The notes under the pieces: generated by a model
Seen by the model: only the letters and a program-made list of their open reading frames with translations
Database searches by the model: none
What the model was told of the DNA's origin: nothing
Made by a program: the position numbers and the translations under genes
Part shown: piece by piece, positions 1 to 64,000 of the stretch
Layout: each line of letters opens with the position of its first letter
How positions within the stretch are numbered: the first letter of the stretch is position 1
NCBI GenBank assembly: GCA_949293555.1
Contig: CASFDV010000003.1
Coordinates: forward strand, 7,614-71,613
Source: an uncultured Bacillota bacterium
GTDB taxonomy: Bacteria > Bacillota_I > Bacilli_A > RFN20 > CAG-826
Length of the DNA stretch: 64,000 nt
Direction of reading: 5' to 3'

Positions 1-116
1 TAAAGGATCGTCCACTCGCTCTCGTCGATCCCGAGGTGAGTGGAGTAGCGGTCGTATTCGCCATCGACGATGAGGGTCGCGATCGAGTAGCGCCTGATGT
101 ATTCGCTCAGTTCCAT
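1..116 (-). CDS. Partial CDS (N-terminus only, MELSEYIRRYSIATLIVDGEY...) running off the left edge; hypothetical protein
   Basis: ATG is at 114-116 on the minus strand, preceded by a strong RBS (TAAGGAGGACGTGC ATG). The frame stays open to the window edge. Confidence 0.5.
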   Translation of the reverse strand, partial: MELSEYIRRYSIATLIVDGEYDRYSTHLGIDESEWTIL

Positions 117-129
117 GCACGTCCTCCTT

Positions 130-169
130 AATCCGATTTCGGAATATTTATAAATCCGATTTCGGAATA
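130..169. promoter_or_regulatory. Two copies of the 17-bp element AATCCGATTTCGGAATA, each with a 5-2-5 palindrome TCCGA-TT-TCGGA, 23 bp apart, flanking TATTTATAAA; likely operator/promoter of the leftmost gene
   Basis: The repeats sit at 130-146 and 153-169. Each contains a perfect palindrome, and the A/T-rich spacer resembles a -10 box. Confidence 0.5.
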
Positions 170-252
170 AGTCAAATCGAATATGCGCTCCGTGGACGGG
201 GAAGTAGGAGGAAATCTTGGCAATATCTGTATATTGAAGCGCGTTTTGCAGA

Positions 253-981
253 CTATTCAGCGAGATAGATCGTCACTTTCTCATCGCGCTTCCTTTTCAG
301 ATATGCCTTCAAGAACGGGGAGAGATGGAAGGTCAGCGCCTTCTCTGGGCAAGAGGAAACGCAGGCCCCGCAGCGGATGCAGCGCGTCCCGTCGACCATT
401 CCTTTGTGGACCGCATGGAAATGGCAGGCTTTCTCGCAGGCCATGCAGCCAGTGCACCTTCCTATGGGGGCGACCTTGGCGCCGGCCCTCGCCCTCCACT
501 TCGGAAAGAACCAACGCCCGAACGTGTCCTTTTCCTTGGGGAGGACGAGAGGACCGTCCTTCCGGAACGCCCGGAGGATGGCCTCCGCTTCATTAAGAGG
601 CATCTCGTAGTCGTCATGATGGAGGTAGCTGTGGGGCGCGGGGAGATACATCGCACCAACGAGTGGGAGCGAGAGCTTTCTCGCCGCCTCTTCGATCGCG
701 TTCCCGTGCCAGATGCGCCCGAAGGTCAGGGCGATCGCGACCTTCCTTGCCTCCACGTTTTCAAGGAATCGGAAAGCTTCCTCGGGAAGCCGTTCCCCAT
801 GGACGGGCGCGAGGAAGAGGAGATTTTCGTAAACGGACGGGATCCCCGCCAGCCCGCATTCATAAAGAGGCCATCCGGACTTCTTCGCGAGGTGTTCCGC
901 GGCCTTCTTGGTGTTTCCTGTATACGAAAGATAGACGACCGCGTTCAATCCTCTTCCAGGTACGCCTTCATGATCCGGCAT
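253..981 (-). CDS. Flavodoxin-like domain fused to a 2x[4Fe-4S] ferredoxin domain
   Basis: The N-terminus has the VVYLSYTGNTKKAAEHLA flavodoxin signature. The C-terminus has two CxxCxxCxxxCP cluster motifs (CTGCMACEKAC, CIRCGACVSSCP). Confidence 0.7.
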   Translation of the reverse strand: MPDHEGVPGRGLNAVVYLSYTGNTKKAAEHLAKKSGWPLYECGLAGIPSVYENLLFLAPVHGERLPEEAFRFLENVEARKVAIALTFGRIWHGNAIEEAARKLSLPLVGAMYLPAPHSYLHHDDYEMPLNEAEAILRAFRKDGPLVLPKEKDTFGRWFFPKWRARAGAKVAPIGRCTGCMACEKACHFHAVHKGMVDGTRCIRCGACVSSCPEKALTFHLSPFLKAYLKRKRDEKVTIYLAE

Positions 982-2339
982 TCGGGGACCTCCTCGAGCG
1001 AGAAGCCTAGTTCTTCCTTGATCTCGGCGATCGCCTCCTCACGCGAGAGATTCCTTCCCTGGCTTGCGATCGCCATCTCCAGCGCGCTGAAGGGGATCAT
1101 CGTCGAGCGCATCTCATAGAAGCGGATGAACTGGGTATGCTCCTTGCAGCGCTCGATCCTGCAGGATGTGTGGAGGCCTTTCCTCATGCTTTCGGGCGGG
1201 CGGTAGCCGGCTTCCTTCTCCAGCATCTCCATCACCTTCCGCCAGTCGTAGGAGCCTCCCGCGGCCTCGTCGAGGTCGATCTGGACGAAGGAAGGCACTC
1301 TTCCCGTCCAGGAGGAGCGGCGGATCGCCCTTGTCAAAGGCTTCAGGAGGGAGGGGACCTCGTGGATCGCCTCCACGACGTGGGCGACGAGCTCGTTCCG
1401 ATAGCCGGCCATGTTCTTCAGGGGATTGTCCCCGTAGGCGAGCTGCTTCATGGTGAGGAGGGTGTGGAGCCCTCCGTTCCGGAGAGGGGGACGAAGAGTC
1501 AGGACCCTTCCGAGGTTATATAGCAGGAGGAAGACCTTGCTCTTCCAGATGCGGTAGGCGGACTTCGGCGCCATGTGGTTGAAGTAGAGCCCGAGGATCT
1601 GCGCCGGCTCGTTCCCGGCGAGGAAGTAGGGGACCCCTAGCTCGACGAGCTCCGGGTAGAAGAGGACGTAGGCGAGGGAGGGGCATGCGCAGACGTTCTC
1701 GGAAAGCGACATGAGCCTCCGGTATATCTTCCGGAGGTCCTCGTCCAGCATCTTCCGGGAAAGGAACTCCACTTTCGGGAAGATGCGCTTCGCCTCCTCG
1801 ATGCTCTCCTTCGCGCTCCTGGACATGTAGGGGATCTCCCACGTGAGGGCCAGCACCCGGAGGCCCATCTTCTTGGAGAGGAGGTAGAGGAGGTAGGTGC
1901 TGTCCTTCCCTCCCGTGTAGAAGAGAGCGACGTCGAAGCGGGACTTCTCCGCCTTCGGGATCTCATGGACAAGGGGGACGATGGAGCGGAGTTCCTTCGT
2001 CTCCTCCTTCATCTGGCAGATGGGGCAAAGCCCGCGCTCGTCGAACTCCAGTCCCGGGATCATAAAGTCGTTTGCCGCGCAATCCTTGCAAAAACGGGCT
2101 TCTTCAAGTGATTTCGGGATTTTCGGGTTGTCCTTTTCCTCGACGACGACCGTCCCGAGGAGCCTCTTGCCCAGAATCCGTTTTTCCTTCGCCGTCAGTT
2201 CCTTCGGGAGCGAGAGGAGGAGCTCCCGTTGCCTTTTTCCTAGGGGGATGTAGTTATGGAACAGGCTCCACTTGTTCCGGAGCCCGTAGTAGCGGACCCC
2301 TTTTTCCTCGGTCTTCCATCGGGACTTCAGTACGTGCAT
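945..2339 (-). CDS. PP-loop ATP pyrophosphatase, N-acetyl sugar amidotransferase-like
   Basis: An N-terminal CxxC...CxxC zinc ribbon (CKDCAAND...CPICQ) precedes the SGGKDS PP-loop (FYTGGKDSTYLL). The gene overlaps the downstream flavodoxin gene by 37 nt. Confidence 0.55.
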   Translation of the reverse strand: MHVLKSRWKTEEKGVRYYGLRNKWSLFHNYIPLGKRQRELLLSLPKELTAKEKRILGKRLLGTVVVEEKDNPKIPKSLEEARFCKDCAANDFMIPGLEFDERGLCPICQMKEETKELRSIVPLVHEIPKAEKSRFDVALFYTGGKDSTYLLYLLSKKMGLRVLALTWEIPYMSRSAKESIEEAKRIFPKVEFLSRKMLDEDLRKIYRRLMSLSENVCACPSLAYVLFYPELVELGVPYFLAGNEPAQILGLYFNHMAPKSAYRIWKSKVFLLLYNLGRVLTLRPPLRNGGLHTLLTMKQLAYGDNPLKNMAGYRNELVAHVVEAIHEVPSLLKPLTRAIRRSSWTGRVPSFVQIDLDEAAGGSYDWRKVMEMLEKEAGYRPPESMRKGLHTSCRIERCKEHTQFIRFYEMRSTMIPFSALEMAIASQGRNLSREEAIAEIKEELGFSLEEVPECRIMKAYLEED

Positions 2340-2412
2340 GGCTCATTCTAGCTTTCTCTCTTAAGGAAGTAGGAGAAGAAGCCCGCCAGAAGAATGGGTG
2401 AATTTCTACAAA

Positions 2413-2527
2413 CGCCAAATTACCGAATGAAATCGCGCCAAATAACCGAACAAGAGAACGCCAAATTGCCGAACAAACTAACGCCAAATCGCGGAATGAA
2501 ATTGCGCCAAATCCCCGAATGGACTAA
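2413..2527 (+). repeat. Five imperfect direct repeats (period 22-24 bp) with consensus CGCCAAAT-NN-CCGAA(T/C), directly upstream of an AAA-DUF4143 gene
   Basis: Copies start at 2413, 2436, 2459, 2483 and 2505; this is an iteron-like array. Confidence 0.75.
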
Positions 2528-2560
2528 TATCCCAATGGATTTGAGGGGATAACAAACTTT

Positions 2561-3838
2561 ATGGACGGATACAAAACCAGGATAGCGGACACCATTCTCA
2601 ACGATAAGCTGAAAACTCACGGGGCTGTCCTTATCGAGGGAGCGAAGTGGTGCGGGAAGACAACCACTGCGGAGCAAGCCGCCGGATCTTGCCTGTACAT
2701 GGATGATCCGGATCGAAGCCGGCAATACCTGTCCATGGCCAGTTTCGAACCGAGCAGGCTTTTAGAGGGGAATACTCCCCGCTTGATTGACGAATGGCAG
2801 TTGGCGCCTCGCCTTTGGGACGCTGTTCGCTTCGTGGTTGATCACCGCCGCGGGCTGGGGCAATTCATTCTAACGGGTTCTTCCGTGCCGCCCTCTTTCA
2901 GTGAGATCCATCATACGGGCACAGGCCGTTTTTCATGGATGCGCATGAGGCCGATGTCGCTATGGGAATCGTTGGAGTCGACAGGGGAAGTCAGCCTTCG
3001 TTCTTTGTTTGAAGGCTGTGGGCCTATAAGGGGTTCAAGTGAGCTGGACGGAGAGGGTCTTGCCCATCTGGTTTGCCGCGGCGGATGGCCGCTTAGCGTG
3101 GAGATGGAAGGCGAGTCTGCGCTTGAGCAGGCATTTAGCTATCGCGATGCCCTCGTGCGGTCCGACATCTCGCGATTTGACGGCGTTTCCCGTTCTCCAG
3201 AACGTGCAAGGCGTCTTCTTCGATCCTACGCCAGGAGCCAAGGCACGCAGGCATCCCTCTCCTCCATTGTCGAAGACGCCAGGAAAAGCGAGGGCGAATC
3301 CTTTGACGAAGGTACCGCTCGCTCTTACCTAAACGCTCTTGAGGGCGTTTTCGCCATCGAGGAGATGCCGGCTTGGAATCCGAACCTTCGCTCAAAGGCA
3401 GCGATACGCACGTCCAATACTAGATATTTCGTCGACCCATCCATTGCCGCGGCGTCTCTGGAACTAGGCCCAAGGGATCTTCTTGGCGACCTTCGGACCT
3501 TCGGCTTTCTTTTCGAGACCATGGCCGTCCGCGATCTGAGGGTCTACGCCGATTCCCTGGAAGGAAGCGTCTACCATTTCCGGGACAAAAGCGGATTGGA
3601 GTGCGACGCGGTCATTCATTTGCGAAGCGGGCGATACGGTCTTGTCGAAATCAAGCTGGGCGGCGACCCCTCCTTCGTAGAGGAAGGGGCGAAGAACCTC
3701 AATCTTCTTGCCTCGCGCATCGACACGACGCGCATGAAAGCCCCCTCGTTCCGGATGGTGCTCGTAGGAGTCGGGGCTTACGCCTACCAGCGTCCCGACG
3801 GGGTCTATGTCGTGCCGATCGGGTGCTTGAAGGACTGA
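2561..3838 (+). CDS. AAA-family ATPase with C-terminal DUF4143 domain
   Basis: Walker A motif GAKWCGKTTTA; length and C-terminal region are typical of the AAA_14/DUF4143 family. Confidence 0.7.
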   Translation: MDGYKTRIADTILNDKLKTHGAVLIEGAKWCGKTTTAEQAAGSCLYMDDPDRSRQYLSMASFEPSRLLEGNTPRLIDEWQLAPRLWDAVRFVVDHRRGLGQFILTGSSVPPSFSEIHHTGTGRFSWMRMRPMSLWESLESTGEVSLRSLFEGCGPIRGSSELDGEGLAHLVCRGGWPLSVEMEGESALEQAFSYRDALVRSDISRFDGVSRSPERARRLLRSYARSQGTQASLSSIVEDARKSEGESFDEGTARSYLNALEGVFAIEEMPAWNPNLRSKAAIRTSNTRYFVDPSIAAASLELGPRDLLGDLRTFGFLFETMAVRDLRVYADSLEGSVYHFRDKSGLECDAVIHLRSGRYGLVEIKLGGDPSFVEEGAKNLNLLASRIDTTRMKAPSFRMVLVGVGAYAYQRPDGVYVVPIGCLKD

Positions 3839-3978
3839 ATTCCGACTCGCCCTCGCCTTGCAAGGAATTCGCAGCGCTCTACTTCCCATTAGGCTTACCT
3901 GCTTTTCGAGAGCTTTCATTGCGGCAGGCAAGGAAAAAGGGCCGCCCTCCGGCGGCCCTGCCCCTTCCTTGCCTTTGG

Positions 3979-4959
3979 CTAGAAGGTCTTCTCGTATACC
4001 TTCTGGTCGTCCTCGAAGCGCACCTGGTAGGTGGTGGTCCCGTCGGGGTTCTTCGCAAGGGTGAGCCACCCCTCGATCTCTCGTCCGTTCCTCTTCTCCA
4101 CCTCGAAGGAGGCGCCCATGAGCCCGTCCTCGTCGGCGTAGAGGGTGATCTCGAACTCCTCGCCACCGACCTCCCTCTCGAGCCCGAGGGCGAGCTTCCC
4201 GTTCCGGAGGGTCTCGAACTCGTATTCCATCGACTCGACCTCGCGGCCGTTCTCGACGAGGGTGTACTCGTATTCGTTCTCGTTGTCCTCGAGGGACTGC
4301 TCGATCTCGACGTAGTTCCTGGCGTCCAGGGCGATCCTCAGCTCAAGCTCGGTCTCCCATTCGTCGCGTTCCTTCTCCTCGCTCCGCTCGCCGCGGACGG
4401 CGTACTCCACCCCGTCCCGGATGGCGATGCCCTCGATCCTCGTGGTCTTCTCCCACTCGTCATGCTCCTCCTCGATCTCCCGGACGGTTTCGTTCAGGTA
4501 GAGGGAGTAGGTCTCGCTCGTCCCGTCGATGTCGTTGATGGTGACGACCTGGAGGCTCTCGTAGCCTTCCCGGTCGCTCGGGAGGGTCTCGACGCTTCCG
4601 GGGGAGAAGCTGAGGAGCGATCCGAGGGAGTGGGCGGAGAGGAGGATCTCCTCCGCGAGGAGGTCCTTCTCCGTCGGGACGGCCTGGCTTTCCGAGGCGA
4701 TTTCGTCCCCAGGGGCGAGGTCCGGGGCCTTCAGGACTCCCGTGTGGAGGGATTCCGTCCCTCCGATCCCCCCGAGGAGGTCGAGGGAAAGGACGGCCTG
4801 GGCGAGGTAGCCCTTCTCCTCCTCGAGGACGAGCGTCCCGGCTCCGTCCCCCTGGGAGCCGCCCTGGCTCCCTTTGTCCGTTCCTGGGCTCGCGCATCCT
4901 GCGAGGATCCCGGCGGCGAGGAGCATCCCTGCCCCGAGGATGATGGCGTTCTTCTTCAT
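3979..4959 (-). CDS. Acidic lipoprotein, hypothetical
   Basis: Signal peptide with lipobox (ILAGC). The Glu-rich C-terminal domain is paralogous to the anti-sigma ectodomain at 11857-12879. Confidence 0.65.
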   Translation of the reverse strand: MKKNAIILGAGMLLAAGILAGCASPGTDKGSQGGSQGDGAGTLVLEEEKGYLAQAVLSLDLLGGIGGTESLHTGVLKAPDLAPGDEIASESQAVPTEKDLLAEEILLSAHSLGSLLSFSPGSVETLPSDREGYESLQVVTINDIDGTSETYSLYLNETVREIEEEHDEWEKTTRIEGIAIRDGVEYAVRGERSEEKERDEWETELELRIALDARNYVEIEQSLEDNENEYEYTLVENGREVESMEYEFETLRNGKLALGLEREVGGEEFEITLYADEDGLMGASFEVEKRNGREIEGWLTLAKNPDGTTTYQVRFEDDQKVYEKTF

Positions 4960-5142
4960 ATCGGTTTTTCTCCTTCCGAGGCTTTCTTGCCTCTTACGCC
5001 CACCAAACGGGGAAGGGAGGGGATTTATTACTTCTCTGCAAGAAATTTTCGTACGGGAAGCGATCCATCAAAGGTTGAATTCCCCAGAGCATGAAGAAAG
5101 GCGCCGGCCGGGGCCAGCGCCTTCTTGGGAAGAGGGTTCCGC

Positions 5143-7074
5143 CTAGCGGAGCGAGTAGGCGGCGAAGTAGCCGCCCCTGACCGCCTCGGCCACCTGGCCG
5201 ACCTTGACGCAGTCGCCGATGACCTGGGTGGTCGGGTACTTCTCGCAGATCGCGTCGACGAACTCGTTGTTCGGCTTGGTGCCGAAGGCGGCGATGACGA
5301 GGTCGGCCTCGAGCCTGATCTCGCCATCCTTCCCTTCCGCGACGACGCCGGACTTGGTGACTTCCTTGATGGTCGCGGAGGTGATGGCCTTCACGTGGTT
5401 GTCGCGGAGGCGGAACATGAGGGGGTTACGGTTGTCGAGGATCGCCTCGGGGCAAAGCTCCGGCTTCATCTCGACGATGGTGACCTCCTTCCCTTCCATC
5501 GCGAGCTCGAGGGCCATGTCGCAGCCGGAGATGCCTCCGCCGCAGACAACGACCTTCTTGCCGCGGATCTTCTCGGGATGGACGTGCGCGTCGCACACCT
5601 CGACCGCGTTCTCGATGCCCTTGATCTTGGGAAGGTAGGGCGAGGCGCCGGTCGCGAGGATGATGCGGTCGGCTTCCTTCAGTTCCGGAGAATCAGGGGT
5701 GATCGCCGTGTTCATTTTGAAGACCACGCCGGCCTTCTCGCACTGGAGGACCTCCCAGTCGATGAACTCGCGGAGCCTTTTCTTAAAAGAAGGCGCGGAA
5801 GCGGGGACGAACTGGCCGCCGAGGACGTTTGCCCGGTCGTAGAGGGTGACGTGATGCCCTTCCAGGGCGGCCACGCGCGCCGCCTCGAGCCCGCCGGGGC
5901 CGCCGCCGACGATCGCGACCTTGAGGGGCGTCTCGGCCTTGGTGATGCGGTACTCGCCCTCGGCGACCGCCTCGGCGTTGATCGCGCAGCCGATCTTCCG
6001 GTTCTGGTAGAGGCGCTTCACGCACACCTGGTTGCAGACGAGGCAGGGACGGACGTCCTCCCTCCTTCCTTCGAGAAGCTTGTTGGGTAAATCGGGGTCG
6101 GCGATCAGTGGGCGACCCATCATCACGAAATCGCACTTTCCTTCCTCGAGGGCCTTCTCGCCCGACTCGGGGGTGTGGTTCCCGGAGTTGAGGATGATGA
6201 CGTCGCAGGCCTTCTTGATCTCGTAGGCGTAGTCGACCATGCAGCCGTCGCCCTGATAGATGGAGGGGCAGATCCACTGCTTGTCCTCGTAGCAGCCCAC
6301 GTCGATGTCGAAGGCGTCGACGCCGAGGTCCTTCATGTAGTTGACGATGCGGATGGATTCCTCGAGGGTGCGCCCGCCCTTGAAGTCATGGTCGGCGGCC
6401 ATCCTCATGAGGATCGGGTAGTCGGGCCCGACCGCCGCCCTCATCGCCTGGTAGATTTCCTTGACGATGCGCATCCGGTTCTCGAAGGAGCCGCCGTACT
6501 CGTCGGTGCGCTTGTTCCAGGCCGGGGTCATGAACTGGTCGAGGATGTAGCCGCTATGGGCGTGGATCTCGATGGCGTCGGCCTCGGCGACGACCGCCCT
6601 CGCGGCGGCCCTCCCGAAGGCAGCGACGAGCTCGTGGATCTCCTCGAGGGTGAAGGCGCGGCAAAGCTTGTCGGGGAAGTAGAAGGAAGGGACTTCGCTT
6701 GCGCTCACCATCTGGGCGTCGGAGAAGGGGAAGGCGTTCCGCCCGAGCCCGCAGCCGATCTGGAGGCACGCCTTGGCGCCCTCGGAATGGATGGCCTCGA
6801 TGATGTAGGACCAGCCCTTCATCTGGAGGTCGGTGTCAGCGGTGGTGATGTAGTCGATCCATGGGTCGGTCTTGTTGGTGCAGTACTGGGCCTCGATGAG
6901 CACCATCCCGACGCCGCCCCTCGCCCTTCTCCGGTAGTACTCGATCTGGGCGGAGGAGGGGAAGCCGTCGTGGTTCTCCGAGAATGTCCCCATTGGGGAC
7001 ATGACGATGCGGTTCCTGAGGGAAAGGTTCTTGATCTTCCCGCGGGAGAGCAGCTTTTCGAAGTTCGATGCCAT
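5143..7074 (-). CDS. Old Yellow Enzyme-family NADH:flavin oxidoreductase fused to an FAD/NAD(P)-binding oxidoreductase (2,4-dienoyl-CoA reductase-like)
   Basis: An N-terminal TIM-barrel OYE region precedes a CxxC block and a GGGPGG Rossmann motif. Start is taken at MASNF, which has the RBS AAGGAGGAACACCAAAG ATG; the listed ORF has a 24-aa spurious N-terminal extension. Confidence 0.8.
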   Translation of the reverse strand: MASNFEKLLSRGKIKNLSLRNRIVMSPMGTFSENHDGFPSSAQIEYYRRRARGGVGMVLIEAQYCTNKTDPWIDYITTADTDLQMKGWSYIIEAIHSEGAKACLQIGCGLGRNAFPFSDAQMVSASEVPSFYFPDKLCRAFTLEEIHELVAAFGRAAARAVVAEADAIEIHAHSGYILDQFMTPAWNKRTDEYGGSFENRMRIVKEIYQAMRAAVGPDYPILMRMAADHDFKGGRTLEESIRIVNYMKDLGVDAFDIDVGCYEDKQWICPSIYQGDGCMVDYAYEIKKACDVIILNSGNHTPESGEKALEEGKCDFVMMGRPLIADPDLPNKLLEGRREDVRPCLVCNQVCVKRLYQNRKIGCAINAEAVAEGEYRITKAETPLKVAIVGGGPGGLEAARVAALEGHHVTLYDRANVLGGQFVPASAPSFKKRLREFIDWEVLQCEKAGVVFKMNTAITPDSPELKEADRIILATGASPYLPKIKGIENAVEVCDAHVHPEKIRGKKVVVCGGGISGCDMALELAMEGKEVTIVEMKPELCPEAILDNRNPLMFRLRDNHVKAITSATIKEVTKSGVVAEGKDGEIRLEADLVIAAFGTKPNNEFVDAICEKYPTTQVIGDCVKVGQVAEAVRGGYFAAYSLR

Positions 7075-7207
7075 TCTTTGGTGTTCCTCCTTCTGGTCCT
7101 GAACTTGGCCTTTCAAATGGTAGCGCGGCCAAAATAACGAAATCATGGGGTGATTTTATGAATTTCGAACGAAATACAGGGCATAATGCACAATGAGGAG
7201 GAAACCT

Positions 7208-8755
7208 ATGAATCTCCTGGACATCGCAAGGAAGCTCGAGATCCCCGTCCTTTCCTCGGGGAAGGCGGAGGAGAAGGAGTTCTACGGGGTCGACTACTAT
7301 CGCGCCGGGGAGGAGCACGGGGAGAACATCGTTTACCTATCCCAGGAGAGGGTTGATGAGCAAAGCCTATCCCTTGTCTATGGGGAAGGGGTGGATTCCT
7401 CATCCTCTCCCTCCTCCCTGAGCACGTCCCTTCCTCTCGAGGAATGCTTCCGGAGGTTCCACCGCTACTTCCTGAGGCAGGACAGGAAGCTTCTTCTCGT
7501 GAAGCCTTTCGTGAGCCTCTTCTTGAGCGCGAGCGACCACGACATGAAGAAGATCGCCAGGAAGGCCGCCGAGATCCTCGATAACCCCATCATCATCACG
7601 GACGCCGCCTACAAGGTGCTCGCCATCGACGATGCCGGGGCGGAGGTGGACGACCCCATCTTCGAAGAAGGGCTCAGGACGGGCTACTGCTCCTCCTCCT
7701 CGATCGCCCTCTTCGAGAAGGAGAGAGTCACGGAAAAGGTGCTCACGAGCCAGGAGCCCTTCATCCTCTCGACGGGGCTCGCCCGCAAGGTACACCGGAT
7801 CCTCGGGAAGGTCATGATCCACGGGAAGGTCGTCGCCTATCTCGGCGTGCTGGAGAGCAAGCGCCCCTTCGACCAGGAGTCCCTCGGGAACGCCTCCCTC
7901 CTTTGCCAGATCCTCCGCCACGTGTTCGAAAGCGACTCCTCTCTCCTCGGCGGAACGAACATCATCCACGAGTCCATCATCCAGGAGGTCATGCGCGGGG
8001 AGATCGGGAGCCCCCTCGTCCTTTCCGAGCGCCTCAAGTCGGCGAGGTGGAAGGTGAGGACCCACTTCCGTGTGACCGTCGTCCCGACCTTCAACGAGCA
8101 TCGCTCCATCGACAACATCCCCTACCTCATCGCCCGCATCTCGGAAAAGCTCCGGCTCAAGGTGGTGCGCTACGAGAACAACCTTCTTGTGGTCAATAAT
8201 TACGACGATCCCAAGGAATGGCACCGCCAGGTCGCCTTCATCGAGAAGGAGGCGAGGACCCTGAACCTGAAGGTCGGGATTTCAAATGAGTTCTCATCGC
8301 TCCTGGACCTCAGGCATTACTACGAGGAGGCGCTCAAGGCCGTGAGCATCGCCCTCATGATCCAAGCGAAGGACACTACCTTCTACTTCGCGGCCTTCCT
8401 TCCCTACTACCTCATCTCCTGCGTCGACAAGAAGACCCTCCGGGAATGCCGGAACGTCTACTACGAAAGGCTGAGAAGGCACGACGAGAAGCATCGGACC
8501 GAGTACGTGGACACCCTCTACTACTACATCCTCTTCAACTGCAACGCGAACCGCGCCGCGGAAAGGCTCAGCATCCATAGGAACACGCTCGCCCACCGGC
8601 TGGAGAAGATCGTCGAGATCAGCAACATCAACCTCCAGAACGGCATCATTCTCCAGAACTTCGTCCTGTTCGCCCAGATCCAGCATTACCTAGAGAAGGC
8701 TCAGGATGGGGCAAGGGGAATGGGGGCCGCGGGGGATTCCAAGACGATTCTTTAA
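7208..8755 (+). CDS. PucR/CdaR-family transcriptional regulator
   Basis: C-terminal PucR-type helix-turn-helix (AERLSIHRNTLAHRLEKI). Start is placed at the second ATG, which follows a GAGGAGG RBS. Confidence 0.7.
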   Translation: MNLLDIARKLEIPVLSSGKAEEKEFYGVDYYRAGEEHGENIVYLSQERVDEQSLSLVYGEGVDSSSSPSSLSTSLPLEECFRRFHRYFLRQDRKLLLVKPFVSLFLSASDHDMKKIARKAAEILDNPIIITDAAYKVLAIDDAGAEVDDPIFEEGLRTGYCSSSSIALFEKERVTEKVLTSQEPFILSTGLARKVHRILGKVMIHGKVVAYLGVLESKRPFDQESLGNASLLCQILRHVFESDSSLLGGTNIIHESIIQEVMRGEIGSPLVLSERLKSARWKVRTHFRVTVVPTFNEHRSIDNIPYLIARISEKLRLKVVRYENNLLVVNNYDDPKEWHRQVAFIEKEARTLNLKVGISNEFSSLLDLRHYYEEALKAVSIALMIQAKDTTFYFAAFLPYYLISCVDKKTLRECRNVYYERLRRHDEKHRTEYVDTLYYYILFNCNANRAAERLSIHRNTLAHRLEKIVEISNINLQNGIILQNFVLFAQIQHYLEKAQDGARGMGAAGDSKTIL

Positions 8756-8887
8756 GAAACGCCGTGAGATCTCTATTTTCCAGAATCCTGTTTTTTAAGG
8801 TTTGGCATTAGATTTGCAGAGAAAACTAAGTGGTGGCGTACACTCCCAGAAAAGTGAGCCGTCTTCCTTGTTCGCTATAATAGGTCG

Positions 8888-11809
8888 ATGAATCCTTTCC
8901 GGAACTTCTTCCTAAGGGCGCGCTTCCGTTTCCTTTCCCGCTCTCTTGAAAGGAAGGGGAAGACGGGGGAGGAGGTTCCGGAGAAGTGTCTTGACCGCTT
9001 TTCCTTCCTCCTTTCCACATTTCCGGAGGGGAGTAAGAAACGGGAGGAGGGGGACGCCCTTCTTGAACGAGCCCGAAGGAGGAACGAAGGAATCCGGAAG
9101 GCGAACCGGACGATCGTCTGGTTCCGGGAAAAGGATATTCGCCAACATCCGGAGAACATGGGAGAGGAGGAGGCGAACGGCCTTGAAGAGCTTCTGCTGG
9201 TCCTTGAGAAAGAGGGCTTCTCCAGCGGCAGCGAGCTTTCCGCGTTCCTTCGAACCGCCAAGGAGTCTCTTTCCCGGAGGAGGGAGTACCTGGAGCAAAA
9301 GGGCGTGTATGAGGCGCTCGAAGAAAACCTACGGGATATTTCCCGATGGAAAGGCTATCTCTCCACGCGCATGGGGGAGCCCTTTCGCCTGAAGGCGGCG
9401 AACCTTAGGAAGAAAGCCTCTTCCTTCGGGGCGCCTTGCTTCGCCTTTCCCGGCGGGGAAGAGGTTGAGGAGGCCGTTCGGGAGCATAACCGCCTTTATG
9501 TGGAGGAACGGCTGGGAGACTCTGTCTTCGACAACGTGAATGGTTTCTCTCTTGACCAGGACCAGAGGAAGGCGGCCTTGACAGAGGAAGAGGCGACGCT
9601 GGTCATCGCCGGGGCCGGGGCCGGGAAGACCCTGACCTTATGCGGGAAGTGCCGCTACCTTATCGAGAGGGAAGGGGTCGATCCACGGGACATCCTCCTC
9701 CTTTCTTATTCCCGGAAGTCGGCGGAGGACCTCCAAAGGAAGGCGCAAGGAATCCACCCAGCCCTCCGGGCGACGACTTTCCACGCCCTCGGGCTTTCCC
9801 TCCTTCAGGAGGCGAAAGGGAAGCGCCTGGCAGTGGAGGAGCAGTTTGAGAAGTTTGCCGAGGACTATTTCGGCGGGAAGGACAACCCCGAGCGAGCGAG
9901 GAGGATCCTCGAAATTTATGCCTGCTATTTCCCGCTCGAGGAGTCCGAGGATGGGCAAAGGGAGGAAAAGGCAATCCTCCGCATGAAGGAGAAGCGAGCC
10001 ACGACCCTCCGCTCCGCCTTCCGGAAGGAAGAGGGGAGGAAAACGGTCGCTGGCGAGGCGGTGAAATCCGAGGAAGAGCTCGCCCTCGCGAACTTCTATT
10101 TCCTGAATGGCATCGACTATGAGTACGAAAGACCCTACGAGGCGGACCTTTCCACCCCCGAGCACCGCCAATACTGCCCTGATTTTTACCTGCCGGAGGC
10201 AAAGGCATACCATGAGCACTATGGCCTTGACCGTGAAGGACGGGCCAGGCAATACACCGAGGACGAGGAGAAGCGCTACCTGAGCGGGGTTCTCTGGAAG
10301 GAGGCGGTCCACCGCGCGAATGGGACGAAATGCCTCAAAACGTATTCCTACCAGTTCAAGGACGGGACGATCTTCGACTCCCTCATGGAGCAGCTTTCCT
10401 CCCTCGGGGTGAGGCTAAAGCCCTTGTCCGGAGATGAGCTCAAGGCAGCCCAGGAGAAGGTATGGGACAGCCAGGGGTTCCGTTCCTTCCTCCAGGTCAT
10501 CCTTTCCTTCGTTCGGCTCTATAAGTCCGAATACAAGGACGAAAGCGGGTTTTCCTCTTTCCTTTCCTCCCCGAAGATCAACTATCGCTCGAAGAAGATC
10601 ATCGCCTTGTCCCGCGACTTCTACCTGGCCTACCGCGCCCGCCTCAAGGAGACGGGGAAGATCGACTTCGATGACATGATCCTCGGGGCCGCGGAGGCGC
10701 TTCCTTCCCTGGAAGGCCACTCCTATTCCCATGTGATCGTCGATGAGTTCCAGGACATTTCGTCCAGCCGGATGCGCCTTTTGGAAGCACTTCTCGCGAA
10801 AGGGGGAGGGAAGCTTTTTGCCGTCGGGGACGACTGGCAGTCCATCTATCGGTTCGCGGGATCGGACATCGGGATCTTCCTTGACCTCGGGAAGCGGTTC
10901 CCTAAGGCGGAAACCTGCTTCCTCCGCGCCACGCATAGGTCGCCGCAGGAACTCCAGGAGATCGCCGGGAACTTCGTCATGAAGAACCCGCGGCAGATCC
11001 GGAAGGACATCCATGCGGAAAAATCCTTGGCCGCGCCCGTGAAGATCCTCTATGCGAATGCCGGCAAGGAGGAGGCTCTCAGGGACGCCCTCCGCTTCCT
11101 TTCGGAAACGCTGGATGACCCCGGCGTCCTCCTCCTTGTCCGAAACAACTCCGACATAAAGCGTTACGAAGGGGAGCTCCGCTTCGCGCGAGACGGAAGA
11201 TGCAGCTCCCTGACCTTTCCGAAAATGAGGATGCGGGCCTCCACCGTCCATTCCGCAAAGGGGCTGGAAGAGGACGCCGTCATCCTTCTTTCGGGGGAAG
11301 AGGGCTACGTCGGCTTTCCCAACATGCTGGAGGACGACCCGGTCCTTTCCCTTGTTCTTTCTTCGCCCGAGCGCTTCCCCTATGCGGAGGAGAGAAGGCT
11401 CTTCTATGTCGCCATGACGAGGACCAAGTCCTATTTCCTGGCGGTCGCGGACCCGAGGCGGCCGTCGCGGTTCGTCAAGGAGATCGAGCCTTTTGCCCAA
11501 ATCCTGTCCGGCGAAGAGGATTCAGCCCACAGCACCAAGGTTCTTTGCCCCAAGTGCAAGAGCGGCCGCCTCGTTCTCCGCCAAAAGGACGGTCGCGAGT
11601 TCCTAGGCTGCTCAAATTATCCTTACTGCGATTATCGTACCTCCCGCATCAAGGAAGCATTGGCTGGTCGTCGTTGCCCCGAGTGCGGGGACTTCCTCGT
11701 GGCAAGGCAGGCGCGGAACGGGCAATGGTTCCTTGGCTGCGGCAACTACCCACGCTGCCAGCATACGGAACCCTATCGTCCGCTTAAGAACGGCCAAAAC
11801 CTCGATTAG
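8888..11809 (+). CDS. helD: UvrD-family DNA helicase, helicase IV (HelD)-like, with two C-terminal topoisomerase-type C4 zinc ribbons
   Basis: Walker A motif VIAGAGAGKTLT and UvrD helicase motifs. C-terminal zinc ribbons CPKCKSG...CSNYPYC and CPECGD...CGNYPRC. A TATAAT box lies 7 nt upstream of the ATG. Confidence 0.7.
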   Translation: MNPFRNFFLRARFRFLSRSLERKGKTGEEVPEKCLDRFSFLLSTFPEGSKKREEGDALLERARRRNEGIRKANRTIVWFREKDIRQHPENMGEEEANGLEELLLVLEKEGFSSGSELSAFLRTAKESLSRRREYLEQKGVYEALEENLRDISRWKGYLSTRMGEPFRLKAANLRKKASSFGAPCFAFPGGEEVEEAVREHNRLYVEERLGDSVFDNVNGFSLDQDQRKAALTEEEATLVIAGAGAGKTLTLCGKCRYLIEREGVDPRDILLLSYSRKSAEDLQRKAQGIHPALRATTFHALGLSLLQEAKGKRLAVEEQFEKFAEDYFGGKDNPERARRILEIYACYFPLEESEDGQREEKAILRMKEKRATTLRSAFRKEEGRKTVAGEAVKSEEELALANFYFLNGIDYEYERPYEADLSTPEHRQYCPDFYLPEAKAYHEHYGLDREGRARQYTEDEEKRYLSGVLWKEAVHRANGTKCLKTYSYQFKDGTIFDSLMEQLSSLGVRLKPLSGDELKAAQEKVWDSQGFRSFLQVILSFVRLYKSEYKDESGFSSFLSSPKINYRSKKIIALSRDFYLAYRARLKETGKIDFDDMILGAAEALPSLEGHSYSHVIVDEFQDISSSRMRLLEALLAKGGGKLFAVGDDWQSIYRFAGSDIGIFLDLGKRFPKAETCFLRATHRSPQELQEIAGNFVMKNPRQIRKDIHAEKSLAAPVKILYANAGKEEALRDALRFLSETLDDPGVLLLVRNNSDIKRYEGELRFARDGRCSSLTFPKMRMRASTVHSAKGLEEDAVILLSGEEGYVGFPNMLEDDPVLSLVLSSPERFPYAEERRLFYVAMTRTKSYFLAVADPRRPSRFVKEIEPFAQILSGEEDSAHSTKVLCPKCKSGRLVLRQKDGREFLGCSNYPYCDYRTSRIKEALAGRRCPECGDFLVARQARNGQWFLGCGNYPRCQHTEPYRPLKNGQNLD

Positions 11810-11856
11810 GAAGCAGATATTCCATCAAAGAGCTGGGTTTTGCGAGGCTATTCTGC

Positions 11857-12879
11857 TTAGACGATTTCGATCGTCCCGAGGACAGGCCCTCCGTCCTCCT
11901 CGACGAAGGTGTAGCGGTGCCCTTTCTCAAGCCTTTCCACGAGGCAGCTTGCCTCCTCCTCGTCGGAGGGGGACTCCATCTCGTACTCGGCGAAGAAGCG
12001 GTCCGCCATCGCCTCGCCCCGGTACTCGAAGGAGCAGGAGGTAGTGGTCTCGCCTTCGCGGATCTGGATCTCGCTTTCGCCTTCCATGCCCTCGACCTCG
12101 CGCTCGAACTCGACCTCGCGCCAGGGCTCGGAGGCGCCCTTCTCGTAGTAGGCGTAGCTATATTCGTTCTCGCCCTGCTCGATCTCCTGCTCGGACTCGA
12201 TCCAGGAGCCGTCGGGAAGAAAGAGGATGGTCTCCACTTCCTTCTCCTCGCCCTTCTCCTCGACCCGTCCTTCGAACCGGTAGGATTCCGTCCCGGACTG
12301 GATGGTCCCGGAGAAGCGCTGGAGCTCCTCGCTCACCTTTTCTTCCTCATAGTCGATCACAAGGGACAACTCGCCGTCTTCCACCTGGATGAGGGTGTCC
12401 CCGGCAATCAGGGAGATCGAGAGGCCGTCCGTCCTCTGGAACTCCTCGACCATCTCGATGTAGCCGTCGATCTCGCCGGCAATCCTTCGGAAGTCCTGTT
12501 CCGTGAGCGGCTGCCTCATCAGGAGGGAAGAGCGCTCCTCTTCCTCGGCGAGGGTGACGAGGGAAAGGGCCTGCCTCGCGAAGGCGCCGGCCTCCTTCTC
12601 GTCGAGGGTCGTGAGCACGGGAGGGATGGAGGAGGAACCGTTCACGTCCGGATTTCCTTCTCCCTGCACCGCGAAAGGAAGGGCGATGAGAAGGGCGATC
12701 GCAGCGGCGCCCCCCGCCAGGGCGGGCGCGAGGACCTTCCAGCGGGGCGCCTTCCTCCTTCCTTCCTGGGGGATGGGCTCCACGGAAAGAACCTTCTCCC
12801 TAGTCTCCTCGAAAGCGTCGGGAAGGGGAGCCTTCCTATAGGCTTCGAGGATCTTCTTCTCGATGTCGTTCCTTCTCAT
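11857..12879 (-). CDS. Anti-sigma factor (single transmembrane segment, acidic ectodomain)
   Basis: Overlaps the upstream ECF sigma gene by 4 nt (ATGA). Has a short cytoplasmic N-terminus and a hydrophobic helix (LAPALAGGAAAIALLIALPF). Confidence 0.65.
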   Translation of the reverse strand: MRRNDIEKKILEAYRKAPLPDAFEETREKVLSVEPIPQEGRRKAPRWKVLAPALAGGAAAIALLIALPFAVQGEGNPDVNGSSSIPPVLTTLDEKEAGAFARQALSLVTLAEEEERSSLLMRQPLTEQDFRRIAGEIDGYIEMVEEFQRTDGLSISLIAGDTLIQVEDGELSLVIDYEEEKVSEELQRFSGTIQSGTESYRFEGRVEEKGEEKEVETILFLPDGSWIESEQEIEQGENEYSYAYYEKGASEPWREVEFEREVEGMEGESEIQIREGETTTSCSFEYRGEAMADRFFAEYEMESPSDEEEASCLVERLEKGHRYTFVEEDGGPVLGTIEIV

Positions 12880-13394
12880 TCCTTTCCGGCCTCCTTTCTT
12901 AGCTTCTTCATCGCCCGGTGGTAGGTTACGAGCACCGCGGAGAGGCTCTTGCCCATGACGGACGCGACCTCGCGGAACTTGAGCTCGTCGAGGACGTGGA
13001 GCGTGACGACTTCCCTTTCCAAGGGAGTGAGAGGGGCGAGAAGCCGGTCGATATCGTCCTTCGGCGATTCCTCCTCCCTTCCGTCCAAACCCTCGTCGTA
13101 CTCGACCGTCTCGCGGTCCCTTCTCCTGAGCTCGTCGTAGGCGAGGTTCCGGACGATCGTGGCGAGGAAGGCATAGGGGTTGGTCCCGTCCTTGTAGGAA
13201 TGGATCCGTTCCACGAAGCGGACATAGGCTTCCTGGGTGACGTCTTCCGCCTCCTCATGCGAGGAGAGGAGCCCGTAGGCGATGTAGTGCATCTTTCGGT
13301 GGGTGGCCTCATGGAAAAGCTGGAAGCGGGAGAAGTCCCCGCCTCGCATCTCCTGGATGACCTCGTGGATTGGTTCCTGCATCGCTCCATCCAT
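12876..13394 (-). CDS. ECF-subfamily RNA polymerase sigma-70 factor
   Basis: Sigma-70 region 2 (HYIAYGLLSSHEEAEDVTQEAYVRF) and region 4 HTH (LKFREVASVMGKSLSAVLVTYHRAMKKLR). Confidence 0.85.
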   Translation of the reverse strand: MDGAMQEPIHEVIQEMRGGDFSRFQLFHEATHRKMHYIAYGLLSSHEEAEDVTQEAYVRFVERIHSYKDGTNPYAFLATIVRNLAYDELRRRDRETVEYDEGLDGREEESPKDDIDRLLAPLTPLEREVVTLHVLDELKFREVASVMGKSLSAVLVTYHRAMKKLRKEAGKE

Positions 13395-13462
13395 GCCCCT
13401 CCGCCTACCAAACGGGGAAGGGGCCTCCTTTATTACATCCTTTTTGAAGTTTCTTTTCCTGC

Positions 13463-14206
13463 CTAGGACTTTTTCCTTTGGATCCTCATGGCGATCTTCG
13501 CTAGAAGGGAGGAAGGGAGGAGATGGAGGAAGGGGCGGATCGCCCGTGTCCTCCAGTCGGGGAACAGGTAGAAGCGGCCCTTGAGGAAACGGGGGACCGC
13601 GTAGGAGGCGACCTTCCCCGGGGTCATGCCCTTGAGGGCGAAGCGCACCCCCGCCCGTTCGGAGAAGGATGTGTCAACGGGACCTGGGCAAAGGATCGAG
13701 ATGGTCGCCTTGGACTTGCGCGCCCTGAGTTCTTCGCGGATTGCCTCAGAGAGCCTCACCACATATGCCTTGCTCGCGTAGTAGGAGGCCATGAGGGGTC
13801 CGGGGAGGAAGCCTGCGATCGAGGCGACGTTAAGGATCCTTCCTTCGTCCTTCGCCACCATGTTCCGCAGGAACGCACATGTAAGATGTTGGAGCGCGAT
13901 TACATTGGTTTCTACCAGTTTCTCTGCAGATTCCTCATCATTTTCTAGGAATTCGCCGAAGATTCCGAAGCCCGCGTTGTTGACGAGGATGTCCGCGGAA
14001 GCGAATTCCTCGATAAGGGATTCCCGCTCTTCTTTCCTCGTCAGGTCCATCGTCCGGATCTGAGAAGGCCCTTGAAGGAGGGCAGCCGTCTTCCGGAGCT
14101 CACCCTCGTTCCTTCCGACGAGGACGACCTCATACCCGCTTGAGGAAAGTTCGCGGGCGATTTCCCGCCCGATTCCCGAGGAGGCGCCAGTGACCACTGC
14201 GAGCAT
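13463..14206 (-). CDS. Short-chain dehydrogenase/reductase (SDR)
   Basis: TGASSGIG Rossmann motif, NNAG motif and YxxxK catalytic motif. Confidence 0.85.
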   Translation of the reverse strand: MLAVVTGASSGIGREIARELSSSGYEVVLVGRNEGELRKTAALLQGPSQIRTMDLTRKEERESLIEEFASADILVNNAGFGIFGEFLENDEESAEKLVETNVIALQHLTCAFLRNMVAKDEGRILNVASIAGFLPGPLMASYYASKAYVVRLSEAIREELRARKSKATISILCPGPVDTSFSERAGVRFALKGMTPGKVASYAVPRFLKGRFYLFPDWRTRAIRPFLHLLPSSLLAKIAMRIQRKKS

Positions 14207-14210
14207 GGGG

Positions 14211-14876
14211 CTATTTTACCTGAACGGTGTCAGAAGGCTTTCCGGCGAGTCTCCCTTTCCGGGCCTTCGGTTTTCTATTTGGCTTGTATTCCGAAATCCA
14301 TCCCGCGATGAACAGGACCAGAAGGGCTCCGAAGAGCACGAGCCCGATCGCGGTGGGAACCGTGACGCCCAAGGGGCTCCACAAGTAGGCGAAAGCAGCA
14401 AGGATGAGCGAGGCGCAGTAAAAGACCGCGAAGACCATCATCGGCAGGAAGGAGCAGAACGCATACCCCCACTGCTCGTCCGCGCACTTCTTATCTAAAT
14501 AGAGCGTGATGACGGAGGCGGGGAACCAGCAGGCGACGTAGGCCGTCTCGAAGACAGAGCCGAAATAGAGCCCTCCCGCGGACATGACCGCGTCGAAGGA
14601 GGCCAACGCTCCCGCGGCGAGGTAGAGGAGGAAGCAAAGGCCTATCAAGATGCCCTTCACGACGGAAGCGACCTTCCCCTTCCATTCGTCCAAGACGAAG
14701 AAATGGACGTAGGAGAGAAGGAGCGCAAGGGCGAGCGCTGGGGAGACGAGGGCGATGGTGCTCCCGCCCCGGAATATGGCGGCCATCTGGGTAGGGAGAA
14801 GGGGGATGAGCAAAGGGATCGCCACCCAGGCGAGACGAGGCATTAGCCCTGTGTATTTCATCTTCTGATTATACAA
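14211..14876 (-). CDS. Hypothetical integral membrane protein
   Basis: Multiple hydrophobic helices. Lies 4 nt upstream of the SDR gene and is co-oriented with it. Confidence 0.55.
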   Translation of the reverse strand: MYNQKMKYTGLMPRLAWVAIPLLIPLLPTQMAAIFRGGSTIALVSPALALALLLSYVHFFVLDEWKGKVASVVKGILIGLCFLLYLAAGALASFDAVMSAGGLYFGSVFETAYVACWFPASVITLYLDKKCADEQWGYAFCSFLPMMVFAVFYCASLILAAFAYLWSPLGVTVPTAIGLVLFGALLVLFIAGWISEYKPNRKPKARKGRLAGKPSDTVQVK

Positions 14877-14912
14877 AGGCTTCGCGATCTGGGATGAAAG
14901 GGAGCCGCCCCA

Positions 14913-16289
14913 TCAATAAAGGTCGTCCAGCGCGATGAGAAGGAGGTCTTCTCTTTTCTCAACCTCCTCCGTGAAGCCTGCCTTGGAGGCGAAGCCGTGG
15001 CGGACGACATGGAAAGGAAGCCCCTCCCACTGGGCGATTTCCTCCTCCACGTCCTTGTCCGTAAGCGGGCGGTCCACGAATTTGCACTCGATCGGGAGAT
15101 AGGCGTCCTCGTTCTTCAGCACCACGTCGAACTCGCGGTTGATCTCGCGGCCGCCTTCGCGCGCGTGATAGAAGAGCCTTCCGGCGCGCTCGAACAAAGG
15201 AAGGGCGAGCCCGTTCTCCCGATAGCAGTACTCCTTGACGACCTCCTCGAACTTCCGGGGCAAGTATTTCGTAAGGAAATCCTCGCGCACGAAGTTCTCA
15301 TAGAAGACGCGCGGGGACATTCTTTCGCGGAGTCTCGTGGAGCGGAAGAGGTATGTGTAGTAGAAATCGAGCAAGTTGTCTTTCAGGCAGTAGAGAGGCT
15401 TCCTTTCCAGCCGGTCGCTGACCATGTAGGACTTCTCGATGAGCCCGAGCTCCTCGAGCTTCCTCACGTAGCGCCCGATGTTGTCCTTCCCGGGATCCCC
15501 GAGCCTCTCATTGAGGTCCTTGTACTTCCTCACGCCGGAGGCGATGAGCTCAAGGATCGCATTCGCGTTCGCGTCCTTCGTGATTTCGTTCCGGATGGTG
15601 GCGACGGCCTCCTTCTCGAAAAAGGAATCGGGGCGGATGAACTCTTCGATCAGGTTGTCCTCGAACGGGATGGAGTAGTCAAGGTTCGCCAGGTTGAAGG
15701 CCGTCCCGCCGAAGACGGCGTAGTAGCGGAACCTTTCCTCTAGAGGCAGGGAAGCGGAGAAGGCCCCGGCGTCCTTGTAGTTGAAAGGCTTTAGGAGAAG
15801 GATCTCGTTGAACCTGCCGTACAAAGGGGAATCGCTTTCGACAAGGCGCGACATCGCCTCGATATAGGACCCGCAGAGGATGAGGGCCATCCTGGCCTTG
15901 TCCTTATTGAGCTCGATGGCCTTCTGCAGGGAGGCCTCGACCGCCTCTTCTCCTTCCGACAAGAAGGGGAACTCGTCTACGAAAAGGATGAAGGGGTGAT
16001 CGGCCGAGTAGGCGAGCAGGGTCGAGAAAAGCTCATAGAAGCTACTGGGCCGGAAGGCGGGCGCGTTCATGAACCTCGCCGCCTCCTCCCCGAAATCGGA
16101 AAGGTTCAAGGAAGGGATCGTCCTCCTGGCGATAAGCTCCAGGCAGGGCTTGCCTCTATTCTGAACGGCCTTCCTCACCAGTTCGGTCTTCCCGATCCTC
16201 CGCCTCCCATAGACCATGATGGCCTGGAAGTTCAATAAGGCAAGGCGCCGCTCGATGCGTCTCAGCTCGTTTTCTCTGCCGTAGAACAT
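14913..16289 (-). CDS. ATP-binding protein of the AAA/DUF234 (archaeal-ATPase-like) family
   Basis: Walker A motif YGRRRIGKT and Walker B motif ILFVDEF. Confidence 0.7.
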   Translation of the reverse strand: MFYGRENELRRIERRLALLNFQAIMVYGRRRIGKTELVRKAVQNRGKPCLELIARRTIPSLNLSDFGEEAARFMNAPAFRPSSFYELFSTLLAYSADHPFILFVDEFPFLSEGEEAVEASLQKAIELNKDKARMALILCGSYIEAMSRLVESDSPLYGRFNEILLLKPFNYKDAGAFSASLPLEERFRYYAVFGGTAFNLANLDYSIPFEDNLIEEFIRPDSFFEKEAVATIRNEITKDANANAILELIASGVRKYKDLNERLGDPGKDNIGRYVRKLEELGLIEKSYMVSDRLERKPLYCLKDNLLDFYYTYLFRSTRLRERMSPRVFYENFVREDFLTKYLPRKFEEVVKEYCYRENGLALPLFERAGRLFYHAREGGREINREFDVVLKNEDAYLPIECKFVDRPLTDKDVEEEIAQWEGLPFHVVRHGFASKAGFTEEVEKREDLLLIALDDLY

Positions 16290-16484
16290 CTTCTCTTCCC
16301 CTATGCGGATACTAGCATACTTTCAAGTAGGCTACTTTGAAATAGGCTGATTCCACAAATAATTCTTTGATCCCGCCAGAAAAGGGATCTCTTGGGTGCA
16401 ATCAATCGTTTTCCCTGCAAACCACGCGGATTCGCGCGGTTGTTGTTGGTCAATCTCTGTGCATTGCCCAACCCCTTCGCAAAC

Positions 16485-16516
16485 AAAAAAGTCTGCCTTC
16501 AATGGGATGGCAGACA
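16485..16516 (-). terminator. Rho-independent terminator after tRNA-Phe
   Basis: Minus-strand hairpin GTCTGCCATCCCATTGAAGGCAGAC followed by TTTTTTT. Confidence 0.75.
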
Positions 16517-16525
16517 GGATTCGCG

Positions 16526-16603
16526 TGGTGGCCCAAGGCGGAATCGAACCGCCGACACAGGGATTTTCAGTCCCTTGCTCTACCGACTGAGCTATCGGGC
16601 CGC
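16526..16603 (-). tRNA. tRNA-Phe (GAA)
   Basis: The reverse complement is GCGGCCCGATAGCTCAGTCGGTAGAGCAAGGGACTGAAAATCCC...GGTTCGATTCCGCCTTGGGCCACCA, a cloverleaf with anticodon GAA. Confidence 0.92.
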
Positions 16604-16605
16604 GC

Positions 16606-16682
16606 TGGCGGACCATACGGGATTCGAACCCGTGATCTCCTCCGTGACAGGGAGGCATGTTAGGCCGCTACACCAATGGTCC
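16606..16682 (-). tRNA. tRNA-Asp (GTC)
   Basis: The reverse complement is GGACCATTGGTGTAGCGGCCTAACATGCCTCCCTGTCACGGAGG...GGGTTCGAATCCCGTATGGTCCGCCA, with anticodon GTC. Confidence 0.9.
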
Positions 16683-16700
16683 AACTTGCAGCGCTCGCGC

Positions 16701-16729
16701 ATTATCGGGCTTCCTCCTTTCCTACGCAA
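16701..16729 (-). promoter_or_regulatory. Sigma-70-type promoter for the tRNA-Asp/tRNA-Phe operon
   Basis: On the minus strand: TTGCGT (-35), a 17-nt spacer, GATAAT (-10), about 20 nt upstream of the tRNA-Asp 5' end. Confidence 0.55.
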
Positions 16730-16810
16730 CTGATTTCGCTCGAGAACCCATCCTTTCGCTTGCCGAACATCGTCCATGTCCTCCTTGGCCAAGGCTGATG
16801 CGTTTCTCAG

Positions 16811-16839
16811 TTGACGTTTGCTCACACTGTGAGTTAATT
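16811..16839 (+). promoter_or_regulatory. marR promoter with overlapping palindromic operator CTCACA-C-TGTGAG
   Basis: TTGACG (-35), an 18-nt spacer, TAATTG (-10). The palindrome at 16821-16833 lies in the spacer. Confidence 0.5.
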
Positions 16840-16864
16840 GCCGGCGTCCCTCGGAGGAGGGCCT

Positions 16865-17302
16865 ATGGACAAGGAAAAGTACGACATCGCCTATGAACGG
16901 ATCCGCCAGATCCTCCTGAACCTTTCCTCGATGCCGCGCGAAGGGCGCCCCATGGAGCACGGCAAGGGCACCTTCCTCATCCTCCTGGCTCTCGCCGATG
17001 CCGGAGGCTCCCTCCTCTCAGGGGACATCGCGCGCCGGATCAAGGTGGGCACAGGGAGGGTGGCGACCGCTCTAAACGTCCTCGAGGCCAAGGGCTACGT
17101 CCTCCGCTCCGTTCCCGAGGAGGATCGGCGGAAGGTGCTGGTTACCTTGACTGAGGAGGGACGCTCGTTCGTCGACGGCCTTCGTTCCGCCTTCCATTCC
17201 TCCCTCGACGACGTCGTCCAGGCCATCGGGGAGGAACGCTTCTTCTCCTTCCTCGATACCTATGTCGAGATTTCCGCCGTGCTTTCAAGGAGAAAGGGCT
17301 AG
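16865..17302 (+). CDS. MarR-family transcriptional regulator
   Basis: Winged-helix region LSGDIARRIKVGTGRVATALNVLEAKGYV. The ATG at 16865 follows a GGAGGAGGG RBS. Directly abuts the ABC exporter gene. Confidence 0.8.
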   Translation: MDKEKYDIAYERIRQILLNLSSMPREGRPMEHGKGTFLILLALADAGGSLLSGDIARRIKVGTGRVATALNVLEAKGYVLRSVPEEDRRKVLVTLTEEGRSFVDGLRSAFHSSLDDVVQAIGEERFFSFLDTYVEISAVLSRRKG

Positions 17303-19258
17303 ATGTTCCGCCTATACAAGCGCCTTCGCCCCTTGGACTGGGGGATCGTGGCCATCATCGTGGGGCTCACCATCCTCCAGGTGTGGTGCACCATGCTTCT
17401 CGTCGACTACACGAGCGAGATGATCAGCGCCATCCAGCTTTTGAACTGCCATAACTCCGCCTCGGAGTTCCTTCTCATGGCGGAAAGCGCCTTCGGGGAG
17501 GAGGGGGCCCCCTTCGTGGAGACGCTCCGCGCGCTTCTTGCCCCTCACACGACCGCCACGGGGGCGATCGACTGGGGCGGCCTCCTCGTGGACCCCTCCT
17601 ACCAAGGGCTCCTTGCTTCTTTCCCGGCGGGGCTCCAGGACGTCTTCCATTCCCTTGAGTCGGCTTCCCCGGGAGACATCTGGGTCAACGCGGGCATGAT
17701 GGTGCTCGTCGCCCTTGGGACGGCTTCCTGCCAGATCCTCATCGAGGTGCTCGCCAGCCGCGTCACCGCGAACCTTGCCTCCCGCGTCAGGGACGAGTTC
17801 CACCACAAGGTCGATTCCTTCGGCCTCGGGGAAATCCGCCGCTTCTCAACCGCCTCCTTGATCACCAGGGCGACCAACGACGTCCAGCAGGTCTCGATGT
17901 GCACGCTCCTTCTCCTCAGGATGGTGTTCGCCGCCCCAGTGACCGCGATCTGGGCGATCTGCAAGATCCAGTCCGTCGCCGGGGAGCTGACGCTGGCGAC
18001 CGCCCTCGCCGTGCTCGTCCTCGTGGCCGCCCTCGTTTCCCTCATGCTCCTCGTCCTTTCGGAGTTCAAGAGGATGCAGAAGAGGATCGACCTCCTGAAC
18101 TCCCTCACCGAGGAGAACCTTTCGGGCATCCGCGTGGTCCGCGCCTATGAGGCGGAAGGCTACCAGGAAGGGAAGTTCCGGAAGGCGAACGCCGAGCTGA
18201 CGAGGAGCCAGCTTTTCACAGGAAGGGTCCTCGCCCTCCTTTCGCCCGCGATGATGATCGTCATGAACGGGCTGACCCTCGCCATCTACTGGATCGGCGC
18301 CTATCTCATAAACCGGGGCGGGACCACCCTCGACTACGCCTCCATGAGCGCCTTCAGCTCCCTTGCCACCCAGATCGTCATGTCCTTCATGATGCTCCTG
18401 ATGATGTTCGTTCTCTGGCCGCGCGCCTCGGTGAGCGCCCGCCGCATCAACGAGGTCCTGGGGACGACGCCTGCCATCGAGGATCCGGAAGCGGAGGAAG
18501 CCCTGGCGGAAGAGGGAACCGTCGAGTTCCGCGACGTTAGCTTCCGCTACCCCGATAGCGAGGCTGACGTCATCGAGCACGTGAGCTTCCGCGCCAGGAA
18601 GGGGGACACCGTCGCCTTCATCGGCTCGACCGGCTCGGGGAAGAGCACCCTCGTGAACCTCGTCCCGCGGCTATACGACGTTTCCGACGGCGAGGTCCTC
18701 GTGGACGGGGTCGACGTGAGGAAGATAAGGCAGGACACCCTCCGGAAGAAGGTCGCGCTCGTCCCGCAGGCCGGGGTCCTCTTCACCGGGACCGTCCGTT
18801 CGAACGTCGGGCTTGGCGCGCCCTCCCTCAGCGAGGAGAAATGCCGCGAGGCCCTCCGGCTCAGCGAGGCGCTTTCCTTCGTCGAGGAGATGGAAGGGGG
18901 ACTGGACGCCCCGATCGCCCAGGGAGGCACGAACGTCTCCGGCGGGCAGAGGCAGAGGCTATGCATCGCCCGGGCGCTCGCGGTCGATCCCGAGATCCTC
19001 GTCTTCGACGATTCCTTCAGCGCCCTCGACTTCAAGACGGACCGCTCCGTCAGGGAGAACCTCGCCCGGGAGGCGAAGGGAATCACCAAGCTCATCGTCG
19101 CCCAGAGGATCGGCACCATCATGGACGCCGACCTCATCCTCGTCCTTCAGGAAGGCAAGGTCGTCGGGGAGGGAAAGCACGAGGAACTCCTGCAGAACTG
19201 CCCTGTTTATCGCGATATCGCCCTCAGCCAGATGTCGAAGGAGGAGCTTGGCCTATGA
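17303..19258 (+). CDS. ABC exporter, fused permease/ATPase subunit (heterodimeric multidrug-type)
   Basis: Six transmembrane helices plus a nucleotide-binding domain: GSTGSGKST, LSGGQRQRLCIARAL, LVFDDSFSALD. Confidence 0.9.
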   Translation: MFRLYKRLRPLDWGIVAIIVGLTILQVWCTMLLVDYTSEMISAIQLLNCHNSASEFLLMAESAFGEEGAPFVETLRALLAPHTTATGAIDWGGLLVDPSYQGLLASFPAGLQDVFHSLESASPGDIWVNAGMMVLVALGTASCQILIEVLASRVTANLASRVRDEFHHKVDSFGLGEIRRFSTASLITRATNDVQQVSMCTLLLLRMVFAAPVTAIWAICKIQSVAGELTLATALAVLVLVAALVSLMLLVLSEFKRMQKRIDLLNSLTEENLSGIRVVRAYEAEGYQEGKFRKANAELTRSQLFTGRVLALLSPAMMIVMNGLTLAIYWIGAYLINRGGTTLDYASMSAFSSLATQIVMSFMMLLMMFVLWPRASVSARRINEVLGTTPAIEDPEAEEALAEEGTVEFRDVSFRYPDSEADVIEHVSFRARKGDTVAFIGSTGSGKSTLVNLVPRLYDVSDGEVLVDGVDVRKIRQDTLRKKVALVPQAGVLFTGTVRSNVGLGAPSLSEEKCREALRLSEALSFVEEMEGGLDAPIAQGGTNVSGGQRQRLCIARALAVDPEILVFDDSFSALDFKTDRSVRENLAREAKGITKLIVAQRIGTIMDADLILVLQEGKVVGEGKHEELLQNCPVYRDIALSQMSKEELGL

Positions 19259-21039
19259 GAAGGGACGCGCTCGACAAGAAGGCTTTCCAGAGTTTGTTCA
19301 GGTCCTTGGGGAAGAAGGGGATCCTCCCTGTCCTCATCTCTTCCCTCCTCCTCATCCTTTCCGTCGTCCTCCAGATCCTCGCGCCGACCTACCTCAAGGA
19401 GTTCACCGACCAGATCGCGGACGGCTACCTGGCCCACGCGATCGACATGGATGCCCTCCTCAGGACCGGGATCACCCTCATCTCCTTCTATGTCGCGGTC
19501 GCGGTTTCGGGCTACCTGGCGAACTTCATCCTCACGACCGTCACCCAGCGCTACGCAGAGCGGCTGCGGAACGAGATCGCCCGGAAGATCAACCGCGTGC
19601 CGCTTAGCTACTTCGACGGCCACCAGCACGGGGACGTCCTCTCGACCCTCACCAACGACGTCGACCAGATCGGGAGCTCCCTCCAGCAGGCGGTGGGCAT
19701 GGTCGTCCAGTCCCTCTTCATGCTCGTAGGCGTCCTCGTCGCGATGTTCAGCGTCTCCTGGCAGATGGCCCTTTCCGCGATGGCCTCCCTCCCCCTCATG
19801 GCAGTCTTCGTCCTGATCGTCCTGAAGATGGCGATGCCTCGCTTCAAGAGGAGGCAGGACGGGATCGCCGCGGTGAACGCGCTCGTCGAGGAGATATACA
19901 AGGGCCACCTCATCATCAAGGCGTTCCGCGCCTCCTCGAAGACCGGGGAGGCCTTCCGGAAGAGGAACGAGGAGCTTCGCGAGGCCATGTTCCAGGCCCA
20001 GTGCCTCGGCGGCCTCTTCCAGCCCTTCATGAGCTTCATGAGCTACTTCGCCTACGCGGCCGTGTTCCTCGTCGGCGGCCTTCTCATGAACGAAGGGGCG
20101 GGCATCACCTTCGGGACGATCGCCGCCTTCCTCGTCTACGTCTCCCTCTTCCAGTCGCCCCTCAGCCAGCTCGCCCAGGCGATGAACACCCTCCAGATGG
20201 CCGGCGCAAGCGCCTCCCGCGTCTTCTCCTTCCTCGGGGAGGAGGAAATGCCGGACGAATCCGGGAAGAAGCCCGTCTTCCTGCCGGCGGGAGGGGAACG
20301 GCCCCTCAAGGGCGAGGTCGTCTTCGAGAACGTCTCCTTCTCCTACGACGGGGAGCGCGAGATCATCCACGGCTTCAGCGCGAAGGTGGAGCCAGGCATG
20401 AAGGTCGCGATCGTCGGCCCCACGGGCGCGGGGAAGACGACGATGGTGAACCTCCTGATGCGCTTCTACGAGATCGAGGGAGGCAGGATCCTCATCGACG
20501 GGACGCCGCTTTCCTCCTTGTCCAGGGACGAGGTCCACCGCCTCTTCGGGATGGTGCTCCAGGACTCATGGGTGTTCCGCGGCTCGATCCGCGAGAACCT
20601 CGTCTACAACACCCCGGACGTCGGGGAGGAGAGGATCCAGGAGGCCCTCCGGGACTGCTCGCTCTGCCACTACGTGCAGACCCTTCCGGGCGGGCTTTCC
20701 CACGTAGTCGAGGATCCCGGCGAGATCGCCGGAGGGCAAAGGCAGCTCCTCACTATTGCGAGGGCCGAGATCAAGGATGCGCCGCTCCTCATCCTCGATG
20801 AGGCGACGAGCAACGTCGACACGAGGACCGAGGAAAAGATCCAGGAGGCGATGGACCGCCTCATGGAGGGGCGCACCTCCTTCGTCATCGCCCATCGCCT
20901 ATCCACGATCAAGAACGCCGACCTCATCCTCGTCATGAAGGACGGGGACATCGTCGAGCAAGGGACCCACGACTCCCTCATGGAGCAGGGCGGGTTCTAC
21001 AAGGGCCTCTACGAGGCGCAGTTCAGCCTGGGGGACTAG
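19255..21039 (+). CDS. ABC exporter, second fused permease/ATPase subunit
   Basis: ATGA start/stop overlap with the upstream subunit. Walker A motif GPTGAGKTT; ABC signature is degenerate (IAGGQRQLLTIARA); D-loop LILDEATSNVD. Confidence 0.9.
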   Translation: MRRDALDKKAFQSLFRSLGKKGILPVLISSLLLILSVVLQILAPTYLKEFTDQIADGYLAHAIDMDALLRTGITLISFYVAVAVSGYLANFILTTVTQRYAERLRNEIARKINRVPLSYFDGHQHGDVLSTLTNDVDQIGSSLQQAVGMVVQSLFMLVGVLVAMFSVSWQMALSAMASLPLMAVFVLIVLKMAMPRFKRRQDGIAAVNALVEEIYKGHLIIKAFRASSKTGEAFRKRNEELREAMFQAQCLGGLFQPFMSFMSYFAYAAVFLVGGLLMNEGAGITFGTIAAFLVYVSLFQSPLSQLAQAMNTLQMAGASASRVFSFLGEEEMPDESGKKPVFLPAGGERPLKGEVVFENVSFSYDGEREIIHGFSAKVEPGMKVAIVGPTGAGKTTMVNLLMRFYEIEGGRILIDGTPLSSLSRDEVHRLFGMVLQDSWVFRGSIRENLVYNTPDVGEERIQEALRDCSLCHYVQTLPGGLSHVVEDPGEIAGGQRQLLTIARAEIKDAPLLILDEATSNVDTRTEEKIQEAMDRLMEGRTSFVIAHRLSTIKNADLILVMKDGDIVEQGTHDSLMEQGGFYKGLYEAQFSLGD

Positions 21040-21893
21040 AGGCTAGGGACGCTCCCGTCCTCGCCGAAGTAGAAGATGACGCGCCTCGTGCTGTCCTCGA
21101 ACTCCTCCTCGAGGTCCAGCGGATGGACGCCTTCTCCCGGATCTTTCCCGGCTTCCTCGGGGGACCAGCCGTCCCCTCCATGGAGGATGACGTTCCCTTT
21201 CCAGTCTTCGGGCGCGAATATGTCGAGGGACTTCCCTCCGATCGCGCGCTGGCCGTCCTTATGGACGATCGTGCCCGCGCCCCCTGATATCTCGAGGGTG
21301 GAGCGTTCCTCCATGTGGATGTAGATAGGCACTTCCTCGCCTTCCCGCGATCCTAGTAGGGGATAGCCTTGCTGGAACCGGTATTCCTCCGAGTGGGCGA
21401 TGGTCACGTGCCCCTTGATGGCGAGATGGAGCGGCGTTTCGTTCGTGTTGAGGAACTGCTCCTCGCTCGTGCGGACGTCGATGTCCTCAAGCGTCAGGAA
21501 GAAGTCCCTGTAGGTGGGGAGGGCGATGGAGAAGTCGGCCTCCTCCCCTCCTCCGACGATCCGGAGGGACTTGAGGGCATAGGGAAGGTAGATGTCGACG
21601 TGCTCGGCCCCGTATCGTGGCATGTAGTGGACCGTCATGGCCTCCTTCTCGGTTTCTTGAAGGAGCTCCTTGAGGTCCTCGGGTTCCCTCACGGGGTTCT
21701 CCATGCTCCCGAGGTCCTCGGGAAGTCCTTCCTCCTCGCCCTTGGGGAGAAGATGGATCGCCGTCTCCGTACCGAGGTAGGCGAAGCCCCCTAGGGAAGC
21801 GAGGCACCCGATGGTCGCGAACGCGGAAGCTAGCTTATGCATCGCCTGGATTTTACCCCAAACCGAGTGGAAATCGGGCATTGCAGGGAGCAT
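21036..21893 (-). CDS. Hypothetical lipoprotein
   Basis: Probable signal peptide and lipobox (MHKLASAFATIGC). Start codon is uncertain: MLPAM or MHKLAS. Confidence 0.5.
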   Translation of the reverse strand: MLPAMPDFHSVWGKIQAMHKLASAFATIGCLASLGGFAYLGTETAIHLLPKGEEEGLPEDLGSMENPVREPEDLKELLQETEKEAMTVHYMPRYGAEHVDIYLPYALKSLRIVGGGEEADFSIALPTYRDFFLTLEDIDVRTSEEQFLNTNETPLHLAIKGHVTIAHSEEYRFQQGYPLLGSREGEEVPIYIHMEERSTLEISGGAGTIVHKDGQRAIGGKSLDIFAPEDWKGNVILHGGDGWSPEEAGKDPGEGVHPLDLEEEFEDSTRRVIFYFGEDGSVPSL

Positions 21894-22056
21894 ATCCTCC
21901 TACTCATCCCGGTTCGCTTAGCGAAGATTTCGCATTAACCTTGCATTACCTAGACCAAAGGGCTGGTTTCTGAGCGAATTGCCGAATAGTTGAGCATCTT
22001 CACGTTCCTTTCGCACCCTCCCCACGCGCGGGAGCCGTGGTTAAAATGTCTTCCGT

Positions 22057-23505
22057 ATGGAAAAGATCGAGTCCGGGGCGCGTCCTGCCCTCCGCCTGAA
22101 CTACAAGCGGACTTTCCTCATCGGCTTCGCCTTCTTCGGGATCCTGCTCCTTTGGCAGGTGTACGACTCCTGGTGCCCCACGATCCTCACCGAGCTCTTC
22201 GCCCGGAACATATTCGGCGTGGAAGGGGGCGCCGCCCTCTCGGAGGAGCTTTCCCTCGAGGTGCAGTACCTCGTAGGCATCATGATGGCGATCGATAACC
22301 TCGCCGCGCTCATCCTCCTTCCGATCTTCGGCTCCCTGAGCGACAAGACGAAGTCTCCCATCGGCAAGAGGATGCCCTACATCCTCGCCGGAACGCTGGT
22401 CGCCGCGCTCGCCTTCCCCTTCATCCCGCTTCTCTTCCACTACCTCCCCGACCAGATCGGCGGGCTCGTCGGCGTCATCCTCATCATGCTCGTCGTCATC
22501 GTCGCGATGATGACCTACCGGAGCCCGGCGGTCTCCCTCATGCCCGACCTCACGCCGAAGCCCCTCCGGAGCAAGGCGAACGGAATCATCAACATCATGG
22601 GCTACCTCGGCGGGGCCTGCGCCACCTTCATGGGGATGGGCTTCGTCCTGAGCGACTACGTCCGCGACCCGGAAAGCTGGTGCTACCAGAACATCTGGGC
22701 GATCGAGCTCCCCTTCCTCATCGCCTCCCTCCTCATGGTGGTGTCCGCCTTCGTCCTCTTCTTCAAGGTGAAGGAGAACAAGCTGGCCGAGGAGCTCCGT
22801 CCCGAGCTCGAGGAAGGGGAGAGGCTTTCCATGACCGCGGAGAAGGTCGACGACGACAAGCCGATGGCGAAGGCGAACAAGGTCATGCTCGGCCTCATCC
22901 TCGGGGCCGAGGTCTGCTGGTTCATGGCGGATAACGCGGTCAACACCTTCTTCTCCCTCTTCGTCCAGTACTACCTGAACTGCTCGACCTCCTCGAGCTC
23001 CCTCCTCACCATCCTCGGCGGCGTCTTCAGCGTCCTCGGCTTCTGGTTCGGGGGAGTGATCGCCGACAGGATCGGAAGGAAGTGGACGATCTCGATCGGC
23101 CTCGGCCTTTATATCGTCGGGGCGATCCTCATGTGCTTCGCCTGGCCGACGGAAGGGGCGGATGGCGCCTACGTCCTCCCGTGGATCCTCTACCTCGTCT
23201 TCCCGATCAAAGGCTTCGGGATCGCCCTCGTCAACACCTGCAGCTTCCCGATGGTCGTCGAGCTCTGCTCCTCGAAGAAGGTCGGGAAGTTCACCAGCTA
23301 CTACTACGCCGCCTCGATGGGGGCCCAGTCCGTCACCTCGATCGCCCTGGGCGGGCTCCTCTACCTGACGAAGAGCTACAGCACCCTTCCCATCTACGCG
23401 ACCTGCTTCATGGCGGCCGCCTTCCTGATCTTCCTCTTCGTGAGGAACATCAAGGCCAAGGTGGTCCGCACCAAGAGGGGACTTGAGGCCCTCGATCAGG
23501 ACTAG
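22057..23505 (+). CDS. MFS-superfamily transporter
   Basis: About 12 predicted transmembrane helices with the MFS organisation. First gene of a lipid-related operon. Confidence 0.8.
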   Translation: MEKIESGARPALRLNYKRTFLIGFAFFGILLLWQVYDSWCPTILTELFARNIFGVEGGAALSEELSLEVQYLVGIMMAIDNLAALILLPIFGSLSDKTKSPIGKRMPYILAGTLVAALAFPFIPLLFHYLPDQIGGLVGVILIMLVVIVAMMTYRSPAVSLMPDLTPKPLRSKANGIINIMGYLGGACATFMGMGFVLSDYVRDPESWCYQNIWAIELPFLIASLLMVVSAFVLFFKVKENKLAEELRPELEEGERLSMTAEKVDDDKPMAKANKVMLGLILGAEVCWFMADNAVNTFFSLFVQYYLNCSTSSSSLLTILGGVFSVLGFWFGGVIADRIGRKWTISIGLGLYIVGAILMCFAWPTEGADGAYVLPWILYLVFPIKGFGIALVNTCSFPMVVELCSSKKVGKFTSYYYAASMGAQSVTSIALGGLLYLTKSYSTLPIYATCFMAAAFLIFLFVRNIKAKVVRTKRGLEALDQD

Positions 23506-23513
23506 GAGGGGAT

Positions 23514-24518
23514 ATGCCAGCGATCATCACCCATTACGCCTTCGCCCTCGGGGCGATGGAGAGGAAGGACCGCGCTCCTGAGGAGAAGGAAGCCCTCCTC
23601 GTCGGCGCCCAGGGGCCCGACCCCTTCTTCTTTTTCGGCCAGCGCCCCTGGCTCCGCCGCCATAGCAGGGAGGAGGTCACCTCCTTCGGGCACGAACTCC
23701 ACCACGTCGACCCCACCGACTGCTACTTCCTCATGATGGACGAGGCGCGGAAGGAGGGGGACGAGAAGGCGAGGAGGATCCTCTTCTCCTACCTCGAGGG
23801 GCTCTTGCTCCACTACTCGCTCGACCGGAACTGCCACCCCTACGTCTGGAGCCGCTGCGGCTACGGGCGGACTCCGGAGGAGAAGAAGGAGTGGGGGGCG
23901 AGCCATACGTGGCTGGAGACCCTCATCGACCGCGTCTATGGCGGGGAGAAGGGCGTCTTCACCATCCACGCGGACAAGTACCTCGCGCTCGACTATCGCT
24001 CCGCCTCTCTCATCGGCGCCCTTTGGGCGAAGGCGAACGACGCCACGCTAAGGAAGGAATCCTTCGATGAGAACTCCTTCCTCCTTTCCCTCGTCGACTA
24101 CCGGGCCATCATGCGCCTGACGAACGTCCCCCACGGCTGGAGCCGCTTCCTCACGCGTCTGATGGGGAAGAAGTCCGTCCCCTTCCGCATGAACCTTCCG
24201 ATCCGCCTCAAGCCAGAGGAGGAGGCTCTCGACGTCATGAACGAGAGGCACGCCATGTGGCGCGACCCCGTCATGGGCCATCACCGGAGCGAGTCGCTCC
24301 ACGAGCTCATGGGGAAGGCGGAGGAGGACTACAAGGTCGCCCTCGGGATCCTCAAGGACGCCTTCGAGGGGAAGGAAGGCGCCAAGGAAGCGCTCCGGCG
24401 CTTTTCTCACGGCCTCGACCACGACGGCTACCGCCCGAGCGAGAAGCTCCTCTACATGAGCCCGATCTGGCCCGGCTCCCGGGAGAGGGCCCCCAAGGAC
24501 GAGAGAAAGGCGGGATGA
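23514..24518 (+). CDS. Zinc-dependent phospholipase C-like family protein
   Basis: The N-terminal ITHYAFALGA/His-rich pattern is typical of the Zn_dep_PLPC family. ATGA overlap with the cardiolipin synthase gene. Confidence 0.5.
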   Translation: MPAIITHYAFALGAMERKDRAPEEKEALLVGAQGPDPFFFFGQRPWLRRHSREEVTSFGHELHHVDPTDCYFLMMDEARKEGDEKARRILFSYLEGLLLHYSLDRNCHPYVWSRCGYGRTPEEKKEWGASHTWLETLIDRVYGGEKGVFTIHADKYLALDYRSASLIGALWAKANDATLRKESFDENSFLLSLVDYRAIMRLTNVPHGWSRFLTRLMGKKSVPFRMNLPIRLKPEEEALDVMNERHAMWRDPVMGHHRSESLHELMGKAEEDYKVALGILKDAFEGKEGAKEALRRFSHGLDHDGYRPSEKLLYMSPIWPGSRERAPKDERKAG

Positions 24519-26077
24519 AGCTTTTCCGGAGCGGGTTCTGGGCGAAGGCGGTCACCTGCCTTACGATCCTCGTCGAGCTGGCGCTCCTGATCGCTTTCTC
24601 CTACCTCTTTTCCGCCGGAATCCTCGAAAGCGAGTACGCGGCCATCTTCGTCCTCGTCCTTTTGCTCCTCAACCTCATGGCGATCGTCATCGCGGTGAAC
24701 GCGGGCGGGGAGACGGACTACAAGGTGAGCTGGCTCGCCTTCCTGGGCGCGATTCCCGTGTTCGGCCTCCTTTTCTACGTCCTTTTCGCCCACAAGTTCA
24801 CGAGCCCCTCGCAGAAGGCGTACATGAAGCGCTACGACGAGGCCCTCCTGAAGCGCGAGACGGAGCCTTCCACCCTCAAGGCGTTGGATGCCCTCAACCC
24901 CTCCGGAGGGAGGATCGCCCGCTATATAGAGCGTTCCTCGCACGGGGCGCTCTACCGGAACAGCGCCGTGACCTACTTCCCCCTGGGGGACGAGGCCTTC
25001 CCCGCGATGCTGGAGGAGCTAAGGAAGGCAAGGCACTATATCTTCCTCGAGTACTTCATCATCCATCCCGGGATCTTCTGGGACGAGATCCTGAAGATCC
25101 TGAAGGAAAAGGCGAAGGCGGGCCTGGATATCCGCCTCATGTACGACGACGTCGGCTCCTTGGCCACCATTCCGAGTGGATATCGGCAGGAACTCCGCAA
25201 AATGGGTATCAAATGCGAGGTATTCATGCCGATCCGCCCGTTTCTGGACATCCGGATGAACAACCGCGACCACCGCAAGATCCTCGTGATCGACGGGCAT
25301 ACCGCCTTCTCGGGAGGCATCAACCTCGCCGACGAGTACATCAACGCGGTCCCGCGCTTCGGGCATTGGAAGGACAACGCGGTCATGGTGAAGGGGAAGG
25401 CCGTCGAGGGCTTCACCCTCCTCTTCCTCGCCAACTGGGCGGCCTCCTTCGATCCCAAGGGCAAGATCGACTACGACTACTACCGGCCCGAGACCTTCAT
25501 CGACGAGGCCGGGGGCTTCCCTTCCTCGGAAGGCTTCCTTTCGCCCTACGGGGACGTGCCTTACGACGACTGGTCCACCGGGGCCGGGGTATATAGCGCC
25601 ATCATCACGGGAAGCCGCCGCTACCTTTATGTCTCGACCCCCTACCTCATCCTGGACTCCAGGCTCAGGGACGAGCTATGCCAGGCCGCCCTCTCGGGCG
25701 TGGACGTACGCATCCTTACCCCCCATATCCCCGACAAGAAGACGGTGTTCCAGTTGACGAGGGCGAACTACGGCCCCCTCCTCAAGGCGGGCGTGCGCGT
25801 CTTCGAGTACACCCCGGGGTTCGTCCACCAGAAGATGTTCGTCTCCGACGACTCCCTCGCCACATGCGGAACGATCAACCTCGACTACCGCTCGCTTTAC
25901 CTCCACCTCGAGAACGGCCTCTTCATCGCGGAAAGCCCCGTCATCATGAAGATGAGGGACGACTTCCTCGAGAGCCTTTCCCGTTCTGAGGAATGGACCT
26001 ACGAGACGTGGAAGAAAAGGAGGAGGGGGAAGCGCGCCTTCTGGGCGATACTCCGCGTCTTCGCCCCGTTGCTCTAG
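24515..26077 (+). CDS. cls: Cardiolipin synthase (PLD superfamily)
   Basis: N-terminal transmembrane helices and two HKD motifs (HRKILVIDG...GGINL and HQKMFVSDD...GTINL). Start is the internal ATG overlapping the upstream stop codon. Confidence 0.85.
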   Translation: MKLFRSGFWAKAVTCLTILVELALLIAFSYLFSAGILESEYAAIFVLVLLLLNLMAIVIAVNAGGETDYKVSWLAFLGAIPVFGLLFYVLFAHKFTSPSQKAYMKRYDEALLKRETEPSTLKALDALNPSGGRIARYIERSSHGALYRNSAVTYFPLGDEAFPAMLEELRKARHYIFLEYFIIHPGIFWDEILKILKEKAKAGLDIRLMYDDVGSLATIPSGYRQELRKMGIKCEVFMPIRPFLDIRMNNRDHRKILVIDGHTAFSGGINLADEYINAVPRFGHWKDNAVMVKGKAVEGFTLLFLANWAASFDPKGKIDYDYYRPETFIDEAGGFPSSEGFLSPYGDVPYDDWSTGAGVYSAIITGSRRYLYVSTPYLILDSRLRDELCQAALSGVDVRILTPHIPDKKTVFQLTRANYGPLLKAGVRVFEYTPGFVHQKMFVSDDSLATCGTINLDYRSLYLHLENGLFIAESPVIMKMRDDFLESLSRSEEWTYETWKKRRRGKRAFWAILRVFAPLL

Positions 26078-27057
26078 TGAAGGTCGGGTGCTGGACGAGG
26101 GGAGGGGCCTCCTATCTGCTCCTCCGGAACAAGGACGGCTTCCGGATTGTCCTTTGCGACGTCGGGGCTTCCGTCCGCGACATGTCCTGGAAGGGAAGGC
26201 CGCTCGTCGTCTCTCCCAGGGAGGAAGCGACTTTCCTTTCTTCCTCCTGCCAGTACGGGAAGTCCATCGGGAGGATCGCCGGGAGGATCCCCGGCGCCAC
26301 CCTCCCCTTCCTCGGGGAAACCCTTTCCCTGGAAGAAAGCTGGCCGGGCTGCACGATGCACGGCGGCCCCCATGGCTTCTCGATGCGGAGGTTCCGCATG
26401 GAGACGAGCCACTTCCGGGAGGGGGTCCGCGTCACCTTCTCCCTCCTTTCCCCGGACGGGGAAGGGGGCTTCCCCGGGGAACTGCACGCCATCTTCCACT
26501 ACTTCGTCCCCGAGAGGGGGGCCTGGTTCCGCTACGAAAGCGCGGCCCTTTCGAACAAGGCGACCCCCTACTCGCCCACCCTGCACCTATATTTCAACCT
26601 CGGGGGAGAGGGGGATGTCCTTTCCCACTCTCTCCTCCTTCCGGCGGATTCCATCGTGGAGACGGACGAGCGTCTCTTCCCCATCGGGAAGAAGAACATC
26701 GAAGAGGGCGGGCCCTTCGACTTCCATGAGGAGCGTCCGATCGGGGAGAGGATCGACGATCCCTTGCTCCAGGGGACGGGCGGGTACGACCACACCCTCT
26801 ATCTTGAGAGAGGGAAGCCCGTCCTTTTAAGGAACAAAGGGCTCTCGCTCAGGATCGAGACGGATTTCCCGGCGGTCCAGCTTTACACGGACAATCGCGG
26901 GAGCGGGCTTCCCCTCACCAACGGAAGGAACGAGGGGGATCGCGCCGGCGTCGCGATCGAACCCTTCTACCCCTTGGTGGACATCCGGGCGATGGGCCTT
27001 CTCCCGATGCGCCAGAGAAAGAACGTCACCACTTACTTCTTCGAGGAAAATCCCTAG
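26077..27057 (+). CDS. Aldose 1-epimerase (galactose mutarotase) family protein
   Basis: N-terminal pattern (V)KVGCWTRGGASYLLLRNKDGFRIVLCDVGASV is typical of the family. A GTG start overlapping the cls stop codon is likely; the alternative ATG at 25993 would overlap cls by 85 nt. Confidence 0.6.
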   Translation: MKVGCWTRGGASYLLLRNKDGFRIVLCDVGASVRDMSWKGRPLVVSPREEATFLSSSCQYGKSIGRIAGRIPGATLPFLGETLSLEESWPGCTMHGGPHGFSMRRFRMETSHFREGVRVTFSLLSPDGEGGFPGELHAIFHYFVPERGAWFRYESAALSNKATPYSPTLHLYFNLGGEGDVLSHSLLLPADSIVETDERLFPIGKKNIEEGGPFDFHEERPIGERIDDPLLQGTGGYDHTLYLERGKPVLLRNKGLSLRIETDFPAVQLYTDNRGSGLPLTNGRNEGDRAGVAIEPFYPLVDIRAMGLLPMRQRKNVTTYFFEENP

Positions 27058-27151
27058 AAATCCCATTCCCTTTTTCTGAATTCGCTAGATTTCCTTGCTT
27101 GAGGGAATGGCCTCGCCATTCTCCGGGAGCGCGAAAGCGCCCGTCCCATGC

Positions 27152-27157
27152 TATAAT
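27152..27157 (+). promoter_or_regulatory. Extended -10 promoter (tgcTATAAT) upstream of malQ
   Basis: TGnTATAAT lies 25 nt upstream of the GAGGA RBS and the ATG at 27182. Confidence 0.45.
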
Positions 27158-27181
27158 CCGAGGGAAAAGCGAGGATAACGA

Positions 27182-28663
27182 ATGGAAAGAGTCACGGGAA
27201 TCCTGTCTCCCGTCGCCAGCCTCCCTTCGCGGCACGGCATCGGCGACTTCGGGAAGGAGAGCTATCGTTTCGCGGAACTTTCCGCCAAGGCCGGGTTCCG
27301 GCTCTGGCAGGTTCTGCCCCTCAACCCCCTCGGGTACGGGCATTCTCCCTACCAGCCCTTCTCAAGCTACGCGATCGACGAGCTCTACTGCGACCTCGAT
27401 GCGCTCAAGGAAGAAGGCCTCATCAAGGGGGACATCCCGGACTTCGCGAAGGATAGCGCCAAGATTCTCTACGAGGAGATCCGCGACTTCAAGCTTCCCT
27501 ACCTCCACGAGGCCTTCGCCTCCTTCATGAAGAAGAGGGGCGCGGCGAAGAAGCTCGAGGACTTCCGGAAGGAAGAGGAATGGGCGACCGCCTGGGGCCT
27601 CTTCATGATGAACAAGAGGAAGGAGTTCCTCCGGAGCTGGACCACCTGGGAGAAGCGCCGCCAGAGGATGAACGAGGGGAAAGTCGTCCTCACCCCTGAG
27701 GAGAAGGACGACTTCGACTTCGAGATCTGGCTCCAGATGACCCTCTACTCCCAGTGGAGGAAGCTCCTCGAGCACTGCCACGCCCTCGGGCTCAGGATCG
27801 TCGGGGACGTTCCTTTCTACGTCGGCCATGACTCGAGCGACGTCTGGGCGAACCTCGAGTACTTCCTGATCGACCCCAAGACCAAGGAGCCGACCTTCAT
27901 CGCCGGCGTCCCCCCCGACTACTTCTCCGCGACAGGCCAGCGCTGGGGGAACCCGATGTACAACTGGGACTACCTCGAGATGAAGGACTTCAGCTTCCTC
28001 ACGAAGCGCCTCATCGGGAACGCGAAGCTATACGACATCGTCCGCCTCGACCACTTCCGCGCCTTCGACACCTACTGGAAGATCCCCGCGAGCTGCCCGA
28101 CCGCCATCGAAGGCGTCTGGAACGAGGCCCCGGGCTACAAGTTCTTCGACACGCTCCTCAAGGAAGCCCCCGGCATCGAGATCATCGCCGAGGACCTCGG
28201 GGACCTCAGGAAGGAGGTCCTCGTCCTTCGCGACCATTACGATTTCCCCGGCATGAACGTCGTGCAGTTCACCTTCCATGACGCCGAGATCGCCAAGACC
28301 GACGATCGCGACCGCGAGAACATGGTCGCCTACCTCGGCACCCACGACAACCAGACCATCCGCGCCTATTACGAGGAGCTTCCCGAAGGGGAGAGGAAGG
28401 CCTGGGACGAGGCGCTTTCCTCGCTTGGCATCCCGGAAGGGGACATCACCGAGAGGGCAATCCGTTACGAGCTCTCGCTCAAGGCGAAGTACGCGATCTT
28501 CGCCGTCCAGGACCTCCTCGGGCTCGGGGACGAGGCCAGGCTCAACAAGCCCGGCATCGTCGACGACGTGAACTGGACCTGGAGGATGAAGGACTACGAG
28601 GAGCTTGAGGAAAGGCTTCCCCATCTCACCGACCTCATGAAAGAGTACGGGAGGCTCCAATGA
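27182..28663 (+). CDS. malQ: 4-alpha-glucanotransferase (amylomaltase, GH77)
   Basis: N-terminal GIGDFG pattern and length typical of the family. Confidence 0.85.
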   Translation: MERVTGILSPVASLPSRHGIGDFGKESYRFAELSAKAGFRLWQVLPLNPLGYGHSPYQPFSSYAIDELYCDLDALKEEGLIKGDIPDFAKDSAKILYEEIRDFKLPYLHEAFASFMKKRGAAKKLEDFRKEEEWATAWGLFMMNKRKEFLRSWTTWEKRRQRMNEGKVVLTPEEKDDFDFEIWLQMTLYSQWRKLLEHCHALGLRIVGDVPFYVGHDSSDVWANLEYFLIDPKTKEPTFIAGVPPDYFSATGQRWGNPMYNWDYLEMKDFSFLTKRLIGNAKLYDIVRLDHFRAFDTYWKIPASCPTAIEGVWNEAPGYKFFDTLLKEAPGIEIIAEDLGDLRKEVLVLRDHYDFPGMNVVQFTFHDAEIAKTDDRDRENMVAYLGTHDNQTIRAYYEELPEGERKAWDEALSSLGIPEGDITERAIRYELSLKAKYAIFAVQDLLGLGDEARLNKPGIVDDVNWTWRMKDYEELEERLPHLTDLMKEYGRLQ

Positions 28664-29958
28664 AGGCCGCCCTCGTCTCGCTTGGCTGCGCGAAGAACCT
28701 CGTCGACAGCGAGATCGTCCTGTCCGTCCTGGAAAGGGGCGGGATTTCGCTGACCTCCGACCTCAAGGAGGCCGACCTCGTCATCCTCAACACCTGCGCC
28801 TTCATCAAGCCGGCTAGGGAAGAGGCCGCCCGCGAGATCAAGGGCATCCGCAAGAAGACGAAGGCGAGGATCGCCGTCATGGGCTGCTTCCCCGAGAAGG
28901 ACCTCGAGGAATGCAGGTCCATGCTCCCGGAGGCCGACCTCCTCATCCCGATCCACGACTACCCCCGCTTCGGGAAAATCCTCGGGGACTTCCTCGGGAT
29001 TTCCGAGCTCCCTGCGATGGAGCCGACCAAGCGCGTCCTCTCCACTCCTCCCTGGAGCGCATGGCTCCGGATCAGCGAGGGGTGCGACAACCACTGCGCC
29101 TTCTGCGCGATCCCGAAGATCCGCGGGCCGTTCCGCTCGCGCCCCTACGAAGAAATCCTCGCGGAAGCGCGCTCCCTTAAGGAGCAAGGCGTCCTTGAGC
29201 TTTCCGTCGTAAGCCAGGACACTTGCCGCTACGGAAAGGACCTTGGAGAGGGGGCGAAGACCCTCGTCGACCTCCTCAGGGAACTGGACGGGATGGGTTT
29301 CTACTCCATCCGCCTCTTTTACCTTTACCCCGCGGAGGTCACCGACGAGCTCCTTGACCTCATCGCCGGGAGCAAGAGCATCGCCCACTACCTCGACCTC
29401 CCCATCCAGTGCGCCTCCGACCCCCTTCTCAGGAGGATGAACCGGAGGGACACCGTCGAAGGCATGAGGGATCTCTTCCGCCGCATCCAGGAGAAGATCC
29501 CGGACGCGGTCTACCGCACGACCCTCATCACCGGCTTCCCCGGGGAGACGGAGGAGGACCACCGGAGCACCCTCGAGTTCATGAAGGAGATCCGCTTCCA
29601 CCACCTCGGCTGCTTCCGCTTCAGCCCCGAGGAGGGGACTCCCGCCTACAAGATGGATGGGGAAGTGCCCGAGGACGTCGTCCGCGCCAGGGAACGGGAC
29701 ATCATGGGGCTCCAGCTCCAGATCGCCGCCGAGAGGTGCCGCGAGATGGTGGACAAGGACCTCGAAGGCATCGTCACCGGCTACGACGCCCACCGCCACC
29801 AGTACACGTTCCGCTCCTACTGGAACGCCCCCGACGAGATCGACGCGAACATCTACTTCTCCTCGCCCATCACCGTCCCCTCCGGCTCCATCCGGAAGCT
29901 CAAGGTGACGAACGGCTTCGTCCGCGACCTCGCCGGGCAGCTCCTGCCCGAGGAGTAG
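28660..29958 (+). CDS. rimO: Ribosomal protein S12 methylthiotransferase (radical SAM, MTTase + TRAM domains)
   Basis: N-terminus SLGCAKNLVDSE, radical-SAM motif CDNHCAFCAIP, C-terminal TRAM region. ATGA overlap with malQ. Confidence 0.8.
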   Translation: MKAALVSLGCAKNLVDSEIVLSVLERGGISLTSDLKEADLVILNTCAFIKPAREEAAREIKGIRKKTKARIAVMGCFPEKDLEECRSMLPEADLLIPIHDYPRFGKILGDFLGISELPAMEPTKRVLSTPPWSAWLRISEGCDNHCAFCAIPKIRGPFRSRPYEEILAEARSLKEQGVLELSVVSQDTCRYGKDLGEGAKTLVDLLRELDGMGFYSIRLFYLYPAEVTDELLDLIAGSKSIAHYLDLPIQCASDPLLRRMNRRDTVEGMRDLFRRIQEKIPDAVYRTTLITGFPGETEEDHRSTLEFMKEIRFHHLGCFRFSPEEGTPAYKMDGEVPEDVVRARERDIMGLQLQIAAERCREMVDKDLEGIVTGYDAHRHQYTFRSYWNAPDEIDANIYFSSPITVPSGSIRKLKVTNGFVRDLAGQLLPEE

Positions 29959-29977
29959 CCTTCCGCGACGGGAAAGA

Positions 29978-29998
29978 GAGGCCTTCGGGCCTCTTTTT
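29978..29998 (+). terminator. Rho-independent terminator after rimO
   Basis: GAGGCC-TTCG-GGCCTC followed by TTTTT. Confidence 0.8.
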
Positions 29999-30100
29999 CG
30001 ATATGTCTAATCAGGAATTGCTGGCTTATTCCCTAATCCAGAATCTCCCAGCGGCCACCGTTCGGAGGCCCCGACCTCCGGATCCTCCTTGAGGAGCGGA

Positions 30101-31375
30101 TCATCCTTTCGATCGTGCATAGCGAGGTCCCGGCGGCGTCCGCCATCTCCTGCCTGGACATCCTTGGGTTCTCCTCGATGAGGCGGAGGAGGGCCTCCTC
30201 GAGGATGTCGCTCCTGATGGCGGGGGAGGAAGCGCAGCGGCAGGGCCTTCCTCCAGGATCGGGTTTTTAGTGGCATCGCCTTCGACAGCCTCTTCGTAGT
30301 TAAGGTTGGGGAGCGTGACGAAGAAGTAGCGGTCGATCACCTGAAACTCTGGCTTCCTCGGATCGTTCTCGTATGCCTCCCTTATGCGGAGCAGCCCGGT
30401 CCCGTAGTTCTCGATCAGGCCAAGCTTGTCGAATATCCTGACGAGCCCGGGGTTCCGGAATGTCTGGAGGCCGTTCAGCGCGGCCTCCAAGGTCGAGTGG
30501 AAGACGTTCCCGGGATTGATGATTCGGGCATAGCCGGGGTGGAGCTCGATCTTTATGCTCGAGGGGAGGGAGTAGTCCGCGTGGCAGATGGCGTTCAGGA
30601 CGGCCTCCCTCATGCTTGCGCCCGGGAAGGACTTCGTCTCGACCCTTTCGGCCTGTCCTTGAAGGATCCTCGCGGAGGTGTCGTTGAACATCTCGACGTA
30701 TTCGAGAAGGCTTCTCGCGATGTGGACGAGGGAGCCCCTGAACTCCTTCTTCACCTTGAAGTCCATCCCCTCGGTATAGACGGCGAACTTGACGACGACA
30801 GGGCTTTCCTCGCTGAGGAGGAGTCCGAGATTCGTGAACTTTCCGTGCGCGTCCTGGATACCGAGCGCCATGAACTTGTCGGGTCCGAAGGGCAGGCCTT
30901 GCTCCTCCGCGTTCTCATGCATATGGCGGAAGGTGAGGTCCTGCCTTTCGGAGACGCCCTTCTCGAAGCTATAGTCTCTCGAATCCATCGCCGGATGGAG
31001 GATTTCCTCCTGGTCAACCTGGCGGACGCTCCTTCCGAGGCGAACGAAGGTCCCGCCCGGCCTTGGGCCCTTGGAGGCGAGGTAGTAGGGCTTCTGATCC
31101 CCCTCCTCGATCCGAATCTCAAGGACGCCGTCCTCGTTATAGGCAAGTTGCACCTTGCTCCGGCAGCTTGGGGCAATAGCGTCTCCGATCAAATTCCCAA
31201 CCAGCCCGTCGTAACGATCCCTTAGTTCGGGAGGGACGCTCACTGGCCTTCCCTGGTCGTCGACCCCGATATAGATCACTCCGCCCCGGGCGTTCAGGAA
31301 AGCGACGATCTCCTTGTCGAGATGGTCCACCATCTCGCGCTTCAGCTTTACCTTGTCGCTTTCCTCGTATCTCAT
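30101..31375 (-). CDS. AlbA_2 / HATPase_c_4 (Schlafen-like, 'RecG-related') putative transcriptional regulator, frameshifted at the C-terminus
   Basis: N-terminal VAFLNARGGVIYIGVDDQG (AlbA_2) and a central ATPase-like region. The C-terminal HTH (ILEEALLRLIEENPRMSRQEMADAAGTSLCTIERMI...RWEILD) is in another frame running to 30033. The frame switch is at a 5-C run on the coding strand (G5 on + at 30222-30226). Confidence 0.65.
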   Translation of the reverse strand: MRYEESDKVKLKREMVDHLDKEIVAFLNARGGVIYIGVDDQGRPVSVPPELRDRYDGLVGNLIGDAIAPSCRSKVQLAYNEDGVLEIRIEEGDQKPYYLASKGPRPGGTFVRLGRSVRQVDQEEILHPAMDSRDYSFEKGVSERQDLTFRHMHENAEEQGLPFGPDKFMALGIQDAHGKFTNLGLLLSEESPVVVKFAVYTEGMDFKVKKEFRGSLVHIARSLLEYVEMFNDTSARILQGQAERVETKSFPGASMREAVLNAICHADYSLPSSIKIELHPGYARIINPGNVFHSTLEAALNGLQTFRNPGLVRIFDKLGLIENYGTGLLRIREAYENDPRKPEFQVIDRYFFVTLPNLNYEEAVEGDATKNPILEEGPAAALPPPPSGATSSRRPSSASSRRTQGCPGRRWRTPPGPRYARSKG

Positions 31376-31681
31376 AGCCGTGGTCCCCTTGCGACTTTCT
31401 TGTTAACAGCACTGAATAAGGCTGAGAGGGAGAGTGTCCAAAGGGATTTAGGTCAAAGCCTCCTTTCTCGATCCTGTCGGTTTGCGGCAAAAAGACAGGA
31501 ATCACATGGGTTGCCATGATCGCTTCTCGTCCATGGACCTTCAGCACTTGCCCAGGCAGGAACAACCGGCTTTAAGTCTGTTTGAAAGAGGGATTCCGAA
31601 TTTACGACCTGCTTCTGTATGGTTTTCTGCTATTGCTTAAGGAAAAGGCGGCCCGAAGGCCGCCTGGGGAATCGCCAGGGA

Positions 31682-34354
31682 CTAGAGGTATTCCGTATAC
31701 GTCTCGTCCTGGACGAAGGGGATGTAGACGGTAGGCGTCCCGTCCTCCGCATCGACCGTCCCGATCACCGCGCCGAACACCATCCCGTAGCTCGCCTCGT
31801 CCGCGATCCCGTAGGAGAGGCAGACTCCGATCTCCCCGTCCGCGGGGTCGTACTCGAAGGCGAGGCGGTACTCTTCCGCGGCGATCCCCGTGTCCGTGAC
31901 GTTCGTCTCGTACACCATCGCGCGGATCCCGCCGTCCACGTATTCGTAATAGAACCAGTAGACGTCCTCATGGGTCTCCTCCGGGTTTTCCTCGTCCGCG
32001 GATTCGATGTAAGTGTCGACGATATAGCCCTTGAGGGGGCTCTCGTAGCTATCCTCGCCTCCCTCGTAGGGCTCGTCTGTGAAGACGATGTGGGTATCGG
32101 GGTAGCCCACCGGGTCCATCGTGACCGTCCATGAGGTGCCGACGGGGGTCATGTCCTGGGGGAGTATCGTGAAGGTGAAGACCACCGCGTTCCCCTCGCC
32201 CGCGGGGGGATCGTACCAGTCGCTCGTGCAGGCGACCCGGACCTCGGTGGGCTCATCGACGGAACCGGCCCTGAGGGTCAGCCTACCGCCTTCGGTGGAG
32301 ACGACCTCGAGGAGGGAGGGGTTCTCGCTTTCGGCCTCGAAAACGCAGGGCGCGTTGTCCGGGACCTGGTTCACCACGTAGCTTTCCGTGGTGTTCTCAT
32401 AGATTCTCGCCCTGTCGATGTCCTCGACCATGTCGCTCAAGGTCCAGTCGAGGGCGAGGGCGTGGAACTTTGTCGTCGCCCAGACGCGGATCGGCAGGGC
32501 GTAGGTCGCCCCGGGATCCTTCGTCGCGCGCCCGATGGTGACCTCGACGCCCGTCTCGTCGGTGAGGCCGAGGGCGGTCATCTCGGTGTAGTCGTCGGTG
32601 TCGCTCTTGCCGATCTTGCTTTCGTCCTCCGAGGCGATGGGGCCGTACTGCCAGAGGTCGAGCGCGGTCCTCGGGAGGTAGCTTGCCTCGACGTTCTCGA
32701 TCTCCTCTTCCTCGAAGTAGGAGGCGAGGCGGATCTTGTCGCCGTAGTGGACGGCGGAAGTCTCCCCGTCGTCCGCGACGCCGGAGTCAGGGTTATAGAA
32801 GCGGATCTCCTCGAACTCCTCGATGAAATAGGGGGAGAGGTCGAAGGGGGCTTCCCCTTCGAGGGGGTCGCCGTACCGCCATTCGCCTTCCATCCTCTTC
32901 CCGACTTTCCCGGACTGGCCCGCGAGAGGAGCGTGGCCCACGAAGTCCCACTCCGTCTCGGAGTAGACGGTCTCGAGATAGTCGAGGCTCTTGACCGCGC
33001 CTCCCTCGGTGAAGCCGATCTCCATGTGGAAGACATGGCCCTCGTGCATCTCCTGGGTGTAGGTACCGCCCTCGGAGCTATATTCGACGTAGGTGTCGAC
33101 TGTGGTGAGGAAGCCCTCTTCCTGGGGCTCGCTTTCGATCCGGACGCTGTAGGAGCTCGTCTCCTCCATCTGGAAGCCGCTCCGGTAGGCGTCCATGATC
33201 TCGCCCTCCAGGAGCTTCATCGCGTAGGGGAAGGTCTCGAGGGACTTCCTCGCGAGGCGATGCGAGATCTCGAAGGTCCCGAGGTCCTCCGACTCCTCAA
33301 GGGAATCCTCGACGACGTCATAGGTCGCCGAGTAGGCGTTCTCCCTCTCCCTCGTGAGGTCGTTGTTCCCGAGGGCGTGCGTGTACTCGTCGACCACCGT
33401 GAGGGTCCCCGCCTCCTCGTCGAGGCGCTTGTAGACATGGTAGTCCCGCCCCTGGAGGAGGTCCTCCGCGACGAAGAGGAAGGAGCCGTCCTCGTAGCGG
33501 TTCATCTCGAGTTCCTGGGCGAGACCTTCCCCAGGGATCGTCAGGGAGAGGGCCATGCCCTGGACGTCCGCCGGATGGATCGCCGTCTCCGAGCGGATCG
33601 AGAGGCCTGTGTTGAAGAGGGAGCTGAGGGAAGCCTCGCTATTGGGGAGCTGGTCCACCTTCACCCTTTGCACGTAGCAGGGGAACAAGGGTGAGCTCGG
33701 GTCGTAGAAGAAGTCGTAGGTCGACCCGGAGGCGATGTTCAGGTTCTCCTCCGCCCCGAAGTTGAAGGAGATGTCGGCGAAGCTCCTGCTCTCGTCCAGC
33801 GAATAGGCGGAAAGCTTGGAAAGCGCGCCCCCTTCCCCTTCGACGTTATAGGAAAAGTTCGCCCGCGCCTGGGGGACGTCGACCTTGACGTTCCTCGCCG
33901 CGTAGACGCCGTTCTCCTCGAGGGCGAGGACGGCGGCGATGTCGCCGGAGAGGGTGACCCTCCCCTCGACCTCGACCTGGACGGTCACCCTGACGGACCG
34001 TCCGGGCATCCGGAAGGAGAAGGTCTTGTTCCCGTCCGTCGAGACGAGATCCTCGTCGTTCGCCTTTGCCCCGGTCACCTTGAAGCCAGGGTCCGTGGAA
34101 AGGATCGTGAGGGTGATGGTTTCCCCTTCCTCGGCCTCCTCCTTGTCTAGCTCCGCCTCGACGCCCGCGGGGAGGGTTAGGGTGATGATGTACGTCTTCT
34201 CCTCCTGGCGGGAAGAAGAGGAGCCCGACTCCACGGGAAGGGACTGGCTCTCGCCCGCGCTTTCGGAGAGGGAGGAGGAAGGGAGGACGTCGTCCCCGCC
34301 GCAGGCGGCGAGGGCAAGGGCGAGGGCAGGGAGGATGAGGAGGCTCTTCTTCAT
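31682..34354 (-). CDS. Large acidic surface lipoprotein (~890 aa)
   Basis: True start MKKSLLILPALALALAACGG (lipobox) with RBS AAAGGAAAG. The listed ORF has about 190 aa of spurious N-terminal extension. Confidence 0.7.
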   Translation of the reverse strand: MKKSLLILPALALALAACGGDDVLPSSSLSESAGESQSLPVESGSSSSRQEEKTYIITLTLPAGVEAELDKEEAEEGETITLTILSTDPGFKVTGAKANDEDLVSTDGNKTFSFRMPGRSVRVTVQVEVEGRVTLSGDIAAVLALEENGVYAARNVKVDVPQARANFSYNVEGEGGALSKLSAYSLDESRSFADISFNFGAEENLNIASGSTYDFFYDPSSPLFPCYVQRVKVDQLPNSEASLSSLFNTGLSIRSETAIHPADVQGMALSLTIPGEGLAQELEMNRYEDGSFLFVAEDLLQGRDYHVYKRLDEEAGTLTVVDEYTHALGNNDLTRERENAYSATYDVVEDSLEESEDLGTFEISHRLARKSLETFPYAMKLLEGEIMDAYRSGFQMEETSSYSVRIESEPQEEGFLTTVDTYVEYSSEGGTYTQEMHEGHVFHMEIGFTEGGAVKSLDYLETVYSETEWDFVGHAPLAGQSGKVGKRMEGEWRYGDPLEGEAPFDLSPYFIEEFEEIRFYNPDSGVADDGETSAVHYGDKIRLASYFEEEEIENVEASYLPRTALDLWQYGPIASEDESKIGKSDTDDYTEMTALGLTDETGVEVTIGRATKDPGATYALPIRVWATTKFHALALDWTLSDMVEDIDRARIYENTTESYVVNQVPDNAPCVFEAESENPSLLEVVSTEGGRLTLRAGSVDEPTEVRVACTSDWYDPPAGEGNAVVFTFTILPQDMTPVGTSWTVTMDPVGYPDTHIVFTDEPYEGGEDSYESPLKGYIVDTYIESADEENPEETHEDVYWFYYEYVDGGIRAMVYETNVTDTGIAAEEYRLAFEYDPADGEIGVCLSYGIADEASYGMVFGAVIGTVDAEDGTPTVYIPFVQDETYTEYL

Positions 34355-34368
34355 ATCGCTTTCCTTTC

Positions 34369-35169
34369 TTAGTCCATGCTCGGCAGGAGGAAGCAGAGGA
34401 TCGTCTCCTCGCCCCCCGCCACGTACCAGAGGTTGATGAAGTCGCCGGTCCTCGAGATCGAGAAGGAACTGAGGGTCGTCCTCGCGGTCTCGGAAGGCTC
34501 GTAGGAGATGGAGTAGAAGTGCGTCTTCGTCGCGCTTTCGTAGTAGGAATATTCGTAGGTGAAGTCGTAGCGCTGCCCCGCCCCCATCTCGTCGGACATG
34601 AGGAGGAGGCCCCGCTTCTCCTCCGGGTCGACGAAGGTCATCTCGTAGGTCCCGTAGGGGTAGCCGGGGGGCTCGTTCCACGAGGTCACGGAGAAGAGGT
34701 AGTCGTCCATCTCCTCGAGGGGGATCTCCTTCCTGATCTTCACGACCTTCTGGCAGTAGGAGAACCCGTCGTCCCCGTAGATGGTGAGGAGGACGTTCCC
34801 CGCGCCTTTCGCGCGGAGGAGGAAGGTGAAGTCTCCCGCAGGGTCGACGATGGCCTCCAGGAGCGAGGGGTCGCTCGTCTCCACGACGAGGGAGGACACC
34901 CTCTTGTCGTCCGGGGCGAAGGAGCACTCGTACTCGTCCCCGACCGTCATCGCGTAGCCCATCTCGAGCTGGAGGAGGTAGCCGCCATAGGCGCCTTCGC
35001 AGTATTCCTCCGCCTCGATCGGGGGATAGCTCTCCTCCCAGACGGGGAGCTTCGTCTCCGAAGAGGAGGAACTATCCTCGACGGAGGGGGAGGAGCTCCC
35101 TTCGGGAGGGGTCCCCGAGCAGGAGGGCAGCAGGAGGAGAAGCGGCAGGGCGAAGGCGGTCTTTCGCAT
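34369..35169 (-). CDS. Surface lipoprotein, hypothetical
   Basis: Lipobox in MRKTAFALPLLLLLPSCSG. Confidence 0.65.
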   Translation of the reverse strand: MRKTAFALPLLLLLPSCSGTPPEGSSSPSVEDSSSSSETKLPVWEESYPPIEAEEYCEGAYGGYLLQLEMGYAMTVGDEYECSFAPDDKRVSSLVVETSDPSLLEAIVDPAGDFTFLLRAKGAGNVLLTIYGDDGFSYCQKVVKIRKEIPLEEMDDYLFSVTSWNEPPGYPYGTYEMTFVDPEEKRGLLLMSDEMGAGQRYDFTYEYSYYESATKTHFYSISYEPSETARTTLSSFSISRTGDFINLWYVAGGEETILCFLLPSMD

Positions 35170-35345
35170 GGGGCACGTCCTTTCCTATTGAGGCGTCACC
35201 ACGCTTTTATATGCATCCGCGCGATTTTCTCAAGGAAAAACTTGAGCCAGAAAACTTTCCCTTGCTGCGTTCGATTTCCTGTTGAAAGTTATCGCGAAGC
35301 GGTTACATTCGATGCGACGAAAAGGAGAAGGAGAAAGGAGTTCCA

Positions 35346-37739
35346 ATGAAGAAGAGACTGCTGCTTCCCTTGCTCGCGGCGGGCGCCCTGGTCGGGATCG
35401 CCGCCGCGGGGAACGTTCCTGGCCGCACGCTGGCTGGGCCGGGGACAACCCACCACGCCTTGGAGGAGGGAGAGGAGGCGATCGTCCTCTCGCTCCCGCC
35501 CGAGGTCACCGCCGAGGCGCCGGAGGGCGCTGCTCCCGGCGAGATCGTCCACGTGGACATCTCCTATGAGGAGGGGGACATCCTCGTCCACGCCCTCCTC
35601 GTGAACGGGAACCCCGCCGCCGAGGACCCGGACGGGGGCTACTACTTCCCGATGCCGGGGGAGGGGGCGACCATCACCCTCGCCTACGACTACGTCGGGA
35701 AATACGAGGTGAACGACATCTCCGCCGAGGGGATCGCCCTGACCGGTCTTCCCGAGGGGCTCGTCCGCGAAGGAGATGCGATCACCTTCAGCGTCCACAC
35801 CCTCCCGGGCACGCCCGTCTCCTTCACGGGGGTCGTGACCATCGAGGATGCGGAAGGGAACGAGGTCCCCTACACGAAGAACGGGAACGAGTACTCCTTC
35901 GAGATGCCCGATTCCGACGTCACCATCCTCTGCGGGACCGAGACGCGCCTCTTCCGCGTGAACGAGGAGAAGTACGCGGCCGACGACACTTCCTACGACC
36001 TCATCCTCAACTACGGCGTCCTCGGCGAGGAAGGCTCGGTCGAGGATATCACCTACAAGGGGGCCGCCCTCGCCGGATCGACGATCCGCGTGACGATGAA
36101 GGAGGCGACGCGCTACCGGCCCACGGGCGTCGAGATCAAGGAGTCCGGGGCGACCTACATGCTCGAGGAAGGCTCCCTTGTCCTCGACATCCCGCTTCCG
36201 AACCACGACATGACCCTCGTCCCGCTGGCTGAGCTGAAGTACCTTCCCTTCGCGTTCGAATGCCCCGAGGGCGTGACCGCGACGGCCTACACGAAGGACG
36301 AGACGGGCGCCTATCAGGTGATGGAGACGCTCGAGGCCGTCCCTGAGGACATCGTCTACCTCAAGGCCGAGACCACGAGCCCCGACGTGAAGGTCACCGG
36401 CTGGGGCGGAACCTACCTTGCCTCGTGGGGCTCGGGCACGATCCCGAGCGCCCGCTTCGAGGAGGTGGGGGACGGCTACTGGTCCTATGAGATGGACGAC
36501 GAGGAAGAGATCGTCCTCGTCCCGGCCACCATCGAGAGGATGGAGGTGACGCTCCCCGCCTCGGAGGACGTCGAGATCGCCCTCTACGCGAAGGACGCGG
36601 AAGGGGAATACGTCTCCCAGACGGGCTTCTTCCCGGGCGACACCGTCTACGCGAAGGCGACGCTCCTCAACGAGGAGGCCCGCGTCGAGTCCCTCACCCT
36701 CCTCTGGGAGGAAGGCTGGAGCGACGGAGAGGTCCTGATGACCCTCAACGAGGAGGGCTACTACGAAGGGACGATCGACAAAGCCGCGACGGGCGGCTAT
36801 GCGATCGAGGCGGAGATTATCGCCCCGATCGACGTCGCCCTCACCAACAGCCAGAGCCTGACGGGCACCCTCTACGGCAAGGACGAGGGAGGCGCATACG
36901 TGGAGAAGAGCTCCTTCCTCCCGGGCCAGACGGTCTACGTCCGGGTCGCCGGGGAGAGTGAGGACATCAAGGTCCGCGACGTCCTCCTGGGCTGGTACGA
37001 GGAAGGGTACTACTCCTCCGAGGCGGCGAGCGAGTCCATGACCCTGAACGCCGAGGGCTACTACGAGGGGACGATCCCCGCGGACGCTCTCGCCCCCTTC
37101 AGCGTCACCATCCTCGAGGAGAACCCGACCGCCTATGCGGACTACCCCTTCGTCGGGAGCTACCTTGTTGCGGAAGGGTACGCCACCTACAACGACCTTT
37201 ACGACGAGCCGCCCAGCGGGACCTCGGCAGAGCTTCCCGCCTCGGGGATCGCCTCCCTCGGTGGGACGGAGTCCGTCATCTCCTCGATCGAGGGGAATCC
37301 CGAGGACAAGGAGGGGATCATCCACTTCACGAACGGGAAGATCCTCGCCTACGGGCCGAACCTGGTCCTCTCCTCCTGGAGAAACTTCGATACCCTCGCC
37401 AAGAACGACGTCTGGTGGGGGCTCAAGACCGCGGAGGACGGGGCCACCTACAGCGCCTCGCTCCTCAACGTCTCCGGCTACACCGGCCTCTTCCAAGGCT
37501 ACCGGACGGATAGCGACGGGACTAGGACGGTCATCGCGACAGGCTTCTACCGCTACGAGTCCTCCATCTCCTATGAGCTTCACCTTTCCGGGGTCGAGTG
37601 CAAGGACGGGGAGGGGAACCCCGTCGAGCTCCCCAAGTCTTCGGACGAGGAGGCGGAGATCCACGTCTACGTGGACGGGATCAAGATCGGCGTCATGACC
37701 CATGGGGCCTCTGAGAACGTCTGGACTCCCGCGGAGTAA
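35346..37739 (+). CDS. Large secreted repeat protein (797 aa) with repeated EGYYEGTI modules
   Basis: Signal peptide MKKRLLLPLLAAGALVGIAAAG (no cysteine). Internal paralogous repeats. Shares the FVGSY/FLGSY module with the next gene. Confidence 0.7.
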   Translation: MKKRLLLPLLAAGALVGIAAAGNVPGRTLAGPGTTHHALEEGEEAIVLSLPPEVTAEAPEGAAPGEIVHVDISYEEGDILVHALLVNGNPAAEDPDGGYYFPMPGEGATITLAYDYVGKYEVNDISAEGIALTGLPEGLVREGDAITFSVHTLPGTPVSFTGVVTIEDAEGNEVPYTKNGNEYSFEMPDSDVTILCGTETRLFRVNEEKYAADDTSYDLILNYGVLGEEGSVEDITYKGAALAGSTIRVTMKEATRYRPTGVEIKESGATYMLEEGSLVLDIPLPNHDMTLVPLAELKYLPFAFECPEGVTATAYTKDETGAYQVMETLEAVPEDIVYLKAETTSPDVKVTGWGGTYLASWGSGTIPSARFEEVGDGYWSYEMDDEEEIVLVPATIERMEVTLPASEDVEIALYAKDAEGEYVSQTGFFPGDTVYAKATLLNEEARVESLTLLWEEGWSDGEVLMTLNEEGYYEGTIDKAATGGYAIEAEIIAPIDVALTNSQSLTGTLYGKDEGGAYVEKSSFLPGQTVYVRVAGESEDIKVRDVLLGWYEEGYYSSEAASESMTLNAEGYYEGTIPADALAPFSVTILEENPTAYADYPFVGSYLVAEGYATYNDLYDEPPSGTSAELPASGIASLGGTESVISSIEGNPEDKEGIIHFTNGKILAYGPNLVLSSWRNFDTLAKNDVWWGLKTAEDGATYSASLLNVSGYTGLFQGYRTDSDGTRTVIATGFYRYESSISYELHLSGVECKDGEGNPVELPKSSDEEAEIHVYVDGIKIGVMTHGASENVWTPAE

Positions 37740-37757
37740 AGAAAGGAAACCCTAACG

Positions 37758-40214
37758 ATGAAACTCAAGAATGCATATGCCCTCATCCTCGCCGCCGGGG
37801 CGCTCGTCCTTTCTGGCTGCGGGAATGGGGAGACATCCTCCTCCTCTTCCTCGGAGGAGGGATCCTCATCTCTCACGGGAGGCTCCTCAAGCGGCAGCTC
37901 CTCCTCATCCCATGAGGGAGGCACTTCGAGCGGGAGTTCCTCCAGCTCGTCGTCCAGCTCCTCCAGCTCCTCCAGCTCCTCCAGTTCCTCTTCTAGCTCC
38001 TCGAGCTCCTCTTCCAGTTCCTCTTCCAGCTCCTCCAGCTCTTCCTCTAGTTCCTCCTCCAGCGAGCCCGTGGTGACCTACCCGATCAGCGTGGAGGCGC
38101 CCGATGGCGTGACCGTTACGGTGGACGAGAGGGCCGAGGAAGGCGCGCTCGTCAAGGTCGTCGTGGACGCCGGGGAGCTCATCGTCGACTCCGTGACCGC
38201 CAACGGCTATGCGTGCGGCCTCCTCGAGGCAGGGACCTACTACTTCGAGATGCCCGCGGAGGCCGTCACGATCGTCGTGACCGCCCATGAGGCGGACGTC
38301 CCCGGGACCCTCTACACCCTCGAGGCCGCGGGTGCGATCACCCTCCAGGGGGCCAAGTCCTCCTACGAGGAAGGGGAGGAAGTCTCCTTCACCGTCCTCG
38401 TCGATCCGGGGATGGTGTTCAACGGGCTGACGATCGCAAGCGACTCCTTCTTCAACCCGACCGTGGTCGAATACGAGACCGAGGCGGGCGCGGACGGGAC
38501 CACCGTCTACACCTTCGAGATGCCCGCCTTCGACGTCGTCGTCACGGGCGATACCTCCTACGGGCTCTACGAGCTCATATGGGACGACCCCAACATCTCC
38601 GGCGTCTACGCGAAGGCCCCGGGCGAGGAGTACGCCTCCTCGGTGAACTACGATGTCGTAGCCTATAAGTCCGAGGTCGAGGTCCGCCTCAAGGACACCG
38701 ACACCCACCTCGCGAAGGGGATCCGCATCGTTGAGACCGGGGAGGAGATCCTCGCCGCCGAGGGCGAGATGAGCGTCACCTTCTCGATGCCCCACAGGAA
38801 CATCACCATCGAGTCCGTCGTCGATCCCTACTACCGCACGATCGTCGGGGAAGCCTCCGCGCACCTGACCCCGGACATCTACCGTCTCCTTGAGGACGGG
38901 ACCTACGTCCTCGACGACGAGTTCCTCGCCGGGGAGACCGCCTACGTCAAAATCAGCGGCGTGAGCGAGGACTACCAGGTTCTCTCGCTCGTGGCCGGAT
39001 ACGAGGGCGCTTCCGGGGAAGAGACCGAGGACCTCCTCGCCGCCGGGGCGAACGAGGACGGCTACTACGCCTACGAGATCACCAACGAGAGCGACTCCTT
39101 CTTCGTCCGCGTCGCGGAGAAGGACATGACCGCCTTCGTGGACGCCCCCTTCCTCGGTAGCTACCAGGGCGTCAACGTCTATAACAACACCTATGCGAAC
39201 AACACCGCGTGGTACGGCGAGGCGCTCGCGCCCACCATCGACGCCTCCGGCTACTTCTCCTACCGGGGCGGGGAGGCCAGGATCCTCGGTTACGAGGAGG
39301 AGACCGGCACCCTGACCGTCGAGTACGAAGGGAACGAGGGAATCGCCCTCTACGGCGACAACATCATCTTCTCCAGCTGGGGCCTCAGCTCCCTGACCGG
39401 GAACGACAACGTCTACATGGTGAGGATGGAGGAAGGGGACGACCCTTCGCTCTACACCGTCGAATACAAGCACTTCGGCACGAACCAGGTCGTCCAGGCC
39501 AAGCGGGACGGCGAGGTGTACGCGACCGCCTGGAACGACATGGCGAGCGGCGTGGTCCACTTCGGGGTCGACTTCGTCCTCAACGAGGGCGCGGCCTCGA
39601 TCCTCGACACGAGCGAGACGGGCGGCTACCTCATCCAGAAGGATGGGGAGACCCTCCTCGAGATCGGCATCAAGGACGGCGCCTTCGTGACGCTGGACGG
39701 CTACCAGGGCACCTACACCCTTGTAGGAGGAACGGACACCCTCGTCCTCGACGGGACCGGGGCGGCCACCTACCTCGGCGAGGAAGGGCTGACCTACCAG
39801 ATCGTCGACGAGACCCACGTCACCCTGAAGAAGGGCGGCGAGACCTGGGACATCGAGCTCGGCGAGGGAACCTACACGGTGCTGGCGCACCATGAGCCCG
39901 CCAACGAGTTCATCGGCTGGACCTACGTCGGCGAGTGCGACTACAACGACATCACCCTTGAGTTCGTGGACGAGACGAAGTGCTACTTCACCCTTGGGAG
40001 CTGGAACGACTACATCGGGGGCGACGCCGCCCAGGATAACGTCGAGAACCAGACCTACGTGATCGACAGGGATGCCAACACCATCACCGTCACTACTTGG
40101 GGTTATGGGACTCAGTACGAAATCGTCCTCACCATCGGGGATGGCACCCTGACCTTCGTGGAGGACCTGAGCTGGACCTACCCGACGGAGGGCACCGTCC
40201 TGACCCGCCAGTAG
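37758..40214 (+). CDS. Large surface lipoprotein (818 aa) with a ~50-residue poly-Ser linker
   Basis: Lipobox in ALVLSGCGNG. The poly-Ser tract is encoded by an (AGC/TCC)n array at about 37915-38065. Confidence 0.75.
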   Translation: MKLKNAYALILAAGALVLSGCGNGETSSSSSSEEGSSSLTGGSSSGSSSSSHEGGTSSGSSSSSSSSSSSSSSSSSSSSSSSSSSSSSSSSSSSSSSSSSSSEPVVTYPISVEAPDGVTVTVDERAEEGALVKVVVDAGELIVDSVTANGYACGLLEAGTYYFEMPAEAVTIVVTAHEADVPGTLYTLEAAGAITLQGAKSSYEEGEEVSFTVLVDPGMVFNGLTIASDSFFNPTVVEYETEAGADGTTVYTFEMPAFDVVVTGDTSYGLYELIWDDPNISGVYAKAPGEEYASSVNYDVVAYKSEVEVRLKDTDTHLAKGIRIVETGEEILAAEGEMSVTFSMPHRNITIESVVDPYYRTIVGEASAHLTPDIYRLLEDGTYVLDDEFLAGETAYVKISGVSEDYQVLSLVAGYEGASGEETEDLLAAGANEDGYYAYEITNESDSFFVRVAEKDMTAFVDAPFLGSYQGVNVYNNTYANNTAWYGEALAPTIDASGYFSYRGGEARILGYEEETGTLTVEYEGNEGIALYGDNIIFSSWGLSSLTGNDNVYMVRMEEGDDPSLYTVEYKHFGTNQVVQAKRDGEVYATAWNDMASGVVHFGVDFVLNEGAASILDTSETGGYLIQKDGETLLEIGIKDGAFVTLDGYQGTYTLVGGTDTLVLDGTGAATYLGEEGLTYQIVDETHVTLKKGGETWDIELGEGTYTVLAHHEPANEFIGWTYVGECDYNDITLEFVDETKCYFTLGSWNDYIGGDAAQDNVENQTYVIDRDANTITVTTWGYGTQYEIVLTIGDGTLTFVEDLSWTYPTEGTVLTRQ
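37915..38065 (+). repeat. Low-complexity trinucleotide array (AGC TCC TCC variants) encoding poly-Ser
   Basis: Direct reading of the sequence. Confidence 0.8.
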
Positions 40215-40328
40215 GCCGGCCTCATCGACATCCCCAAGGCGCCCTTCCCTCCGGAGGGGCGCCTTTCTTCTTGGCGGTCGAATATCAAAAAACCAGCGGC
40301 GTTTCCGCGCTGGTCGAGCAGGTTTTGC

Positions 40329-41228
40329 CTAGATTCCGAGATTTAGGACGAACTGATGGAGGTCCTCCATGTCGATGGAGGCAAGGAACTTCATCCCGGG
40401 GACTTCCTTCCCTTCCTTCAGCCATCCGCGGGCCTGCCCGTCGACCGTCCCTTCCTCGACCTCGTGCCGCACCGGGAGGAAGTCCAGCTTCTCTTCCTTG
40501 AGGAGCATGTAGAGGGCGAGCGCGTCGTGGGGGGTGATCGGCCAGTTCGTGCTCTTCTGGAAGCGGCGGACTGCCTCCCTCCGGAAGTCCCCGAGCGGGT
40601 CGCTCCCTGTCCTTGCGAGAAGTTCCTCTTCCGCGGGGGAGAGGGTGCTTTTCTCAGTGAGCTCGAGTCCGACCGCGCGGATGTCGAGCCCGGAGTAGAG
40701 GATTGTCTTGAACGCCTCGACGTCGCACTCGAGGTTCCACTCGGGACGATGTTCCCGGTATTCCCCTCCCATGAGGAAGACGCGTGAGTTCTTGAGGACC
40801 CCTTCCTTGTCCTCGAGGATGGTCCTGGCGATGTTCGTGAGGGGGCCGATTGCGAGCAGGACGAGAGGGGCCTTCCTCGCCTCTTCGAGGATCCTCCGGG
40901 GGACGAGATGGGGGTCCTTGGCCTCTTCGCCGTGGATCCCGGGATCGGGCGTCTTCTCGTCGAGGTCCCATTGGGAGAAGGTCTCGTGGGGCCGGACGGG
41001 GGTGAGCCCCCGGATGGGGACGGGGGAGCCGGCGAGGACGGGGATCTCCTCCCTTCCCGCGGCGCGGAGCATCCTCGTGGCGAACTCCGCGCGGAGAGGG
41101 GTGTTCTTGAACACGGTGGACATCCCCACGAGGTCAAGGGATGGGTTCCGGAGGATTTCCTCCAGGACGAGGGTGTCGTCGATGTCGTCCCCGATGTCGG
41201 TGTCGAGCCAAATCCTTGTCTTTTCCAT
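40329..41228 (-). CDS. Inosine-uridine-preferring nucleoside hydrolase family protein
   Basis: N-terminal DTDxGxDDxxAL-type signature (IWLDTDIGDDIDDTLVL). Confidence 0.8.
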   Translation of the reverse strand: MEKTRIWLDTDIGDDIDDTLVLEEILRNPSLDLVGMSTVFKNTPLRAEFATRMLRAAGREEIPVLAGSPVPIRGLTPVRPHETFSQWDLDEKTPDPGIHGEEAKDPHLVPRRILEEARKAPLVLLAIGPLTNIARTILEDKEGVLKNSRVFLMGGEYREHRPEWNLECDVEAFKTILYSGLDIRAVGLELTEKSTLSPAEEELLARTGSDPLGDFRREAVRRFQKSTNWPITPHDALALYMLLKEEKLDFLPVRHEVEEGTVDGQARGWLKEGKEVPGMKFLASIDMEDLHQFVLNLGI

Positions 41229-41387
41229 ATAAGGGCTTCCTTTGCTGGGGCTATTCTCCGGCAGGGGGAGAGAGGTGGCAATGGCGTTCCTTCCCCAGGA
41301 GAGTGGCTCCCCAACGGGAAAGGAAACGACTGGAAGCGCCGGTTTTTTCGGAACGCCAAGAGGAACGGCGATTGCTATTTTGTCTAG

Positions 41388-42044
41388 GTGGCATATTGGG
41401 ATATAGAAAGAGGAGGGCGTCAGGTGAAATTCGCCTTGAGATTTGCCATTCCCTTGCTTTCGGTCATCGGGATTTGCGCCCCGCTTTCCTTGTCCTCCTG
41501 TTCTTCAGCCGACTCGGAACCGAGGCGCCTTTCCTATGGCGGGCATGAGGCGGGACTTGTGCAGGAGGAGGAAGGCGAGACGGTCGGGGAATGGGAAGGC
41601 ATCCTTGTCATCGAGCCTTTCGCGACTCCGCCTGAGGCCGGTGTCCTCGAATACTGGCAAGGCAAGGACGATCCGGAGCGAGTCCTCGCCCCTGTCTACG
41701 AGGATGCGATCCGGAACAGGGGGCCGGCGCTTCCATGCGACGGGGTTCCCGTGGCGACGGACTTCGGCAAGGCGACCCTCTTCCTCGTCGTGGAAGGGGC
41801 CTTGGAGCAGGTCCGTATCTATGCGAATCCCTGCGGGAACGATGCTTACGCCCTGTCCTGGGCGTTTGAAAGGAATAGCGAGGAAAACCCCGCTGAAGAC
41901 GATGTCTTCTGGTTCTCCTGCCACGGCCTCCTGAGTTTCCCTGGCCCTGGCTGGCGGGGATTCTACCGGCTTCTGTTCCGGCGCGATGATGGGACTTGGG
42001 CAAGGGCGATCCCTTATGAGTCCGCCTTCCTCTCGGAAGAGTGA
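41388..42044 (+). CDS. Hypothetical lipoprotein
   Basis: Lipobox in PLSLSSCSS. Confidence 0.55.
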   Translation: MAYWDIERGGRQVKFALRFAIPLLSVIGICAPLSLSSCSSADSEPRRLSYGGHEAGLVQEEEGETVGEWEGILVIEPFATPPEAGVLEYWQGKDDPERVLAPVYEDAIRNRGPALPCDGVPVATDFGKATLFLVVEGALEQVRIYANPCGNDAYALSWAFERNSEENPAEDDVFWFSCHGLLSFPGPGWRGFYRLLFRRDDGTWARAIPYESAFLSEE

Positions 42045-42279
42045 TCGCTTCTTTTCGCATCATCGCAAGGGCTGGGTTCCGGATATTCAAGTTTTCCGGC
42101 CTTTCCGCTTCCTCCGGCATTGGTTGCTCCACGGCTTCGGAGGTATGTTCTTCTCGCGAACGAAGAGGCAAGCAGGCCTCATCCTGATGCGGATTGCCTC
42201 CATTGCCGCAAAAGGACGCCTTTCTCACTTGCATGGAGGGGGTTCTTCCACTAACATACGCACGCTGCACAAGCAGCAT

Positions 42280-42353
42280 GCCCCGCTAGTTAAATGGCAT
42301 AACAGATCCATGGTAAGGATCAATCCGTAGTTCGATTCTGCGGCGGGGCACCA
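42280..42353 (+). tRNA. tRNA-Thr (GGT)
   Basis: GCCCCGCTAGTTAAATGGCATAACAGATCCATGGTAAGGATCAATCCGTAGTTCGATTCTGCGGCGGGGCACCA. Acceptor stem GCCCCGC/GCGGGGC, anticodon loop AUGGUAA, T-loop TTCGATT. Confidence 0.85.
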
Positions 42354-42376
42354 CAAGATCGGGCATGTCTGACGCG

Positions 42377-42412
42377 CCCTGGGCTGAGGCCTAGGCGCCC
42401 AGGCATTTTTTT
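42377..42412 (+). terminator. Rho-independent terminator after tRNA-Thr
   Basis: CCTGGGC...GCCCAGG stem followed by a T7 run. Confidence 0.7.
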
Positions 42413-42626
42413 CGTAGGGAGAGTGCGAGGCCGCGAGGCCGACGCCAGTTTCTCGCGTTTGTCCATTGAGATATTCGAAACTTCTGTAGAAGGCTACATA
42501 AGATTCGGAATTCTCTATATCATTCGCAGATTCTGGTTACTCCCTGAAAACCCGTAATTTGCAGAGGTTTTTGAAGAATGAGCACGGATTGCGCCCGCTT
42601 TCCGCGGGTCTTGTTCGTGAGGACAT

Positions 42627-43940
42627 CTACCTTTCTCTCAGCCAGTCCTTGATGAAGAAGGCGCAGAAATGGGGGAGCGTCAGGACTTTGCCGCAGTAGG
42701 AGATGTTCTTCCTGGTGATCTTGATTCCTTCGGATATGTCCCCGTATTTCGGGTTGGCGATCGCTTCCCGGAGGCTATAGGCGTTGCCGTCCTTGCTCTT
42801 GACTTCCACCGGGACGATCCCGTCCTTGGTCCTGAGGACGAAATCCAGCTCCAAGGTGGAATCGGGCCTCTTGTAGTAGTAGAGGTCCAGCCCGCTTTTG
42901 CTCAGGCATTCCGCCACGGAATTCTCGAAGACGGCCCCTTTGTACACCCCGAAGTTCTTCCTGACCCGGAAGTCCTCCCCGCTTTCCGGGTCCAGGAGGG
43001 AGAGGAGGAGGCCTGTGTCGAAGAAATAGACCTTGAAGGCGTTTGGCACGGTGTTGCCTCGCAAGGGGATCTCGGGAAAGTTCAAGAGCCGGGAGGGGGT
43101 GACGAGCCCAGCGTCGCGAAGCCATTCGATGCATCCGAAGTAGTCGGCGAACCTTCCTCCCTTCCGGACGTGGGAGAAGACGAATTTCTTGTTCTCCTTG
43201 CCAAGCTCCGGGGCGATCGAGTCCATCACGCCGATGATTCGCTCTTGGTCCAGGCCGCCAGCGTATTTCCTGACGTCCGAGCGATAGCCGCCGATGAGTC
43301 CGTTTTGGAGTTCCGGGATGCCTTGGAAGTTTCTCCGAGCCAGATAGGACGATATGACGGCAGGCATTCCGCCAACGACCATGTAGTCGAAGAACAGGCT
43401 TTCGTATGCATCAAGCTCGTTCTCGGAGAAAGGGGACATCGCTTTCACGTGCTGGCGCATGTCCTCTGCCGTTTCCTCGCCATGGCCGCACGCCCAGAGA
43501 AACTCCTCGAAATCGAGGGAGGTCATCTTCCGGATCGTCTGGTAGCCGACGCTGATGCTTTCTATCCTGGAGAGCTGAACCCCGAGGAGAGAGCCGCTGC
43601 ATATGACGTCGTACCTTCCGTCCAGCTTGAAAAACTTGAGCGAGGATGTGATTTCGGGACAAGCTTGTATTTCATCGAAAAAGATGAGCGTCTTGCCCGG
43701 GACGAAGTTGAACGCGGGATTGACGAGGGACATGTTCCTGACGATTTTGTCCGGAGAATAGCCGTCGCCTACGATCCGGGAGAAAAGAGGATTCTCCGCG
43801 AAGTTGACGTAGGCGAGGCTTTCGTAGTTTTCCTTGGCGAACTTAAGGATGCTTTCCGTCTTTCCGACTTGCCTTGCCCCGGTGACGATCAAGGGCAGCT
43901 TGTCGGGGGCGGACTTCCATTCGAGGAGGTACATGTCCAC
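42627..43940 (-). CDS. AAA-family ATPase with DUF4143 domain (second copy in window)
   Basis: Walker A motif TGARQVGKTE and Walker B motif LIFFDEIQ. Lower GC than the core genes. Confidence 0.7.
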   Translation of the reverse strand: MDMYLLEWKSAPDKLPLIVTGARQVGKTESILKFAKENYESLAYVNFAENPLFSRIVGDGYSPDKIVRNMSLVNPAFNFVPGKTLIFFDEIQACPEITSSLKFFKLDGRYDVICSGSLLGVQLSRIESISVGYQTIRKMTSLDFEEFLWACGHGEETAEDMRQHVKAMSPFSENELDAYESLFFDYMVVGGMPAVISSYLARRNFQGIPELQNGLIGGYRSDVRKYAGGLDQERIIGVMDSIAPELGKENKKFVFSHVRKGGRFADYFGCIEWLRDAGLVTPSRLLNFPEIPLRGNTVPNAFKVYFFDTGLLLSLLDPESGEDFRVRKNFGVYKGAVFENSVAECLSKSGLDLYYYKRPDSTLELDFVLRTKDGIVPVEVKSKDGNAYSLREAIANPKYGDISEGIKITRKNISYCGKVLTLPHFCAFFIKDWLRER

Positions 43941-44801
43941 ATTTTTCTGAGATATATATTTCCGGCCTTCCGCTTGATTAATCAGTACACGTACTAAGAT
44001 TGTCGATGACGGATATCAACAGAAACAAGGGCCATGTCTATGTTGAAAACTACAGAAACAAGGGCCTTGTTTGTGAGAAGGCGCTCGGAATCTCGTACGG
44101 ACGAACCTCGTAGGAAATAGGAACCCAAGCAGCCTCGCAGCATCCGGCTCTCTCCATCAGCGCGCTGCCTTCCGTCTCCCCGTAGCCCCTTTGGCCAGCT
44201 CGCTAAATTTCCTTGCAGGGCTCCTTCTGGCTTTCTTGGAAGCAAATCCGGCAAGGTCCCTGCTCTGTCTTACAGTCCTCTGTCTGCGGAGGCCGTTCCG
44301 TCGTTGCACAAGGCTCCGTGCACTCCAAGGCAATCTTGCGTTCCCCACAATAGAGTGTCGCATGAACCCTGCGTTTCCCGCAATAAAACGTGTGCCAGCG
44401 CCGCTGACGTATGGGAAGCAGATCCGGTTCTCGACGGAGGAACCCTGGAGAAGAGGGACGTCCCGGTGTCGCTCCCCTGCCACAAGGCGCCCGGGAGGCC
44501 GAGGGTGAGGTGCTGGAGGGGGTCTAGTTGAACATTGCGAAGCGAGACAATTGGGATCCTGACGTCCTACTAGGCACGTCTGGACGAGAATCAGCTCGCT
44601 CTCGGAAGCTATGTAGCCTTCTGCGGAACTTCCGGCGCAAAGCTCCTCAGTCCAAGGAGACGTCAGGGGCGCTATCTTTTTTTCATGCGCTTCCTCTTAT
44701 TTCACTTGGGAGGAGAGTGGCAATTGCCACCTATCTCTCAAATCCCATTAAAGGAATCGCGTATATATCAGAATTTCTAGGATCGTTCTTGAAGGCCTTC
44801 C

Positions 44802-45350
44802 CTATCGGAAAAGAAGGCTGAGGGAACCGACGATGATCTCGCGGAGGGAAAGCCCGATCTCAGTGCCCGTCCTCCTCATCGCCTCCCTCTGCACGTCGAT
44901 CGGATAGGCGATCGGGTAGTAGCCGTACATCATGGTGATGAAGGAGGCGGCGAGGATGTCCGCGTCCCTCTCCCTCCCGCATTCCCTTGCCAGGCTCCTG
45001 AAGGCGGTCTGGAACCGCTTCAGCTCGCCTTTGAGGACGACGAGGTTCTCCAGGGAGGAGGAGCGCTCGATGTCCTCGAGGCCGCAGGACATGATCTTGA
45101 GGATGATGACGTTCTCCTCCAGGAGGCTCGCGATGGAGGAGATGATCCCCTCCTTGGTGGAAAGCCCCTTTCCCACGAGCCTTTCCAGCCCGTCGTCCAG
45201 CTCCACGAAGTGGTTGTAGAGGGAATCGAGGAGGATCTCCTCCTTGCTCCTGTAGTAGGAGTAGATCGCCGTCCTCGAGATGCGGGTCATCGCCGAGACG
45301 TCCTTGAGGTAGATGGACCGCAGCTCCTTCTTCAGGTAGAGCGCGTCCAT
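44802..45350 (-). CDS. TetR/AcrR-family transcriptional regulator
   Basis: N-terminal HTH in VSAMTRISRTAIYSYYRSKEEIL. Start at MDALY; the listed ORF has 55 aa of spurious extension. Confidence 0.7.
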   Translation of the reverse strand: MDALYLKKELRSIYLKDVSAMTRISRTAIYSYYRSKEEILLDSLYNHFVELDDGLERLVGKGLSTKEGIISSIASLLEENVIILKIMSCGLEDIERSSSLENLVVLKGELKRFQTAFRSLARECGRERDADILAASFITMMYGYYPIAYPIDVQREAMRRTGTEIGLSLREIIVGSLSLLFR

Positions 45351-45356
45351 CGCGCA

Positions 45357-45596
45357 AGGTCCGGGGGAGGGCAGATCCTCCTTTGCACCGACGGGGAAGG
45401 CTGGTGCCAGGAATGGGGGAAGGAGGCGCGGAAGCTCCATCCCGGCGACGTCGTCCTCATCGCCCCCGGCGCCAAGCACTGGCACGGGGCGAGCAAGGAC
45501 GAATGGTTCGCCCACCTCGCGATCGAGGTGCCGGGGGAAGAATGCTCGACCGAGTTACTCGATCCCGTCTCGGACGAGGAGTACGGGAGGCTCTAG
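45357..45596 (+). pseudogene. Cupin-domain gene remnant (C-terminal ~80 aa only, no start codon)
   Basis: The frame encodes GWCQEWGKEARKLHPGDVVLIAPGAKHWHGA..., a cupin_2 core. No ATG is present, and the N-terminal part would lie under the TetR gene. Confidence 0.45.
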
Positions 45597-45642
45597 CGGG
45601 CCTCCCTTTTCGCAGGGAGCCCGGGGAATGTAGACTGGCCCC

Positions 45643-46629
45643 ATGTCCCAGCACGTGATCGTCCGCGAATACGACCCCCGCTACCCAGCCCTATATCGGA
45701 AGGAGGCGGAGCTTATCTCCTCGATCCTCGGGAAGAACCTCGTCGCCATCCATCACATCGGTTCCACCGCGGTGCCCGGGCTCAAGAGCAAGCCCGTCAT
45801 CGACATCATGGCGGCCGTCCGTTCGCTCGAGGACGTCGACGGGAAGAAGGATGAGCTCACGGCGATCGGGTACGAGTGCATGGGGGAGTTCGGAATCAAA
45901 GGGAGGAGGTATCTCCGGAAGGGCGGGGATGAGAGGACCCACCAGATCCACGTCTTCCAGGAAGGGGACAGGGCGAACCTCATGCGCCACCTCGCGACGA
46001 GGGACTATCTCATCGCCCATGAGGACGTCCGGGAGGAGTACGGGAGGATCAAGGAAGAACTTGCCCTCCGCTTCCCCTATGACATCGAGGGGTACTGCGA
46101 CGGGAAGGAGGCATTCGTCCGGAAGCTCGAGGGGAAGGCCCTCCGGGAATACGTCCGGGAAGGAAAGGACATCGGGATCCTCCTGCGTCCTTTCCAAAGG
46201 GGATGGGCGGAGGGCCTCGCCCATATATTCATCCGCGCGATTGATGCGACTTGCGCGAAGGATTATTCGAAGCTCCAGCTCGAGGCATGGGCTTCCGCGG
46301 CAGATCAGGATGGTTGGGCGGATAGGTTCGAGTCCTCGCTCACACTGGTCGCCTTCCTCGGGGAAGAGGCAATCGGGTTCGGGAACATCGAGGAGGGCGG
46401 GCATCTCGACATGCTCTACGTCCATCCGGACTATCAGGGGATGGGCGTCGCCTCGAGGATATGCGACATGCTTGAGTCCCGTGCGGAAGGGGAGATCCGC
46501 GTGGAGTCCTCGCTCACCGCGAAGGGGTTCTTCCTCGGAAGGGGCTATGAGGTCCTCGAGGAGGAGACCGTTTTTCGGAACGGAGCGCCCTTGAGGCGCT
46601 TACTTATGAGGATGAGGAAGGGGGCTTAG
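45643..46629 (+). CDS. GrpB (UPF0157) domain fused to a GNAT N-acetyltransferase
   Basis: The N-terminal ~175 aa are GrpB-like (HHIGSTAVPGLKSKPVIDIM). The C-terminus is a GNAT fold (MLYVHPDYQGMGVASRI). Confidence 0.65.
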   Translation: MSQHVIVREYDPRYPALYRKEAELISSILGKNLVAIHHIGSTAVPGLKSKPVIDIMAAVRSLEDVDGKKDELTAIGYECMGEFGIKGRRYLRKGGDERTHQIHVFQEGDRANLMRHLATRDYLIAHEDVREEYGRIKEELALRFPYDIEGYCDGKEAFVRKLEGKALREYVREGKDIGILLRPFQRGWAEGLAHIFIRAIDATCAKDYSKLQLEAWASAADQDGWADRFESSLTLVAFLGEEAIGFGNIEEGGHLDMLYVHPDYQGMGVASRICDMLESRAEGEIRVESSLTAKGFFLGRGYEVLEEETVFRNGAPLRRLLMRMRKGA

Positions 46630-46776
46630 GGCAATAATCGCCGTTTCTTGGCGATAACTTCGCAGAACTGCCTTCAATCCCCGGATATCGTCGTTACAAG
46701 AGGAATCCCGCGGTTTTGCTAGGCAACCCTTCTTTTGGGGCATGCTTTATGCATCTTGTTGGATAGGGAGAATCCT

Positions 46777-47829
46777 ATGGAACGGGAGCGACCTTCTTTC
46801 TACAATTGCCCTATGGAAGAAAGGCTTCCCACCTACATCGCCCAGTGGACGATGGTCCTCCGGGGCATGCAGGTGGACAACACCTACAAGTGCGCTTGGG
46901 CCCGTGCAATCCTTTCCTGCCTCGGGAAGGGACGCTTCATGCAACTTCCCCCTGACGGGAAGGCGATGCTCCATTTCTCCGACATCGCCAAGGAGATGGT
47001 GAGGCTCTACTGGAACCAGACCTGCTTCTTCCACCTCCGTCAGGCGCCGGAGAAGAGAGGCCAGAGGGGTGCGCTGATCGTCTCCTACGTCGAGGACCTC
47101 ATCGAAAGCTACTATGCGCTCCTCGGGACCAGGAGGCCCTCCTGGTGGAGCGAGGCGGAGCCTCTCCTCAAGGAGGAGAAGGGGCTCCTCGAGAAGACGT
47201 TCCGCGAAGTCGGGAATGTCCTCCCCCAGAACGTCGCCCATCGCTTCCTGAACCTCAAGGGGAGGAGGGACCCCCTGCCCCTATACGAGTACCGGAGGCC
47301 CGAGAAGGCTATCTATTTCGCCTCCTGGCAGGTCGGGCTCCTCATCTCCTTCCGCGAGCTCCTCGAGGATGAGGTCGACCTCCGCTGGGCGGAGATCCTC
47401 GAGAGGTTCAACGGATCGCCGAGGATTGCGAGGAAGGTCGTCGCAGCCTCGAACGAGGAGCTGAGGAGAGGAAGCCTCAAGGAGTTCAAGGACGTCATCC
47501 AGGACGCCTACCGCCGGGTGAGGATCCCTGATTTCTACGAGGAAGGGTCCTATGTCCCTCTCGACGACTTCTCCCTCGACCACGTAATCCCGTGGAGCTA
47601 CCTTTACTCCGACGACATCTGGAACCTCGTCCCGACGAGGAAGGGGAATAACTCCGCGAAGGGGGACTCCCTCCCGGGAAAGGAGGACATCGTCCGCCTC
47701 AAGAGGAGGAACCAGGACCTCCTTCCCCGCCTCAGGGGGATGAAGGGGATGGAAAAGCACGTGGGCGCCCTCCTTTTCGCTGAGGAGAACCATCTCGTCG
47801 ACCTCTACTACGGGGGATGCCTCCTGTGA
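46777..47829 (+). CDS. HNH-endonuclease-domain protein (351 aa) with an uncharacterised N-terminal region
   Basis: C-terminal HNH motif DHVIPWSYLYSDDIWNLVPTRKGNNSAKGD. Start at MERERP, which has a GGGAG RBS. Confidence 0.55.
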   Translation: MERERPSFYNCPMEERLPTYIAQWTMVLRGMQVDNTYKCAWARAILSCLGKGRFMQLPPDGKAMLHFSDIAKEMVRLYWNQTCFFHLRQAPEKRGQRGALIVSYVEDLIESYYALLGTRRPSWWSEAEPLLKEEKGLLEKTFREVGNVLPQNVAHRFLNLKGRRDPLPLYEYRRPEKAIYFASWQVGLLISFRELLEDEVDLRWAEILERFNGSPRIARKVVAASNEELRRGSLKEFKDVIQDAYRRVRIPDFYEEGSYVPLDDFSLDHVIPWSYLYSDDIWNLVPTRKGNNSAKGDSLPGKEDIVRLKRRNQDLLPRLRGMKGMEKHVGALLFAEENHLVDLYYGGCLL

Positions 47830-48383
47830 GCGGCTTCTACGAGGAGAACGCGGAGTTCTACGTCCAGGGCACCTTCCATCTCGACATGGAGGGGACGAGG
47901 AGGAAGTTCCTTTCCTACGTCCCCGAGGGAGGGAGGATCCTCGACCTCGGGTTCGGGTCGGGAAGGGACATGCTCGCCTTTAGGGACGCTGGCTACCAGG
48001 TGGTGGGGATCGACCCCTGCCTTCCTTTCGTCCGGAGAGCAAGGTCCCTGGGGATGGAGGCGCTCGCCCTAAGGGCGGAGGACATGCCCTTCGTAAACGA
48101 GTTCGACGGAATCTGGGCCTCTGCCTCCCTCCTCCATTCGGAGGATCTCCCGAAGGCCCTGGGGAAGTGCCATAAGGCCCTTAGGGAAGGAGGGGTCCTC
48201 TACTGCTCCTTCAAGAAGGGAAGCTTCCGGGGGATGAGGGACGGGAGGTTCTACGCCGACATGGAGCCCTCCACCTTGGAGCAATCCCTGAAGATAGCGG
48301 GTTTCTTCCCTCTTTCGGTATGGACAAGCGAGGATTCCCTTAGGCCGGGCCTCTTCTGGACGAACGGGATGGCCCGTAAATAG
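47817..48383 (+). CDS. Small class I SAM-dependent methyltransferase
   Basis: Motif I ILDLGFGSGRD. No DPPY/NPPF DNA-methyltransferase motif. Overlaps the HNH gene by 13 nt. Confidence 0.65.
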   Translation: MPPVSGFYEENAEFYVQGTFHLDMEGTRRKFLSYVPEGGRILDLGFGSGRDMLAFRDAGYQVVGIDPCLPFVRRARSLGMEALALRAEDMPFVNEFDGIWASASLLHSEDLPKALGKCHKALREGGVLYCSFKKGSFRGMRDGRFYADMEPSTLEQSLKIAGFFPLSVWTSEDSLRPGLFWTNGMARK

Positions 48384-48439
48384 ACATTCGTTATACATTA
48401 AAAAAATTCCGATGAAATCGTCGTTTTTTGCACGTCATC

Positions 48440-48465
48440 TTGAAAAATCAAGGGGGGGGTATTCT
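48440..48465 (+). promoter_or_regulatory. Candidate promoter with a G8 homopolymer in the spacer (TTGAAA-N14 including G8-TATTCT), upstream of the defence operon
   Basis: G8 lies at 48452-48459 between -35-like and -10-like hexamers. The spacer is currently 14 nt, which is sub-optimal. Confidence 0.3.
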
Positions 48466-48505
48466 TCCTTTGTTTTTTGGAGGTTTCGGGAGAGTGGGAG
48501 GCAAG

Positions 48506-50692
48506 ATGGCGGAGACGAATCTTCGAGACGTGCTCGGTCTTGGCCATGACTATTCGAATACGCCAGACACCCCTATCGCGGATTACGTTTTGAATCCGTG
48601 CCTCAGGGAGGCTAAGTCCTTCGACGCCCTATTCGGCTTTTTCTCAAGCGAGTCCTTGATTGCGATCTCTCCCGGGCTGGAGACCTTCTTTTTCCATGGA
48701 GGGAAGATCCGCCTAGCGATATGCGCTTTCGTCAAGAAAGAGGACGTAGCGGCTATCCAAGAAGCCTACGAGGACAAGGAAAGATTCCAGGCGTCTTTTT
48801 CCGAAGCCGAGAAGCGTCTGCTGAAGGAACTCAGGAAGGCCGCCGAAGAGAACCCTGACTCCGTTTCCTTGCTCCGCGAGATGATTGCGGCGAATCGGTT
48901 GGAAATCATAGCCGTCGGACCCTATATGTCGTCGGGCCTGATGCACCAGAAGATCGGAGTATTCGAAGATTCGCATGGGAATTGCGTATCTTTCAGCGGA
49001 AGCTCGAATCTTACCGGAAGCGCGATCACGAGTATCAAAGGGGTGTGGAACTATGAGGACCTCAAGGTGTTCCGGTCCTGGGAAGTTGGAGAAGACAAGT
49101 ACTGCTTTTCCGATAGGAAGAAAGTCCAGGCCGCGTTTTCGGGTGAGGATCAATGGCTCGAACGAAGGGAGCTTAGTGCGATTGTCAGGGAATGCATTGA
49201 TTCCATCCCTGCCGTCTCGCTAAAGCGAAGCTCAGCAAGCGTTCCTTCGTCTGGGCAATCTTCAAGCGTTAAAGAGGATATAGGGGTTGGCTATCTATAC
49301 GACTATCAGAGAAGTGCCGTCGACAGGTGGTTTGAGATGGGTTGCCGTGGCTTCTTCATGATGGCGACTGGCACAGGGAAGACGAGGACGGCACTGGCCG
49401 CGGTCAAGGAATATTGGGAGAAGGGGAGGAACGCCATTGTTGTGGTCGCCGTCCCTCTTCTGGCCCTGGCCGACCAATGGGAAAGGGAGATTGAGCATTG
49501 GCTAGGCGTTCGGCCGATCATGTGCAATTCAAAGAACCCCCAGTGGCGAGAGGAGGTGCAAAGCGCCTTGTCCGGAAGGAGGTTCCGCAACAAGGACGCA
49601 AGGACGGTCCTCTTGGTCACGTACCACTCTAAGAAAAAACTTGAAGCCCAGCTTCGAAACTACCCTAGCGAGAAGTGCCTTCTTCTTGCCGATGAGGCTC
49701 ACCACATCGATCCCGATTGGCTTGAGCAGGCGAAATTCTTCGGCCCTTGCATAGGCTTGAGCGCCACCCCCGGGACGGGAATGCCCGGGGACGAGCTTGG
49801 TCCGCGGATCATCAGGGACTTCGGAGGACTCGCTATCTCCTTGTCGCTTGAGGAAGCTCTCGAGAAGGGCGTGCTTGTTCCATATGACTACTACCCGCTC
49901 TTCTGCCATCCCAACGACAAGGAAGAGGAGAAGTTCCGTCACTACACGCAGCTTATCGCCGCGGCCCTTCAGAGTTCCGATCCGAAGAAGAAGGAAGATT
50001 GCTCTAGGCTTATTCGCCTTCGTTCCCAGGTCGTTGCCAATTGCAGTGACAAGATTTCGCGCCTTGGCGAGTTTATTCAATCTGTAGCGAAAGAAGATCT
50101 CGACCATCTGCTTGTCTATTGCGGAGCGGGGGACATCTATGGCGGAAACATTGCCGAGGAAGAACGCTTCATCTCCTTCGTTCATAAGAAGCTGAAGGAA
50201 ACGTTGCCATGGCTGATCGTCTCCCCGTTCACCAGCCGCGAGGATAAGGTCGAGCGGACTTTGATTTTGAGAGGATTTCAGGAAGGGACGATCAACGCCA
50301 TAACTGCGATTCGCTGCCTAGACGAGGGAATCGACCTTCCCTCTATCCGTGCCGCCCTTATTCTCGCAAGCGGTTCGACTCTTCGGGAGTTCATCCAGCG
50401 GAGGGGCCGAATCCTTCGTCTTTCGAAAGAGACGGGCAAGGATCATGCCTCAATCTATGACGTGGTTTGCCTCCCCCAAGGTGCGGACTGTCAGGCCCTG
50501 GCCCGTTACGAGCTTAGGCGTTTCTATGAGTTCGCTAGGAGCGCTAGAAATTGGGAGATGGGCCTTAAGGATCGTTTGGAACATTACTTGGTTCATTACG
50601 GTCTTGGGACTATTGAGGAAGCCTTCTTTGGCAAGGAGGACGATTTCGTGATGGAGAAGATACAGATGGAAGGAGACGAAGCGGATGCCTAG
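48506..50692 (+). CDS. PLD-family (HKD) nuclease domain fused to an SF2 DEAH-box helicase
   Basis: N-terminal HKD motif LMHQKIGVFED...SGSSNLTGSA. Helicase motifs MMATGTGKT (I), LLADEAHH (II) and QRRGRILR (VI). RBS GGGAGG before the MAETNL start. Confidence 0.75.
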   Translation: MAETNLRDVLGLGHDYSNTPDTPIADYVLNPCLREAKSFDALFGFFSSESLIAISPGLETFFFHGGKIRLAICAFVKKEDVAAIQEAYEDKERFQASFSEAEKRLLKELRKAAEENPDSVSLLREMIAANRLEIIAVGPYMSSGLMHQKIGVFEDSHGNCVSFSGSSNLTGSAITSIKGVWNYEDLKVFRSWEVGEDKYCFSDRKKVQAAFSGEDQWLERRELSAIVRECIDSIPAVSLKRSSASVPSSGQSSSVKEDIGVGYLYDYQRSAVDRWFEMGCRGFFMMATGTGKTRTALAAVKEYWEKGRNAIVVVAVPLLALADQWEREIEHWLGVRPIMCNSKNPQWREEVQSALSGRRFRNKDARTVLLVTYHSKKKLEAQLRNYPSEKCLLLADEAHHIDPDWLEQAKFFGPCIGLSATPGTGMPGDELGPRIIRDFGGLAISLSLEEALEKGVLVPYDYYPLFCHPNDKEEEKFRHYTQLIAAALQSSDPKKKEDCSRLIRLRSQVVANCSDKISRLGEFIQSVAKEDLDHLLVYCGAGDIYGGNIAEEERFISFVHKKLKETLPWLIVSPFTSREDKVERTLILRGFQEGTINAITAIRCLDEGIDLPSIRAALILASGSTLREFIQRRGRILRLSKETGKDHASIYDVVCLPQGADCQALARYELRRFYEFARSARNWEMGLKDRLEHYLVHYGLGTIEEAFFGKEDDFVMEKIQMEGDEADA

Positions 50693-50894
50693 GCGTGAGG
50701 ATAAAAACGAAGTCAGCCAGGCCGCTGCAGCCCAATTGCGCGAGGGCGCTTTGTCGGAGGCGAAAGATATTCTTGCCTCTCCGCAGGTCAACCTCAGCAT
50801 GAAGAAAGCAGCAGCCCAGAAGCTTTATCAGACGGCTCTCAAGCTTGCAGAAGTCGAGCTCGCAAAAGAGGAGGACTCTGTGGATGCTGATTGA
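50685..50894 (+). CDS. Small (69 aa) predicted helical protein, translationally coupled between the helicase and ATPase genes
   Basis: AAGGAG RBS. Its ATG overlaps the upstream TAG stop, and its own stop overlaps the ATPase start. Confidence 0.45.
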   Translation: MPRREDKNEVSQAAAAQLREGALSEAKDILASPQVNLSMKKAAAQKLYQTALKLAEVELAKEEDSVDAD

Positions 50895-52959
50895 GAAGGT
50901 CTGGGCGGAGAATTTTAGAAACTTCCGTAAGTTTGGAAGGCGCGACCGCCCAATTCGTTTTAATACTGACGGCAAAGTCAACTTGATTTACGGGAAATCC
51001 GGCTTTGGGAAAAGCACTATCCTTCAGCTTCTCCAATGGATTCTCTATGGAAGATGCGAGTTTTCTGAAGACGATCTGGTCAACAGCGGGGTTAGGAAGG
51101 ACGCCGATATTGGGTCCGATGTCACTCTGTACGGGTCTTTGACCATCTTGGTGGATGGGATTCGTTATTACATTCAACGTCGTTGGCTATTCTTGAAGCA
51201 GCCCGGTGGCGGTTTGCGCAGGAAGAAGAAAAAGGATAAGAACGACCAAGAACACCCTGAAGAGTATTTCACTATTGAGAAAGAGAACCCCGATGGGAGC
51301 GCCACGCCGATTCAAGGCGAGAAAGGGGATGAGGGGCGGGAGTTTATCGATCGAATCATGCCCCAGGGGCTTGCTGGCTACTTCTTCTTTGACGGCGAAC
51401 AGTTCATAGATCGGTTTGAAGACAGCAAAAACTCAAATGGGAAGAGACTGAAGGAAGCGATCGCGACCTTGTTTCAAACGGATGTTTATAACGTTGCGAA
51501 AGAACTTCTTTCAGGATCTGCGTGGTCGGTTTCGGGCATGTTGGATAAAGGGCTAAGCGAAGCGAGATATTCCGGCTTCAAAGGCCTGGAAGAGGCTCGC
51601 GAGGCTGAGGAGCAAGCAAAAAACTCTTTTCACAGGGCGGAACAGATGTGCGAATTGCGGAGGCAGGAAGCAAAATCCGAACAGAAAGAGATGCTTGTCC
51701 TTTCCGAAACGCTTAAGGACATCCCTAACCAGGAAGATTTGAAGAGGCGGATTAACGATTTAGAGAAGGAACAGGAGTCGTTGCGGAGGCAGTATGACGA
51801 CCTTCTTCTTAAGATTGCCGCTTCTGCTAGGTCCCATTTCATGTCCTTTGCCGTTGCCAAGAATGTCGTTGATGCCGTAAGGATGAAACCGGATGAGATT
51901 GGCGACCAGGAAGTGCCGGCCTCGTTGACCAAAGAACTTATTGAATGCCTAGAGGAAAAGGAAGAATGCATTTGCGGCCACCGTATTGGGAAACTGGAGA
52001 GAGAGCAGTTGGAACGATGGCTTACAGCGCTCCCTCCAGCATCCTATCGACCGACATACGATTCTTATCTCGAGCGGAAAGACTCAGCAGTGGAGCATGA
52101 ATTGGAGCGGGGATTCCGCGACTTGCACAGCCTCGTGGAGGAACTGGTCGCCAAAGAAGAACGAATTAGAGTCTTGGCCAACAAGCTCAAGGAGGCCTGG
52201 GAGCGGCAGCGGGCGGGTTTTGATGCCGATGCCGAAAGCAAATGGAAAAGGCTAAGGGCGCTTCAGGAGAAAGTTAAAAAGACCAACGATTCTATTGGTG
52301 AGTTATCTGCGGAGGCCGATCGAAAGAAACACATCTGGGAAGCGGCAAGGAAACGTTTTGATGAGGCCTTAAGGCAGGCGAACATCGCCCGAAAGGAGCG
52401 CTATGCCCTTTCGTTGTCCAACGAGGTCGCCGAGCTTTTTGAAGCACTCGCCAAGCAACGTACCTTAAATGTCCGAACGGATCTCCAGCAAGCGATCGAA
52501 GAGTACCTCAACAAAATCCTTGTAGGAGCCGTAAAGACCGCTGAGCTAAGCGAGGATTTCAAGCTTACGATCCGCGAGGGGGATATCACTTACAAGTCGA
52601 GAGGCCAGGCCGCAGTCGCCTGCTATAGCTATGTCCTTGGCATCCTCGCGGTTCTTAAGCGTTTCCGGGATCGCCATGAGGATGACATCCTTGACCTCTC
52701 CGACGAATACCCACTTGTCATCGACGCCCCTTTCAGCGAGACCGACAGGGAGCAGACCCTGCATGCCCTTTCCTATTTCCGTGAGATTCCTAAGCAGATT
52801 GTCCTTATGTCCAACCGCGACCTGAACGACATGGTCGAAGAAGTGGACGCGGGGACCATCTATGTCATTAAAGGCGTAGGGGTGGACGCCTTCATCGAGG
52901 AATGCTCTTACGAGGATGTGGATCGCTACTTTGCCGAGGGTGGCGAGAAGGAGGACTAG
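50884..52959 (+). CDS. SMC/RecF-like AAA ATPase (AAA_23-type N-terminal Walker A with coiled-coil middle), DndD paralogue-like
   Basis: VNLIYGKSGFGKSTILQLLQWILYG P-loop, a long coiled-coil, and C-terminal Walker B/D-loop (LVIDAPFSETD). RBS AGAGGAGGA. Confidence 0.7.
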   Translation: MLIEKVWAENFRNFRKFGRRDRPIRFNTDGKVNLIYGKSGFGKSTILQLLQWILYGRCEFSEDDLVNSGVRKDADIGSDVTLYGSLTILVDGIRYYIQRRWLFLKQPGGGLRRKKKKDKNDQEHPEEYFTIEKENPDGSATPIQGEKGDEGREFIDRIMPQGLAGYFFFDGEQFIDRFEDSKNSNGKRLKEAIATLFQTDVYNVAKELLSGSAWSVSGMLDKGLSEARYSGFKGLEEAREAEEQAKNSFHRAEQMCELRRQEAKSEQKEMLVLSETLKDIPNQEDLKRRINDLEKEQESLRRQYDDLLLKIAASARSHFMSFAVAKNVVDAVRMKPDEIGDQEVPASLTKELIECLEEKEECICGHRIGKLEREQLERWLTALPPASYRPTYDSYLERKDSAVEHELERGFRDLHSLVEELVAKEERIRVLANKLKEAWERQRAGFDADAESKWKRLRALQEKVKKTNDSIGELSAEADRKKHIWEAARKRFDEALRQANIARKERYALSLSNEVAELFEALAKQRTLNVRTDLQQAIEEYLNKILVGAVKTAELSEDFKLTIREGDITYKSRGQAAVACYSYVLGILAVLKRFRDRHEDDILDLSDEYPLVIDAPFSETDREQTLHALSYFREIPKQIVLMSNRDLNDMVEEVDAGTIYVIKGVGVDAFIEECSYEDVDRYFAEGGEKED

Positions 52960-53484
52960 ATGAACAACAGCCAGCCAATTTCAAGTTCCATCGTCCTTTA
53001 TGGCGCACCTTGGCATGAGGCCAGGGCAAAGTTTTGCCAAAACAAAGGGAACGGCATCCTCTTCGAGACTGCCGCCGAGCTGTTCATCTTTTGCTCGGCG
53101 ATAGGGGTGCGAATCGGCTCTCCGACCGAACAATTTCCACCGGATGAGGAAAACCCGCAAGGCGTCGAGGTTCCTTATACGGTCCTTGAGCGGCCAAAGA
53201 ACAAGGATTTTCTTAGCGACCTCTACGCGACTGTTTTGTTTAACCGGTGGATTGAACCAAAAAAGACAGACATTCAGCGTCTGGAGGTGATTTTCGAGAA
53301 GGGTGCTCCCTCTGACCGCCACAAGATCCTTGAGCCCTATGCGCGGACAGGGGTCCTCCACCTTCTCGAATACACGAAGGACTTTGTGAAGGAATGGCCC
53401 CTCATTGAACGAGTGTGGTCGGATCTTGCGGAACTCTACGAAGAACCGCGCATCCTTGGAGGGGAAGATTCTTCAGAGGAATGA
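52960..53484 (+). CDS. Hypothetical 174-aa protein of the defence operon
   Basis: ATG lies immediately after the ATPase stop codon. Its stop overlaps the dndC start (ATGA). No recognisable motif; weak resemblance to DndE only. Confidence 0.5.
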   Translation: MNNSQPISSSIVLYGAPWHEARAKFCQNKGNGILFETAAELFIFCSAIGVRIGSPTEQFPPDEENPQGVEVPYTVLERPKNKDFLSDLYATVLFNRWIEPKKTDIQRLEVIFEKGAPSDRHKILEPYARTGVLHLLEYTKDFVKEWPLIERVWSDLAELYEEPRILGGEDSSEE

Positions 53485-54860
53485 CGATGACAGAGGATGG
53501 TCGCCTTTCCGTCTTTTCGTCCGTCCTCGAGGACATGGAGAGGGTGTACCTCCACGACCAGAGGCCCTGGATGATCGGCTATAGCGGGGGCAAGGACTCC
53601 TCTCTTTTGACGATGCTCGCCTTCGAGATGCTCCAGAAGATCCCGGAAGGCAAGCGTTGGAAACCGATATACGTGGTTTCCAGCGATACTCGCCTTGAGA
53701 ACCCGGTCGTCTCCCTCTACATGCATGCGTCCAACCGGAAGATCGGACGTTACGCCCATGAAAACAATCTCCCGGTCATCTCGGAAATCATCTATCCCAA
53801 GGACGAAGAGACGTTCTGGACCCTCGTGATCGGGAAAGGCTATCCGACCCCGGAGCCTCCGGGGTTCCGCTGGTGCACCGAGCGTTTGAAAATCAATCCG
53901 ATGAACCGTTTCGTCGACGGGATCATCCAGGAGCATGGCGAAGTCGTCATCCTCCTGGGAGTCCGCAAGGGCGAGTCCGGGACGAGGAAGAGGAGCATCG
54001 AGTCCCGCGAGATCGAGGGGCGGCTTCTCCAGCATCACGAGACTCTCCCCAAGGCGTGGGTATTCAATCCTCTCACGGAGGTCCCTAACGACCTTGTCTG
54101 GCCCTATCTCCTGAAAGGGGATGGAATCGCCCCTTGGGGGACCGACCTTAAGAAGCTTTACGCGATGTATCGCGGGGCCGACCTTTCCGAGGAGCAGTCC
54201 GTGATCGGGCAGGTCGACATCTCGAACATGCCGGTCACGGGGAACAGCCGCTTCGGGTGCTGGTGCTGCACCATCGTGAAGGAGGACAAGTCCCTCGCGA
54301 ACTTCATCGCGAAGGGCGCGAACGAACTCGCTCCTCTGAGGGATTTCCGGAACTGGCTCGTCTCGATCCGGCAGGACCCCGCCTACCGGGAGAAGCATCG
54401 GGCGAACGGGAAGGTCTACAGGAAATCGGACGGGGAAGTCGGGCTTGGCCCTTTCACCCTGGACGCGAGGGAGGAGATCCTGCGGAGGCTTCTCGCCCTT
54501 CAAAAGAGGACCGGCTTCTCGCTCATATCGGAAGGAGAGCTCCGCCTCATCGATCGCGCCTGGGAGGACGAGGGGGATTTGTCGCGCCGGCGCCTTGTGG
54601 ACGCCTACCGTGACGTCATGGGGAAGAAGCTTCCATGGGACGAGGAGAAGCGCGCCCTGATGGACGAGGATTTCCTCAGGGAGCTTGAGGATTTGTGCGA
54701 TAGGAACGGCCTTCCGTTCGAGGCCATCGGGAAGGTCCTCATGGCGGTCGAGAAGGGGAGGGTCGGGAAGACCAGGGATGCCCTCCGCAAGTCTGCGAAG
54801 AGAATTCTTTCCCAAGAGTATCTCCATCAGGACGCGCTGAGGGAGGGGGAGGAAGCATGA
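53481..54860 (+). CDS. dndC: DNA phosphorothioation protein DndC (PAPS-reductase-like PP-loop ATP pyrophosphatase)
   Basis: PP-loop motif MIGYSGGKDSS, conserved NSRFGCWCCT cysteine motif, about 460 aa. Directly followed by dndD and dndE. Confidence 0.8.
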   Translation: MTMTEDGRLSVFSSVLEDMERVYLHDQRPWMIGYSGGKDSSLLTMLAFEMLQKIPEGKRWKPIYVVSSDTRLENPVVSLYMHASNRKIGRYAHENNLPVISEIIYPKDEETFWTLVIGKGYPTPEPPGFRWCTERLKINPMNRFVDGIIQEHGEVVILLGVRKGESGTRKRSIESREIEGRLLQHHETLPKAWVFNPLTEVPNDLVWPYLLKGDGIAPWGTDLKKLYAMYRGADLSEEQSVIGQVDISNMPVTGNSRFGCWCCTIVKEDKSLANFIAKGANELAPLRDFRNWLVSIRQDPAYREKHRANGKVYRKSDGEVGLGPFTLDAREEILRRLLALQKRTGFSLISEGELRLIDRAWEDEGDLSRRRLVDAYRDVMGKKLPWDEEKRALMDEDFLRELEDLCDRNGLPFEAIGKVLMAVEKGRVGKTRDALRKSAKRILSQEYLHQDALREGEEA

Positions 54861-56953
54861 AGATTCTCGCCGCGGAAATCGAAAACTTCGGCCCCTACGT
54901 CGGGCGCACCCGCTTCGACCTTTCTCCCGAAGGGACCATCCGCAGGATTGTGCTTATGGGAGGGAAGAACGGAGCGGGCAAGACGACTTTCTTCGAGTCG
55001 CTCCGGCTTGCGCTTTACGGTCCGAAGGCGTTCGGCCTTGCCGTCAGGAACGCCAAGTACGGTAAGAAAGTCGCCTCCCTCGTCAACAAGCGCGTGCTCC
55101 GGGAAGGGAAGGCGCGGGCCTCGGTCGCCGTTTCCCTTCGCCTTGAGGACGGGAACCATGAGAACGGATCCTATCGGCTCGATCGTTCCTGGGAAATCGA
55201 GGGCAAGGACGTCAGGGAAACCCTCAAGGTGTCCTTCAAGCCGGATAACGGGGACGAGAGGCTCCTTGGCAGGGAAGAGGAACAGGACTTCGAGATGACG
55301 CTTGAGTCCCTCTTGCCCTTGTCGCTTTTCCCGTTCTATTTCTTCGACGGGGAGAAACTCACGGACTTCTTTCTGGACGGCAAGGGCTTCCGCGAGACCT
55401 TGATCGCGATGACCGGGCTGGAGAGCCTCGACATGCTCGTCTCGATCCTTGGCGACCTCGCGAAGAAGGAGGGGAGGGCGAAGGACGCCGGGAGGCGGTT
55501 CGAAAAGGCGGAGAAAACCTATCTTTCCCTTAAGTCGAAATGGGATGCCCTCCGCGAGGAACGGGATGCCCTGAAAGAGGAAATCGAGAAAAAGGAAGAG
55601 GATTTCCAGGAATTTCAGAAGGAATTCCTTAGAAAAGGAGGCCTTTCCGTGAAGGCAAGGCGCGCCCTTGAGAAAGAAATAGAGCATGAGACGGAAGAAA
55701 GGGAGAGGAAGCGCGTGGAGCTCAAGGCCTTTGCGAACACGCATCTCCCTCTCCTCATCATGGAACGACAGGTGCGGAAGGCGCTTGAGGGGGCCGATTC
55801 CTCCCGTTCCGCCTTCCTTGTCCGGGAGATCAAGAAGGCCGCGGAGGAGCGAGGGGTCCTCCCTCTTATTTCCGAGCAGCTCGGTCCCGAAGGACTCGAC
55901 GGGCTCCTTAGGTCCATCTTCGGGGAGGAGGCGCTCAAGGGGGAAGGCGCAGGCTTCTACCGCCCCTCGCCGGAAGAACTTTCTCGCATTCATGAGCAAT
56001 TGGCGGAGGCTAGGTCCGCCGACCTTGGCTATTTCAAGGCGATCGAGGAAGACATCTATGGCTCCATGTCGATGCAGCGGGGGATACGGGAAAGGCTCAA
56101 AGGAGTTTCCGAGGAAGGAGAGAGGGCGCTTGAGAAAGAGCGGAAGGAACTGGAGAAGTTCCGCTTCTCTGTCCTGAGGAAGATCAGGGAGAAAGAAGAT
56201 TCCCTGGAGGCGCTCCTTCCCGATTTCCTTAAGGCGGAGGCGGAATATCGCTCGGCTTCCAAGGAGAGGGACGACCGGCTGAGGGAAGAGTCCGCGCACA
56301 GCCTTGCCGCGAAGGCGCACCTTGTCCTCGCGGAGTTCGAACGCCATCTTTTCGCGAAGCAGGTGGATCGGCTGAAGGACTCCTTCCTCTCCATCTTCTC
56401 TTCGATCATCAACAAGGACGGCCTTGTCGACGGGCTTGAAGTCGATTCCATGCTCCGCGTCTACCCCGTTCTTTCCGAACAGGTATCCCTGGGGGAGATG
56501 GCGCGCCTCCGCGAGGAGCTGGGAGAAGCCGAGTTCGAAGAACGATACGGGGAGGCTGCCCTTTCCATGACCTATCTTGAGATGGATGAAGAACAGGTCC
56601 GGATGCCACTCAAGGTAAGCGGGATGTCCGCCGGGGAGAGGCAGGTGTATCTATTCGCTCTCTACGGGGCCCTTGCCACGATCGCCGACCACCGGATGCC
56701 CTTCCTCATCGATTTCCCGTTCGGCCGGGTCGATACCGTCCACCGCATGGGCATGGTGGACCATTTCTTCCTTTCCCTTCCCGGGCAGGTCGTCATCCTT
56801 TCGACGGACGAGGAGGTGCAAGGGGCGCTTCTGGAGGAGATGGACCCCTTCATCGCGAGGTCCTACACGATCGAGAGCAAGGGGGACGGGACTAGCCGCG
56901 TTCTCGAAGGCGTCTACTTCGGGAAGGAGGTTCCTTATGGGAAACAGGCTTAG
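54857..56953 (+). CDS. dndD: DNA sulfur modification protein DndD (SMC-like ATPase)
   Basis: Characteristic N-terminus MKILAAEIENFGPY...IVLMGGKNGAGKTTFFESLRLALYGP, long coiled-coil, C-terminal ABC signature/Walker B (GMSAGERQ, PFLIDFPF). ATGA overlap with dndC. Confidence 0.85.
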   Translation: MKILAAEIENFGPYVGRTRFDLSPEGTIRRIVLMGGKNGAGKTTFFESLRLALYGPKAFGLAVRNAKYGKKVASLVNKRVLREGKARASVAVSLRLEDGNHENGSYRLDRSWEIEGKDVRETLKVSFKPDNGDERLLGREEEQDFEMTLESLLPLSLFPFYFFDGEKLTDFFLDGKGFRETLIAMTGLESLDMLVSILGDLAKKEGRAKDAGRRFEKAEKTYLSLKSKWDALREERDALKEEIEKKEEDFQEFQKEFLRKGGLSVKARRALEKEIEHETEERERKRVELKAFANTHLPLLIMERQVRKALEGADSSRSAFLVREIKKAAEERGVLPLISEQLGPEGLDGLLRSIFGEEALKGEGAGFYRPSPEELSRIHEQLAEARSADLGYFKAIEEDIYGSMSMQRGIRERLKGVSEEGERALEKERKELEKFRFSVLRKIREKEDSLEALLPDFLKAEAEYRSASKERDDRLREESAHSLAAKAHLVLAEFERHLFAKQVDRLKDSFLSIFSSIINKDGLVDGLEVDSMLRVYPVLSEQVSLGEMARLREELGEAEFEERYGEAALSMTYLEMDEEQVRMPLKVSGMSAGERQVYLFALYGALATIADHRMPFLIDFPFGRVDTVHRMGMVDHFFLSLPGQVVILSTDEEVQGALLEEMDPFIARSYTIESKGDGTSRVLEGVYFGKEVPYGKQA

Positions 56954-57314
56954 GACGTCCCTTCATACGAAGAAGGTGTTCGACGAGGTGAGGAACATCA
57001 GCCGCCTCCAGCCGTTCGCTCTTTCGAAGATCGCCCTCGCCTTGTCCATTCGCATGGAAACCCCCTTGTCGGAGGAAGACTTCAAGACAGATAACGAGGG
57101 GCTTGAGCTGGCAAGGGAAACCGTATGCGGACCGTATGATTCCCTCTTTTCCATGGTCGTGTGCGAGGACGCTGGGAAGGCGATCGCGGACTCGGAAATC
57201 TTCTCCACCTATTTCAAGGCCCATATCGACCGGGGCGCGAAGGAACTGGAGAAGGAGTTCCGTTACGACAAGAGGCTTTTCCGTCGCCTCATCGGCCTGA
57301 AGGATTCGATCTAG
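56937..57314 (+). CDS. dndE: DNA sulfur modification protein DndE
   Basis: 125 aa, immediately downstream of dndD with a 17-nt overlap. RBS GGAAGGAGG. Sequence pattern ISRLQPFALSKIALALSI...FKAHIDRG is typical of DndE. Confidence 0.7.
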   Translation: MGNRLRTSLHTKKVFDEVRNISRLQPFALSKIALALSIRMETPLSEEDFKTDNEGLELARETVCGPYDSLFSMVVCEDAGKAIADSEIFSTYFKAHIDRGAKELEKEFRYDKRLFRRLIGLKDSI

Positions 57315-57381
57315 CACTGCTTTGATATCGCCTTTTCAATACAAGGCAAATCAACGTATCTACGGTTTTTTATAACTAAAC

Positions 57382-57420
57382 TCCAGAAAATCCGGAATGC
57401 AATTCCAGAAAATCCGGAAT
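57382..57420 (+). repeat. Two direct copies of TCCAGAAAATCCGGAAT (22-bp period) flanking a GGAATGCAATTCC palindrome
   Basis: Copies at 57382-57398 and 57404-57420, immediately after the dnd operon and before a truncated gene. Confidence 0.7.
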
Positions 57421-57432
57421 TCAGTCCTTTTC

Positions 57433-57948
57433 CTAGAGGAAGAGGAACGCCTCGGCCTGGAGGGCGAGTAGCCCTATGAGGAGGGCGGGCACCGCGACCA
57501 TGAGGCCTTCCCTCGTGAAGCGAAGGAAGGTGAGAGGGGCCCCTTCCTCCCTTACCTTCTGGAGGAACATGAGCCCAGCAAGGGCCTCGAAGGGGGTGAG
57601 ATAGGCGGCGAGGTTCGAGGAAAGGATGACCGCGTAGGGGGCAAGGGCCTCGTAAGGGGCGGACAGGAACACTTCCTCGAAGAGGACGGACATGGGGATG
57701 TTGTTCATGAGGTTCGCCAGGAGCATCGACCCGAGCCCGTGGCTCCAGATCGAATAGCCCTCCTGGTTCAGGTTCCCCGCGAGGAGGGAGGTGATCCCCT
57801 GCTCGTCCAGGGCAAGGACGACGACGAACATTCCGAGGAGGAGGGGGAGGAGGGAATAGGGAAGCCTCCCGCTGGAGAAGGGCCTGACGCTCCCCTCGAT
57901 CGACCTCGGCTTCCTGGAGGTGGGGTCCACCACCTTCTTCTGGATCAT
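57433..57948 (-). pseudogene. C-terminal fragment (171 aa) of an ArsB/NhaD-family permease; N-terminal part missing and replaced by lgt on the opposite strand
   Basis: Only the C-terminal hydrophobic segments are present. The ORF start overlaps the lgt start region. Confidence 0.4.
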
Positions 57949-58651
57949 CGGGATCCTGATGACGGTGCCCTTCTACTCCTACTTCGCCCCTAAGGTGGGT
58001 ATATCTAGACCCTTGGGGATCCTCGTCGGGCTCCTCATCGTCATCCTCGAGGCCTTCGGGGCGAAGATCCTTTTCTTCATCGAAAACCCCTCCTCCCTCG
58101 GGGACGGGGTGAGCTGGCTCGGGGGCTTCTCCCTCTTCGGGGTGTTCCTCTTCTCTCCTCTCTTCCTCGTCCTCGTCGCCCTTTTCCTCAAGAGGGACGT
58201 CCTCTCCTTCCTCGACTACTACGCGCCCGGGATCCTCATCGAGCTCGCCTTCTACCGGGTGGGGTGCACCCTCGCCGGGTGCTGCCGGGGGATCTACGTG
58301 GGCTGGGGGATCTCGGACGGGAGGACGGACGGGCTCTTCCCCGTCCAGCCCGTCGAGATCGCCCTCGACCTCCCTCTCTTCGCCTTCCTCCTGTTCCTGA
58401 TCCTCCGGAAGGACGCCTTCTCGAGGAAAGGGCTTCTCCTCGGCGCCACGTTCCTCGGCTACGGGGCGATCCGCTTCGCCCTGGAGTTCGTCCGGGAAAG
58501 GACGAACATCCTCTGGGAGCTCTCCCTTTCCCACGTCTGGGCCTTGATCACGATCCTCGCGGGCGCCCTTTTCCTCCTCCTTTCCCTTTGGAAAGGGAAG
58601 AAGGCCGGGAAAGAAGGGGGCAAGCCCTCCCTTTCCGACGTAAATCGTTAA
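57920..58651 (+). CDS. lgt: Prolipoprotein diacylglyceryl transferase
   Basis: Polytopic membrane protein carrying the Lgt signature GYGAIRFALEFVRE. Confidence 0.8.
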   Translation: MGSTTFFWIIGILMTVPFYSYFAPKVGISRPLGILVGLLIVILEAFGAKILFFIENPSSLGDGVSWLGGFSLFGVFLFSPLFLVLVALFLKRDVLSFLDYYAPGILIELAFYRVGCTLAGCCRGIYVGWGISDGRTDGLFPVQPVEIALDLPLFAFLLFLILRKDAFSRKGLLLGATFLGYGAIRFALEFVRERTNILWELSLSHVWALITILAGALFLLLSLWKGKKAGKEGGKPSLSDVNR

Positions 58652-58774
58652 TCTTTCTCCGGAAACCCCCTTTCTGCAGGGATTTCCCGCGCCCATCCGC
58701 GAATTCCTTGCAAAGCGTTCCTTCCCTCCTTTACGATGAAGTCGCCCCAAGGGGCCATCAAGGAGGTGCCTACC

Positions 58775-60793
58775 ATGAAGAAAAGGCATATCGCCCTCGC
58801 CCTCGCCCTCGCGCCGATGCTGGCGCTCGTCTCCTGCGACACCACCTCTTCCTCCTCCGATCCCATAGGAAGCGGTTCGGAAGGGACCTCCCAGTCCAAC
58901 GGGGAAGGAGAGACCCCCGTCGGAGGGGGAGAAGGATTCCACGTCGAGGAAGGGATCCCCGACAAGAAGGGGGACATCACCGAGGAGGCCTTCCTCGCCT
59001 TCACGGCGGAAGTCGCTTCCGCCATCACGGGGGAGGAAATCCCCGACCCCTCCCTCGAGGACATGCCCGAGAGCTTCCTCCCGACCCTCTCCAAGGGCGG
59101 CTGGACGGACGCGCTCCTCGAGGACATCGCCCCCGTCCTCACCTCGGAAGGCGCCGTCTCCCTCATCCAGTCCGTCATGATGGCTTCAAGCGGCATGCCC
59201 ATGGATCCCACGATGATCCCCGGGATGGTGGGCCAGGCCTACGACGTCCTGGGCGAGCTCCTGCCCATCGTCGACGAGGACCAGTTTGCCGCTATCCTCG
59301 TCGCGGGCTTCTCCACCTGGACCGTCTCCGCGGGCACGAGCGCCCCCCTCTTTGCCTTCGGGCTGAACTACGAGAACCAGGAGGAGGTCCTCGAGGTCGC
59401 CAAGGAAGACCCGGCGGCCCTCGCCTTCTTCGAGGGAGTGATCGAGCGCTCCGACTACGGGGTCGATCCTTCCGTCTACGAAGGCTGGAACGAGGAGACG
59501 GAGGAGCTCCTCTGGATGGCCGGGAGGACCGTCTACGGAGTCCTCTCCGCGATCATCGAGAACTTCGAGAAGACGGAGCTCGCCTCTCTCGTCGATAGCA
59601 TCCTCGCCCTCACCGCAACCACGTCCGGGGCCGCTCCTTCCGCGGAGGACGTCCTGGCTCTCCTCCACGGGGCGGGGAAGATCCTCCTGAACTGCCTCCC
59701 CGACGGGGAGTCCCTCTCCCTTCTCTTCGGGAAGGTCGCCGCGCTTCCGAGCATGAGCAGGGGATGCTTCGAGAACGAGGTTCTCGTCCACGGCTACTGG
59801 GGCGGGAACGTCTGGAACGAGGACCCCCTGACGGGGCTTCCCCCTCTGGGAGGGGACTTCCGGACCCTCCTCACCCTCCTCGGGACGATGCTCGAGAACG
59901 CCGAGCTCGAGCACGCGGAGGCGATCCTCGCCTTCGCCGAGGCGAGTACCTCCACCGACCCCGCGGCGATGGAGGCGATGACCGGCGCGATGGTCTCCCT
60001 CTCGAAGCTCTACGCCGAGGCCCTCGGCCTCATGGGGGACAAGGCGGACGAGGTCGCTCCTGCCATCGAGTCCGTCCTCTCCTTCGCCCTCGGGCAGGAT
60101 TCCTACGAGACCCAGAGCTCCTCGAGCGGGGATTCCTATGAGTTCCAGATCACCAAGACCACGAACGCGCTCGACAAGGAGGCCCTCGCCTCGCTCCTTG
60201 ATGCCATCGAGCTCATGGCGGACCTCGACATGGAGAACCCCGACCCCGACCTGATGTTGGAGATCTCCGCGGCGATGGAAGCCGCCTCCGCCCTCGCCAC
60301 GAGCGAGAGCGAGACCTACCTCCTCGCCTACGAGGAAAGCGGTCCTGTCGGGGAGAGCTACCCCGCCCCGACGGTCAGCAAGGTCAGTGAGGCGGGCGAG
60401 ACCCCGGTCGAGCACGTCCTCTCCGGGATCGACACGTCCGCCCCGGGGCAGGGGCTCGCGACCATCACGTTCGAGGACATCGAGTTCCTGTTCCGCTACG
60501 AGGTCAGCGACATCGACCGGAAGGTCTCCTACCTCGAGCTCCGGCATGAGAACGGCTACTTCTCGAGCGACGTGTCCAAGACGCTGGCCCTCTCCCCGGA
60601 CATGGGCTCCATCCAGGAGATCTCCTACCGCACGACGGACGGGGTCTCCGTCGCCGTCCCCGTCGAGGACCTGATCGGCTTCGACCTTTCCGTCCCCGAA
60701 GGGATCTTCATCCTGCCTCTAAGCGAGGAGGGGGCTTCCCAGCCGAGCGAGTACCGCGCGGTGCCCTACGTCGTCCTCAGCGAGGAAGCGTAA
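58775..60793 (+). CDS. Acidic surface lipoprotein (672 aa), hypothetical
   Basis: RBS AAGGAGG. Lipobox in MKKRHIALALALAPMLALVSCDT. Confidence 0.7.
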   Translation: MKKRHIALALALAPMLALVSCDTTSSSSDPIGSGSEGTSQSNGEGETPVGGGEGFHVEEGIPDKKGDITEEAFLAFTAEVASAITGEEIPDPSLEDMPESFLPTLSKGGWTDALLEDIAPVLTSEGAVSLIQSVMMASSGMPMDPTMIPGMVGQAYDVLGELLPIVDEDQFAAILVAGFSTWTVSAGTSAPLFAFGLNYENQEEVLEVAKEDPAALAFFEGVIERSDYGVDPSVYEGWNEETEELLWMAGRTVYGVLSAIIENFEKTELASLVDSILALTATTSGAAPSAEDVLALLHGAGKILLNCLPDGESLSLLFGKVAALPSMSRGCFENEVLVHGYWGGNVWNEDPLTGLPPLGGDFRTLLTLLGTMLENAELEHAEAILAFAEASTSTDPAAMEAMTGAMVSLSKLYAEALGLMGDKADEVAPAIESVLSFALGQDSYETQSSSSGDSYEFQITKTTNALDKEALASLLDAIELMADLDMENPDPDLMLEISAAMEAASALATSESETYLLAYEESGPVGESYPAPTVSKVSEAGETPVEHVLSGIDTSAPGQGLATITFEDIEFLFRYEVSDIDRKVSYLELRHENGYFSSDVSKTLALSPDMGSIQEISYRTTDGVSVAVPVEDLIGFDLSVPEGIFILPLSEEGASQPSEYRAVPYVVLSEEA

Positions 60794-60816
60794 GGAAAAG
60801 GGAGCCTTGCTCCCAG

Positions 60817-60843
60817 GGGCCCGGGAGACCGGGCCCTTTCCTT
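60817..60843. terminator. Bidirectional hairpin terminator between convergent genes
   Basis: GGGCCCGG-GAGA-CCGGGCCC followed by TTTCCTTT. Confidence 0.6.
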
Positions 60844-60850
60844 TCCCTTC

Positions 60851-62092
60851 CTACGCCTTCCCTCGGGAAGCCCGAAGGAGGAGCGAGAGATAGAAGAGCC
60901 CCTTCTCCTCCCCGAGCCCCTCGTATCGTTCGAGGGCCCTCCCGGCGAGAGAAAGCGCGTCCTCCTTCTCCTCCTCGCCCGCCCCTTCCTTGAGGATCGC
61001 CGCCGAGGCCAGGACGAGGGCCGCCCCGAGGGCCTCCTGGTCCAGGGGCCCTCTTTCCTCCCAGGAGGCGAGGACGTCCTTCAGGGAGCCTCCTTCCGGA
61101 GGGAGGGCTCCCTTCCTTGCAAGGAGGGAGAGCGCCTTCCTGAGGTCCCTTTCTCCCGGGGCCTCGTCCTTCCCGTAGGAAAGGAAGAGCCAGCCGTCCT
61201 TCTCGACGTAGGGGAAGGGGCCTTCCTCCCGTTTCGGCCTGACGGCGACCCCGATGAAGTTGGCGGTGTCGGGCCGGAAATAGTCCGCCCGGGGCAAGTC
61301 CAGGAGTCCGAGCTCCTTCTCCATCCTCGCCTTCAGAATCTGGCCGTAGCGCTTCTTGACCTTCCTGACGCCCTTCTGGAGGTCCTCGTCCAGGTCTTCC
61401 TCGTCCCTCACCTTCCTTAGGTTCCGGAGGTCGCGGACCCGGATCCATTCCTCGCCAGAGAAAAGCCGTTCGAAATCGGGGGGCGCCAGATAGCAGGAGA
61501 CAGCGTGCACCTCCATCCCCTTCCCGCCCTTGCCGATCCGGAAGCCCATGGGAATGAAGGGGAACTGCCCGATCTTCGCCCTCTGGGCCAGGAGGACGCC
61601 CATTGTCTCGGAAGCCTCGTTGAGCATGGCGAGCGTTTCCTGCTCCTTCGGGTCCTCGCCTTCCTCCTCTTCCGGGTCCTCGATCGCCTCATAGATCCCC
61701 TGGAGCGCGCGCTTCCGGACGTATACGCTCTGGTCGCACCATAGGGCCTCGATCGCCTTTTCCTTCTCCTTCCTGAGAAGGCCCGGGGCCCTGGCGATCC
61801 TATAGGAAATTTCCGCCGCCTCCGCCTGCCCGTAGCTCCGCTTCCCGAGATAGATGCCGCCGCCGGGGACGTCCCTGATGTCGCAGCCGATCCCCCGTAG
61901 ATAGTCCCTCGCGTCGTAGAAGGTGTGGCGGTGGATTTCCCCTTGCGCGCCCATCTCCTTCAGCTTCCTTGCGAAGAAGTCGTCGAAGGAAAGCGGGTGA
62001 TCCCTGTCCGAGTATTCCCGGAGCACCCTGAGGACCGGGATCGCGATGGTGCTCTTGGTCGTGGGCGAGCCTTGCCCTTTCTTGCTGCTCAT
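60851..62092 (-). CDS. Hypothetical protein, possible DNA-binding regulator
   Basis: Long ORF with coding-like composition. No firm motif identified. Confidence 0.45.
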   Translation of the reverse strand: MSSKKGQGSPTTKSTIAIPVLRVLREYSDRDHPLSFDDFFARKLKEMGAQGEIHRHTFYDARDYLRGIGCDIRDVPGGGIYLGKRSYGQAEAAEISYRIARAPGLLRKEKEKAIEALWCDQSVYVRKRALQGIYEAIEDPEEEEGEDPKEQETLAMLNEASETMGVLLAQRAKIGQFPFIPMGFRIGKGGKGMEVHAVSCYLAPPDFERLFSGEEWIRVRDLRNLRKVRDEEDLDEDLQKGVRKVKKRYGQILKARMEKELGLLDLPRADYFRPDTANFIGVAVRPKREEGPFPYVEKDGWLFLSYGKDEAPGERDLRKALSLLARKGALPPEGGSLKDVLASWEERGPLDQEALGAALVLASAAILKEGAGEEEKEDALSLAGRALERYEGLGEEKGLFYLSLLLRASRGKA

Positions 62093-62217
62093 GAGGGTAT
62101 GGTATCCGCGCCGTCCCCTTTGCGGAAGGGGAGGGGACAGGCGTTCGGGATTCCTAGGGCCAGGGACGGCTTCCCTTTCCTTACCATCTTTCCCTTTCTC
62201 CGTCTATAATCCGGCCC

Positions 62218-62832
62218 ATGAGGAAGAGGCCTCTCCGTTCCCTTTTCTCCCACCCGGGGCTTGCCCTGGGAGGGACGTTCCTCGCCCTTCTTGGGGCGAC
62301 GGGAATCGCCTTCTCCTCCTGGAGCACTCTCCATGGGGCGAGGCTTGATGGAATCCGGGCGGAGTTCGCCTCCGTCCTGGACGTCAGGGAATACGTGTAT
62401 GTCCCGGACGAGGAAGGCTATGGCTATTCCTGCACCCCTTATTCGAACGTCGGCTTCCTCGGCGAGGACGACAGGATCGTCTACGACGGGTCCTTCTCCT
62501 TCGCCTTCCAGGTGAGGACGGAGGACGGGGCGCTCCTATCGGTGTACCCCGACGGGATCCCTGTCTCGCTAACCCTTGAGCATTCCTCTGATTTCTCCGC
62601 GGCCTTCCCGAACGCGATCGCGGGCATTTCCGTCGAAGGCGCCACTGGGCTTTCGGTCGAGGGCGGCCGCTGCAGCTTCCTGGTGACTCCCCCTTCCTCG
62701 GGGAACGCCAAGGTGACGCTTTCGATGCCCTTGGTAGCGGCGGACGCCTATCGCTCCCCTTCTTCCTTCGTCACGGCGGCGAACTCCCTTGAAAGCGTCT
62801 CCGTCACCCTTTCGATCGGAGGGGCCTCATGA
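62218..62832 (+). CDS. Hypothetical secreted/membrane-anchored protein
   Basis: N-terminal hydrophobic segment LALGGTFLALLGATGIAF. Confidence 0.45.
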   Translation: MRKRPLRSLFSHPGLALGGTFLALLGATGIAFSSWSTLHGARLDGIRAEFASVLDVREYVYVPDEEGYGYSCTPYSNVGFLGEDDRIVYDGSFSFAFQVRTEDGALLSVYPDGIPVSLTLEHSSDFSAAFPNAIAGISVEGATGLSVEGGRCSFLVTPPSSGNAKVTLSMPLVAADAYRSPSSFVTAANSLESVSVTLSIGGAS

Positions 62833-64000
62833 GGAAGTCCCGCTTCCTTCCCTTCCTCCTTGGGGCGCTTGGCCTCGCTTTCCTCATCCCCACCGCCTCC
62901 TCCCTCTATCTCGTGAACCAGGCCTCGATGCGCTACGACTTCGACATCGTAAAGGGGAACGAGAGGGCGGTCGCCGTCATCGGCTCCGAGCCCGGCGTCT
63001 ACTACGCGAGCGTCGAGGGGGCGCTGAGGTCCGCGACTAGCAAGGTAAGCGATGCCGGAGAGAATCAGACCGTCTACGTCCTCCCCGGGATCAGCAATGA
63101 CTCGAATCCGATCGTCATAGATGAGGATTGCATAGTTTCCTCGGGGGTGATCCTCTCCTTGCCCTACGCCCAGAGCGGGGATACGTTCACCACCGGCTTC
63201 GAGCATTCCGAGGCCAAGGACATCTACGGGAGCGGAACGAATTTCGCGGACAGCACCCAGTCGAATGCTCAGACGAACCGGAAGACCCTCGTCCTCCTCG
63301 AGGAGGGAGTGAACCTGACGATCGAATCCGGGGGACGTGTGATCGTCGGAGGGGCGCTGGGCACTGGTTCCGGAGGCTCCAACACCTTGGGCATGACCTC
63401 CGGGAGCTACGCGGAGATCGCGATGAAGGCAGGCTCTTCGATCGACTGCCTCGGGGCATTCGACGTCCGGGGATACGTGAAGCCCTGGGATGAAGCCGAC
63501 GATGATGACGCGAACGGATGCCGCATCACGGTTGGCACTCCCTCCAGCAGCGGAGCTTCCCTTTCGCTTCCCTTGGTGTTCTATGGGTTCGAGGGCGGTT
63601 CGAAAGTCCTGGCGGGCGATGGCAGCGCGGGCAACCCTTTCTCATGGGATGGCTCCGCCCTGAATGGCGTCTTCCCCTTCGAGATCTTCGATTTGCCGAA
63701 CGTATCCGTCCCTTATACCGTCTATGAGGGAAATTCCGTCAACTGCACTTACGCTTTCCAAATGAGTTTCCAAGGCACGACTTATACGCTGGGCGGTCCC
63801 TTGAACCTTCTTGGCGAAGATAATGCGATCATGACCCTTGTCTCCCAAGGGTCGAGCATGACTTTTGACTACGAGCCGGCGGCTATCTATGAAATTAGCA
63901 GAATCGAGGATGGTGTTGTGACAACCATTCGTCGCGGGCTCTCCATCAACGATGCGTGGTGCTTGAAAAATGGCTGCGGGTGGCCCGCTGGCGTTTCTAT
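62828..64000 (+). CDS. Partial CDS (runs off the right edge): secreted Gly/Ser-rich hypothetical protein
   Basis: ATGA overlap with the upstream gene. Signal peptide MRKSRFLPFLLGALGLAFLIPTASS. The frame is open to the window end. Confidence 0.5.

Follow-up and report, generated by a model that had tools for sequence, protein, structure and literature searches.

A 23-bp repeat array upstream of an AAA_14 + DUF4143 (PDC-S01) gene, probably an operator for the gene's own product

The repeat array and the gene downstream

The DNA analyzed here, a stretch of 64,000 nucleotides from an uncultured Bacillota bacterium that will be referred to as the window, carries five head-to-tail direct repeats at positions 2413–2527, within a 221-bp divergent spacer. 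A sequence-only reading had proposed five repeats with a period of 22–24 bp. The five units are borne out, with starts at 2413, 2436, 2459, 2482, and 2505, and the period is exactly 23 bp throughout, as found by TRF (period 23, 4.8 copies, score 96) and by a repeat search (unit spacing 23, 23, 23). Each unit consists of the core CGCCAAAT-NN-CCGAA and eight further nucleotides that vary. The pattern CGCCAAATNNCCGAA is matched exactly by four of the five units and with one mismatch by unit 4 (CGCGGAA). From the end of the last unit (2527) to the ATG at 2561 there are 33 nt, close to the 30 bp or so that had been estimated, and the gene that follows is, as anticipated, of the AAA-DUF4143 type: Pfam identifies AAA_14 (PF13173, E 7e-14) and DUF4143 (PF13635, E 3.9e-32) in the ORF at 2561–3838. 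The features of the locus are as follows:

2413–2435, plus strand: repeat unit 1, CGCCAAATTACCGAATGAAATCG (in the register used for the family, G1 is position 2414)
2436–2458, plus strand: repeat unit 2, CGCCAAATAACCGAACAAGAGAA
2459–2481, plus strand: repeat unit 3, CGCCAAATTGCCGAACAAACTAA
2482–2504, plus strand: repeat unit 4, CGCCAAATCGCGGAATGAAATTG, with one mismatch, in box B
2505–2527, plus strand: repeat unit 5, CGCCAAATCCCCGAATGGACTAA, whose 14-bp core (2506–2519) lies between the putative -35 and -10 elements
2502–2530, plus strand: putative sigma-70-type promoter, TTGCGC (2502–2507), a 17-nt spacer, and TAATAT (2525–2530), assigned by eye by analogy with the Spirochaete type
2543–2549, plus strand: Shine-Dalgarno-like GAGGGGA, 11 nt before the ATG, read from the sequence
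2561–3838, plus strand: gene for a 425-aa AAA_14 + DUF4143 protein (PADLOC PDC-S01), from Pfam, PADLOC, and an AlphaFold2 model
3197–3430, plus strand: region coding for a predicted winged helix, residues 213–290
3308–3346, plus strand: region coding for the predicted recognition helix, residues 250–262, with residue 251 at 3311–3313, from the AlphaFold2 model

On the opposite side of the spacer lies an unannotated 464-aa ORF (945–2339, minus strand) that has no Pfam match and a weak, sub-threshold match to TIGR03573, a WbuX-type N-acetyl sugar amidotransferase. It is highly conserved (62–97% identity) in many Clostridia-type MAGs, where it is accompanied by a downstream flavodoxin/4Fe-4S protein. 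Homologues of the neighbouring genes, at about 62% identity, come from MAGs labelled as Clostridia, Oscillospiraceae, or Eubacteriales.

The PADLOC PDC-S01 profile PDLC04790 matches the array-associated protein over residues 1–423 (E 1.9e-61). No NCBIfam model matches it, and a sequence search of the PDB returned only a Walker-A-level match. A look-up of the exact protein sequence gave no record. An AlphaFold2 model based on 119 diverse relatives (pLDDT 96.5, pTM 0.95) predicts an AAA+/STAND-like ATPase core with lid (residues 1–207), a winged helix (213–290, with H1 at 213–225, H2 at 233–241, H3 at 250–262, and the wing extending to about 290), and a PD-(D/E)XK alpha/beta domain (293–425). 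The nearest folds found by Foldseek are NB-ARC/STAND proteins (NRC resistosomes, CED-4), the archaeal AAA+ protein SSO1545, Orc1/Cdc6 on origin DNA, DnaA, clamp loaders, and MalT, and the C-terminal part of the model resembles Card1/Cdn1 nucleases. In the 119 sequences the Walker A (G27/G32/K33), Walker B (D77/E78), and predicted nuclease (D325/E347/D349/K365) residues are invariant or nearly so, and T252 and Y256 of H3 are invariant even among homologues of about 30% identity.

DUF4143 is among the families of a PD-(D/E)XK survey (PMC3424549). Among defence systems and candidates, PDC-S01 ranks fourth in abundance across prokaryotes, and in rumen genomes it is the single defence locus encountered most often (PMC12988326, PMC13356809). 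It is a candidate from "guilt by embedding," a class for most of which, according to the literature, experimental validation is still pending; for PDC-S01 itself no validation, solved structure, tested function, or known ligand was found in the literature. Judged by sequence, the protein would be a candidate for an anti-phage role. A literature search on DUF4143, COG1373, PDC-S01, PF13635, and AAA_14 found no description of an upstream repeat array. The papers that mention the family treat it only as an uncharacterised, very abundant defence candidate.

Conservation of the array and extent of the cassette

The protein belongs to a family with thousands of relatives. Three homologues of about 70% identity in unrelated gene contexts (loci L002, L004, and L005) have a 23-bp array at the same position and with the same orientation, the units being GCCAAATCGACTA in the first two and GCCAAATTGCCGAA in the third. 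A homologue scan limited to one genome per species collected 80 loci of 58–68% identity, mostly from gut and rumen MAGs of Spirochaetes, Firmicutes, Bacteroidota, Lentisphaerae, Proteobacteria, Fibrobacter, Actinobacteria, and Mollicutes. Periodicity was assessed as self-similarity at lags of 15–34 in a stretch of 320 nt before each gene. A period of exactly 23 scores best in 71 of 82 non-redundant homologous loci (58–70% identity, at least eight phyla), and a clear upstream array is absent from the other 11 of these close homologues. The controls gave no period-23 signal (0/74 far-upstream segments, 0/83 and 0/83 coding segments), and TRF, which is independent of the lag test, reports a period of 23 or 46 in 65 of 81 loci. 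Arrays have two to seven units, most often three or four, and the strict 23-bp ruler holds in more than 100 loci. Among IMG/VR contigs, 23 is the best period in 23 of 26 loci, 17 of them above the score threshold.

The association extends to more distant relatives. Arrays with a 23-bp period are found upstream of homologues of 37–40% identity (L088, L089, L090, L093, L100) and of 30–33% identity in Actinomyces, Prosthecochloris, and Lentilactobacillus. In a clade of about 30% identity from soil, freshwater, and sediment metagenomes, 23 is the best period in 41 of 77 loci (coding controls 0/77), and the motif there is GGCGAAAyGGTAGyGTA. Homologues of 27–29% identity (Agrobacterium, Sphingomonas) show only a weak 22-bp periodicity. 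At L088 (1440–1500, upstream of a 37%-identical homologue), the last unit contains a -35 element, TTGCAA, and a TATAAT ends 6 nt before the ATG, so that the mRNA would have little or no leader.

Direct repeats with units about two helical turns long, adjacent to a gene for an AAA+ plus winged-helix protein whose Foldseek matches include origin-bound Orc1/Cdc6 and DnaA, are reminiscent of iterons for replication or partition, which would make the locus an integrated or cryptic replicon and the AAA+ protein an Orc1/DnaA-like initiator. This explanation is extremely improbable. Of 72,556 plasmid records no more than 13 contain a homologue, and of 50,697 phage records no more than 4. The homologues lie one at a time in chromosomes, among unrelated neighbours; array, promoter, and ORF are all that the conserved unit comprises; and the protein has a nuclease domain and no Rep, Par, or other such match in Pfam or NCBIfam.

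The limits of the conserved unit can be seen where cassettes occur in differing contexts. DNA similarity starts at the first repeat, within a few bases, and ends no more than about 10 nt from the stop codon; the clearest boundary pair, L073 and L087, is 92% identical from -109/-111 to +1288. The conserved unit is therefore the array, the promoter, and one ORF, and because similarity ends at the stop codon, this ORF encodes the only protein that travels with the array. Apart from L086, none of 71 loci has another copy of its own motif in the flanking 1.5 kb, whichever side or strand is considered; further exact copies in this check belong to the array of L085 itself, which is split by an assembly gap. 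In the window, CGCCAAATNNCCGAA has no further match on either strand with up to two mismatches.

Such sharp edges could also be those of a recombination or mobility site that moves the one-gene cassette, possibly by means of its own nuclease domain. Similarity that runs exactly from the first repeat to the stop codon would be expected of such an element, as would a protein 58–70% identical across phyla, and two loci point the same way: in L037 a duplicated paralogue array surrounds another cassette and an IS256-like fragment, and in L086 a second array lies just past the stop codon. The other end of the cassette, however, has neither an array nor an inverted copy, recombinases or transposases are not consistently linked, and the one strain of the window's species that lacks the gene, L132, shows a deletion, with the array and a decayed leader still in place, and not a clean empty site. 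A mobility site is thus very improbable. The narrower idea that the array is the terminal repeat of a mobile element or a transposon end was rejected, since the 71 loci have no second-end or inverted copy, with one tandem exception, and no linked recombinase.

Individual loci show how the cassettes vary. In L086 the second array has the same motif as the first and begins 19 nt after the stop codon (about +1297 to +1360 from the gene start), so that cassettes can sit in tandem with the array as their junction. In L037 a 40%-identical paralogue that adjoins the cassette has its own 23-bp array, which is present twice in the same orientation (992–1088 and 2835–2925, units TGACCCATATTTTCACTTAAAAT). 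The two copies flank the IS256-like transposase fragment and a complete cassette with its own, different array, an arrangement that suggests a rearrangement or an insertion within an array.

Strains of the window's own species also differ. L132 (ENA ERZ16268046, scaffold_1059) is 95% and 93% identical to window positions 1–2356 and 3931–5481, respectively. In between (positions 6413–6662 of the reverse complement, corresponding to window 2357–3930), the ATPase ORF is gone, and a three-unit array (GCCAAATGACCGAAC...) and a decayed leader are kept; the orphan units, GCCAAATGACCGAACGAAATTGC and variants, lie between the same flanking genes. Because array and decayed leader persist, the ORF must have been deleted in one lineage, where the array is left as an orphan. 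L132 was considered as a clean empty insertion site and rejected as such, and being a deletion remnant it gives no target-site information. Another strain, L001, is 97% identical to the window strain overall and has the cassette with small unit changes: its array (2718–2832) differs from that of the window mainly at the variable bases 8–9 and the box-B bases 10–11. Its units 1 and 4 are identical, which hints at conversion between units.

Recognition of the repeats

The consensus of units between loci is G-C-C-A-A-(A)-(T)-n-n-(C)-(C/G)-(G/A)-A-A-n-R-A-A-A-w-n-n-n, in which positions 3–5, 13, and 17 are almost invariant across phyla. Within arrays, units are 0.91 identical at positions 1–14 vs. 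0.73 at positions 15–23. Bases 10–12 are 0.93–0.99 identical within arrays vs. 0.39–0.49 between loci, and positions 20–23 have drifted inside arrays (0.62–0.70). Since the core is kept in every unit while the spacers drift, the arrays are not fresh products of slippage. This pattern points to selection on a 14-bp core in every unit, part of the core being locus-specific. It also provides a search signature for cassettes and their decayed remnants, namely at least two 23-bp units with GCCAA...AA.RAAA.

Since only the ORF travels with the array, covariation was tested with the ORF product. Residue 251, at the N-terminus of the predicted recognition helix H3, tracks bases 10–12 of the unit: Asp occurs with CCG in 22 of 28 loci, Glu with CGG or CCA in 15 of 18, and Lys with GGN in 11 of 14. 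Asp and Glu tend to contact cytosine, and Lys tends to contact guanine; the pairings fit this tendency. To limit phylogenetic inflation, 35 non-overlapping nearest-neighbour pairs of loci were compared. Residue 251 is changed in 11 of the 16 pairs that differ in bases 10–12 vs. one of the 19 that do not (Fisher p = 1e-4), and the two classes of pairs are nearly alike in overall identity (0.74 vs. 0.79). In a ranking of 244 variable columns, residue 251 comes first and residue 250 second, and nine of the top 20 columns fall in H2–H3, where 23 of the 244 are located (p = 1e-5). Spacer bases 21–23, used as a control, show no such covariation (p = 0.79 for residue 251).

Loci outside the sample largely follow the same pairings (Glu with CGGAA 2/2, Lys with GG 2/2, Thr with CCAAA 3/3, Asp with CCGAA 1/2). 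There are exceptions: L029 and L107 combine Asp with GGG or AGG, L083 combines Lys with TCC, and the protein of the window itself has Gly251 with CCGAA. Part of the signal could also reflect the shared ancestry of a tightly linked array and gene, despite the use of sister pairs. Nor does a winged-helix fold by itself prove DNA binding, given that in NB-ARC/STAND relatives the winged helix serves oligomerisation.

These patterns bear on earlier suggestions for the binder. Comparative support now exists for the AAA-DUF4143 protein, which had been named as one candidate, in the conservation of gene and array and in the covariation at the recognition helix, which together suggest that it reads the repeats. 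MarR, TetR, and PucR proteins, also named, are disfavoured, since the array accompanies the ATPase gene to unrelated contexts from which they are missing. Where an oligomerising regulator or a replication or partition protein had been expected on such repeats, the phased sites appear consistent with the first, and the scarcity of homologues in plasmid records argues against the second.

The array might alternatively work without the ATPase as binder, as a host-independent promoter enhancer (through phased A-tracts, UP-element-like DNA, or binding of a ubiquitous host protein) that boosts expression after transfer. The A-rich run of the unit (positions 16–19, RAAA) is indeed conserved across phyla, and in many loci the array is directly upstream of the -35 element. 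An enhancer of this kind would not explain why bases 6–12 are kept within arrays, differ between loci, and covary with residue 251. There is, moreover, no host factor common to the eight phyla, and the last unit is inside the promoter, not upstream of it, both in the window and in Spirochaete loci. We regard this as quite improbable.

Promoter geometry, self-regulation, and related systems

Distances between array and promoter are counted from the first base (G1) of the last unit. Firmicute-type loci have a TTG-type -35 element that begins at +19/20 and a TATAAT-like -10 element at +41/42, which places the last unit immediately before the -35 (core at about -53 to -40); about 20 of these loci have a perfect or near-consensus -10 (TATAAT or TATACT at +41/42), in most cases with a TTG-type -35 ahead of it. 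The -10 of Spirochaete loci is at +21/22, and the last unit there covers the -35 and the spacer. Bacteroidota loci have a TAnnTTTG element at +30/31, +52/53, or +74/76, distances that are quantised by about one unit. Across the three promoter types, then, the promoter is of the host's type and the array is constant. The putative promoter of the window agrees with the consensus at 8 of 12 positions, under the scan threshold of 9 of 12, and a sigma-70 consensus scan of 2200–4100 called no promoter. A structured RNA leader was considered and rejected, as no Rfam match was found up to E 1 and the predicted fold is less stable than that of shuffled sequences (z = +1.3); in most loci, moreover, the promoter is downstream of the array, which also argues against an RNA element.

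All of the evidence brought together here is comparative or predicted by computation, and from it we infer physical binding, its stoichiometry, and the sign of regulation. The array is probably the cognate operator or assembly array of the product of its own gene and regulates that gene. Self-regulation, most likely repression, is suggested because the array lies on or against the core promoter. For repression specifically, as the sign of this regulation, the chances are about even. The near-consensus Firmicute promoters would not need an activator and for this reason would fit repression better than activation, although the position of the last unit upstream of the -35 in Firmicute-type loci is also compatible with activation.

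A mechanism along these lines may be outlined. One protomer would occupy each 23-bp unit in a head-to-tail register. The recognition helix of its winged helix would read box B (unit bases 10–14, CCGAA in the window), and invariant parts of the protein would read the invariant GCCAA box (bases 1–5). A single winged helix is unlikely to span boxes about 9 bp apart, and a second DNA-contacting element, as in Orc1/Cdc6, is therefore likely. Contacts between neighbouring protomers would set the 23-bp spacing and lead to cooperative binding; that these contacts are fixed and occupancy cooperative is suggested by the invariant unit spacing. With the last unit on or against the core promoter (in the window, between -35 and -10), occupancy would most likely repress transcription of the gene. 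The outcome would be a self-contained negative-feedback cassette of array, promoter, and ORF, by which a potentially toxic nuclease would be held to a set level whatever the host.

The same binder could act on the array in another way. The array might serve mainly as an assembly or parking platform on which an oligomer of the ATPase-nuclease is nucleated or held inactive until it is freed or activated by a trigger, for instance phage DNA or a nucleotide signal. The strict ruler and the two to seven units suggest a defined multimer, the closest folds are those of oligomerising STAND/Orc-type NTPases, and the Walker A/B and D-ExK residues are conserved. Pure parking would not need the fixed phase of the array to the promoter that is kept in three promoter types, however, and a second site elsewhere was found neither in the window nor in the 1.5 kb around cassettes. 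As the main role of the array, this is unlikely. It overlaps with the operator explanation, since the binder is identical, and an assembly or parking role alongside the operator role is compatible with the data.

A more far-reaching proposal, which is rather improbable, would have PDC-S01 proteins be sequence-programmable, Orc/STAND-like DNA sensors that recognise 23-bp-phased arrays through a residue-251 code. The copy at their own promoter would be a brake or decoy, phased foreign DNA (plasmid iterons, phage origins) would free or assemble the nuclease, and the array might possibly also be an exchange junction.

The operator explanation has precedents among known systems. In plasmids with iterons and an autoregulated rep gene (P1 incC/repA, R6K), a winged-helix product binds repeats that overlap the promoter, resulting in cooperative autorepression. 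The array resembles these systems in having tandem repeats of about two turns immediately upstream of, and overlapping, the promoter of the gene, and with five units and a 23-bp period it agrees with the usual description of iterons as tandem repeats of about 17–22 bp some two helical turns apart. It departs from that description in its setting, which is not a plasmid or phage origin next to a Rep-family gene: the partner is an AAA_14/DUF4143 protein, an AAA+/STAND-like ATPase-nuclease without a Rep domain, the locus is chromosomal, the period is strictly 23 bp, and the array lacks a conserved AT-rich unwinding element or DnaA boxes. Orc1/Cdc6 with its ORB elements and DnaA with its boxes share with PDC-S01 an AAA+ module followed by an HTH or winged helix and recognition boxes by their own gene. 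Fold similarity to Orc1/Cdc6 (PDB 2qby, E 2.5e-4) and DnaA (1l8q, E 9e-4) is detected at low TM scores of about 0.25–0.28, and no Cdc6, Orc, or DnaA model of Pfam or NCBIfam matches the protein. Unlike these initiators, PDC-S01 ends in an additional PD-(D/E)XK domain; nothing points to an origin function, and its sites are evenly spaced direct repeats and not dyads that flank an unwinding element.

Other comparisons concern regulation and assembly. MalT (fold match 8bob) and other STAND factors are NTPases that multimerise in a nucleotide-dependent manner, which could lead to the cooperative filling of several direct repeats at a promoter; unlike PDC-S01, MalT has a C-terminal LuxR-type HTH and no nuclease domain and activates other operons, whereas the target of PDC-S01 is its own promoter and repression is more likely. 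The C proteins of restriction-modification systems, with their C-boxes, provide a functional parallel, a mobile defence cassette that carries its own operator and is expressed in a controlled manner in a new host, but C proteins are small, separate HTH dimers on palindromic boxes, whereas in PDC-S01 the effector is apparently itself the regulator and acts on two to seven direct repeats. In parC/ParR, tandem repeats upstream of the operon overlap the promoter and are both assembly site and operator; here there is no ParM or ParA partner, the cassettes are not plasmid-borne, and the fold of the binder is unrelated. By analogy, then, the array would functionally resemble autoregulatory iterons, parC, DnaA boxes, and MalT boxes, and differ from them in its partner protein, its chromosomal single-gene cassette, and its 23-bp ruler.

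An array that is apparently read by the PDC-S01 protein offers a concrete DNA ligand for biochemistry and cryo-EM, and the pairing of residue 251 with bases 10–12 is a testable amino-acid-to-base rule. A minimal cassette that regulates itself would explain how a nuclease gene is transferred between phyla. Should the array prove to have a role beyond that of an operator, immunity would be connected with STAND/Orc-like assembly on repeated DNA.

Two further sites in the window, at 130–169 and 57382–57420, had been taken for members of a dispersed family of binding sites for one protein. Neither has the GCCAA box or fits the family logo, and a CGGAA/CCGAA pentamer is all that they share with the array. 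A dispersed family in the window is not supported either: the motif occurs only at the array (up to two mismatches, both strands, relaxed patterns), with regular expressions derived from the family logo matching only at 2414–2506. The site at 130–169 comprises two copies of the near-palindrome AATCCGATTTCGGAAT, 23 bp apart, directly upstream of a minus-strand gene whose ATG is at 115–117 and which runs off the start of the window. The gene is complete in the sister contig L001, where it encodes a 148-aa MarR-family protein, and the palindromic pair is probably this regulator's own operator, unrelated to the array at 2413–2527. The site at 57382–57420 consists of two direct copies, with a period of 22, of TCCAGAAAATCCGGAAT, a motif unlike that of the array, in the tail-to-tail spacer between dndE and the gene for an ArsB/CitMHS-like permease fragment. 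At 54857–57314 the window carries dndD (698 aa, PADLOC DndD E 7e-99) followed by a dndE-like ORF (Pfam DndE E 9e-17). Both are part of a DNA phosphorothioation cluster that lies about 51 kb from the PDC-S01 cassette.

Follow-up and report, generated by a model that had tools for sequence, protein, structure and literature searches.

Four consecutive genes at positions 31,682 to 40,214 of the window (the whole stretch of 64,000 nucleotides that was analysed) encode probable surface proteins of an uncharacterized yet recognizable kind in an uncultured, high-GC Firmicutes lineage. These proteins, here called A to D, are probably tethered at the cell envelope, with C and D serving as diversifying, adhesin-like or coat components. 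The evidence lies in their export signals, in chains of small beta domains related to known surface-protein repeats, in the recurrence of the gene arrangement in distant relatives and in the mosaic divergence of C and D between strains.

Gene organization and relationships within the block

Open reading frame calls agree with the preliminary description, made from the letters and reading frames of the DNA, in placing four consecutive genes on two strands. They are arranged as two divergent operons of two genes each, B-A and C-D, and a hairpin terminator closes either one. The description called the products giant, a generous label for proteins of 266 to 890 aa. The features of the block are:

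31646..31665, - strand: intrinsic-terminator-like hairpin, 8 pairs of which 7 are G-C, 17 nt past the stop codon of A
31682-34354, - strand: gene A, 890 aa, predicted lipoprotein (ORF and start codon)
33971..34201, - strand: N-terminal B-repeat-like domain of A, aa 52-128, ending F-R-M-P
34369-35169, - strand: gene B, 266 aa, predicted lipoprotein (ORF)
35170..35345, no strand: divergent B/C intergenic region, 176 nt
35346-37739, + strand: gene C, 797 aa, predicted secreted protein (ORF)
36549..37163, + strand: tandem duplicated domain of C, aa 402-494 and 495-606
37758-40214, + strand: gene D, 818 aa, predicted lipoprotein (ORF)
37758..37820, + strand: signal peptide and lipobox of D, MKLKNAYALILAAGALVLSG followed by C
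37821..38066, + strand: Ser-rich tether of D, aa 22-103, 76% Ser
37935-38063, + strand: perfect run of 43 Ser, aa 60-102, within the 82-aa tether
38067..39122, + strand: four beta modules of D, 85-100 aa each, aa 104-455
39123..40211, + strand: C-terminal region of D, aa 456-818, starting PFLGSY
40236..40265, + strand: intrinsic-terminator-like hairpin, 13 pairs of which 9 are G-C, 22 nt past the stop codon of D

B lies just 14 nt upstream of A, so the two are probably co-transcribed, and the start codon of D is 18 nt beyond the stop codon of C. The B/C intergenic region has a purine-rich ribosome-binding region preceding C and one sigma-70-like site (35282-35309, + strand), which is a candidate promoter only since the number of such matches equals chance (1 found, 1.1 expected). 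Neither a homopolymer tract nor flanking inverted repeats were found in this region, and a search of the locus for phase-variation devices revealed neither an invertible element nor a homopolymer tract, and no recombinase gene close by. Upstream of the block, the window carries genes for GH77, an aldose epimerase and an MFS transporter. Large antisense ORFs cross the block as had been noticed, but they are not special to it, as housekeeping genes show the same; they arise because GC3 is 0.90 across the genome and TTA, CTA and TCA codons are almost absent.

The proteins had been taken for four paralogues. In all-against-all BLASTP only C and D are paralogous (26-31% identity over ~600 aa, E 1e-15) and B matches none of the others. 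The match of A to D is confined to an 80-124-aa N-terminal stretch (E 1.6e-5, with a second match at 0.002), and aa 52-128 are the sole portion of A that resembles C and D. The motifs EGYYEGTI and F(V/L)GSY, proposed to be shared throughout, are present in C and D and absent from A and B; EGYYEGTI occurs twice in C and has the counterpart DGYYAYEI in D, while F(V/L)GSY is found in both. Internal repeats, by comparison, are as first described. C contains a tandem domain duplication (40% identity between copies, E 3e-18), each copy closed by MTLN-EGYYEGTI; at the DNA level, repeat family D7 has a spacing of 300 nt there. A Y-x-F-x-M-P motif recurs in both C and D with a period of 252-291 nt.

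Relatives at 25-39% identity have the same arrangement, A(-) B(-) / C/D(+). It is found in L005 and L006 (30-39% identity), where the flanking genes differ, and in L016, a Bacilli MAG of 29% GC; in all three, B orthologues adjoin A-like genes. Recurrence at such low identity, even in a 29%-GC genome, hints at a shared function. The set is fixed and syntenic, unlike an antigen array that expands or contracts. In L005 and L006 the block is flanked by PolC and Hsp20 genes, and because the flanks differ a functional link to the GH77, epimerase, MFS and nucleoside-hydrolase genes was rejected. A lipoprotein of 451-461 aa adjoins the block in L005, L006 and L016 and is a candidate fifth member, of which tblastn found no copy in the window. 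D-like genes without neighbouring A or B were found in L009 and L014. A has eight homologues, and a profile search with the C/D family recovered 1296 representative relatives (E ≤ 0.001). Family members occur in genomes labelled 'uncultured Mollicutes' or 'Bacilli', and a literature search on RF39 or lipoproteins returned nothing on this family.

Export signals and the serine-rich tether of D

All four proteins have a lipobox or a signal peptide, as had been claimed. The lipoboxes of A (LAAC) and D (LSGC) are canonical and that of B (LPSC, with Pro at -2) is near-canonical, its orthologues carrying canonical LSSC, LGGC or LASC. From these signals A, B and D are predicted to be lipid-anchored. 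The signal peptide of C has no Cys and C is thus not a lipoprotein in this species, but its orthologues in L005 and L006 do have a lipobox (LSGC). C-type relatives are typically without a lipobox and Ser-rich linker, while D-type relatives have both. In A and B the lipobox is followed by a Ser-rich linker, which is short in A. The N-terminus of D is identical in kind in the orthologues P0008 and P0011 and in L001, L004, L007, L039 and L041. The strong acidity first reported is also clear, all four proteins having a pI of 4.05-4.17 and a net charge of -27 to -118. It is due mainly to depletion of Lys and Arg (3.7-6.4%, compared with 12-16% in most neighbouring genes), with an Asp plus Glu content of 16-19% in A to D and 7.5-18% in their neighbours.

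The perfect poly-Ser tract reported in D is real, although it comprises 43 residues rather than ~50. Instead of the proposed (AGC/TCC)n repeat it uses five mixed codons (TCC 21, AGC 9, TCT 6, AGT 4 and TCG 3), and no perfect DNA tandem within it exceeds 32 nt. The only sizeable tandem array in the DNA is this tract, at 74 nt or more (TRF score 71-109), and the remaining TRF rows are matches of 19-25 nt with scores of 31-39. The tract is identical in L038, an independent assembly of the same genome. Its suspected length variation was confirmed between strains, in which the longest Ser run is 7, 21, 25, 43 or 44 residues and the D linker spans 65-93 aa. In L040 the start of D is disrupted; the break coincides exactly with the repeat tract and may therefore stem from misassembly. 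Public gene calls of D in four assemblies begin past the poly-Ser tract, so that the signal peptide and lipobox are lost and automated lipoprotein or secretome surveys would miss D.

Polyserine linkers, including those that follow a lipobox, are established flexible spacers (PMC2386152), and in D the run separates the lipobox Cys from the first beta module. The near-pure Ser spacer after a lipobox and the mixed Ser codons resemble the polyserine linkers of Saccharophagus degradans and Cellvibrio (PMC2386152). However, the host of D is a monoderm Firmicute and not a gammaproteobacterium, the passenger domains are non-enzymatic and the length of the Ser run differs between strains here. D also shares a Ser-rich, secreted, adhesin-like architecture with the serine-rich repeat adhesins. 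Fap1, GspB and SraP have Ser dipeptide repeats of hundreds to thousands of residues, an LPXTG anchor and accessory Sec export. In contrast, the Ser region of D is 82 aa long and its anchor is an N-terminal lipid rather than a C-terminal wall attachment. LPXTG is absent from the C-termini of all four proteins, and neither SecA2/SecY2 nor glycosyltransferase families were reported among the window ORFs scanned.

Domain architecture and comparison with known folds

D consists of the signal peptide and lipobox, the Ser tether, four B-repeat-like modules and ~360 aa of C-terminal beta domains. Three of the four modules end Y-x-F-x-M-P-x-x-x-V, and the fourth has the degenerate ending Y-A-Y-E-I. The AF2 model of D is all-beta (pLDDT 84.5), with modules of 75-95 aa, compared with ~70-75 aa for the helix-less B-repeat fold. 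Its C-terminal region folds as a beta-meander and barrel-like domains (pLDDT of the strands mostly 80-95) and has no Pfam, NCBIfam or PDB sequence match. In C, about six beta modules, each of 85-100 aa, precede a C-terminal domain of ~195 aa. The ~750 aa of A beyond its N-terminal domain form mostly beta domains, some of them Ig-like (AF2 pLDDT 81.7). The models of A and D are confident, all-beta and multi-domain, with modules of adhesin type.

The N-terminal modules of C and D and the N-terminus of A are divergent relatives of the InlB B-repeat (PF18998, Flg_new_2, 'Bacterial repeat domain'; prototype, Listeria InlB). D matches Flg_new_2 over aa 189-263 (15.0 bits, E 0.026), below the gathering threshold of 23.6 bits, and a Pfam scan gave no such match in A or C. 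Homology of C and D can be demonstrated through intermediate sequences and profiles. The C/D profile finds giant multi-repeat surface proteins, namely P0046, with 23 Flg_new_2 repeats (E 2e-233), and P0080, with 10 (profile matches E 1e-54 to 1e-81), and the D-like protein of L016 is above threshold at 45.3 bits. Flg_new_2 was matched by eight of 40 relatives (best E 2.8e-10) and by four of nine A-family members (best E 9.2e-5), and matches below or near threshold recur in D itself, in relatives of A and in P0005 and P0015. In a Foldseek search of BFVD, the D model matched phage 'Bacterial repeat domain' proteins (E 1e-12 to 1e-8, probability 1.0).

The B repeat of InlB folds compactly into a beta-grasp-like domain, for which a protein-binding groove has been proposed; in the internalins such repeats belong to secreted, surface-associated proteins, and what exactly they do there is poorly understood (PMC8900821). 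The proteins described here share tandem modules of ~75-100 aa that end Y-x-F-x-M-P-x-x-V, and their relatives pass the Pfam threshold, although the window proteins themselves do not. They differ in having a lipobox anchor rather than GW, LPXTG or CWB2 and in lacking an LRR internalin domain. Furthermore, roughly half the length of each window protein is taken up by an unrelated C-terminal beta region that has no family assigned.

The A model resembles a string of Ig-like domains. Its Foldseek matches include the NUP210 Ig-like string (E 1e-9), LigA Big_2 (probability 1.0) and the S-layer proteins Sap and SbsB (E 4e-6 to 7e-6, probability 0.75-0.97, the upper value being that of SbsB), with whole-chain TM-scores that are very low, at most 0.25. 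Like the Big_2 adhesins and S-layer proteins (LigA, SbsB, Sap), these are acidic multi-domain proteins, and Big_2 domains occur in relatives of both the A and D families (P0023, P0027, P0029 and the L016 A-like protein). However, Pfam detected no Big_2 (PF02368) in any of A to D, there are no SLH or CWB2 modules, the TM-scores are low, and nothing indicates lattice formation. Whole-chain matches of D to PDB entries (DDB1 and similar) are spurious (TM < 0.11, rmsd > 40 Å).

By the terms of the preliminary description, confident homology to enzymes or solute-binding proteins would have refuted its reading. Pfam, NCBIfam and PDB sequence-profile searches of A to D gave none; nothing in Pfam or NCBIfam reached threshold, leaving more than half of each protein without a family, and profiles from the A and C/D family alignments matched no PDB sequence. 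Similarly, no enzyme or solute-binding family appeared in Pfam scans of ~50 relatives or NCBIfam scans of 40 C/D-family relatives. These 40 matched only other lipoprotein families in NCBIfam, which we attribute to the shared signal peptide and linker. Among the structural matches of A, the sole ones of this kind are weak and LprG/LolA-like (E ~2e-3 to 4e-3). MIB-MIP-like and other Mollicutes systems were also considered, and neither DUF31/peptidase nor any other such family was found by Pfam in A to D and 40 relatives.

Strain variation and the proposed role of the locus

Genes flanking the block share 95-99% amino acid identity within the species (GH77, 98.8%; RimO, 95-98%). A is 92.6-92.9% identical to its counterparts in conspecific strains (dN/dS 0.16) and B 92-98.5%, the two genes having a dN/dS range of 0.13-0.18. 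In contrast, identity falls to 80.6-83% in C (dN/dS 0.31-0.34), where the divergence is mosaic, and to 73.6-75.5% in D (dN/dS 0.40-0.43). Synonymous divergence is likewise higher in C and D (dS 0.33-0.49) than in A, B and the flanking genes (0.06-0.23), as is dN/dS (0.31-0.43 compared with 0.05-0.27); A and the neighbouring IUNH gene also have a raised dS, of ~0.2. The C-terminal region of D is the most divergent between strains (sliding identity 48-100%, local dN/dS up to 0.79), and D contains a clear recombination breakpoint. Over the first 600 nt past the linker, 80 informative sites are common to the window and L039 and six to the window and L040, whereas further on the counts are 46 for L039 and 207 for L040. 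Full-length copies of C and D are present in all strains and also in distant species.

The block had been proposed to be a variable surface-antigen or adhesin family. The variability is borne out in C and D, which are mosaic between strains, but as A and B are conserved the label of variable antigen misfits half of the block, and the four are not one family. Moreover, dN/dS is below 1 everywhere (the maximum of 0.79 being in one 100-codon window), so positive selection is not demonstrated; relaxed constraint together with recombination could produce the same pattern in C and D. Variable lipoproteins of the Mollicutes (Vsa, Vlp, Vsp) are lipid-anchored, with a length-variable low-complexity segment and high strain diversity, and undergo high-frequency phase switching, tandem-repeat expansion in the protein body and site-specific inversion. 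The proteins described here resemble them in lipid anchor, length-variable low-complexity segment and strain diversity. There is no sequence homology, however; the variation here is by allelic recombination and linker length, and there is no nearby recombinase or invertible promoter at A to D.

Together, these observations suggest how the proteins may work. After export, A, B and D would receive a lipid at the lipobox Cys that keeps them at the outer face of the membrane, with a disordered Ser-rich tether after the Cys. At 82 aa, the tether of D would measure ~29 nm when fully extended and might bring the folded part through the wall or past it, if the host is walled rather than wall-less. C would leave the cell by an ordinary cleavable signal peptide and be either free or non-covalently held. 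The chains of small beta domains run into C-terminal beta domains that are specific to each family and are likely to contact ligand. C and D would be the exposed, diversifying parts; their old and divergent alleles have been reshuffled by homologous recombination, and the tether of D changes in length as Ser codons are gained and lost. The proteins would be exposed at the surface and act in binding or adhesion, and host antibody or phage may be the selective agent.

The main alternative, which is unlikely though worth considering, is that A to D are subunits of one conserved lipid-anchored assembly, such as an S-layer-like coat or multi-subunit receptor complex, in which A and B form a conserved base, C and D are variable outer subunits and the anchorless C is held by D. 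The gene order retained in L005, L006 and L016 despite different flanks, the extreme acidic pI common to all four and the Foldseek link from A to Sap and SbsB are consistent with this, as is the usual division between C-type relatives without lipobox and Ser linker and D-type relatives with both. However, the TM-scores of A to S-layer proteins are very low, the D-like genes of L009 and L014 have no A or B nearby, and the C orthologues of L005 and L006 are themselves lipoproteins. A bolder form, equally doubtful, is a previously undescribed heteromeric lipid-tethered machine or coat specific to an uncultured gut-associated lineage of Bacilli or 'Mollicutes'-like Firmicutes, with A and B as its base and C and D facing outward as ancient recombining alleles kept by balancing selection from phages or host antibody.

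Surface capture of nutrients, for instance by glycan- or polymer-binding lipoproteins in which the beta modules are spacers and the C-terminal barrel-like domains bind, is improbable. A lipobox plus polyserine linker is typical of surface-anchored carbohydrases and CBM proteins of Saccharophagus (PMC2386152), single relatives have weak lipocalin-like matches (GH43_C, E 4.6e-4; DUF5640, E 0.0036), and the GH77, aldose epimerase and MFS transporter genes lie upstream in the window. Nevertheless, no CBM, GH or solute-binding domain was found among ~50 family members scanned, the carbohydrate-related neighbours are not conserved in L005 and L006, where PolC and Hsp20 flank the block, and deep mosaic allelic diversity is unexpected for nutrient-binding proteins. 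Least probable of all is that the variability of C and D is neutral, the genes being dispensable and weakly constrained at a recombination hot spot, with neither diversifying selection nor a specific surface function. A dN/dS below 1 throughout, the dS of ~0.2 shared by the IUNH gene and A and the disrupted start of D in L040 would fit this. Against it, all strains and even distant species retain C and D at full length, with confidently predicted folds, the family has 1296 representative relatives, and the L040 disruption may, given its position, reflect misassembly. The favoured reading therefore remains that of tethered surface proteins of which C and D diversify.

The C/D family is uncharacterized; it is rare among close relatives, with ~1,300 representative relatives by profile search, and allelic mosaicism within the species has a clear hot spot in C and D. 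Provided that both are exposed at the surface, they would be usable as strain-typing markers and would be likely targets of phage or host antibody. Should the heteromeric coat exist, A-B/C-D would in effect be a serotype-determining locus.

Layout, export signals and composition of the block

The block comprises four adjacent genes, A to D, bounded by terminators:

31646-31665, strong hairpin-plus-T terminator after A
31682-34354 (-), A, 890 aa
34369-35169 (-), B, 266 aa
35346-37739 (+), C, 797 aa
37758-40214 (+), D, 818 aa
40236-40265, strong hairpin-plus-T terminator after D

The gap between B and A is 14 nt and that between C and D 18 nt; a 176-nt intergenic region separates the two divergent pairs. 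The short gaps, the shared 176-nt region and the terminators after A and D indicate two divergent bicistronic operons. Canonical lipoboxes are present in A (LAAC) and D (LSGC); that of B is LPSC, with canonical versions in B orthologues, and the signal peptide of C ends AAA/G, without a cysteine. All four are therefore lipobox or signal-peptide proteins, as first proposed. C orthologues of more distant species (loci L005 and L006, compared with window positions 35346-35440) have an LSGC lipobox, and the cysteine and any Ser-rich linker are missing from this species' C and from many C-type relatives. Because the lipobox is present in the distant orthologues while cysteine and linker are absent here, the mode of anchoring appears, from sequence, to have changed within the C subfamily.

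Three further lipobox ORFs lie in the window (3979-4959 (-), 41388-42044 (+) and 58766-60793 (+)), two of them with short Ser/Gly-rich linkers after the lipobox. None has a Pfam family or similarity to A-D. With these, the lipobox ORFs of the 64-kb window number six, and C adds one product with a signal peptide alone.

The extreme acidity of the four proteins is real (pI 4.05-4.17). Asp+Glu makes up 16-19% of A-D against 7.5-18% in neighbours, and Lys+Arg is only 3.7-6.4% against 12-16% in most neighbouring genes; this scarcity of Lys and Arg is the main cause of the low pI. Long antisense ORFs likewise exist but are not special to the acidic block, since they overlap most window genes (for example 28594-29799 (-), opposite RimO). 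They arise because a GC3 of 0.90 nearly eliminates TTA, CTA and TCA codons, also in the housekeeping genes RimO and GH77.

Elsewhere in the window, several genes encode AAA_14/DUF4143- and ATPase_2/DUF234-type ATPases (2561-3838 (+), 14913-16289 (-) and 42627-43940 (-)); one or two AAA_14/DUF4143 copies also lie downstream of the lipoprotein block in the conspecific loci L001, L004 and L039. A stretch of lower GC (46735-52959; 0.51-0.55 over 48001-54000, against ~0.60-0.64 elsewhere) encodes an HNH endonuclease, a ResIII/SNF2-type helicase and an AAA_23 ATPase, and has the look of a defence or restriction-type island gained by horizontal transfer. Rfam matched only two adjacent tRNA genes in the whole window (16529-16682 (-)).

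Paralogy and folds of the proteins

The preliminary description treated all four as giant paralogues with common motifs and internal repeats. C and D are indeed a pair (~600 aa aligned, 26-31% identity, E 1e-15). Similarity between A and D is confined to 80-124 N-terminal aa (E 1.6e-5 and 0.002), B matches none of A, C or D, and the shared motifs occur in C and D but not in A and B. 'Giant' is too strong a word for proteins of 266-890 aa. Internal repeats were borne out: C contains a domain duplicated in tandem (aa 402-494 and 495-606; 40% identity, E 3e-18), and a Y-x-F-x-M-P motif recurs every 252-291 nt, by which C has about six modules and D four.

No family reached Pfam or NCBIfam threshold in A-D. 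One, PF18998 (divergent InlB B-repeat, Flg_new_2), recurred below or near threshold, matching D aa 189-263 (15 bits), four of nine A-family members (best E 9.2e-5), eight of 40 C/D relatives (best E 2.8e-10) and, weakly, the relatives P0015 and P0005; the D-like protein of the distant locus L016 exceeded threshold (45.3 bits). The function of the InlB B repeat, a compact domain of beta-grasp-like fold for which a protein-binding groove has been proposed, is poorly understood (PMC8900821). When a C/D family profile was searched against 1.84 billion representative proteins, 1296 relatives were found at E <= 0.001 (145 at E <= 1e-30). Dozens are full-length; others include giants of two to four thousand aa that carry the N-terminal module up to 16 times. 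Two giants were scanned and are true Flg_new_2 proteins, one with 23 repeats (E 2e-233) and one with 10 repeats and CWB2 wall-binding domains. Big_2 domains are present in A-family and D-family relatives, and no enzyme or solute-binding family was found among ~50 relatives scanned against Pfam.

AlphaFold2 models built from family alignments are confident, and entirely beta for D (aa 103-818, pLDDT 84.5) and beta but for two helices for A (aa 50-890, pLDDT 81.7). In Foldseek, the A model matched strings of Ig-like domains (NUP210, the S-layer proteins SbsB and Sap, complement MG domains and LigA Big_2). The D model matched 'Bacterial repeat domain-containing' proteins of gut phages in BFVD (E 1e-12 to 1e-8, probability 1.0); the C/D module fold is therefore a domain common to gut bacterial surface proteins and phage proteins. 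The phages concerned are uncultured gut phages, including crAss-like ones (E down to 1e-12). Whole-chain PDB matches of D were meaningless, and profile searches of PDB sequences gave no match. No family was found for the C-terminal ~360 aa of D, the C-terminal ~195 aa of C or most of A.

The polyserine tether and allelic variation

Right behind its lipobox cysteine, D has a tether of 82 aa (76% Ser) containing 43 consecutive, uninterrupted serines (aa 60-102, nt 37935-38063). The run is thus perfect, as described, but shorter than the ~50 residues claimed. It is encoded by five mixed Ser codons; perfect DNA tandems reach 32 nt at most, and TRF found only imperfect periods of 9, 12 and 21 nt. 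L038, assembled independently from this genome (run ERR10610683), has an identical tract. Tether length ranges over 65-93 aa among related strains, and their longest Ser runs count 7, 21, 25, 43 or 44 residues, so the predicted length variation is now observed. Ser-rich tethers behind a lipobox are common in the lineage. In the window, A and B also carry them; so does an extra lipoprotein of L005 and L006, and in the B-like protein of L006 the Ser run is long and near-perfect. A lipobox-like motif occurs in 75 of 144 representative relatives, and in 32 of these 75 a Ser/Thr-rich stretch follows it. Polyserine linkers have been described as a class, which includes lipobox-plus-linker architectures (PMC2386152). 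Fully extended, the D tether would measure ~29 nm, which may be long enough to take the folded part of D across a Gram-positive wall.

Public D gene calls (P0006, 714 aa, from this genome; P0007, P0009 and P0010 from three other assemblies; loci L038-L041) begin past the poly-Ser tract and so lack signal peptide and lipobox (window 37758-38066). The full 818-aa product was not found in the protein collection. An unbroken ORF with its ribosome-binding site is nevertheless present in the window, L038, L039 and L041. In L040 the linker is collapsed and a frameshift splits the gene into a fragment of 53 aa and a call of 708 aa; D is there either a pseudogene or misassembled within the repeat.

Within the species, C and D diverge most.

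Table. Amino-acid identity of window proteins to those of conspecific loci L001, L004 and L007
GH77: 98.8-99.0%
RimO: 95-98%
AAA_14 ATPase: 96-97%
A: 92.6-92.9%
B: 92-98.5%
Nucleoside hydrolase (IUNH): 89-93%
C: 80.6-83%
D: 73.6-75.5%

Table. Nei-Gojobori estimates, window against L001 and L004
GH77, RimO, AAA_14 (flanks): dS 0.06-0.13; dN/dS 0.05-0.22
A, B, IUNH: dS 0.10-0.23; dN/dS 0.13-0.27
C: dS 0.33-0.40; dN/dS 0.31-0.34
D: dS 0.44-0.49; dN/dS 0.40-0.43 (up to 0.79 in one 100-codon window)

Between the window and L001 or L004, dN/dS stays <1 throughout and so gives no signal of positive selection. Divergence is mosaic. Identity of D to allele P0009 is 96-100% over aa 101-350 and 64-82% thereafter; to P0007 it is 74-82% over aa 101-300 and rises to 100% over aa 701-818. 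For C, identity to alleles P0002 and P0003 is 98-100% over aa 1-250, then 58-86%. In the first 600 nt past the D linker, L039 has 80 informative DNA sites in common with the window and L040 six; further on in D the counts are 46 and 207. Judged from these sequences, such a pattern is the mark of recombination between old lineages of alleles. No phase-variation device was found at the block.

Conservation of the arrangement and its meaning

The same four genes occur in the same order in conspecific assemblies (L001, L002, L004, L007, L039 and L040), with full-length sizes of 889-890 (A), 266 (B), 800-805 (C) and 812-842 aa (D). More distant genomes keep the arrangement despite quite different flanking genes. 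In L005/L006 (55-60% GC) identities are 39-40% (A), 31% (B), 29-30% (C) and 35-36% (D), and PolC and Hsp20 genes flank the block. In L016 ('uncultured Bacilli', 29% GC), A-like (1025 aa), B-like (328 aa) and D-like (1099 aa) genes have the same divergent layout within a larger lipoprotein gene array. L009 and L014 have a D-like gene and no A or B within 10 kb. The recurring arrangement favours a functional link between the genes and disfavours an unstable antigen array.

A fifth conserved lipoprotein (451-461 aa, no Pfam family) adjoins the A-like gene in L005 (2718-4103 (-)), L006 (3789-5150 (-)) and L016 (3976-5331 (+)). It is absent from the window, where an AlbA_2/SLFN-like ATPase gene (30101-31375) stands downstream of A in its stead.

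The best-supported reading is that A, B and D are lipid-tethered, and C secreted, envelope proteins built of adhesin-type beta modules, the family-specific C-terminal domains being likely contact surfaces. C and D are best regarded as the exposed, diversifying members; a variable surface or adhesin family, as suggested at first, is plausible for these two, and A and B do not fit it. The strongest of three rival explanations is a single conserved heteromeric surface assembly or S-layer-like coat, in keeping with the recurring synteny and with a C that has no anchor. Proteins for nutrient capture rank behind it, and last comes the view that C/D variability is neutral and lies in a recombination hot spot.

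The original observation was largely correct, though overstated on 'four paralogues', 'giant' and the ~50-Ser tract. Multi-domain surface lipoproteins that combine a polyserine tether with modules of B-repeat or Ig-like type are a well-known kind, of which this block is an uncharacterised example; what makes it more interesting is that the four-gene arrangement recurs and that the alleles are mosaic.

Follow-up and report, generated by a model that had tools for sequence, protein, structure and literature searches.

The interval between a tRNA-Thr gene and lgt in the window (the whole stretch of 64,000 nucleotides analysed here, from an uncultured Bacillota bacterium) is probably a long-lived, integrase-less and polymorphic hotspot of accessory and defence genes, with a mosaic structure and no single inserted island. 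Such a hotspot is an ordinary feature type of bacterial genomes; its cargo here includes a known phosphorothioate DNA-marking system, and the host is uncultured and high in GC. In the proposed arrangement, a slot starting 20–57 bp past the tRNA holds an exchanged AAA_14-DUF4143 (PDC-S01-type) gene between IS256-family debris. This is followed by an older module of native composition, with TetR-like and cupin remnants, a GrpB-GNAT gene, and an HNH-methyltransferase pair, and then by the 8.8-kb pbeABCD-dndCDE operon. A hairpin-bounded insertion point past dndE stands empty in the window, and a microhomology-mediated deletion of 4.55 kb has fused a permease tail to the start region of lgt. We infer that turnover may proceed through IS256-family transposition and IS-associated deletion, through homologous recombination via the conserved genes between slots, and also through illegitimate recombination.

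Chromosomal defence islands and hotspots located between conserved core genes have been described for the pangenomes of E. coli and Pseudomonas. The window locus resembles these in its conserved anchors (tRNA-Thr and lgt), in its strain-specific cargo (PDC-S01-type ATPases, AbiE, and Pbe-Dnd), and in showing IS elements and deletion scars with no dedicated integrase. It differs in having at least four independent slots split by conserved non-defence genes, and in belonging to an uncultured, sparsely sampled lineage for which no empty state is known.

Base Composition

Measured in 1-kb windows, GC content falls from 0.61–0.65 at 37–42 kb to 0.55 at 42–45 kb, reaches its minimum of 0.49–0.55 at 48–54 kb, and regains 0.62–0.67 beyond 58 kb. 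Over 42–58 kb it ranges from 0.49 to 0.63, mostly under the 0.60–0.66 of the flanks (17–42 kb and 58–63 kb); the values at 45–46 kb (0.63) and 47–48 kb (0.62) lie inside the flank range. When individual genes are scored against 21 flanking genes (host mean GC3 0.85 ± 0.06), the only strong outliers are pbeA, pbeC, and pbeD, with z(GC) of −6 to −8 and z(GC3) of −3.3 to −4.1. For pbeABCD as a whole, GC is 0.51–0.54 and GC3 0.60–0.65, with z down to −7.8. The dndCDE genes and the AAA_14-DUF4143 gene (GC z = −4.3) are mildly atypical and intermediate, while the genes at 44.8–48.4 kb have GC within ~2 sd and GC3 and codon use within ~1 sd, the cupin piece (78 codons) standing at +2.5 sd in GC. GC3 and codon use are host-like both in this central block and on the permease/lgt side. 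The variable region splits into at least three composition classes, and only 48.5–53.5 kb is strongly foreign. An earlier note on this DNA had described a low-GC stretch of ~15 kb past tRNA-Thr; the drop is real but not uniform, being strong only at pbeA, pbeC, and pbeD. Genes of comparably low GC also occur at 0–16 kb of the window.

The tRNA-Proximal Slot and IS256-Family Remnants

The variable region is anchored on the left by tRNA-Thr (anticodon GGT; 42,280–42,353, forward strand; ARAGORN; Rfam tRNA, 53.9 bits), and a terminator-like hairpin and T-run lie 3′ of this gene (~42,378–42,415). Homology past the tRNA is lost after 19–57 bp, at 42,372 in comparison with haplotype L006 and at 42,410 with L095, and these two diverge from each other ~24 bp past the tRNA. 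Accessory, partly foreign DNA does start right after tRNA-Thr, as the earlier note held, and its observation that an integrase is absent also stands, with no such domain in any main ORF. Searches for a copy of the tRNA 3′ end at the right edge, for a second edge copy of a 17-bp repeat located there, and for any edge-to-edge or att-type direct repeat were negative. A 25-nt inverted motif, CGAAACTTCTGTAGAAGGCTACATA, has its left arm at 42,476–42,500 and its partner, 84% complementary, at 44,610–44,634. The motif alone is of marginal significance; its arms are only 54 bp apart in L095 (1654–1678 and 1733–1757), so that the AAA gene and the IS debris lie between the arms in the window.

The AAA_14-DUF4143 gene (42,627–43,940, reverse strand; 437 aa) encodes an ATPase with Pfam matches to DUF4143 (2e-27) and AAA_14 (3e-22) and matches PADLOC PDC-S01 (8.7e-139), a candidate single-gene defence family; on these matches, AAA_14-DUF4143 genes are candidates for a defence role. 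At the nucleotide level, L095 matches this gene with 96.9% identity over 42,550–43,506 and 95–98% across the gene, whereas the backbone is less similar, at 71% in the adjoining p218 gene and 86% in the tRNA region. Such ~97% identity in a lineage whose backbone reaches only 71–86% suggests that the gene was recently transferred between lineages.

IS256-family elements are ~1.3 kb long, encode a Transposase_mut protein, end in inverted repeats of roughly 25 nt, and generate an 8-bp target duplication. An intact element of this description lies beside the same AAA gene in L095: it is 1351 bp long, encodes a 393-aa Transposase_mut protein, ends in inverted repeats of 25 nt, and is flanked by a target duplication of 8 bp, TAAGCGGC. 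Unlike such intact elements, the window keeps decayed pieces only, ~18 nt at 42,527–42,544 and ~420 bp at 44,185–44,604, with no transposase ORF. The shorter piece, a remnant of the terminal inverted repeat, abuts the 3′ flank of the AAA gene, and 42,529–42,545 is a 17-nt exact match to the end of the intact L095 element (4571–4587) in the same placement relative to that gene. The longer piece lies within a gene-free stretch of exactly 861 bp (43,941–44,801), estimated at ~800 bp in the earlier note, and consists of fragments at 44,185–44,305 and 44,415–44,604 that share 72–73% identity with the intact element (blastn) and have mutually inconsistent orientations. Residues 292–384 of the L095 transposase match this stretch (tblastn, E = 7e-6). 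A 78-aa IS remnant is 69% identical to the L095 transposase and also resembles the IS256-like ISEfm2 (E = 3e-4 against 7.3 Gb and 3e-9 when compared directly). Remnants of the same element occur in haplotypes with a radical-SAM gene, a 120-bp copy of 44,414–44,532 lying beside that gene in L084, L089, and L092; the position of the gene-free stretch is taken in L092 by a second AAA_14-DUF4143 gene.

The Central Native-Like Block

The TetR-like gene (44,802–45,350, reverse strand) exists as an ORF, but its assignment as tetR is weak, both domains scoring under the Pfam cut-offs (TetR_N, E = 0.0016, 18.6 vs. 24 bits; TetR_C_34, E = 0.0028, 18.2 vs. 26.3 bits). It shows a dN/dS of 0.89 and 2 indels in comparison with L084, its middle part is deleted in L006, and it is probably decaying. 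The adjacent cupin fragment (45,363–45,596, forward strand) comprises the C-terminal 77 aa, to which the Cupin_2 and AraC_binding matches are confined, in agreement with the translation. The earlier note had it overlapped by the TetR-like gene; the in-frame sequence 5′ of the fragment is antisense to that gene. In L006 the fragment has 80.5% amino-acid identity and nucleotide homology ends exactly at 45,363; it is an old truncation.

The GrpB-GNAT fusion (45,643–46,629, forward strand; Pfam GrpB 9e-51, Acetyltransf_10 1e-17) is common to all relatives (L006, L084, L089, and L092) and has a native-like GC3 (z = −0.6). It is followed on the same strand by genes assigned through Pfam to an HNH_4 protein (46,813–47,829) and a class-I SAM methyltransferase (47,817–48,383), which overlap. 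The sole PDB similarity is to the HNH motif of Cas9. This pair, also native-like in composition, is present in the same four haplotypes with or without Pbe/Dnd on its 3′ side and may have a defence role. The block from 45,363 to 48,394 is present after tRNA-Thr in L006 as well, a relative of ~80% identity with different tRNA-proximal cargo.

The pbeABCD-dndCDE Operon

The earlier note recognized a dnd operon, of which dndCDE (53,481–57,314) is confirmed, and overlooked the 5-kb pbe module before it, so that the true content is pbeABCD-dndCDE. The pbeABCD genes (48,506–53,484; gene calls from L081) and dndCDE all lie on the forward strand. PbeA (48,506–50,692; PADLOC 1.2e-157) combines an HKD-like nuclease with an SF2 helicase and carries the motif HQK...GSSN at residue 173, and PbeC (50,884–52,959; PADLOC 8.5e-54) is a CxC-type ABC ATPase with CIC at residue 375. 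PbeB (50,685–50,894; 69 aa) and PbeD (52,960–53,484; 174 aa) are assigned by size and position alone; neither has a Pfam or PADLOC match, and PbeD also has no PDB match. DndC (53,481–54,860) and DndD (54,857–56,953) match PADLOC and exceed the cut-offs of TIGR03183 (374.8 vs. 290.4 bits) and TIGR03185 (318.2 vs. 245.85 bits), respectively, and DndE (56,937–57,314) matches PF08870 with 61.8 bits. The operon is continuous from pbeA to dndE through overlapping start and stop codons. Neither dndA nor dndB is found within the locus.

The phosphorothioate-based defence system DndCDEA-PbeABCD was described by Xiong et al. (2019; PMC6459918) and re-annotated by Rakesh et al. (2024; PMC10853773). The HKD-like and CxC motifs described for the Pbe proteins fit PbeA and PbeC of the window (PMC10853773; PMC6459918), where PbeA, a small PbeB, PbeC, and a small PbeD likewise form a single cluster of uniform strand with the adjoining DndC, DndD, and DndE. 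From this likeness, the window operon is taken to be of the known system type, and its activity is predicted. It differs in its order, with pbeABCD 5′ of dndCDE, and in lacking dndA, so that a housekeeping desulfurase would be required; absence of dndA from such loci, with use of a housekeeping desulfurase instead, is common (PMC10853773). Its halves also differ in GC3 (0.60–0.65 in pbe vs. 0.76–0.81 in dnd), which suggests that they were combined from different sources. By homology, DndCDE and a housekeeping cysteine desulfurase would place phosphorothioate marks on the DNA of the host itself, and invading DNA that lacks these marks would be the target of PbeABCD.

The Right Edge and the Permease Remnant

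Two exact 17-bp copies of TCCAGAAAATCCGGAAT (57,382–57,398 and 57,404–57,420), 22 bp apart, occupy the space that separates dndE from the convergent permease gene; at least three matches with up to three mismatches occurred in 0 of 100 shuffles. Both copies fold into one long hairpin (−32.6 kcal/mol, z = −4.2) with terminator-like matches; all relatives conserve this hairpin along with the permease 3′ flank. The repeats noted earlier at this edge are therefore real but are hairpin halves and no att-type marker; as candidate att sites they were rejected, since they form an intergenic hairpin at a single edge with no copy at the other. The point at which the window and its relatives diverge, 57,379–57,381, is the edge of the post-dndE insertion point, and homology to L084, L085, L088, and L089 begins at 57,379. 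The junction between dndE and the hairpin (57,325–57,378) is supported by the window's own assembly alone.

The 171-aa ORF at 57,433–57,948 (reverse strand; Pfam ArsB 1.6e-8, profile positions 277–419 of 423) consists of the final 145 codons of a permease of the ArsB/CitMHS type (57,433–57,869) and 26 fortuitous codons antisense to the 5′ end of lgt. The intact orthologue in L088 has 436 aa, of which the window lacks 291; the C-terminal fragment reported earlier is thus present, with two thirds of the protein missing instead of half. The fragment has frameshifts in L083 and L089 and a dN/dS of 0.18–0.29. Its deletion junction (57,860–57,869) falls within a 10-bp microhomology, GGAAGCCTCC, and the 4.55 kb lost comprised 291 permease codons, a 239-aa gene, and an 889-aa gene. 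In the alignment, L088 4043–4533 corresponds to window 57,379–57,869 and L088 9086–12,064 to window 57,860–60,843. Four other assemblies, L083, L084, and L089 among them, share the identical junction, and the ~80% relative L087 carries, 5′ of lgt, an 875-aa gene together with part of the 239-aa gene. Because dndCDE stands near an intact permease in L088, the window fragment is the product of a separate deletion, of 4.55 kb and toward lgt, and is no scar of island insertion. Genes at both ends are indeed decayed; intact flanking genes in relatives, named in the earlier note as evidence against its island, are found at the right flank in the L088 permease.

The right conserved anchor is lgt (prolipoprotein diacylglyceryl transferase; 57,887–58,651, forward strand; Pfam LGT 1.4e-19). 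Its start position (57,887–57,889) reads ACG in the window and ATG in all five relatives, and a GTG at 57,920 offers the next start in frame.

Haplotypes in Related Genomes

Seven related haplotypes were compared, all metagenomic, from about three species-level groups and with many contigs broken inside the locus, and at least four slots vary independently among them. The first is the slot after the tRNA, occupied by AAA genes (one or two), by AbiE, or by an intact element of the IS256 family; the second has either Pbe-Dnd or an IS remnant with a radical-SAM gene; the third, past dndE, may carry a further AAA gene; and the fourth is the 4.55-kb deletion at the 10-bp microhomology. In L006, tRNA-Thr is followed by AbiEi/AbiEii, a TetR remnant, the cupin fragment, GrpB-GNAT, and HNH, and L092 and L093 have two AAA genes and then a radical-SAM gene. 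An IS256 remnant and a radical-SAM gene replace window 48,395–55,942 in L084, L089, and L090; these haplotypes have dndD truncated at codon 362 and carry an additional AAA gene (412 aa) 3′ of dndE. L088 runs from dndCDE through an extra AAA gene, the intact permease, the 239-aa gene, and the 889-aa gene to lgt. Cargo of the same slot is unrelated (AbiE, AAA variants of 24–39% identity, radical SAM), and dS in adjacent genes ranges from 0.025 to 0.55 between strains. The direction of some of these events is our reading of the comparison. No empty site, with tRNA-Thr directly before the permease/lgt block, occurs among the sampled relatives. Strains also match unevenly outside the locus (75–99% identity in 500-bp windows at 36–38 kb), so that mosaic divergence is not specific to the hotspot.

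Alternative Origins of the Variable Region

Integrative islands that target tRNA genes carry an integrase and are bounded by attL/attR sites derived from the tRNA 3′ end. A single ancient island of this kind, inserted at tRNA-Thr by a site-specific recombinase and later eroded and remodelled with loss of integrase and att sites, is an unlikely origin. The region does lie directly 3′ of a tRNA, with variable DNA within 20–57 bp of its 3′ end in three independent comparisons, and has partly atypical accessory cargo, GC mostly under that of the flanks, decayed genes at both ends, and no integrase; the lack of an empty-site relative leaves room for en-bloc insertion followed by remodelling. However, neither a tRNA-derived nor an edge-to-edge repeat is present, relatives show no en-bloc presence or absence, and the right decayed end is a separate deletion, dndCDE and an intact permease occurring together in L088. 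Neither does the region behave as the single inserted unit first envisaged: it has three composition classes, and its 3-kb native-like central block is kept after tRNA-Thr in the ~80% relative L006 beside other tRNA-proximal cargo. Strains ~91–98% identical to the window (nucleotide level, aligned parts) differ at no fewer than four sub-sites, so the locus is not fixed, contrary to the earlier description.

The integrase-less hotspot also accounts better for the data than wholly native DNA, in which lower GC would reflect gene content and relatives would differ by deletions, with no horizontal transfer. Host-like GC3 and codon use in the central block and on the permease/lgt side would agree with native origin, as would the deletions behind some differences (the L084 dndD truncation and the 4.55 kb of the window). 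Such an origin is nevertheless very improbable given the AAA gene that is 97% identical across lineages with neighbours at 71–86%, the intact L095 element with its target-site duplication, unrelated cargo in the same slots, and the GC3 of pbeABCD (0.60–0.65, vs. 0.85 ± 0.06 in the host). Least credible of all is a chimeric contig joined at the low-GC segment, although every sequence is metagenomic, contigs break within the locus in L006 (methyltransferase), L083 (57,421), and L087 (239-aa gene), and one junction, that after dndE, comes from the window's own assembly. Against such an artefact, a Logan contig from ERR10610683 reproduces window 35,643–56,629 at 100% and an ENA contig reproduces 41,124–48,160 at 99.99%, the permease/lgt deletion junction recurs in other assemblies, and the pbeA-dndE operon is unbroken.

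Gene Content of the tRNA-Thr to lgt Locus

The best-supported reading of the locus between tRNA-Thr(GGT) (42280-42353) and lgt is that of a hotspot for defence and accessory genes which has several slots, lacks an integrase, and uses these two genes as its anchors. Its gene map, drawn from frame-specific GC3 and profile searches (Pfam, NCBIfam, and PADLOC), bears out in essentials the feature list of an earlier note made from the sequence alone. Next to the tRNA lies an AAA_14-DUF4143 ATPase gene on the minus strand (42627-43940; 437 aa), which matches the PADLOC candidate defence family PDC-S01 (8.7e-139) and is followed by a gene-free stretch of 861 bp (43941-44801). The next gene, also on the minus strand (44802-45350), had been called TetR, which was an overstatement; it is weakly TetR-like, with both domain matches below the Pfam cut-offs. 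A 77-aa C-terminal piece of a cupin (45363-45596), a GrpB-GNAT gene (45643-46629), and an HNH_4 gene (46813-47829) overlapping a class I methyltransferase gene (47817-48383) come next, and a tightly packed operon then encodes PbeA (48506-50692), a putative PbeB (50685-50894), PbeC (50884-52959), a putative PbeD (52960-53484), DndC (53481-54860), DndD (54857-56953), and DndE (56937-57314). The dnd operon had been recognized earlier as far as dndCDE are concerned, while the 5-kb pbe module had been overlooked. The locus closes with a 171-aa ArsB-type permease remnant on the minus strand (57433-57948) and lgt (start 57887 or 57920, end 58651). An Rfam scan of 41-59 kb returned nothing besides the tRNA. 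Known or candidate defence genes are thus clustered here, with PDC-S01, PbeA, PbeC, DndC, and DndD recognized by PADLOC and AbiEi/AbiEii occupying the same slot in L006, a contig from a related lineage.

The Pbe-Dnd System

All three dnd genes score above curated cut-offs: DndC scores 374.8 bits against the NCBIfam equivalog TIGR03183 (cut-off 290.4; PADLOC 4.8e-123), DndD 318.2 bits against TIGR03185 (cut-off 245.85; PADLOC 7e-99), and DndE 61.8 against PF08870 (cut-off 25). PbeA, a 754-aa ORF at 48428-50692 (728 aa from 48506 in the gene call), gives a full-length PADLOC PbeA match (1.2e-157) and reaches 317 bits against TIGR04095, under the cut-off of 600. It carries an HQK...GSSN phospholipase-D-type motif at residue 173, ahead of an SF2 helicase (ResIII, Helicase_C), with the aspartate spacing one residue off the canonical HxK(x)4D. 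PbeC, a 704-aa ORF at 50845-52959 (691 aa from 50884 in the gene call), matches PADLOC PbeC (8.5e-54) and contains a single CIC at residue 375 of 704, as in a CxC ABC ATPase. ORFs of 69 and 174 aa occupy the positions expected for PbeB and PbeD; neither has a Pfam or PADLOC match, and the 174-aa protein has no match in the PDB. No cysteine desulfurase (DndA/IscS) is encoded within the 42-58 kb locus, and a housekeeping IscS commonly stands in for DndA (PMC10853773).

The operon has the same architecture as the DndCDEA-PbeABCD system of Xiong et al. (2019; PMC6459918), re-annotated by Rakesh et al. (2024; PMC10853773). By homology, the host DNA would be phosphorothioated by DndCDE together with a cysteine desulfurase encoded elsewhere, and invaders lacking the modification would be the target of PbeABCD. 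The HNH protein was considered as a ScoMcrA-like phosphorothioate-dependent nuclease, for which no support was obtained, the only matches being to the Cas9-type HNH motif. With this locus, a high-GC bacterium that has been little sampled contributes a complete pbeABCD-dndCDE operon.

Base Composition

In 1-kb windows, GC is 0.60-0.66 at 17-42 kb, falls to 0.55-0.56 at 42-45 kb, returns to 0.58-0.63 at 45-48 kb, reaches its minimum of 0.49-0.55 at 48-54 kb, and rises to 0.58-0.61 at 54-58 kb and 0.62-0.67 beyond 58 kb. The drop after tRNA-Thr to which the earlier note drew attention is real, but it is not one uniform anomaly; it is the sum of compositionally different pieces. Measured against 21 flanking genes (GC 0.632, sd 0.015; GC3 0.854, sd 0.062; mean coding-strand GC skew -0.044), the only strong outliers are pbeA, pbeC, and pbeD, which have a GC of 0.51-0.54 and a GC3 of 0.60-0.65, corresponding to z(GC) of -6 to -8, z(GC3) of -3.3 to -4.1, and codon-usage z of 3.3-3.9. 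Low GC also marks dndC, dndD, and dndE (z -2.2 to -4.9) and the AAA_14-DUF4143 gene at 42627-43940 (z -4.3), with GC3 and codon use in both cases within about 1.5 sd. The TetR-like, GrpB-GNAT, HNH, and methyltransferase genes lie within about 2 sd in GC and about 1 sd in GC3 and codon use, and the cupin piece (78 codons) is 2.5 sd above the mean in GC. Atypical composition is therefore not uniform across 42-58 kb, given the native-like genes of 44.8-48.4 kb. Within the operon, pbe and dnd are compositionally unlike each other, in keeping with the "mix and match" coupling of such modules noted in the 2024 paper (PMC10853773).

Similarly low-GC genes also occur at 0-16 kb of the window. GC is lowered a second time at positions 1-16700, where many 1-kb windows lie at 0.54-0.59; this region includes a UvrD-helicase/Top1-zinc-ribbon fusion (8888-11809) and ends at tRNA-Asp/tRNA-Phe (16526-16682, minus strand), directly adjoined by an ATPase_2-DUF234 gene (14913-16289). 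This may be another accessory region beside tRNA genes. Elsewhere, a Schlafen AlbA_2 and HATPase_c_4 gene (30101-31375, minus strand) has a GC3 of 0.77, below that of its neighbours; this domain pair is frequent in defence contexts.

Variation Among Related Haplotypes

Seven informative haplotypes were obtained by a genome-collection scan and exact-protein look-ups and placed on the window by blastn and tblastn. All are metagenomic contigs, many of them broken inside the locus, from about three species-level groups. With the nucleoside hydrolase beside the tRNA as query, the genome collection yielded one useful relative (L006), the other 79 loci being non-syntenic homologues, and a metagenome scan with the HNH protein gave no match. 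The window itself is reproduced in two other assemblies, at 100% over 35643-56629 and 99.99% over 41124-48160.

Differences among the haplotypes fall at several positions. After the tRNA, contigs L092/L093 (about 91% identity overall) carry two AAA_14-DUF4143 genes, the second of which occupies the position of the window's gene-free stretch. In L084, L089/L090, and L092, window positions 48395-55942 (the whole of pbeABCD and dndC, and dndD up to codon 361) are exchanged for about 1.7 kb in which a radical-SAM gene accompanies an IS256-family copy with an internal deletion; a truncated dndD and dndE persist beyond it. Since dndD is interrupted mid-gene beside the IS remnant, the intact operon of the window is older and the radical-SAM arrangement derived. 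Between dndE and the permease 3′ end, where the window has 54 bp, L084, L088, and L089/L090 carry a third AAA_14-DUF4143 gene of 412 aa, which is unrelated (24-35% identity to that of the window), and L089 has an additional 476-aa HATPase-like gene between GrpB-GNAT and HNH. In L088, dndC, dndD, and dndE are followed in turn by an intact ArsB/CitMHS permease of 436 aa, two genes of 239 and 889 aa, and an lgt of 254 aa. More distant relatives differ further. L006 and L087, two contigs of a single MAG (CALVOS01) at about 80% nucleotide identity, show tRNA-Thr, low-GC AbiEi/AbiEii, a TetR remnant, the cupin fragment, GrpB-GNAT, HNH, and methyltransferase on one side (L006) and a 239-aa gene fragment, an 875-aa gene, and lgt on the other (L087). 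In contig L095, 89% identical to L006 in the segment of the tRNA and the adjacent gene p218, tRNA-Thr is followed first by a different AAA gene, next by an intact IS256-family element, and last by the AAA gene found in the window. Conserved flanks thus enclose variable cargo across related strains, as in a defence hotspot.

The middle of the locus is more stable. GrpB-GNAT, HNH, and methyltransferase are intact in every haplotype and native in composition, and represent either ancestral chromosome or a very old, ameliorated acquisition. The cupin is truncated at 45363, the exact spot at which nucleotide homology to L006 resumes, and its 77-aa fragment is 80.5% identical in L006; because the fragment is shared, its decay is older than the split of lineages now about 20% diverged. 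The TetR-like gene is degenerating, with a dN/dS of 0.89 and indels against L084 and an internal deletion in L006. Between adjacent genes, dS is uneven (0.025-0.55), which is consistent with recombination, and similar patchiness is found outside the locus too. GrpB-GNAT is only 76-85% identical in nucleotides between close strains (dS 0.31, several indels), its neighbours being far less diverged (TetR-like gene 97.8%, HNH 95.7%).

Borders of the Locus

On the left, between-lineage homology stops 19-57 bp past tRNA-Thr (at 42372 against L006 and 42410 against L095), and L095 splits from L006 about 24 bp after the tRNA; these end points lie just past a terminator-like hairpin and T-run. Searches with the tRNA 3′ end (24 and 17 nt) found no second copy in the window at up to three mismatches, and the 3′ end was ruled out as an att site, matching only the tRNA itself. 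tRNA-Thr is the border of a permissive slot, with no trace of site-specific integration.

On the right, alignment with L088 assigns 57379-57869 to the permease 3′ end and 57860 onward to the region upstream of lgt, the two segments overlapping in the 10 bp GGAAGCCTCC. This overlap at the junction indicates that the window underwent a 4.55-kb deletion by illegitimate recombination, in which 291 codons of the permease were lost together with the 239-aa and 889-aa genes. Since L088 and the roughly 80% identical L087 retain genes upstream of lgt, it is the deletion that is derived, and the identical junction in L083, L084, and L089 points to a single event. The earlier note had taken the permease fragment for a scar of island insertion; it results instead from a separate deletion, unrelated to insertion of the Dnd genes, because L088 has dndCDE beside an intact permease. 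The 171-aa ORF consists of 145 permease codons and 26 codons antisense to lgt. A low dN/dS against L084 and L083 (0.18-0.29) suggested constraint, and the remnant was considered as a selected small protein. This view was not adopted, since frameshifts interrupt the ORF in both L083 and L089 and the sequences hardly differ over about 160 bp at the junction, which better fits a recent deletion spread by recombination. The ORF is probably a pseudogene of recent origin, with selection on it a less likely alternative; most of its differences would be older than the deletion and have been shuffled by recombination. The permease tail has only one more distant homologue (L086, an NCBI genome, 9430-10741; 47% identity), and this too is split, into ORFs of 127 and 246 aa, in an unrelated sugar/ABC-transporter context.

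At the lgt start (57887-57889), the window has ACG where five of five relatives (L083, L084, L087, L088, and L089) have ATG, and the next in-frame start is a GTG at 57920, 11 codons downstream, with poor Shine-Dalgarno spacing. The ACG could be a real loss of the start codon or a sequencing error. An apparent lgt frameshift in L084 proved to be a run of N (scaffold gap) and not a mutation.

The interval from the dndE stop (57314) to the permease stop (57433) contains two exact 17-bp repeats, 22 bp apart, which the earlier note had taken to mark the right edge of the island. Both stand at one edge; each unit is a near-palindrome, and the pair folds into one hairpin with a 22-bp stem (-32.6 kcal/mol, z = -4.2), where a consensus scan flagged terminator-like sites. 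The repeats are kept along with the permease 3′ flank in all relatives, and the homology break directly beside them (57379-57381) is the insertion site of the third AAA gene elsewhere. They most likely serve as a terminator-like structure in both directions and, at the same time, mark a point of repeated insertion; as att sites bounding an island they were rejected.

AAA_14-DUF4143 Genes and IS256-Family Remnants

The window's AAA region (42550-43506) is 96.9% identical to that of L095, whereas the same pair agree at 71% in the adjacent p218 gene and at 86% around the tRNA. This disparity is direct evidence that the AAA gene was recently exchanged horizontally. In L095 the gene adjoins a 1351-bp IS that encodes a Transposase_mut/MULE protein of 393 aa, is bounded by terminal inverted repeats of 25 nt, and has duplicated 8 bp of its target (TAAGCGGC); these are all the features of the IS256 family. 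Debris of such elements persists in the window. A 17-nt exact match to the IS end (42529-42545) lies on the same side of the AAA gene as in L095, and the gene-free stretch contains two IS pieces (44185-44305 and 44415-44604; 72-73% nucleotide identity; L095 transposase by tblastn, E = 7e-6) whose orientations are incompatible with one simple copy. The 78-aa remnant beside the radical-SAM gene is 69% identical to the L095 transposase and, by tblastn against plasmids, matches annotated ISEfm2 (IS256-like) transposases. Assignment to IS256 was made through tblastn and the intact L095 element because Pfam gave no match for the 78-aa ORF or the ORFs of the gap.

A 25-nt inverted motif flanks the AAA gene and the debris (42476-42500 and 44610-44634, arms 2.1 kb apart); in L095 the same motif lies just after the tRNA-Thr terminator with its arms 54 bp apart (1654-1678 and 1733-1757). 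This suggests insertion into a palindromic site, the signal being statistically marginal, and the pair could represent either such a target or a miniature element. Across strains, three to four mutually distant AAA_14-DUF4143 variants (24-39% identity) occupy three hotspot positions. That these genes are self-contained cassettes, which IS256-family elements carry to favoured intergenic sites of palindromic or hairpin type, is a tentative and rather unlikely proposal; if they are real anti-phage genes, the locus would show their mode of spread and diversification. With 35% identity over 98 aa, the window's AAA gene and the one after dndE in L084 were rejected as copies of a single mobile element. 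Another AAA_14-DUF4143 gene in the window (2561-3838, plus strand, 425 aa; about 24% identical to the relatives' AAA genes after dndE) has the most deviant codon usage of the window (z = 4.1, GC3 0.64).

Hotspot or Integrated Island

A tRNA-associated integrative island carries an integrase at one end and an attR copy of the tRNA 3′ end at its distal edge, neither of which was found here; among the main ORFs of 42.3-58.7 kb, searches of Pfam, NCBIfam, and PADLOC detected no integrase gene and only IS256-family transposase remnants. The earlier note had likewise seen no integrase and had concluded that the island is old and fixed. The absence holds and the conclusion does not, as the seven haplotypes differ by sub-modules, with no block-wise presence or absence, and composition is mixed. 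An ancient single integration at the locus, later remodelled, would agree with the lack of an empty site among these few haplotypes; no positive evidence of it is left, and we regard it as improbable.

Under the favoured reading of an integrase-less hotspot, three processes would probably maintain and reshuffle the locus: IS256-family activity, homologous recombination through the conserved genes in between, and illegitimate deletion. Low-GC DNA beside a tRNA is not necessarily an integrative island, and here several events, independent of one another, add up to the signal. Turnover of a defence hotspot without an integrase can be followed here, compactly and at good resolution, in an uncultured lineage in which IS256 insertion and decay, replacement of Pbe-Dnd by an IS and a radical-SAM gene, and microhomology deletion are seen. 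Its value is descriptive, as the systems present are all of known kinds and leave current understanding unchanged.

Further variation lies to the right of lgt. L083, L089, and L090 have an extra 505-aa gene (L089 13360-14854), absent from the window, between the window's 413-aa (60851-62092) and 204-aa genes; its product is 32% identical to the 413-aa protein, and about 140 bp of the window (61992-62132) match both sides of the extra segment. Beyond the right end of the window, relatives carry more defence-type genes after a 1053-1063-aa Hint-domain protein, and their content is unlike between lineages, with AIPR, MTaX1, a DNA methylase, and HATPase_c_3 in L087 (10531-15879) and McrB_N/NOV_C and a SPASM protein in L088-L090 (L088 17571-22013; L089 18944-21902).
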